A program made the translations under genes and the position numbers. A stretch of 24,452 nt of DNA from a virus (lineage: Duplodnaviria; Caudoviricetes): IMG/VR virus record IMGVR_UViG_3300017909_002134, positions 1 through 24,452 of that record; one strand, written 5' to 3'. Shown here piece by piece: positions 1 through 24,452 of the stretch. Position 1 is the first letter of the stretch. Each line of letters starts with the position of its first letter. The notes below the pieces were generated by a model. That model did no database searches. It was not told the DNA's origin and saw only the letters and a program-made list of their open reading frames with translations.

Positions 1-1
1 A

Positions 2-457
2 GAACTTGCAGACAAATTGTACGCAGGCGAAACAAATTACATTTTTTACAAAGTAATATTAGATAAGGATGGATATAGAGCAGTGCCTAAGAATGCTGTT
101 GAAAGCAAAACGCACACAGAAATACAACAGAAAGATATAGTAAACACAAATTTGTATGAAATAAAATCCAACACAGATGATTCATGCATTAGATTTAATT
201 TAAACATGATTAAAAAAGAATGGAATATATCAATAGACAGTGACTTAAAATCGTCGTTGAAGAACAGTGTAGATGCTAATAATGAATATGAGTTCTTTGC
301 AACCAATGTTAGTAACACATCAATACCAGCATACAGTTTTAAAATTAAATTACAAAATTTATTTGATGGTGATATTACAATACCACACACAGTTGATTAT
401 GTTCCAAAAATATTTTGTAGAAAAGTGTTCAATTATGCATATGAGGTAACACAATGA
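2..457 (+). CDS. Hypothetical protein, 5'-truncated by the window edge
   Basis: The frame is open from base 2 (ELADKLYAGE...), so the TTG at 17 is probably not the real start. The TGA stop overlaps the next ATG (ATGA, 454-457). No motif recognised. Confidence 0.7.
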   Translation, partial: ELADKLYAGETNYIFYKVILDKDGYRAVPKNAVESKTHTEIQQKDIVNTNLYEIKSNTDDSCIRFNLNMIKKEWNISIDSDLKSSLKNSVDANNEYEFFATNVSNTSIPAYSFKIKLQNLFDGDITIPHTVDYVPKIFCRKVFNYAYEVTQ

Positions 458-1368
458 TACTAAAAATTTCAGATATAGATTTTGTGTTTTTAAGTTTTGA
501 CGAGCCAAATGCTGACAAAAACTTTGCTGATTTAAAAAAGAAAGTGCCGTGGGCAAAACGTGTGCATGGTGTGGTAGGATTCGATTCTGCACACAAGAGA
601 GCAGGAGAAATATCTGATTCAGATAGATTTATCACAGTAGACGCTGATACGCAAATAGACGAAGAATTTTTATCAATGCTTGTAGACTTTAATAGTTTAG
701 GGATAGATGACACATACACATTAAGTTGGTGCGGTAAGATTGACCTAAATGGTTTACAATATGGAAATGGCAGTTTAAAATGTTGGACAAAAGAATTTGT
801 AAAAGAAATGAAAACTCATGAGAATCACGATGGCAAAAATAAAAATGTTATTGAGTTTTGTCATAATCCGAAATATTTTCAGTTTAATGAAAATTTTTCA
901 ACAAGTTTTATAAATGGTTCGGCCTTTCAGGCATGGAGAGCAGGTTTTAGAGAAGGCGTCAAAATGAGTTTAGATAAAAATGCTCGATTAAGCAATCTGA
1001 AAGATGCTTGGTGGCAAAATTATCAAAGACTTCTTGTATGGATGTCAGTGGGTCAAGATTGTGAATACGGATTATATGCAATTCATGGAGCAAGATTAGG
1101 ATGCTATCTAACAAGTTGCACTGATTGGGATTTCAAGAAAGCAAACAATTACAGTTTCTTTAAGCATTATTGGCAATATGATATTCATGACGGTGGTAAC
1201 ATAAAACCAGATTATTACAAAGATATTGTTGATATGGGGCAAAAGATAAGGGATCAACACGATATACCGTTAAGTCCTGAACCGTTCAGTATTGATCAAA
1301 GCAAAACATTTAAAGAAGTTTACTTGAACACACCACGTATTTGGAAAAGGAGATTTAAAAATGTTTGA
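454..1368 (+). CDS. GT-A-fold glycosyltransferase-like protein
   Basis: Hydrophobic strand followed by a DxD motif (FITVDAD). Shares FLSFDEPNAD, RVHGVVG..AH, YGNGSLK and AWRAGFREGVKM blocks with the next ORF. GAGG RBS upstream. Confidence 0.65.
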   Translation: MILKISDIDFVFLSFDEPNADKNFADLKKKVPWAKRVHGVVGFDSAHKRAGEISDSDRFITVDADTQIDEEFLSMLVDFNSLGIDDTYTLSWCGKIDLNGLQYGNGSLKCWTKEFVKEMKTHENHDGKNKNVIEFCHNPKYFQFNENFSTSFINGSAFQAWRAGFREGVKMSLDKNARLSNLKDAWWQNYQRLLVWMSVGQDCEYGLYAIHGARLGCYLTSCTDWDFKKANNYSFFKHYWQYDIHDGGNIKPDYYKDIVDMGQKIRDQHDIPLSPEPFSIDQSKTFKEVYLNTPRIWKRRFKNV

Positions 1369-2032
1369 TATATTTTTTATTTCATATCAAGAACCAAATG
1401 CAGATGTGAATTTTGCAATACTGCAAGACAGGTTTCCTATTGCTCAGCGAATACATGGCGTCAAAGGTATACATCAAGCACACAAAGAAGCCGCCAAAAA
1501 AGCATTAACAAAAATGTTTTATGTTGTAGATGGTGACGCTTTAGTAGAAGATGATTTTAATTTTGATTACGAAGTACCAACAAAAGATATGAATGCTGTT
1601 CATGTTTGGAGGAGTAAAAATCCTGTAAATGAATTAGTTTATGGGTACGGCGGAGTAAAATTATTGCCAACAAAACTTACATTAGATATGGATTGCACTT
1701 CAACAGATATGACAACTAGTATCAGTAATAGATTTAGACCAATGGAACAGATATCAAACACATCTCGTTTCAACAGTACACCATTTAATACTTGGAAAAG
1801 TGCATTCAGAGAATGTGTAAAACTATCAAGCAAAGTGATAGATAGGCAAGACAACAAAGAGACTGAAGCAAGATTAGATGTGTGGTGCAACAATTCAAAT
1901 GACAGTATTGCTATTGCAGGTGCAAAAGCAGGAAGACAGTATGGTGAAGCAAACAAAAATAACAAAGAAGCATTAGCAAAAATTAATGACTTTGATTGGT
2001 TAAAGGAACAGTATGAGCAAGATCCCATTTGA
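1361..2032 (+). CDS. GT-A-fold glycosyltransferase-like protein, paralogue of 454-1368
   Basis: FISYQEPNAD, RIHGVKGIHQAH, DxD motif (YVVDGD), YGYGGVKL, TWKSAFRECVKL. AGGAG RBS upstream. Confidence 0.65.
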   Translation: MFDIFFISYQEPNADVNFAILQDRFPIAQRIHGVKGIHQAHKEAAKKALTKMFYVVDGDALVEDDFNFDYEVPTKDMNAVHVWRSKNPVNELVYGYGGVKLLPTKLTLDMDCTSTDMTTSISNRFRPMEQISNTSRFNSTPFNTWKSAFRECVKLSSKVIDRQDNKETEARLDVWCNNSNDSIAIAGAKAGRQYGEANKNNKEALAKINDFDWLKEQYEQDPI

Positions 2033-3140
2033 TAATATAGTAAAATTTGGACAACAAACAATGCTAGAAAAGAAACTGTTCAATGTCAGTTGGATTTTAA
2101 GTAGGTTTTGTAATTATGATTGTTCATACTGTTGGCCTTATGCACACAGTAAATTGTCTGATCATAGACCTCTTGAGCAATATGAACAAACAATTGAAGA
2201 AATTAAAAGACAAGCAAGAGCAAACGGCTTTAATGATTTTCATTTTAGTTTTTCAGGTGGTGAACCAACAGCATATAAAAAATTTTTAGAATTAATACAG
2301 TTTTACAGCAAAGATTCTACTCCAAATTATCAAAGCATACACATGACAACTAATTTAAGTCCTGGAATGAAATGGTGGCAACGTTGGTTAGATGTCACAA
2401 AAAATTTATCAAGACGATCAATCACAGCCAGTTTTCATCATGAATTTGCAAACGAACAAGAATTTGGAGATAAAATTTTAATGCTTACAGATCATGATGT
2501 ATTTGTTACAATAAATCAAGTGATGGTGCCTGAGATTTTTGATGAACTTTATGATAGATGCAAAAGATTTTATGAAAGAGGTATAAATGTTACACTGAAA
2601 CCTCAAAGCGATTCTACTGCAAGTTTTATTGTAAAAGGTTATACAGATGATCAAAAGAAATTAATGCAACAAGGTTTCCCACAGCAGTTTCCTGGAAAAC
2701 ACTACAACAACTTTGATAGTTTTGAATCTAACTGGGCAGACAGAATTGATAATAAAATATATCAACTTAAACTTATAGATAGTAAACACAAAGAACATTT
2801 TTTGGATCAAGCAGAAAGATTGAATGCGTTTGGATTCAATAAATTTAAAGGCTGGAACTGCAATGCTGGTTATCAAAGTTGTATAATAAGAGAGCCAGGT
2901 GGAGAAATAAAAAGAGCATACAGTTGTAAAGACGAGCCGTTAGGCACAATTGATAAAGGATTTGATCTGTTCAAAAAGTCTGCACCTTGTATAACAGACA
3001 GTTGTGTAAGTTCTGCAGACAGCAAAATACCAAAGCAAAGGAAGATGGATTTTTTAGAGCATTGGGAATCTGAAGATGCTATTATGGAAATAAGCAGAAA
3101 ACAATCTAAACAATTTAAAAAGGAAAGACAGAGTGTATAA
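2013..3140 (+). CDS. Radical SAM protein with C-terminal Cys-rich (Twitch/SPASM-like) domain
   Basis: CNYDCSYC (CxxxCxxC), FSGGEPT, TTN; C-terminal WNCNAG...YSC...CITDSC. Confidence 0.92.
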   Translation: MSKIPFDNIVKFGQQTMLEKKLFNVSWILSRFCNYDCSYCWPYAHSKLSDHRPLEQYEQTIEEIKRQARANGFNDFHFSFSGGEPTAYKKFLELIQFYSKDSTPNYQSIHMTTNLSPGMKWWQRWLDVTKNLSRRSITASFHHEFANEQEFGDKILMLTDHDVFVTINQVMVPEIFDELYDRCKRFYERGINVTLKPQSDSTASFIVKGYTDDQKKLMQQGFPQQFPGKHYNNFDSFESNWADRIDNKIYQLKLIDSKHKEHFLDQAERLNAFGFNKFKGWNCNAGYQSCIIREPGGEIKRAYSCKDEPLGTIDKGFDLFKKSAPCITDSCVSSADSKIPKQRKMDFLEHWESEDAIMEISRKQSKQFKKERQSV

Positions 3141-4119
3141 ACTTGAAGACATAAGAGATGTTCATTTTGAAATAACAAGCAAGTGTCAGGCTAAATGTCC
3201 TATGTGTCCAAGACGTATTGCAGGTGGGCCTTTAAATCCTTTTATTAAATTAGATGAAGTCACATTAGACACATTCAAAAAATGGTTTCCTGAATCATTT
3301 ATCAAACAATTGAACAGTATGTTTATGTGTGGTAACCTTGGCGATCCTATTATTAGCAAAGATACATTGGAGATATATCAATACTTGCGTGAAGTGAATC
3401 CAAACATCAGTCTTGCAATGCACACAAATGGCAGTGCCAGAGAACCTGCATGGTGGGAGAAAATTGCAAAAGCCAAAGTAAAAGTAACATTTGGTATAGA
3501 TGGTTTACAAGATACTAATCATCTGTATAGGATATCTACAAATTTTGACAAGATTATTAAAAACGCAAAAGCATTTATAGATGCTGGAGGATTTGCCAAG
3601 TGGCATATGTTGGTGTTTGAACACAACGAACATCAAGTAGAAGAAGCAAGACAGATGTCACAACATCTAGGATTTAAAATGTTTACAACAAAACACACAT
3701 CTAGATTCAAAGGTGATTATTTACAAGTAATAGATGAAGATGGAAAGCCATTGCACAAATTAAGACCAACAGAGAAAAGTGCAAGTATGATACCTTTAGT
3801 TGAACAATCACAAAAAGAAATTAAACCTACTATTGTGTGTAAAGCAGTCAAATACAAACAGATATATGTGAGTGCTTGTGGCAATATATCACCTTGTTGC
3901 TGGTTAGATATGGAGTGGATCCCACCAATGCAAGAATCAAGAATAGATTATATGAAGAGAATTGGTGAGTTTCCGAATTTAAATACAAGTAGTTTAGAAG
4001 AAATATTTGAAAAAGGATTTTTTAATAAAATTGAACAAACATGGAAAGATATTCCTTTACAAGAATGTTCAAAACAATGTGGATCATTTGATAAACTAGG
4101 AGAACAATTTGAAAATTAA
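3133..4119 (+). CDS. Radical SAM protein with C-terminal SPASM/Twitch domain
   Basis: GTG start. CQAKCPMC, MCGNLGDP (variant of the GGEP motif), HTNG, FGIDG; C-terminal CKA...IYVSACGNISPCC...CSKQC. Confidence 0.92.
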   Translation: MYKLEDIRDVHFEITSKCQAKCPMCPRRIAGGPLNPFIKLDEVTLDTFKKWFPESFIKQLNSMFMCGNLGDPIISKDTLEIYQYLREVNPNISLAMHTNGSAREPAWWEKIAKAKVKVTFGIDGLQDTNHLYRISTNFDKIIKNAKAFIDAGGFAKWHMLVFEHNEHQVEEARQMSQHLGFKMFTTKHTSRFKGDYLQVIDEDGKPLHKLRPTEKSASMIPLVEQSQKEIKPTIVCKAVKYKQIYVSACGNISPCCWLDMEWIPPMQESRIDYMKRIGEFPNLNTSSLEEIFEKGFFNKIEQTWKDIPLQECSKQCGSFDKLGEQFEN

Positions 4120-4714
4120 AATACAAGATGTGCTGTATTGGATGGATGCCATCAGAAACTCTGATGATAGATATCGTACACTTGAAAGTTTCTGGAAAGG
4201 TCAAGTCAACAGTAAGTTGTGGTTAATAGATAATCTTAAACATTATTTTAATCCACACCCTTACAATGTATTACTTTGCGGTGGTTGGAATGGTGTACTT
4301 GCAACACTATTGTTCAACAGTGATGTTAATATAGCAAAAATTACAAGCATGGATGTTGATCCTAGTTGTGAAAAGATTGCGTGTGATATAAACAAAGCAT
4401 ATGAAATAGAAGGTAAGTTTAAAGCAATTACAAAAAATATGTTAGATTATGACAATTATGATTCACACAACTTAATAATTAACACTGCTTGTGAACACAT
4501 ATCGCAAACGGATTTTAACAAATGGCTAGATGTACTACCCAGAAACACAAGATTAATATTACAAAGCAATGATTATTTTGCACACAAAGAGCATATTAAT
4601 TGTAAAACTACTCTAGAGGAATTTAAAAACAGTTGTAGTATAGATGTGAATTTTGCGGCTGAACTGCCAACAGAAAAATATAAAAGATTTATGATAATGG
4701 GAATCAAAACATGA
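4109..4714 (+). CDS. Class I SAM-dependent methyltransferase-like protein
   Basis: TTG start with AGGAG at 4098-4102. Motif I-like VLLCGGWNG, acidic strand-2 end SMDVD, and LIINTACEH. Confidence 0.75.
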   Translation: MKIKIQDVLYWMDAIRNSDDRYRTLESFWKGQVNSKLWLIDNLKHYFNPHPYNVLLCGGWNGVLATLLFNSDVNIAKITSMDVDPSCEKIACDINKAYEIEGKFKAITKNMLDYDNYDSHNLIINTACEHISQTDFNKWLDVLPRNTRLILQSNDYFAHKEHINCKTTLEEFKNSCSIDVNFAAELPTEKYKRFMIMGIKT

Positions 4715-5415
4715 TAATGAGTAAAAAAGACATAGATGAATATCACAATCTAGGTTTAGACACAGCAACAAAAGTGTTTAATAAATTTAAAGATGGCACT
4801 CTAGATTGGTTACAACTTGACTTAGATTTCAATGACTATGTAAATGCTTTAGAAATGACAAATATAAATCCATATTTTGTTGAACACAGAGAGGACGAAA
4901 CACACAAAGGTTGGGAAAGTTGTTGTTTACACGGACTGGGTATTGATCAAACTAGAGTTGCGAAGGAGTATGGATATGATGACGAACTAAATGCTCCGTA
5001 TGATTGGACACCTTTGCAAAAATTGGCTCCAACTGCAAAAAAATTCTGGGAAGATTTCCCAGCAGAACGATACAGCAGAATTAGATTTATGAAACTAAAA
5101 CCATCAGGCATGATTGATTGGCACAATGATGACCCTGGCACACCTTTACCAGATGATTTGTGCAATTATCTGATTCCTATTAATGTTGCAATTTTACACC
5201 CTGCACTCTGTTATATGGAATTAGAAGGTGAAAAATTAGTGCCATGGAAACATGGCAAAGTGTTTTTAGTAAACATTTTAAAAAATCACAGAGTAGTGAA
5301 CAATTCTAATGTAGATAGAATACACATGATTGCTCAAGCACATATTGGAAATAAAAGGAAAGAATTTAACGAATTACTAGATAGGAGTATACAAAAATAT
5401 GGCGTTTCTATTTGA
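4711..5415 (+). CDS. Fe(II)/2-oxoglutarate oxygenase (aspartyl/asparaginyl beta-hydroxylase-like)
   Basis: RIRFMKLKPSGMIDWHND (HxD), then distal His and Arg in NHRVVNNSNVDRIH. Confidence 0.85.
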   Translation: MIMSKKDIDEYHNLGLDTATKVFNKFKDGTLDWLQLDLDFNDYVNALEMTNINPYFVEHREDETHKGWESCCLHGLGIDQTRVAKEYGYDDELNAPYDWTPLQKLAPTAKKFWEDFPAERYSRIRFMKLKPSGMIDWHNDDPGTPLPDDLCNYLIPINVAILHPALCYMELEGEKLVPWKHGKVFLVNILKNHRVVNNSNVDRIHMIAQAHIGNKRKEFNELLDRSIQKYGVSI

Positions 5416-6790
5416 AGCACAAACAAAAGAAAAGAAAAATATTGTTTTCATTTGCAACACTAACTTTCACCAGATAGACAATGCAAGTGCAAAAGAAACA
5501 ATTATGAATATTGCTGAATATCAAATCAGTAATATTACAAGCAAAGGCTATGATTGTTATGTTGCTATCAGTGAAGACACAACTTTACAAAAGGTTGTAG
5601 ATGATTATGATTATGCAGTATGTTACAGCACAGATACAGAGTTTGAGGGAGATAAATTTTTTGAACACTTACATGAACTTATTAAATCAGATTTTTTGGT
5701 TGCAGGACATATATTGGATAGAAAAGAAGGCTGGTATGAAATTCATGAACAATGCTATGTGTTAAATTTAAAAAAATACAAAGAATACGAATGTCCTGAA
5801 ATAGGAGAATTCAAACGGAATGCCGAACATTTTGAAACAGTGCCTATTAGAAGTGATGAAAACTTTCATGATGATCATACTCCGTTATGGATTAAGCCAG
5901 GCACAGAGATGGAAAAATACAAACACAAATGGCATGGTTGGAATCTTTTAAGAACTGCATTTGATAACAAAGAAGAAGTTCTTGTGTTTGATGAAAATAT
6001 AAGACACTCTAAAAGATGTTATTATGCGGCACACGAAACTGACTATATTGAAAACAGCAGTCATATATTAAAGAAATACAATTTAAGTGCAAGTAGATTG
6101 TTTTATCCAATCAACACAGAGGAAGTTGTACCATTACCAGATTTTGTTGGTCCTATTAAACAACTTGTAACTCCTGCAAGTGGGTTTAACTGGTTAAAAT
6201 ATTTAGACAAGTATGGATATGATGAAGACACAGAAGTAATATTTTATGATTACAATCCTAATGCACTTTATTATATGCAAACTATAATAGAAAAATTTGA
6301 AGGCGGAGACTTGCATAAGTTTTTAAAACAAAACAATACACACAGAACTCCTGATTGGATAAACAGCAAAAAAGATATTGCAGATTATATCAGTAAAATA
6401 GGAGGCTTGTTAGCACTAAGAAGCAAATTAAAATTCAAATATGTTGAATGTGATCTTTTAAATGAATTCAATCTAAAAATTAAAAATAACAAAGGCACAA
6501 TTCTAAATATTAGTAATATATTTGCCTATGAACCAACAGCGGCAGTTGTGCCAACAAAACAAAGAGTATTCAGAGAAAACAAATTAATTAGATTGCTGAA
6601 TGAAAAATATGATAAAATTCATTTAATTGCATCTATGCACTCATGGACAGGTTACGTGGATTATCCTATGTTAGCAGGTCCAGTAACAAAATTTACAGAG
6701 TGCGATATAGAATCAATGAGAGCACCATTATGGCGCTTCGGAAAAGATTGGAAAAATCCAAAGGATCCTTATGAAGAAGACGAAGAATAG
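5399..6790 (+). CDS. Hypothetical 463-aa protein; possible N-terminal GT-like plus C-terminal SAM-binding Rossmann domain
   Basis: Long ORF with AGGAG RBS, overlapping both neighbours. C-terminal half has TPASGFN...IFYDYNPNAL...VECDLL...NISNIFAY, spaced like a class I SAM-binding fold. The domain call is tentative. Confidence 0.45.
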   Translation: MAFLFEAQTKEKKNIVFICNTNFHQIDNASAKETIMNIAEYQISNITSKGYDCYVAISEDTTLQKVVDDYDYAVCYSTDTEFEGDKFFEHLHELIKSDFLVAGHILDRKEGWYEIHEQCYVLNLKKYKEYECPEIGEFKRNAEHFETVPIRSDENFHDDHTPLWIKPGTEMEKYKHKWHGWNLLRTAFDNKEEVLVFDENIRHSKRCYYAAHETDYIENSSHILKKYNLSASRLFYPINTEEVVPLPDFVGPIKQLVTPASGFNWLKYLDKYGYDEDTEVIFYDYNPNALYYMQTIIEKFEGGDLHKFLKQNNTHRTPDWINSKKDIADYISKIGGLLALRSKLKFKYVECDLLNEFNLKIKNNKGTILNISNIFAYEPTAAVVPTKQRVFRENKLIRLLNEKYDKIHLIASMHSWTGYVDYPMLAGPVTKFTECDIESMRAPLWRFGKDWKNPKDPYEEDEE

Positions 6791-8045
6791 TTGTACTTTC
6801 TGTATGCATCCTTTCACAGGACTTGCCACTAGAGAAGATGGAGCAATAAAAGTTTGTTGTAGAAGTTTGCCAATTGCTAACATCAAAGACATGAGTCTAG
6901 AAGAAGCATGGAATTCAGAAGCAATGAAAGAAGTAAGACGTCAAGTATTAAATGATGAAAGACCAGATGTGTGCCAGCCTTGTTTTGATTTAGAAGATCA
7001 AGGAGTACAAAGTTTACGACAAAGACATATTACAGATTCTTCACCAGAATCAAGAAGTAATCTGTATCCAAATGCTTTAGATAGTTTACAAACGGATTAT
7101 TCAATGCCATTTGAATTGCCCACAATGGAGATTAAAATTAATAACTTATGCAATCTTAAATGTAGAATGTGTAATCCTCTAGACAGTACACAATGGAAAG
7201 ACTGGAGCAGTATTGTTTCACACTATGAAAAGGAAGGCAATTATCTTGTAGATGCAGTCAAAAATTTAGGATTAGAAAAAGCACCATATGTTGGTTTGTT
7301 TGAGGACAAATTACACTTTTGGGAAAACTTAGAAAAACTTTTACCTTATTTCAAACGTGTAGAATTTGCTGGTGGCGAACCTCTTATGGATCCATCACAT
7401 TACAAAATCTTAGATTTACTTTCTAAAAACGGAAAAAACATTGAAATAAAATACGCAACCAATGGCACAACACTTGGGATAAAGGGTGGCAGAACTGTGC
7501 ATGAGTATTGGCCCAAGTTTAAAAGTGTGGCTGTAAATGTTAGTATAGACGGATTGCATGACACATACGAATATATCAGAGGCAATGGTAAGTTTTCAGA
7601 TGTAGAATATAACATAAAGGAAATGAAAAAGATTCCAACAGTAAGCCGTATTGTGGGTGCATTCACAGTACAAGCCAACAACATATTACAAATAGACAAA
7701 GTGATTGATTACTTTTTAAATGAAATGCAAATTGTGTTTTATAGTCATAGAGTAAATTATCCAAGAGCCTTATCGGCACAGGTTTTACCTGAAGAATTAA
7801 AACAAGCAGTGGTTGTAAAACTAGAAGCAATGAAAAGCAAGGTAAAAGATTATGAGATGGTAAAAAAATATCCTGTGTTGGAAAAAATTACTTTACAACA
7901 GATACAAGACAATATTAACTTTTTACAAGCAAGAGATTTGCACGAACATTGGAACGATTGTGTGGATTTCAATAGAAAGTTAGATGCAACAAGAAAGCAA
8001 GGGCCATTCGAAAAAATTAATCCGGAGTTTGCAAATTATGTTTAG
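6771..8045 (+). CDS. Radical SAM protein with N-terminal Twitch/SPASM-like domain
   Basis: N-terminal FCMHPF...DGAIKVCC...CQPC precedes the core CNLKCRMC, FAGGEPL, YATNG, VSIDG, YIRG. Confidence 0.92.
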   Translation: MKKTKNSCTFCMHPFTGLATREDGAIKVCCRSLPIANIKDMSLEEAWNSEAMKEVRRQVLNDERPDVCQPCFDLEDQGVQSLRQRHITDSSPESRSNLYPNALDSLQTDYSMPFELPTMEIKINNLCNLKCRMCNPLDSTQWKDWSSIVSHYEKEGNYLVDAVKNLGLEKAPYVGLFEDKLHFWENLEKLLPYFKRVEFAGGEPLMDPSHYKILDLLSKNGKNIEIKYATNGTTLGIKGGRTVHEYWPKFKSVAVNVSIDGLHDTYEYIRGNGKFSDVEYNIKEMKKIPTVSRIVGAFTVQANNILQIDKVIDYFLNEMQIVFYSHRVNYPRALSAQVLPEELKQAVVVKLEAMKSKVKDYEMVKKYPVLEKITLQQIQDNINFLQARDLHEHWNDCVDFNRKLDATRKQGPFEKINPEFANYV

Positions 8046-8952
8046 GGTTGAACATTTATACAAACACGTACAAGAAAGTGTAAAGGTAGAATGGAACCTC
8101 GGCAAAAGATGTAATTATGATTGCTCCTATTGTCCTGCAGAAATACATGACAACACTAGTAAGCACACTGATATAAAAATTTTAAAAAATGCTGTTGATT
8201 CTTTATGTTCGTCTATGCCAGATTTAAGAACCAAAGTGCGAATCAGTTTTACTGGAGGTGAACCTTGTGTGCATCCAAAATTTTTAGAACTTTTAGAATA
8301 TGCAAGACCAAAAGTAAGTTGGCTTAATGTAACAACAAATGGAACAAGAACTGCCAAATACTATACACATCTATTAGACAATTTGGTAGATCATTTGGTA
8401 TTCAGTTTGCACTTTGAATACGACTACCAAAAAGTTCTGAAATCAATTTTAAGGGCCGCACAAGGGTCTAAAAACAAAAATATACTTGTACACGTAATGA
8501 TGCTTCCAGGACGTTTATACGACGTTAAAGACGTTTGTAGACACCTTTCTGAGGAGCAAATAAAGTTTGCACTGCGACCAATTCGTTGGACGCAAACACA
8601 CGATATTTTTGAAGACATGAATCGGTACTCGCCAGAAGAATTGGATTTTTTGAAATTGGAAAACCATAATCCACCACACAATGTTTTGATAGACAATGGA
8701 CCAAAAACTTGCAACGTAAATGATATGCTGATCCAAAAAACTAATCAATTTAAAAATTGGAAATGCAATGCAGGACTTGAAAGTTTAATGATTAATTGGG
8801 ACGGAGATGTACACAGAGCAACTTGTAGAGTGGGTGGCAGTTTGGGAAATATTTACGAAGGCACTTTTAACAAGCCAACTGAACCTATTGATTGTACAAG
8901 AGATTGGTGCACCTGTGCCGCAGATATCAATATCACAAAAGTTAAACCTTAA
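8038..8952 (+). CDS. Radical SAM protein with C-terminal Cys-rich domain
   Basis: Start moved from 7984 to the ATG at 8038 (GGAG upstream, overlaps the previous TAG). CNYDCSYC, FTGGEP, TTNG, SLHFE; C-terminal WKCNAG...ATC...CTRDWCTCAAD. Confidence 0.92.
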   Translation: MFRVEHLYKHVQESVKVEWNLGKRCNYDCSYCPAEIHDNTSKHTDIKILKNAVDSLCSSMPDLRTKVRISFTGGEPCVHPKFLELLEYARPKVSWLNVTTNGTRTAKYYTHLLDNLVDHLVFSLHFEYDYQKVLKSILRAAQGSKNKNILVHVMMLPGRLYDVKDVCRHLSEEQIKFALRPIRWTQTHDIFEDMNRYSPEELDFLKLENHNPPHNVLIDNGPKTCNVNDMLIQKTNQFKNWKCNAGLESLMINWDGDVHRATCRVGGSLGNIYEGTFNKPTEPIDCTRDWCTCAADINITKVKP

Positions 8953-9904
8953 CTTTATCTAATAAACTTTCTGGCTGACACATACAAGTATTTGTTTTGT
9001 CACAAATTTTAGGTTTGATCACAGGATCAAATTTTGCTACAAAGTCTTTGTCATAAATGTTGTAGTTGTCAAACAATCTTGTTCTACAAGCACCTGTGAT
9101 AATACCAGCAGGATCAATCATCATGCTGTCTACTCCTATGTTACAGCGCCATCCATAGAAATCATTCTGTTTGTTCAACACAATCCAGTTTCTGTTTACT
9201 CGCTTTTTAGAGCCGTCTTCAAACACAACAACAGGATTATCTTTAAGATGTTTTCTGTTTTTCCATATGTGCCATATGCTAGGTCGTCTTTTTGTAGGCT
9301 TGGCAACAAATGCTCTTTGTTCATCTGTGTAGTTGATTGTTTCATGCATAACTTCCATAGCACTGATAAACCATGGGTGTTTGCTTGTTTTACAAGTTTC
9401 AATCAGTTCTAAACACTTGTCCCAAGCAGTAGGATCCATTAAAACCATTACGTTTGGACTTCTACCCATCTCGTGCAGTGTGTCACTGACTTTGATAAAA
9501 TGATCTATATCTACTTCTTTGTGATGACAACTCAATAGGATTTTATCAAACACTGTGCCAAACTTTTCCCACCATCTCAATGTTCTACTGCCATTGCTAC
9601 TGATAGTGATGTATGCAGGTATGTGCTTTCTAATTTCTGTAACAAATTCTCCCAACTTGGGCCACAGTGTAGGCTCACCGCCCACAATGTGTAATTCCAA
9701 CATTTCTTTTCCTATTGCTTGATATTTGCTGAATAAGTGTTTAAAATTTTCCACTAATTGTTCCATGTCGTCTGTCCAACGATGTGTGCCTTCATGCGAA
9801 CCTTTAAAACAATACCAGCAATTAAAATTACAGGTATTACCTATCATAAACTCGATACGCAGTATTTTTTTAGGTTGTGGATTGTGTACTTGCACTATGT
9901 TCAT
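8942..9904 (-). CDS. Radical SAM protein with C-terminal Cys-rich domain
   Basis: CNFNCWYC, VGGEPT, SSNGSRT; C-terminal WRCNIG...GAC...CDKTNTCMCQPE. Confidence 0.92.
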   Translation of the reverse strand: MNIVQVHNPQPKKILRIEFMIGNTCNFNCWYCFKGSHEGTHRWTDDMEQLVENFKHLFSKYQAIGKEMLELHIVGGEPTLWPKLGEFVTEIRKHIPAYITISSNGSRTLRWWEKFGTVFDKILLSCHHKEVDIDHFIKVSDTLHEMGRSPNVMVLMDPTAWDKCLELIETCKTSKHPWFISAMEVMHETINYTDEQRAFVAKPTKRRPSIWHIWKNRKHLKDNPVVVFEDGSKKRVNRNWIVLNKQNDFYGWRCNIGVDSMMIDPAGIITGACRTRLFDNYNIYDKDFVAKFDPVIKPKICDKTNTCMCQPESLLDKVKV

Positions 9905-11319
9905 AGCAAGTGTCCTAGTTCAGGGAATATGTTTTTAGCATTTACTCCACGTATGGCATCTAACTTGTTGACGTATTCTTTGAATCCTGGCAGTAAGAAT
10001 GAATTATCTTTCTGATTCATGTGTGCCAACACAGCCTCCCAGCGACGCCAACCATAAGGATTTGTTTTCCAATATTCATCATCTTTTCTGTAGTTGTGCC
10101 ACAGCCAATCCTTGAACTCCAAGAATCTTTGTTCTACTTCTTGCTTGTCTTCCTTGGGCAATATCTGAATACTTAAAAATGTTGGAATGTACAACAGGTG
10201 CATATTAACAAGTCCACCTCCCATCTGCACATCACCTGGCACTGTGCCTAGGTTTAATTTTTTAAATCCGCTTTGCACTTTCCATTTCATAAAGTCTGGC
10301 AAGTGTTTTACATTAAAAATTTGTATTGCAGTTGCCAAACTTGTTTGTATGTTGTCTGGTGTGTTGTCCAACATATGTAAATTTTTTTCCACAGTGTCCC
10401 ATTTAGTAGGAAAACGTATGTACTCATCACGTTCTTGTATGGCATCCATACTCACAGCAAACTTAACTTTCTTAAATTTACTCCACAGTTCAATTAAATC
10501 TTCATCAACCAATATGCCGTTTGAGTTGTAACGCAACAGTATCTTGTCTTGATAACCTTGACGTATGATCTCTTCTATAAACTGTTTGTGTTCCTTGATC
10601 ATTAACGGTTCACCACCAGCAAAATAAACCTGTTTTAGGTTTGGTATTTGCTTGTACATCTCTTGCCAGAACTCAGGCTTTTCATGCCAGAAGTTGTTGA
10701 ATTCTTTTTTGTCCCATTGCAGTTGTTGTTTGACATCTTTGTTTTCCAACTGTGGCATTAATTGTTGCCAGTCCTTTACCCATTTACTACTGTCATGTGG
10801 TGAACACATCACACATTTAATATTGCAAGTGTGTCCCAATCTCAAATCCAAGTACAATAAATCTTCTGGCACCGTGCCGTCTTCTTTTGTTTGTCTTACC
10901 AACTCTGGAATATCAACACCGTCCTTGTACCACGTGCCTGTTTCCCATACACGTTTACTGACAACTCCTACTTTTTCTTCTTCAAAACATTTGCTACAAC
11001 TAGAAGGTATTTTGCCAGCCAACATATTTGTACGCACACTCTTCATGTAATCATTGTTCCATGCTTCCATTGGAGTATCCTTGCCAAAGTTAGCAGGCGT
11101 ACCGTCCTCTTTTTTGACGAGGCCCACTTCGTGGTCGGAACCAGCGCCGCTGGCGTTCGCTGAACAGCACAATCTCATATCACCATTAGGTCTTGTTGCA
11201 AAATGTATCCAAGGCAAAATACAAAATGTAGGACTGCCTGAAACAGATTGTAATTCTCTCTGCCATTTACCTAACTGTGAATCTTCTGGATTCATCCAAT
11301 ATTCATTGTGATCAGTCAT
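9901..11319 (-). CDS. Radical SAM protein with N-terminal Twitch/SPASM-like domain
   Basis: FCILPW...NGDMRLCC...CSKC, then CNIKCVMC, FAGGEPL, YNSNG, VSMDA, YIRFP. Paralogue of 6771-8045. Confidence 0.92.
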   Translation of the reverse strand: MTDHNEYWMNPEDSQLGKWQRELQSVSGSPTFCILPWIHFATRPNGDMRLCCSANASGAGSDHEVGLVKKEDGTPANFGKDTPMEAWNNDYMKSVRTNMLAGKIPSSCSKCFEEEKVGVVSKRVWETGTWYKDGVDIPELVRQTKEDGTVPEDLLYLDLRLGHTCNIKCVMCSPHDSSKWVKDWQQLMPQLENKDVKQQLQWDKKEFNNFWHEKPEFWQEMYKQIPNLKQVYFAGGEPLMIKEHKQFIEEIIRQGYQDKILLRYNSNGILVDEDLIELWSKFKKVKFAVSMDAIQERDEYIRFPTKWDTVEKNLHMLDNTPDNIQTSLATAIQIFNVKHLPDFMKWKVQSGFKKLNLGTVPGDVQMGGGLVNMHLLYIPTFLSIQILPKEDKQEVEQRFLEFKDWLWHNYRKDDEYWKTNPYGWRRWEAVLAHMNQKDNSFLLPGFKEYVNKLDAIRGVNAKNIFPELGHLL

Positions 11320-11929
11320 TTAATATCCTATACATTTTTTCTGCAACAGCATTGTTACTCTCCTGTCCTGGGTGCATACCATCTGTTGCTTTATCATAAA
11401 TGGTTATGCCATCGTTGTGCCAATTACTGACATTAATAAAATCAATTTTGTGTCTTTCTAATTCGCTTGGCGTTGCAGGAAAATGAATATATTTTATACC
11501 TAATTTATTAAGGTACAAGTCTGCGTGTTGTATATAGAACCAAGACTTCATTGCGTAATCTTTTTCATCTAAAAATTCTACCCATTTGCGTTCTTGATGT
11601 GTTTTATTCCAAGGTCCTAATCTATCTCTAAACAACGGAAACTTATGTTGGTTATTGAACAACATATCTCTCACAAAATGACTCCACATAATTACTACAA
11701 CATCATCCTTTTTGTAATCAAATTTTAAAATGCTGTACAATATTTCTACATTACTACTGCCTGGAAATGATTTGTTTACAAGTTCCATATCAAGTTTGTT
11801 TGCCAATGATTGTGCCCAACCTAGTTTGCTAGGTTTAAGATGATGAAACTGATTAAAGAACCAATTTTTACAATCCTCTAGTCCAGTTCCATATGTGTAA
11901 GAACAGCCAAACGTGATTAATCTTTGCAT
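11312..11929 (-). CDS. SGNH/GDSL hydrolase-like protein
   Basis: Block I FGCSYTYG, block II PGSSN, block V DGMHP (DxxH). Start moved from 11944 to the ATG at 11929, which has a GGAG upstream. Confidence 0.8.
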   Translation of the reverse strand: MQRLITFGCSYTYGTGLEDCKNWFFNQFHHLKPSKLGWAQSLANKLDMELVNKSFPGSSNVEILYSILKFDYKKDDVVVIMWSHFVRDMLFNNQHKFPLFRDRLGPWNKTHQERKWVEFLDEKDYAMKSWFYIQHADLYLNKLGIKYIHFPATPSELERHKIDFINVSNWHNDGITIYDKATDGMHPGQESNNAVAEKMYRILND

Positions 11930-12738
11930 TGATCTTCTCCCCATTGTCTTTCTTTACACCAGAAACATTTACCGCACACAGGCACGGGCGACCCTGGCAC
12001 ATATGTCTTGTAATCCAAGTCTCCAAAGATTTCAGGATATGTGTCTCGATCACCTTCACAACTGCGAGTAAGATTGAATAGGTCCATTATGCCTAATTTC
12101 TTGAATTGAGCAACTATCCAATCCTTCTGTACATATGTGAATGGGTGACAAGCATAGCCGCCCATGTGTGGTTTGATGAGTTTTTCTAGAGTCTTATCAC
12201 CAATAGTATCTATTAAGACATCTCTGTCCAATAGTCTCTCATCAAATTCTTTATCAGGATTCTTGGTCACAGCACAAAACCAAGCATCCAATTTTTCTGT
12301 ATGAGCAACGTATTCTGCGTGTGCTCTTAATTCTATTTGATTACCGCTTTTCATTTTTCCATATTCGTCCATGATGTTTGGACCTTTTGAACCCCATTCT
12401 AAATCAGGAGCAATAAAATTTTCGTGTCTTGTGAATTTAATTGTTGGAAAATTATCAACCAACCAATGATATACATCTAAACTGTTTTGTTTTTGCCAAG
12501 GTCTGGTCTTCCAACATCTAATATTTGTAATAATGTGTACTTCTGATGTGTAAAGTTTTTGTGTGATTATACTGCACAGCAACACTGCCATCAAGGCACT
12601 GTCCGCTCCACCACTCAAACTGATGCCTACTCTCTGCCATCTTTCAGAAAAAGGAAACACAACTCCATCAATCTCATGGAGAATGTTCTTGTAGAGACTG
12701 GTTTGGTAAACCGCTTTGATGTGTTCGTAATCTGGCAT
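11917..12738 (-). CDS. QueC-like PP-loop ATP pyrophosphatase
   Basis: PP-loop ISLSGGADS and C-terminal Zn-site-like TRSC...CGKCFWC. Start moved from 12855 to the ATG at 12738, which removes the overlap with the divergent gene and lies downstream of ATAAATA. Confidence 0.75.
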   Translation of the reverse strand: MPDYEHIKAVYQTSLYKNILHEIDGVVFPFSERWQRVGISLSGGADSALMAVLLCSIITQKLYTSEVHIITNIRCWKTRPWQKQNSLDVYHWLVDNFPTIKFTRHENFIAPDLEWGSKGPNIMDEYGKMKSGNQIELRAHAEYVAHTEKLDAWFCAVTKNPDKEFDERLLDRDVLIDTIGDKTLEKLIKPHMGGYACHPFTYVQKDWIVAQFKKLGIMDLFNLTRSCEGDRDTYPEIFGDLDYKTYVPGSPVPVCGKCFWCKERQWGEDQCKD

Positions 12739-12751
12739 AATTGGACATGAA

Positions 12752-12758
12752 TATTTAT
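12752..12758 (-). promoter_or_regulatory. T4 gp55-type late promoter-like motif (ATAAATA)
   Basis: Reads TATTTAT on the + strand, 13 nt upstream of the ATG at 12738, in a divergent intergenic gap. Confidence 0.55.
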
Positions 12759-12788
12759 CGTTATTAAGTACGCATATAATTTTTTCCG

Positions 12789-12795
12789 ATAAGTA
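12789..12795 (+). promoter_or_regulatory. Late promoter-like motif (ATAAGTA), probably leaderless
   Basis: 4 nt before the ATG at 12800, with no Shine-Dalgarno. TAAGTAC also occurs at 12765-12771. Confidence 0.5.
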
Positions 12796-12799
12796 CAGT

Positions 12800-13477
12800 A
12801 TGTTGGAAAGAATCAATACCAAAATAGATGCCAAATCCATTTTCGATATTACCAAACAATTACCGCCAGGTAAGAATGTTTTGAATAAACCTACTGGTGA
12901 TTTCTTTTATGATGAATGGAAACTGGAAGACAAGTGGTTAGGCACTCCTGTAGAAGACCTTTTGAGTCAATTACCTAATCATGGTGAAGCAAGAGTCATA
13001 GTTTTATCGCCAGGACAGAGTTATTGTGCCCATGCAGACATAGATGATAGGTGGCACATCACACTAGATGCGGAACAAAGTTATCTTATTGATTTGGATA
13101 ACAACAAAAATTATAAATTAGAAGTAGATGACGAGGTTTATGTGATGGATTCAGGAAGAATTCACACTGCAACCAACTTTGGCTTCAAACCACGATATCA
13201 GTTGGTTATACGCAAATTACTGAAAAGGAATGATTTACAAGATCCTGTGACTGCCAAGATAGAATTAATAGATCCACCATACAATGTAAGATATCTTTTT
13301 GATAAAAGTTTTTCTATTTTATTAAACAAATTAGAAAAAGAAGGAAAAATTAATAATTTTAGACGCACTAACAATAATTCAATAGCATTAGATATAGAAA
13401 AAGAAGAGGTGCAACAATTAATAGACCTAGAAAAGACTTGTGGCTTCAAGTACAAAATAGTTTATGGAAAATTTTAA
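12800..13477 (+). CDS. Fe(II)/2OG oxygenase-like protein (Asp/Asn beta-hydroxylase-like) with C-terminal extension
   Basis: ARVIVLSPGQSYCAHAD (HxD), RWHI, and IHTATNFGFKPRYQL (distal His and Arg). Confidence 0.8.
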   Translation: MLERINTKIDAKSIFDITKQLPPGKNVLNKPTGDFFYDEWKLEDKWLGTPVEDLLSQLPNHGEARVIVLSPGQSYCAHADIDDRWHITLDAEQSYLIDLDNNKNYKLEVDDEVYVMDSGRIHTATNFGFKPRYQLVIRKLLKRNDLQDPVTAKIELIDPPYNVRYLFDKSFSILLNKLEKEGKINNFRRTNNNSIALDIEKEEVQQLIDLEKTCGFKYKIVYGKF

Positions 13478-14084
13478 TAATTTTTACAAATTTAAGGGAG
13501 GACTCGCTGTGACGAATATGCTTTACGAGCCTCTTGTTAGCAACAACAAAAAAATTTTTTGTATGAATTGGAATGCAAACAAATATTTTGAGAACGCGGA
13601 AATGACAGACGAACTTTACAACTATTGGTTTAATCAAGAAGTGAAATATTTGTTCAAATTAAAAAATAAAAAATATATTCCTGAGGTTATTAATATAGAT
13701 TACACAAAAAGAACAATTATATTTCGTTGGTATGACAAAAGTCTACATTGGTTGTTGGAAACAAAACAAATTCACAATATTCCAAATTGGCAAGACAAAA
13801 TAAAAGCCATCAAAGATGATTTAGAAGAGAATAACATATACAAAATTAATATGTACCCGCACACCTTTTACTTTGATGATGAAGACAATGCACATATTAT
13901 GGATCTATATGGTTGCACAGATGTTGATACAAAATTTTTAGATATACAGTTTCTTAAACCTCTTATACGTAACGATAGATTTGATAAATTTATAGTAAAC
14001 GACCAATTAGACACACATGAATTGTACAATGAAACTATTAAAACTAACTATGCTGAATGGCCGGGAGATTTTTTAAATGCTTGA
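13464..14084 (+). CDS. Protein-kinase-like fold protein, degenerate catalytic loop
   Basis: Helix-C-like FNQEVKYLFKL, IPEVINID, loop YKINMYPHTF, DFG-like MDLYG. Confidence 0.5.
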   Translation: MENFNNFYKFKGGLAVTNMLYEPLVSNNKKIFCMNWNANKYFENAEMTDELYNYWFNQEVKYLFKLKNKKYIPEVINIDYTKRTIIFRWYDKSLHWLLETKQIHNIPNWQDKIKAIKDDLEENNIYKINMYPHTFYFDDEDNAHIMDLYGCTDVDTKFLDIQFLKPLIRNDRFDKFIVNDQLDTHELYNETIKTNYAEWPGDFLNA

Positions 14085-14613
14085 GTTTGTGGGTAACTGT
14101 AATCATATCCTTAATTGGAATGAAATAATAAATGAAGTAAAAGATCAAGAAGGTAAGTGTGCCTGCAAGTATCTGCCTGTGTCAGAAGTGCCAGAACTAA
14201 AAGAAATTAATGACGCACTGGGCAAATACTGCCAACCATCTATAGAATGGATCAACTACTACCCAGGCAAAGAGTTTTCAATGGAGGTAGCAGAGAAGTT
14301 TGGAGAATTTGTTGGTGCACCAAGAATGATTAAGAGTTGGATATCAAAAATATATCCAGGTAAGACTGCTCCATGGCATTGGGATTGGGACGTTGATTGG
14401 AAAAAATACACTGAACAAGGCAATCCTGTAAGATTCACAGCAATGATTAATGAACCTGCACCAGGACACGTGTTTATTGTAGGTGATGAAGCATTGTACA
14501 ATCAAAAACAAGGAGATGTTCACAAGTGGCCTGACTTTAAATCATATCATGGAGGAACAAATTGTGGACTTGTACCTAAATTTAATTTTAATTACTTGGC
14601 ATACGCAGAATGA
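14077..14613 (+). CDS. Fe(II)/2OG oxygenase-like (cupin/DSBH) protein
   Basis: SWISKIYPGKTAPWHWD (HxD) and YHGGTNCGLVPK. GGAG RBS. Confidence 0.8.
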   Translation: MLEFVGNCNHILNWNEIINEVKDQEGKCACKYLPVSEVPELKEINDALGKYCQPSIEWINYYPGKEFSMEVAEKFGEFVGAPRMIKSWISKIYPGKTAPWHWDWDVDWKKYTEQGNPVRFTAMINEPAPGHVFIVGDEALYNQKQGDVHKWPDFKSYHGGTNCGLVPKFNFNYLAYAE

Positions 14614-15164
14614 AACAATACATAGGAAATTGTAGTGACGTGATAGACTGGAATGCAGTTGTAGAAAGTGTTGCCAACTCTAAACCAGCATACCAAGGAC
14701 CAAGACACACACGAAATGATGACCTACCTGGCATTAAAGAGATCAGTGAAGCATGGGACAAGGCAGGATACACACTCGCATCAGAAGGTGGCACAGTTGG
14801 TTGGGATATGTGTATACCTGAAACTAATTTTGATAGAAGTGTTGTAGATAAATTTTCTGATTATGTGGGTGTTGATGTTTTAAGTTGTTGGGTCAGTGTG
14901 ATACATCAAGGATATCATGCTCCATGGCATTGGGACACACAGGACAACGAAGAAGAATTAAAGAAGTTAGGTGCTATTGAAAGATTTCATGTGCATATGC
15001 AGGACACACGTCCAGGACATATATTAATTGTTGAAGATGAATTGTACTACAACGCAAAACAAGGTGATGTTTACAAGTGGCCAGATAGAAATGCATGGCA
15101 CGCCGGCAGTAATTGTGGACAAAATCCAAAATACATTTTTAATTTCTTTGGAACAAAAAGATGA
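14610..15164 (+). CDS. Fe(II)/2OG oxygenase-like protein, tandem paralogue of 14077-14613
   Basis: CWVSVIHQGYHAPWHWD, PGHILIV, KQGDVYKWPD, WHAGSNCGQNPK. ATGA coupling to the upstream gene. Confidence 0.8.
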   Translation: MKQYIGNCSDVIDWNAVVESVANSKPAYQGPRHTRNDDLPGIKEISEAWDKAGYTLASEGGTVGWDMCIPETNFDRSVVDKFSDYVGVDVLSCWVSVIHQGYHAPWHWDTQDNEEELKKLGAIERFHVHMQDTRPGHILIVEDELYYNAKQGDVYKWPDRNAWHAGSNCGQNPKYIFNFFGTKR

Positions 15165-15715
15165 AAATAATAATAACAGGACACACATCACCTATGGGCA
15201 GTGCCCTATACGAACATTATTCATCTATGAATGAAGTGTTAGGTGTAAGTAAGAATGAAGGATTCGACTTCACAAAAAATCATCATCAAGATCAAATTGT
15301 TGATATGGCTTTGGCAAGGGACGTATTTCTAAATGTGGCCCACGTCGGCACAGCACAGTCAACTTTAATGATGAAATTAAAACAACGCTGGAGTCCAGAA
15401 GCACCATTACGTAAAGTTATAACTGTGGGCACATTGGCAACAAAAGTAGATAAAAAATTATTAGAGCAGGTTAACATTGACAAGCAATACCTCAAAGACA
15501 AACATCACATAGATGCAGTCAGCAACGCAATAACAAATGAAAAGCCATTTGGTGAACAGTTACATTTTACTCTTGTGCGTGTTTTAAACTATGGTGAAAA
15601 GACAGGTGACAGAGCAGGTGAACCCACTTGCAGTGTAGAGGATATATGTAGAACTTTTGATTATATCATTAATGAACCTATGTATATAGGTAAGTTAGAT
15701 ATTAGACGTAATTAA
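15161..15715 (+). CDS. Short SDR/NAD(P)-binding Rossmann-fold protein
   Basis: MKIIITGHTSPMG (variant of TGxxxGxG), DVFLNVAH, and YxxxK (YLKDK). Confidence 0.65.
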   Translation: MKIIITGHTSPMGSALYEHYSSMNEVLGVSKNEGFDFTKNHHQDQIVDMALARDVFLNVAHVGTAQSTLMMKLKQRWSPEAPLRKVITVGTLATKVDKKLLEQVNIDKQYLKDKHHIDAVSNAITNEKPFGEQLHFTLVRVLNYGEKTGDRAGEPTCSVEDICRTFDYIINEPMYIGKLDIRRN

Positions 15716-16518
15716 TATTCAGATAGATTATCAATACTTAACTGTTTACGAAACTTGTCTGTAAACACACAATCAATTCTTAAGCCATATTCCTGTTCAG
15801 CATTTACTTCTCCGCCATGCCAGTCTTGATCATTCCAAAATGCGGCATTAGAATTTATGTAAACTTTGTTTTGTTTTTCAGGATCCCATATGTAGAACCC
15901 TCTTTTTGTGTTGTGTCTTATGTGTATGAATTCATTCTTGTGTCCACTGTATCCTTGATTGTCTCCATGCTTTCCATCAAGGTCTCTATGTTCAAATGGT
16001 TTGCCGTCGTGTTCGCAATGGAAGAATATCACTCTTCCTATGCTTTCTATGATGCCCGTGTTTACTAATTCTTTTATCCAAGCCACTAGACCTGGAAAAT
16101 ATTTTGCTTCTTCTGTTATGTTTCTTTCAGCATTTCTTTGATCCCAATCTCCTTCTTCCCAAAGGAAATAATAAATGTAAGGATCCTTTGCACCCAACAC
16201 AGCCTTAAGATACCTTGTGAACTGATTGCGTGTTTTGTAATCTTTTATATTTGCATATAGGTCATCACCATTTTTTCGGATTGGATCACTTTCTGGTAGT
16301 GCTTTGTACTCTTCCAAAGCCATGTAAATTGGTTTCCAATTTAATTGGTAACTCATATCTTTTGGATCAAAACCTGGCGACATCCAAGTACCTTCTTTGG
16401 CATATTCTCTTGCCAAAGCAAAGCCTCTACATATTTCTGGATGTAGATTTTTAAAACCTTCTATGTCTATGTGTTCGTCTAAATCAATATATGGACGACC
16501 GCCAATTCCTCTGATCAT
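15712..16518 (-). CDS. Fe(II)/2OG oxygenase-like protein
   Basis: GRVIFF...FEHRD (HxD) and WHGGE...YGLRID. Confidence 0.65.
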   Translation of the reverse strand: MIRGIGGRPYIDLDEHIDIEGFKNLHPEICRGFALAREYAKEGTWMSPGFDPKDMSYQLNWKPIYMALEEYKALPESDPIRKNGDDLYANIKDYKTRNQFTRYLKAVLGAKDPYIYYFLWEEGDWDQRNAERNITEEAKYFPGLVAWIKELVNTGIIESIGRVIFFHCEHDGKPFEHRDLDGKHGDNQGYSGHKNEFIHIRHNTKRGFYIWDPEKQNKVYINSNAAFWNDQDWHGGEVNAEQEYGLRIDCVFTDKFRKQLSIDNLSEY

Positions 16519-16523
16519 ACAAC

Positions 16524-16540
16524 TATTTACTGTTTAAATA
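16524..16540. promoter_or_regulatory. Back-to-back late promoter-like motifs (TAAATA on each strand)
   Basis: In a 32-bp divergent gap: minus-strand TAAATA at 16524-16529, 5 nt before the ATG at 16518; plus-strand TAAATA at 16535-16540, 10 nt before the ATG at 16551. Confidence 0.6.
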
Positions 16541-16550
16541 CATACATATT

Positions 16551-17123
16551 ATGGCTTTTGAATTGGTACCATACTCTGATAGATTTGACCTAACAGAATT
16601 CTACAACACTGCCAAGCAGAAAGGATTTGTCAACAACAGTTCTAAAAAGATGTTGATAGACTCTTTGTCTAAAGAAGATAGATGGCAAGTTTGGTTATTG
16701 TGTTGGAAAGGAAAAGTTATAGGGTCAACTGCGGCTCATTCGTTTCCTGAAATGGGACCTGACAGTTATCGTATTGCTTGTAGAATATGTACATTCACAG
16801 ATGCTTTACCTAAAGAATATCAAGTGGTGCGTACACGAGATACCATTAGAAATCATCAAACCACCACACAACAATTTTTTCAACCTGCAGGTATTATGTG
16901 GGCAGGATTTAATAAAAATTATTTTGTCACAACCAATGAAAATGCAGAAGGCACTCAACGTCTAGTGCATTCTATTGTGGCACCAACATTAGAGAGTACA
17001 GGTGTGTACACAAGAATAACAGACATGGATTACAGAGGTACACGTCAAACTGTGTGGCGTGTGAATGCAGATATATATTTTGATCAATTACAACACGTAA
17101 AGGCTTGGCCATTTGTAAAATGA
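16551..17123 (+). CDS. Hypothetical protein, possible GNAT-fold acyltransferase
   Basis: Strand pattern WQVWLLCWKGKVIGSTAAH...YRIACRIC resembles GNAT beta2-beta4. No clear acetyl-CoA-binding R/QxxGxG motif. Confidence 0.4.
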   Translation: MAFELVPYSDRFDLTEFYNTAKQKGFVNNSSKKMLIDSLSKEDRWQVWLLCWKGKVIGSTAAHSFPEMGPDSYRIACRICTFTDALPKEYQVVRTRDTIRNHQTTTQQFFQPAGIMWAGFNKNYFVTTNENAEGTQRLVHSIVAPTLESTGVYTRITDMDYRGTRQTVWRVNADIYFDQLQHVKAWPFVK

Positions 17124-17797
17124 AATACTATTATAACAATGTTCCCGGTAAAGGTTTATGTAGAAACAATTTAATCTACACTAGTCTTATAAATGAAGAT
17201 AAGACAGAATTTTGTATGTGGTTCAACAATGATACAGATTATCATAAAGGACAGAATGAAGTTGTAGATCCTGCATTAATGGATATGAAGTTTAAAAGAG
17301 AAAAGGATTTCTTAAAAATGCTAGATGTTGACCATAAAGAAATTATACCTTCTATTACAAAGATTGATAATAAAGAGAAAAAAATTTATTTTCAAATTGA
17401 AGGAGATGATTTTTGGGAACAAAGTCATGGCAAAAAATATGAAGACGTTGTGCCTAGATGGCAAGAAGAAATGTTGTATATTTTAGAGACGCACAAAAAA
17501 TTAGGCATCTACAAATACAGTTTACATCCGAGCAGTTATTGGGTAATTGATGGTGAATTAAGAAATGTCAATTACTTCTTTGCATACAGAGAGGATGAAG
17601 CACCTATCACAGTGCAGGAACATTTGAGTCATATATCCAAAGAGCGACAAAAAGAGTTGATGCCTAAAATGGAAAAAATGAGAATTAAAGCCACCAAGAG
17701 TTATTCATTTCACAAGTTACAAATACTATGCCTGGAAAGTTTTAGAAATGTTTATCCAGACAGTTTCATAGACAAGGCAATTTCCATTTATAAGTAA
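17120..17797 (+). CDS. Kinase-like fold protein, paralogue of 13464-14084
   Basis: Start moved from 17105 to the ATG at 17120 (ATGA overlap). NNLIYTSLINEDKTEFCM aligns with TNMLYEPLVSNNKKIFCM; FKREKDFL with FNQEVKYL; IYKYSLHPSSY with IYKINMYPHTF. Confidence 0.5.
   Translation: MKYYYNNVPGKGLCRNNLIYTSLINEDKTEFCMWFNNDTDYHKGQNEVVDPALMDMKFKREKDFLKMLDVDHKEIIPSITKIDNKEKKIYFQIEGDDFWEQSHGKKYEDVVPRWQEEMLYILETHKKLGIYKYSLHPSSYWVIDGELRNVNYFFAYREDEAPITVQEHLSHISKERQKELMPKMEKMRIKATKSYSFHKLQILCLESFRNVYPDSFIDKAISIYK
17789..17796 (+). promoter_or_regulatory. Late promoter-like motif (TATAAGTA), probably leaderless
   Basis: One mismatch to T4 TATAAATA, 5 nt before the ATG at 17802, no Shine-Dalgarno. Confidence 0.5.
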
Positions 17798-17801
17798 TAA
17801 T

Positions 17802-18959
17802 ATGCAAGATACAAAAACAACCAGTTTGTGCCATATATGTTATAGGCACTGTGAAGCAGAAAGAATCACAAAGGCAGACGGAGTGCATTTAATTAAACAC
17901 TGTCCTGAGCACGGCTCTAGTGATTATCTTGTGGAGCCTGATATAAATTTCTACAATAATCTTGTGTATGACAAAGCAGGATATTCTATACCACAAGGCA
18001 TAATGATTGAAGTTACAGATAAATGTAATCTAAATTGTCCGCATTGTTACCATAAACCAGATAACAAAACAGTTGATAAACCCATAGAACAAATATTGTG
18101 GCAAATAGAAAACAGGTTTAATGCTGACGCTGGTGCAGTAATTTTAGCAGGAGCAGAACCAACAGTAAGAAAAGATTTGCCGGAACTAATCAAACAAATC
18201 AAACAATTACTTAAAAAATTAGGAAGACCAGAAGATGTGTGTATTCTTACAAATGGTGTAAAACTTTCTGATAGAAAATGGGTAAAAGAAATTGCTGAAG
18301 CAGGAACAAACATGGTTATGATAGGAATGAATCATCACTCTTATCAAGGTATGAAAGTGCATGAAAAACAATTAAAAGGTATTGATAATTGTATTGCTGA
18401 AGGTATATTTGTTTATTATGTTGGTTACACACTAGAACACGTGGATCATATGGAAGAAGTATTAGAAGAAATACAGGCTTTAGGTAATCGTGCTTGGCAA
18501 TACAGAATTAGAGCAGGTTCAGATATTGGCAGATCACCAGACGAACCGCAATTCTTTTTAAGCAGACACGTTGCTAAGATAAAAGAAATTTGTGATCGCA
18601 AAGGTTGGACTTGGGAAAAGAAACCTGCTGATGATAATCTATATCATTACATGGTAAACATAAATGGTATCACACATAGAATTATACAATGGAGTGATCC
18701 TAAAACAATAGACCTAGAACAATTACAGTGTGGTCCATGGTGCGATTTTGTTCCTGGTAAACCTGTAACTAATTTTCTACATCAAATAATGTTGCGTGAT
18801 GCTGTTGTCAACGAAGGCAAAATATTATATGACACAGTGCCACCTAAGTATCTCTTCCAACCAGAAAATGTTGATTACGATGTTACAGAATGGACTTGGA
18901 AAAGTTGGGACGAATCAAGAGACAAACAATCTAAATTAATCAGCGACGTTGTAAGTTAG
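17802..18959 (+). CDS. Radical SAM protein with N-terminal metal-binding ribbon (MJ0619/Tes-like architecture)
   Basis: TTSLCHIC...LIKHCPEHG at the N-terminus, then IEVTDKCNLNCPHCY, LAGAEPT, LTNG. Confidence 0.85.
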   Translation: MQDTKTTSLCHICYRHCEAERITKADGVHLIKHCPEHGSSDYLVEPDINFYNNLVYDKAGYSIPQGIMIEVTDKCNLNCPHCYHKPDNKTVDKPIEQILWQIENRFNADAGAVILAGAEPTVRKDLPELIKQIKQLLKKLGRPEDVCILTNGVKLSDRKWVKEIAEAGTNMVMIGMNHHSYQGMKVHEKQLKGIDNCIAEGIFVYYVGYTLEHVDHMEEVLEEIQALGNRAWQYRIRAGSDIGRSPDEPQFFLSRHVAKIKEICDRKGWTWEKKPADDNLYHYMVNINGITHRIIQWSDPKTIDLEQLQCGPWCDFVPGKPVTNFLHQIMLRDAVVNEGKILYDTVPPKYLFQPENVDYDVTEWTWKSWDESRDKQSKLISDVVS

Positions 18960-19400
18960 ACTTATCACACTAGGATTTGATAACCAAAATTCTATTGAAT
19001 TTATAATTGTGTCACTATCTTTGTATGAACTGCTTGTGAGTCTCAACAACAACATATCAGTTGTCTCATTTTTGTCAGATGCTAATTTGAAGAATTCACG
19101 TTCAAGCAGGTTCTTATTATCGGTGTATGTTTTATGTTCCATGTCAGGGTAGGTACTTACAATAGCACCACACACAATCATTTTGTCTACTTGTTTATAT
19201 AATTTTTCTAATAGAGTTAATTGTAAATTATCAGCGGTATATGTGTTGTTGATAAACAGATCACAGTTTTTAGATTGTTCTATGATTTCATCCACAGTGT
19301 TAGATGAATCGAAGCCTACAACATCTTCAAACTTATTTTTAAAATAATTGTAAAGTGATTTACCTAGACCTTTTGTGTGTCCTGTGATTCGGACTTTCAT
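18936..19400 (-). CDS. Short SDR-like Rossmann-fold protein
   Basis: MKVRITGHTKGLG (TGxxxGxG), DLFINN, and YxxxK (YTDNK). Only 154 aa. Confidence 0.7.
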   Translation of the reverse strand: MKVRITGHTKGLGKSLYNYFKNKFEDVVGFDSSNTVDEIIEQSKNCDLFINNTYTADNLQLTLLEKLYKQVDKMIVCGAIVSTYPDMEHKTYTDNKNLLEREFFKLASDKNETTDMLLLRLTSSSYKDSDTIINSIEFWLSNPSVISLTYNVAD

Positions 19401-19404
19401 TGAA

Positions 19405-20556
19405 TTAGATTAAATTCGCCCAGGCTCCGTTTTCGTATCCTTGGAATTTGTTTGTTGTTGTGTTGTAAACAATCATACCGTTTGCGGCTGTTAAGGCATT
19501 AATTGCTGTTTGGTCCATGTTACCTAACAGTAATTCATTTACTACTTGAGCATTACCATTTACCACAAGTTTTTTGCTTGGAGTGATTGTGTTAATACCG
19601 AAGTTACCATCTTTGTTTACAACAACTGAATAAGTTGTTACACCATTGTCAGGTGTAACTGCAAGTGTGATGTTTCCTGGAACAGCACCAGCACCTACAG
19701 TGGCTTGTGAGTCAACACCCGCCGCTATAAAACTTGATTGTACATATTGTGATCCATCATAACCATAGTGTGTGTAACCAAACAATAAATCATCTGCTAC
19801 ACTTACAGTTGGAGTTACAATTGAACCTCTTGATGAATATGCTTCAATAGAGTTGAAAGTGTTTGGGTTACCATCATCTGAATACAATCTCAATGCATTT
19901 CTGGCTGTGTGGTCAGTATTGAATATTTCAAAACCAACACCACTTGCTGAATTGTTTGTACCAATTTTTATTGCACTTCCAGTCTGTAGTGTGATTGTAT
20001 CACCGTCTAAATCTAAGACACTGTTTGTAATTCTGTCTGAAGCACCGTCAATTCTTAATGAGTTATCATCTGCATTCACAGTACCTTTATGTGTACCAAT
20101 TGAAGTACCTGTAATTGTTTTTGCTGTGTGATCAATTATTGTTGAGTTGTCACTTGCTTTTGTATCACCAGTTAGTGTACCAGTTACGTTTGCTGTAACT
20201 GTGCCTGCGTTTGCATTCACAACTACTGTTGAACTGTCTGAAACTATGTTACCGTTAAATGAAGCCGCTTCAATTTCACCTGATGCAACAATACCATTAA
20301 AGTAACCTGTTCTCCAAGCATTGCTTGTTGAACCAATATCGTATGTGTTTGAAGCATTAGGAGTGATATTAGTTGTTAGGTTTAAGTATTGAGCCGCTAG
20401 AGTTGTATCAACCGCAACACCACCTGCTGTAGAACCATCTCCTACGTATAGTTTTTTAGTATCTGTAGTGTAAAGTAATTCACCCGCCAAAGGTGCACTA
20501 GCGCCTGATAATGCTAGTCTTTCTGCGTCTGTTCCTCGTCTAACTTGTAGTGCCAT
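19405..20556 (-). CDS. Phage virion fibre / tail-associated structural protein (Mtd N-terminal-like domain)
   Basis: N-terminus MALQVRRGT...PLAGELLYTTDTKKLYVGDG; also PNASNTYDIGSTSNAW, GNFGINTITPSKKLVVNG and GMIVYNTTTNKFQGY. Rich in Thr/Ser/Gly/Asn. AGGAG RBS at 20566-20570. Confidence 0.8.
   Translation of the reverse strand: MALQVRRGTDAERLALSGASAPLAGELLYTTDTKKLYVGDGSTAGGVAVDTTLAAQYLNLTTNITPNASNTYDIGSTSNAWRTGYFNGIVASGEIEAASFNGNIVSDSSTVVVNANAGTVTANVTGTLTGDTKASDNSTIIDHTAKTITGTSIGTHKGTVNADDNSLRIDGASDRITNSVLDLDGDTITLQTGSAIKIGTNNSASGVGFEIFNTDHTARNALRLYSDDGNPNTFNSIEAYSSRGSIVTPTVSVADDLLFGYTHYGYDGSQYVQSSFIAAGVDSQATVGAGAVPGNITLAVTPDNGVTTYSVVVNKDGNFGINTITPSKKLVVNGNAQVVNELLLGNMDQTAINALTAANGMIVYNTTTNKFQGYENGAWANLI
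20026..20253 (-). repeat. Three degenerate protein-level repeats with 28-aa period in the fibre gene
   Basis: GNIVSDSSTVVVNANAGTVT / GDTKASDNSTIIDHTAKTIT / GTVNADDNSLRIDGASDRIT, starting at residues 102, 130 and 158. Confidence 0.6.
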
Positions 20557-20586
20557 TATGTGTTACTCCTAACGTGTAATATGTAG

Positions 20587-20593
20587 TATTTAT
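20587..20593 (-). promoter_or_regulatory. Late promoter-like motif (ATAAATA) of the fibre gene
   Basis: Intergenic, upstream of the AGGAG RBS of a structural gene. A TAAGTA variant lies next to it at 20596-20601. Confidence 0.65.
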
Positions 20594-20618
20594 TCTACTT
20601 ACATATTTGCTGGATAGT

Positions 20619-20948
20619 TCATTTTCGCTTTTTTAAGAAGGTTTTAGTGCGTTTTGTGATGTCTGCTTTGACCTTGTTAGTATCCAGTCTAAAATCGACG
20701 TTTTTGATAGCGTCTCCATAGGTCTTGAACAGTTCTGTAATCTGCTTTTCCAACTCTTTGTTGGTCATCTTTTGTCTGTTGTTTTTGAGTCTAATCTCCC
20801 AGTTTTTGCCGTCTTTAAATGTTACTTTAATAGACAGCAAATATTCTACAGGGATAGACTCCACATGAAGGTCGGAAAAGATCTCCGGCCAATGTGCCAC
20901 CACTTCCTTAGGCAATCTTTTTTTAGTAAACTTGACCACAACAGACAC
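20619..20948 (-). CDS. Hypothetical protein (basic, 109 aa)
   Basis: GTG start; tiles between neighbours in a run of minus-strand genes. No motif recognised. Confidence 0.7.
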   Translation of the reverse strand: MSVVVKFTKKRLPKEVVAHWPEIFSDLHVESIPVEYLLSIKVTFKDGKNWEIRLKNNRQKMTNKELEKQITELFKTYGDAIKNVDFRLDTNKVKADITKRTKTFLKKRK

Positions 20949-20954
20949 GTGTTT

Positions 20955-21512
20955 TTACTTAGACTTTTCTTTTTTTGGTGACAATGTCTCTGCTTCTTTA
21001 CGTAGTCTTGCCGCTTCTTTGTAGAAACGATCTGCTTGACTTCTCATCTGAGCCGCTAACTGTTCATCTGATAATGCTTCAGTGTTTCTAGCCGTTTGAG
21101 CAGTCGCCGTAGTTGTAGCAGTGTCTGGCTTCACAGCAAGGTCATCGATAGATACACCTTTCTGTTCTGCAATTATTTTATTCAACTCATCCAAACCAAT
21201 TGTTGTAGTTGTGTTAGGTGTCATAACCACAGAGTCAGTTGATACTTTTTGCATATTTCCATTTGTGTGGAATTTTACCAACATATTTTGACCATCTGGT
21301 GTAACACTTCTTGTTAACACTTCGTACAATTCAAATGCAGATTGTCCTGCATTGCTTTCAACCACTTTCATCATTGCGTCATGATCTTCTGGTGATAATT
21401 TAGCCGTTGAAATTACAACTGCCGAATGACTGTCGCCTGGAATTGTTCTGTAAGGCACAACAACTCTTTCGTCACTGCCTTTCATTTTTCCTACGTGTTT
21501 TAAATCAGCCAT
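20955..21512 (-). CDS. Hypothetical protein with C-terminal coiled coil
   Basis: Its ATG overlaps the upstream TAA by 1 bp; GGAG RBS; helical tail LAAQMRSQADRFYKEAARLRKEAE. Confidence 0.8.
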   Translation of the reverse strand: MADLKHVGKMKGSDERVVVPYRTIPGDSHSAVVISTAKLSPEDHDAMMKVVESNAGQSAFELYEVLTRSVTPDGQNMLVKFHTNGNMQKVSTDSVVMTPNTTTTIGLDELNKIIAEQKGVSIDDLAVKPDTATTTATAQTARNTEALSDEQLAAQMRSQADRFYKEAARLRKEAETLSPKKEKSK

Positions 21513-21808
21513 TATTTTTTCTCCGCTGTCGCCTGATCTTCAGGTTTTTTGTTTGCGTCTTTTTGAGATTTTTCAACAATCTTTAAAAAGCCGTCTAGTT
21601 TATTAAAGGTAGTTCCTACCATAGCCATTTCGTTGGCTTTGAAGGCACCTCTTTGACTTGCAACATCAATTATCGTTCTTAACACAGTCAAGTCTTGAAC
21701 AGTTAATTCTGCTCCAGCGCCAACTTGTGGTTTAGCGTCTGCAGGTGCTTGACCTGTTGCTTGTTCTGGTAATGGAGATTGCACAGTCTTTGTGTTTGTA
21801 TCTGTCAT
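21512..21808 (-). CDS. Hypothetical protein (98 aa)
   Basis: Start moved from 21838 to the ATG at 21808, with AAGGAG at 21818-21823. Helical core LTVQDLTVLRTIIDVASQRGAFKANEM with low-complexity ends. Confidence 0.8.
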   Translation of the reverse strand: MTDTNTKTVQSPLPEQATGQAPADAKPQVGAGAELTVQDLTVLRTIIDVASQRGAFKANEMAMVGTTFNKLDGFLKIVEKSQKDANKKPEDQATAEKK

Positions 21809-21841
21809 TTTAAAATGCTCCTTTATTTGTATATACAAAGA

Positions 21842-21848
21842 TACTTAT
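21842..21848 (-). promoter_or_regulatory. Late promoter-like motif (ATAAGTA)
   Basis: Immediately after the upstream stop codon and ahead of the RBS of the gene starting at 21808. Confidence 0.45.
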
Positions 21849-22135
21849 TAACGATGTATGTGAGGGCAACTAAGATTGAATAGAGATAGTTCTTTTGGAT
21901 TTTCGAATCCTACCAAAATAAAATTACGAATTCTGTTTTGGTTATCAACGGCAAGATGTTTGCCAACATAATATCTACCTTTTAGATTTTCTAATATCCA
22001 TTTTTCAATCCCTTCTAAAGATTGATCAAACATTGTGTAATCTAATTGTAAAAATTCTAATCCGTGAGGTTTCTTTTGGAACTTTCTACAGTCGTAGATG
22101 TTAAGTGGATTGGGTGTGTTGTTTTTAGGAAACAT
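21848..22135 (-). CDS. Hypothetical protein (95 aa)
   Basis: Start moved from 22252 to the ATG at 22135 (MFPKNNTPNPLN), which overlaps the end of the VWA gene by 11 bp. Confidence 0.7.
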   Translation of the reverse strand: MFPKNNTPNPLNIYDCRKFQKKPHGLEFLQLDYTMFDQSLEGIEKWILENLKGRYYVGKHLAVDNQNRIRNFILVGFENPKELSLFNLSCPHIHR

Positions 22136-23393
22136 TATCGTAATGAACAGTTGTACCAAAAGGTGCTTCCATATTTTTATCATGGTGTCCATTGATAACA
22201 AATAATGTATCACAGTATGATTCGTCTCCCCAACTATCCCAAGGATAACCATCTGTGAACATAATAAACTTCTTAGGTACTATATCATTTTCTTTCATGT
22301 ATTCATAGTTTGCATCAAAGTCAGTACCACCACCGCCTTCTATAGAGTATTGTTCTAATCCATAGTCGTTAGCAGAAAAATCTTGCTCATTATGTATTTC
22401 TGTATCAAAACACCATATTTTAATTTTATAATCTTTGTATTGTTCCATTATGCCTTGTACTTCACTTAAGAAGTCTTTAACCTGCTCATTCATAATAGAA
22501 CCTGATGTGTCAATAGCAATACACAAATCAATTGTTTCTTCATAGTTTGTACCAGGTAAAATTACACCTGTACCAAAACCTTTTCTGCTTGGTCTCGCCC
22601 AAGTATAATCATTTTTAATAACACTTTGAATCTGTTGTTGCAATAACTCTCTCCAGTTCATTTTAGGTTCTGTGAACTGATTAATAATTCTTTGTATTGC
22701 TTCAGGTAAGTTTTCATTACCAGCCGCCTGTGCAGATTGTAGCATACCTTCTTTTATTTCATTTTTAATTTGTTCCATTTCTGCTTTGCTATAAACGGGT
22801 CTACTGCCACCATCTTTCTTATCTTTATTTTTTCCTTTGCCAGCACCTGCTCCGTCTTCTTTCTCCCAATCAATGTGTTCATCTAAAAGTTTACCTAATT
22901 GCTCCATAGCCTTTTTACCTTTTTTGTAGATGTCATCATAAACTGCTTCTGAAGACCAACCACTGTATTTGTAGTCTTGGAATATTTGTACGTCTTTAGG
23001 TTTCTCACCAATGTTCTGATCCATCAATGTGTTGTTCACAATATAGTCACAAGCAATATTATGAAGTTGTGGATCTCTATCTTCTCTTCTAGTCATGTGG
23101 TCAAATACACAATGCAATATTTCATGTGCAATAACGAATTCAATTTCTTTACTAGACATCTTGCTGAAGAACTCTGTGTTGTAGTATAGGTGTCTGCCAT
23201 CAGTTGCGGCAGTTGGACACCATTCATCACATTCTTTGATTACTAATCTTGTTGCCATGTTGCCAAAGAAAGGATGTCTTAAAAGCAATCCAACTCTTGC
23301 AACAACAATCTTGTCTAAAACTTCGGGTCTCAGTCTTTCAATTTGTTCTGGTGTTAATCTTTCTATTTCTTGTTCTATTATTTGTGCGGTCAT
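22125..23393 (-). CDS. VWA-domain protein with N-terminal HExxH metallopeptidase-like domain (DUF2201-type), partner of MoxR
   Basis: TAATDG, AHEILH (HExxH), MIDAS motif IDTSGS, GGGGTDF, FTDGY. Start moved from 23450 to the ATG at 23393. Confidence 0.88.
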   Translation of the reverse strand: MTAQIIEQEIERLTPEQIERLRPEVLDKIVVARVGLLLRHPFFGNMATRLVIKECDEWCPTAATDGRHLYYNTEFFSKMSSKEIEFVIAHEILHCVFDHMTRREDRDPQLHNIACDYIVNNTLMDQNIGEKPKDVQIFQDYKYSGWSSEAVYDDIYKKGKKAMEQLGKLLDEHIDWEKEDGAGAGKGKNKDKKDGGSRPVYSKAEMEQIKNEIKEGMLQSAQAAGNENLPEAIQRIINQFTEPKMNWRELLQQQIQSVIKNDYTWARPSRKGFGTGVILPGTNYEETIDLCIAIDTSGSIMNEQVKDFLSEVQGIMEQYKDYKIKIWCFDTEIHNEQDFSANDYGLEQYSIEGGGGTDFDANYEYMKENDIVPKKFIMFTDGYPWDSWGDESYCDTLFVINGHHDKNMEAPFGTTVHYDNVS

Positions 23394-23399
23394 ATTATT

Positions 23400-23428
23400 A
23401 TTATACATTCTTTTGGTAGTTGAGTCAA
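23400..23428 (-). promoter_or_regulatory. Sigma70-type promoter TTGACT-N17-TATAAT
   Basis: -35 at 23428-23423, -10 at 23405-23400, exact 17-bp spacer, upstream A-tract. The predicted +1 coincides with the ATG at 23393. Confidence 0.8.
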
Positions 23429-23440
23429 GCATTTTTTGGT

Positions 23441-23468
23441 AATAGGGCACCTCGAAAAGTGCCCTATT
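23441..23468 (-). terminator. Stem-loop after the AAA ATPase gene (terminator-like or RNA-stabilising)
   Basis: AATAGGGCAC-TT-TTCG-AG-GTGCCCTATT: a perfect 10-bp inverted repeat, extendable to 12 bp with one G-U pair, around a UUCG loop. 10 nt after the stop codon. The U-tract is weak. Confidence 0.6.
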
Positions 23469-23478
23469 CTAAACACTA

Positions 23479-24452
23479 TTAGTTGGTGCTTTGAGCGGCA
23501 GTAATATATTTGCCGAACTTTTCGTGGAATTCATCAAAGCATTTGACCTTATCAGGATCAATCGGTAATTGATACTGAGTTAATGCCAACTTGATACCCA
23601 TAACAACAAGTTCTGTATCAAAGTTGTCCATCATAAATCTAAGGAATTTGTCTACTTTCGTATCAAACTTCTTATCTTTCTTGTCGTTTGCTTCTTTGAG
23701 TTCATAACATAATGAAACCGTAAGTGAGTACATTGCCGATATTTCTTTTGATTTCATTTCTGTTATTTTGCCATCTAGTATTTCAGATGGATTAGGTAAC
23801 TCAGATGCTACCTTTCTATGGGCCATGAACTTAACTGCAAGTCCTTCACCCACTGCACCGCTGACTAAATCAGTCACAGTGTTTTCATCAAGGTCGTCTG
23901 AAAGCAATTCGCTCACAAAAGACCAGGATCTTGGCGTAGCAAAAGAACGACTTGGTGACTTAGGATCAAAGTCATACAAATCCTTCTTGCTAAAAGTTAG
24001 ATAACCTACAACATCTTTATGGATGTTATTGTTTACTGCCCACTCTAACCAGTCATCAAATTCTGGTTTCATCTCCAAGTGGATAAATCTGTTTGCCAAC
24101 GGAGCAGGCATTCTATATACAACACCTTTGTCAGCCTCTCTATTACCTGCCGCTACAATCAATACGTTATCAGGTAATGTGTAAGTACCTACTTTTCTGT
24201 TTAAGATAAGTTGATAAGCCGCCGCCTGTACACTAGGTGCCGCAGAATTCATCTCATCTAAAAACAATACAATGTTTTTATGTTTTTTAGCCAATGCTGA
24301 TGTAGGCAATTCCGAAGGTTGTGCCCATACCATATTGTTTTCTTTTGAATTGAAATATGGAATACCTTTAATATCTGTAGGCTCCCATAAACTTAATCTA
24401 ATATCAATCACCTTTGCTTCAATGTTTTTAGCAATTTGGTGAACTACTTCTG
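23479..24452 (-). CDS. MoxR-family AAA+ ATPase, 5'-truncated by the window edge
   Basis: Walker B LFLDEMN, AAGNR, PLANRF, ATPRSW. The frame is open to the window end (EVVHQIAKNIEAKVIDIRLS), so Walker A should lie just outside. Confidence 0.9.
   Translation of the reverse strand, partial: EVVHQIAKNIEAKVIDIRLSLWEPTDIKGIPYFNSKENNMVWAQPSELPTSALAKKHKNIVLFLDEMNSAAPSVQAAAYQLILNRKVGTYTLPDNVLIVAAGNREADKGVVYRMPAPLANRFIHLEMKPEFDDWLEWAVNNNIHKDVVGYLTFSKKDLYDFDPKSPSRSFATPRSWSFVSELLSDDLDENTVTDLVSGAVGEGLAVKFMAHRKVASELPNPSEILDGKITEMKSKEISAMYSLTVSLCYELKEANDKKDKKFDTKVDKFLRFMMDNFDTELVVMGIKLALTQYQLPIDPDKVKCFDEFHEKFGKYITAAQSTN

Follow-up and report, generated by a model that had tools for sequence, protein, structure and literature searches.

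A variable enzyme island behind a conserved glycosyltransferase core in an uncultured jumbo phage, a candidate system for virion glycosylation

What would a phage do with 23 modifying enzymes encoded side by side, and on which molecule would they act? The question is raised by a stretch of 24,452 nucleotides from an uncultured jumbo phage (hereafter, the window), in which a block of 19 kb encodes 23 such enzymes, all predicted to be soluble. The initial annotation, made from the DNA letters without database searches, read the block as a tailoring island with no scaffold enzyme, attached to a fibre gene and decorating virion proteins or their glycans. Our best reading is that the window covers the right-hand, variable section of a jumbo-phage locus, and that four glycosyltransferase (GT)-like genes, which begin upstream of the window, make up its fixed core.

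ORF list, profiles, motifs and folds confirm the run of 23 consecutive ORFs with enzyme motifs in 454-19400, separated by intergenic gaps of -24 to +61 nt. They are dispersed over six blocks on both strands and hence do not form a single operon:

454-8952, plus strand: block 1, 9 genes
8942-12738, minus strand: block 2, 4 genes
12800-15715, plus strand: block 3, 5 genes
15712-16518, minus strand: block 4, 1 gene
16551-18959, plus strand: block 5, 3 genes
18936-19400, minus strand: block 6, 1 gene

The individual genes, together with those on either side, are as follows:

2..457, plus strand: 3' portion of o0, whose product has 193-203 aa in relatives; gene five of the conserved tfD-u110-GTc-GTd-o0-GTa cassette
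454..1368, plus strand: GTa, GT-A-fold glycosyltransferase-like, invariant DxD (D63, D65)
1361..2032, plus strand: GTb, 27% identical to its paralogue GTa; many relatives have the two fused
2013..3140, plus strand: rS1, radical SAM (Pfam PF04055)
3133..4119, plus strand: rS2, radical SAM with C-terminal SPASM/twitch (Pfam PF04055)
4109..4714, plus strand: class I methyltransferase-like, by motifs only (GGWxG, DxD)
4711..5415, plus strand: Fe/2OG oxygenase, Asp/Asn beta-hydroxylase-like (Pfam Asp_Arg_Hydrox)
5399..6790, plus strand: GT-A-like domain fused to a class I methyltransferase domain (G262 in 90/91, D284 in 91/91)
6771..8045, plus strand: N-terminal-twitch radical SAM (NF033640, 325.7 bits)
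8038..8952, plus strand: rS3, radical SAM (longest ORF from 7984, likely ATG at 8038)
8942..9904, minus strand: rS4, radical SAM (Pfam PF04055)
9901..11319, minus strand: N-terminal-twitch radical SAM (NF033640, 405 bits)
11312..11929, minus strand: SGNH-like acyl enzyme (motifs GCS, GSSN, DGMHP; Pfam E 0.0097)
11917..12738, minus strand: QueC-like PP-loop ATPase, four invariant Cys (longest ORF from 12855)
12800..13477, plus strand: Fe/2OG oxygenase with C-terminal extension (HxD..H)
13464..14084, plus strand: kinase-fold protein 1, Asn in place of the catalytic-loop Asp
14077..14613, plus strand: Fe/2OG oxygenase-like (HxD..H)
14610..15164, plus strand: Fe/2OG oxygenase-like (HxD..H)
15161..15715, plus strand: SDR-like 1 (TG and YxxxK motifs)
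15712..16518, minus strand: Fe/2OG oxygenase-like (HxD..H)
16551..17123, plus strand: putative GNAT-fold protein
17120..17797, plus strand: kinase-fold protein 2, Asp replaced in the catalytic loop and in DFG
17802..18959, plus strand: radical SAM with N-terminal zinc ribbon (PF23545, above cut-off), Tes/TrsS-like
18936..19400, minus strand: SDR-like 2 (TG, YxxxK), a variable gene (relatives at 37-53%) joined onto the right-hand operon
19405..20556, minus strand: fibre with Mtd_N domain, right island boundary, found in island-free phages too

Most of the enzyme classes assigned at first sight hold up. All seven radical SAM ORFs pass the Pfam PF04055 cut-off (7/7). Two of them, 6771-8045 and 9901-11319, carry N-terminal Cys sets and belong to the NCBIfam family NF033640 (N_Twi_rSAM, cut-off 170 bits), for which we know of no reaction; the other five score 32-51 against this model or do not match it. 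The Tes/TrsS likeness of 17802-18959 (76.7 and 96.9 bits) falls far short of the respective cut-offs of 450 and 490. All five Fe/2OG oxygenases keep the HxD..H triad without exception in an alignment of 21 rows, whose profile matches the beta-hydroxylase structure 7v4f (E 4e-6), and 4711-5415 is the only one to pass Pfam. What had been taken for a possible fusion, 5399-6790, is by predicted structure (pLDDT 94.3) a true two-domain protein with a GT-A/nucleotidyltransferase fold at residues ~10-225 and a class I methyltransferase fold at ~225-460; its GT-A domain lacks the DxD, the site reading S-T-G-T-E in most of 91 rows. Of the two kinase-like ORFs, the fold is borne out in both (E 2e-4) and the active residues are not, as the catalytic-loop Asp is replaced by Asn in protein 1 and by Ser in protein 2 (15 rows). 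For the methyltransferase, SGNH, SDR and QueC-like labels, the motifs are present and family profiles are weak or negative: neither Pfam nor PDB matches the methyltransferase 4109..4714, the SDR profiles find no PDB match at 1e-5, and the QueC-like protein has a PHROG match (E 2e-5) and no Pfam match, including PF06508 (QueC, preQ0 synthase). The best PDB matches of 16551..17123 are weak (E 0.59 and 0.97), both being GNATs.

The two GTs initially counted in the window stand as GT-A-like proteins. DxD is invariant in GTa and GTb, and a fold model made of GTa alone (pLDDT 86.9) matches the GT-A fold (Z 10.0, rmsd 3.1 A, 136 aligned) at superfamily level, with nucleotidyltransferases among the matches. 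The top Foldseek target of GTa is domain 1 of the PBCV-1 capsid glycosyltransferase A064R, a weak match (E 4e-4, TM 0.28, 12% identity). Pfam matches neither protein, and their sequence profiles find no PDB match at the thresholds used; GTa and GTb comprise at least 7,998 protein clusters. Vibrio phage K566 encodes five twitch-type enzymes and a GTa-like gene; among 17 of its genes checked, none matches the tfD-u110-GTc/d core.

The apparent lack of a scaffold enzyme arises because the contig begins within o0 and thus inside the GT core. In relatives the order is fibres-tfD-u110-GTc-GTd-o0-GTa-(GTb), so that two more glycogenin/GT8-like GTs, both outside the window, lie just upstream. The GTc/GTd profile matches glycogenin (E 1e-7, residues 13-106 only) and has invariant residues D91, D93 and H257, including the DxD. 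Relatives therefore do possess a scaffold builder, and the initial claim to the contrary falls.

These relatives form a T4-like jumbo myophage group which includes the isolate RsoM2USA. A cellular origin of the window was rejected because in one relative, G001, this island is linked to genes for the major head protein, the portal, the baseplate and a late sigma factor. Many of the GTDB matches are phage contigs inside bins. In four seawater RNA libraries from 2 studies, 24-27 of 30 bins are covered by contigs at 90-99% identity, which attests to the presence of relatives rather than to transcription. The left-hand side of the locus contains a gene of 4,700 aa.

Is the island one pathway or an assortment? 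G001 carries all 23 genes in the same order (40-93% identity), and several junctions are tightly kept: first oxygenase to fusion protein (13/13), first twitch enzyme to rS3 (9/9), and kinase-fold protein 2 to the Tes-like enzyme (19/20). Others are poorly conserved, such as methyltransferase to first oxygenase (1/16) and SDR-like 1 to the fifth oxygenase (0/9). The rarely kept junctions and the six blocks on both strands would suit a small glycosylation core followed by a landing zone in which late-expressed morons (oxygenases, pseudo-kinases, AOX, halogenase) each have their own target; direct hydroxylation of virion proteins would be among their roles. Islands of relatives gain AOX (alternative oxidase), aminotransferase, halogenase, desaturase and acyl-AMP enzymes, 2OG oxygenases are scattered elsewhere in the relative G002, and the two kinase-fold proteins without catalytic residues point the same way. 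The tight sub-blocks and the complete G001 island argue against such an assortment, and whole islands are missing wherever the GT core is missing; we regard it as rather improbable.

As partner of the island, the fibre gene 19405-20556 was considered and rejected because it is present in phages lacking the island. It is the last gene of a convergent right-hand operon, the right border of the locus being fibre-o25-o28-VWA-ATPase, and adjoins o25/o26 in 38/52 distinct loci, island-free phages included. The SDR lies 4 nt behind it on the same strand, as initially described; attachment of the island to the fibre does not follow, the SDR being found there in only 5/25 loci where the next gene is visible. 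Nor is the Thr/Ser-rich composition of the fibre an argument, since fibres in island-free phages are equally rich (0.21 vs 0.19). The expectation that island-free phages have longer last fibres failed on average (505 vs 501 aa) and held only in the two nested losses.

A different candidate is tfD, a protein of 292 aa encoded just upstream of the GT core in relatives. Anchor scans blind to the island gave 218 loci, 115 of them distinct, of which 45 were uninformative. tfD occurs in 47/47 loci with GT core, and the closed empty sites lack both tfD and core (23/23). Five of five empty-type contigs (23-62% complete) carry GTa/b or tfD nowhere else. On a midpoint-rooted tree of 75 tips, gain and loss of tfD and core amount to 3 changes, compared with a mean of 22.9 after shuffling. 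tfD is the conserved partner of the GT core. As a counterpoint, neighbouring genes are lost in one event, and a count of three changes is small, on a tree that is rooted at its midpoint.

The pair also stays together in RsoM2USA and in one Bdellovibrionales contig. Gene 355 of RsoM2USA joins a fibre-type N-terminal domain (E 3e-19) to the tfD domain (E 3e-24), and immediately behind it lie u110, GTc, GTd, o0, GTa, a twitch enzyme, GTb and the methyltransferase. In long proteins tfD also occurs N-terminal to Ig-like or Gly-rich tails. The tfD profile matches neither a PDB entry nor a named Atlas family, and tblastn gave one weak isolate match. Prediction of a tfD trimer scored 0.00, which is evidence neither way. 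A virion analysis of RsoM2USA identified ten gel bands, genes 347-355 not among them.

The Bdellovibrionales contig, L459, is cellular and encodes the whole cassette including tfD, without fibres, and 4/5 Bdellovibrionota genomes with GTa lack tfD; therefore, these enzymes can serve a cell. Bdellovibrionota chromosomes harbor GTa, GTb, the methyltransferase and three radical SAM groups, in two cases beside GT2 genes. This leads to the main rival explanation: the target would be a surface glycan of the host, either O-antigen or capsule, which the island would rebuild or edit on lipid carriers so as to block other phages or grazers. Soluble GTs are normal in O-antigen synthesis, GT8 includes LPS enzymes, and the shared enzyme groups among GT2 genes speak for it as well. 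It is also the reading in print for comparable islands, where a host O-antigen change is proposed (PMC7029224, PMC7824862, each in the excerpt available). Against it, the core is retained in phages from sea, fresh water and soil, whose hosts differ, and always together with tfD. Membrane helices are predicted in none of the island proteins, and no membrane protein, flippase or ligase was found in the island.

Timing provides a further point. TAAATA heads 4/5 blocks in the window, compared with a background of 0.8% of 45-nt windows:

12752..12757, minus strand: late-type TAAATA motif, heading the QueC-rS4 block
16524..16529, minus strand: TAAATA motif before 15712-16518
16535..16540, plus strand: TAAATA motif before 16551-17123
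20587..20592, minus strand: TAAATA motif before the fibre, in 60/60 homologues

Among genes with a clear upstream gap, the motif precedes 8/11 named structural and 1/10 replication-type genes; by whole regions it separates poorly (10/21 structural-region and 16/48 replication-region genes). The perfect T4 late promoter TATAAATA was discarded as a signal (47 matches at one mismatch, 61.7 expected), leaving the shorter TAAATA at block heads as the one conspicuous motif. Sigma-70 sites are not enriched (70 observed vs 86.8 expected). Intergenic DNA is AT-rich. Late-type signals in place of sigma-70 ones would be badly timed if a lytic phage were to exclude others, and we consider host-glycan editing unlikely.

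Two other products were weighed. For a RiPP, no precursor gene was found, the gaps between ORFs being at most 61 nt (short overlapping ORFs aside), and no maturase model exceeded its cut-off. Alternatively, the island might make a modified nucleotide or small molecule, or hypermodify phage DNA or tRNA, the QueC-like enzyme using deazaguanine from phage FolE and QueE. GT, 2OG, radical SAM, GNAT and kinase classes all occur in base hypermodification, QueE and GTP cyclohydrolase are encoded on the right arm of G002, and canonical QueC was found in none of five relatives; G001, whose homologue of the QueC-like protein is 78% identical, has no PF06508 match. This account is at odds with the position behind tail genes and the late motifs, the QueC-like gene is lacking in most islands, and the co-occurrence with tfD would be meaningless. 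A TGT-family gene (PF01702, a model that may miss DpdA) was detected in 0/5 relatives, 27-75% complete. We judge it quite improbable.

A coherent tailoring island with virion decoration as the leading idea is thus supported by the G001 gene order, the tfD co-occurrence and the late-type motifs. Specifically, we propose that a phage-made sugar chain on a late protein, probably tfD, is edited by a swappable enzyme set, a proposal whose chances we see as evenly balanced. The GTc/GTd pair would prime Ser, Thr or Tyr of the acceptor in the cytoplasm with host NDP-sugars; sugar-synthesis genes are absent from the island of the window, and a UDP-sugar dehydrogenase is encoded in some relatives. Extension and O-methylation of the chain, as carried out by chlorovirus A064R, would fall to GTa/GTb and perhaps the GT-methyltransferase fusion. 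Twitch and other radical SAM enzymes may oxidise, epimerise or decarboxylate the sugars, by analogy with the radical SAM sugar chemistry of BtrN, NeoN and BlsE. The SGNH protein might acylate, the QueC-like enzyme might amidate a carboxylate, and the decorated protein would be assembled into the tail end. The left half, from GTa to SGNH/QueC, has the strongest link to this pathway, and its families are likewise found among Bdellovibrionota GT2 genes; the right half (four oxygenases, two pseudo-kinases, GNAT-like and Tes-like proteins) is linked by position and promoter only.

How does this compare with known systems? Megavirinae, as eukaryotic viruses, reportedly have clustered, virus-encoded GTs for fibril glycans. 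The capsid glycan machinery of PBCV-1 around A064R likewise comprises soluble viral GTs and a multidomain protein of GT and methyltransferase, clustered and clade-specific (PMC9614988, available part). In contrast to the genes alone described here, PBCV-1 is a eukaryotic virus with proven glycans, and that part of the source does not mention radical SAM arrays.

Similar islands are already in print for phages. The host recognition cluster (HRC) of pelagimyophages and cyanomyophages contains glycosyltransferases and radical SAM cassettes that are gained or lost, and host O-chain change is proposed in the excerpt of PMC7029224. Both islands share this content, are hypervariable and lie behind fibre genes in T4-like phages from aquatic habitats. 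Here, however, the phages belong to a jumbo group related to RsoM2USA, the right border is the o25-ATPase operon, not gp14 (HRC: VrlC, gp14), and a fixed tfD-u110-4GT core accompanies seven radical SAM enzymes; the excerpt names no acceptor. A T4-like marine genome of 183 kb has 12 radical SAM genes (PMC5332604); its available text reads them as Fe-S metabolism and leaves glycosyltransferases unmentioned. Two ORFs of the window are NF033640 members. Moraphage, likewise aquatic jumbo phages, have four putative glycosyltransferases in their core genome, a likeness by count, with no radical SAM in the available part of PMC12619734. In mycobacteriophages, phage GTs glycosylate virion proteins (Freeman et al. 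2023, as cited in PMC12619734 and PMC10877033); these are capsid and tail tube of small actinophages, and the citing passages mention no tailoring island. We found no paper joining jumbo phage, radical SAM, glycosyltransferase and virion, where supplementary annotation tables might name these genes, and none on the NF033640-type family for twitch radical SAM enzymes in phages.

Islands of GT and radical SAM genes behind tail genes of aquatic T4-like phages have long been seen and usually ascribed, without test, to a change of host LPS. With tfD as candidate acceptor tracking the GT core in every informative locus, the question is reduced to seven genes. Tentatively, and with more doubt than for the glycosylated protein itself, tfD-u110-GTc-GTd-o0-GTa/b may be seen as a self-contained mobile 'glycoprotein kit' with a dedicated acceptor and its own priming and extending GTs, carried by aquatic jumbo phages of a very large group and taken over in full by a predatory bacterium. 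Its sugar editors would be the arrays of N-terminal-twitch radical SAM enzymes, which would give a strain-specific virion coat by undescribed radical chemistry. If true, abundant phages would offer a major example of virion glycosylation, and the large, unstudied NF033640 family would gain a substrate.

The contig of 24,452 bases, which is the window itself, carries 23 ORFs that fill positions 454-19400 in six blocks on both strands, with a spacing of -24 to +61 nt; the enzyme island of the initial annotation is borne out. The features discussed below are the following.

454-19400, both strands: island of 23 enzyme ORFs
5399-6790: 463-aa fusion protein
11917-12738: QueC-like gene
13464-14084 and 17120-17797: conserved kinase-fold pair with catalytic residues replaced; the second is coupled to the Tes-like radical SAM gene in 19/20
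15712-16518: oxygenase 2OG5
16551-17123: GNAT-like gene, whose GNAT identity is unproven
17802-18959: phage radical SAM gene encoding a zinc ribbon that belongs to the tetraether synthase family (homologues at 73-92% identity over 32 viral loci, below every family cut-off)
19405-20556, minus strand: fibre gene, right boundary of the island
22125-24450: DUF2201 metallopeptidase-vWA gene and AAA ATPase, a right-arm pair kept with or without the island

All seven proteins annotated as radical SAM pass the Pfam threshold, and two of them pass that of NF033640 (N_Twi_rSAM). The five proposed Fe/2OG oxygenases, only one of which exceeds its Pfam threshold, are corroborated by an HxD..H triad invariant in all five and a PDB profile match (E 4e-6). 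The two expected glycosyltransferases, GTa and GTb, share an invariant DxD, and the predicted structure of GTa is a confident GT-A model. The suspected fusion is upheld by its predicted fold, a GT-A/nucleotidyltransferase domain joined to a class I methyltransferase domain, in which the SAM-binding Gly and Asp are conserved and DxD is absent. For the two kinase-like proteins the fold stands, while the catalytic Asp is missing in both. The putative methyltransferase, SGNH, SDR and QueC-like enzymes are labelled by motif. No membrane helix is predicted in any of the 23 proteins.

The genome is that of a T4-like jumbo myophage, because in G001, a 100-kb relative (estimated completeness 27%) with all 23 genes in identical order at 40-93% identity, the island adjoins major head, portal, baseplate wedge, collar fibre and late sigma genes. 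Among 50,697 phage records, Ralstonia phage RsoM2USA is the sole isolate with GTa. Relatives at 90-99% identity occur in seawater RNA libraries, which indicates presence, not transcription. Cultured phages matching the twitch-type radical SAM family include Vibrio phage K566, and also K567 and VS1; in K566 (L083:17282-26743) five such genes and GT-like genes follow a small 225-aa gene. In another phage lineage (L045, L061, L062), long GTb-domain fusions and an Anp1-like GT lie near neck/sheath genes, downstream of a gene of 57-59 aa.

The locus starts to the left of the window. In relatives retrieved with GTb, the left side consists of three or four fibre paralogues with collar and chaperone domains, followed by tfD (about 292 aa, Ser/Thr fraction 0.22), u110, GTc, GTd, o0, GTa and usually GTb; a variable island of 0 to >20 genes comes next, and a convergent operon closes the locus. 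GTc and GTd, with DxD present, resemble glycogenin in profile (E 1e-7) and lie upstream in relatives; therefore, chain-building enzymes would be located just beyond the left end of the contig, and the statement that the island has no scaffold enzyme reflects a window that begins downstream of them. In many close relatives, e.g., L023:13279-13893, the methyltransferase gene is separated from the first oxygenase gene by an inserted alternative oxidase (Pfam AOX, E 2e-82) that is absent from the window. This and other inserts, together with gene-junction counts, would suit a mosaic of separate functions instead of one pathway, which we consider distinctly unlikely.

The fibre gene at 19405 had been regarded as the partner of the island. 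It has to be given up in this role: it adjoins o25/o26, genes of the convergent operon, in 38 of 52 distinct loci, island-free loci included. In L163, L165, L166, L170, L171, L173 and L174 the fibre array directly abuts this fibre type with no island, and the SDR follows the fibre in 5 of the 25 loci where the next gene is visible. An unbiased scan, anchored on a conserved gene of 203 aa that precedes the fibre array, yielded 218 loci, 115 of them distinct, of which 45 end too early to score. tfD is present in all 47 distinct loci showing the GT core (GTc, GTd, GTa, GTb), and 23 loci closing onto the next operon have neither. On a 75-tip tree (the 70 scored loci and five further empty ones) this label switches 3 times, compared with a mean of 22.9 after shuffling; the changes are two nested losses and one deep split and not a statistic, since kin share labels and adjacent genes are lost together. 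Neither GTa/b nor tfD was found elsewhere in five empty-type contigs (23-62% complete).

The tie between tfD and the core is strengthened by two loci with a different arrangement. Gene 355 of RsoM2USA fuses a fibre-type N-terminal domain to tfD immediately 5' of the core, and a cellular Bdellovibrionales contig (G011:C21) has tfD and core with fibres absent; thus, tfD is part of the kit, which is able to exist without a virion. Here, the tfD-u110-GTc-GTd-o0-GTa cassette is complete and accompanied by radical SAM genes (L459:155-12607, at about 127-140 kb of the contig); it sits behind pheT, with a GC content of 0.39 versus 0.43-0.45; the cellular genes of the contig, named by reading the sequence, are the rib operon, tgt, secDF, rplS, trmD, rimM and pheT.

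The motif TAAATA, which from T4 we take to be a late promoter, is a putative late promoter of the island blocks. It lies at most 45 nt from 4/5 block heads in the window versus 0.8% of 45-nt windows, and precedes 60/60 fibre, 8/12 QueC-like, 18/30 GNAT-like and 11/22 2OG5 homologues, as well as 25/47 first tfD genes. Among named genes with a clear gap in G001 and G002, some of whose names (scaffold, gp46, gp47) were assigned from sequence, it occurs at 8/11 structural versus 1/10 replication-type genes, several of the latter having TTGAC..TATAAT in its place; when all genes of the two regions are counted, the difference is slight (10/21 versus 16/48).

Earlier papers describe islands next to fibre genes that hold GTs and radical SAM cassettes (PMC7029224), 12 radical SAM genes in one marine genome of T4-like type (PMC5332604) and aquatic jumbo phages with four core GTs (PMC12619734). 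In openly accessible main texts we found no work on the tfD-GT cassette or its acceptor.

A scan of 185,579 cellular species genomes gave 40 loci, many of them on phage contigs that sit in bins. GTa, GTb, the methyltransferase and the three radical SAM groups occur on contigs of Bdellovibrionota and on one chromosome, and in L460 and L462 such left-half families lie beside GT2 genes. These neighbours support sugar chemistry for the left half of the island, and likewise a host surface glycan as its target; tfD is absent from 4/5 of these genomes. PMC7029224 and PMC7824862 read similar islands in the latter way, which we hold to be unlikely here. In Alphaproteobacteria (L464, L466, L470) a GTa relative adjoins caspase-Sel1 repeat genes, not glycan genes.

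A close relative encodes QueE and GTP cyclohydrolase on its right arm (L216:14540-16121), and canonical QueC or TGT was found in none of five partial relative genomes. The island QueC-like enzyme is a possible partner of these phage enzymes. Their presence on the right arm of G002 would fit nucleic acid or small-molecule chemistry, to which we attach little probability.

Our preferred reading, for which we regard the chances as even, is that a late protein, tfD being the probable one, receives a phage-made glycan, which the island enzymes then edit; we infer every chemical step. GTc/GTd would prime the glycan in the cytoplasm and GTa/GTb would extend it. The 463-aa fusion and the methyltransferase may cap it in the manner of PBCV-1 A064R (PMC9614988). 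Radical SAM, SGNH, SDR and QueC-like enzymes would edit it. The twitch enzymes BtrN, NeoN and BlsE act on sugars, and virion glycosylation has reportedly been published for mycobacteriophages. The island is real, and tfD is a candidate for its target.
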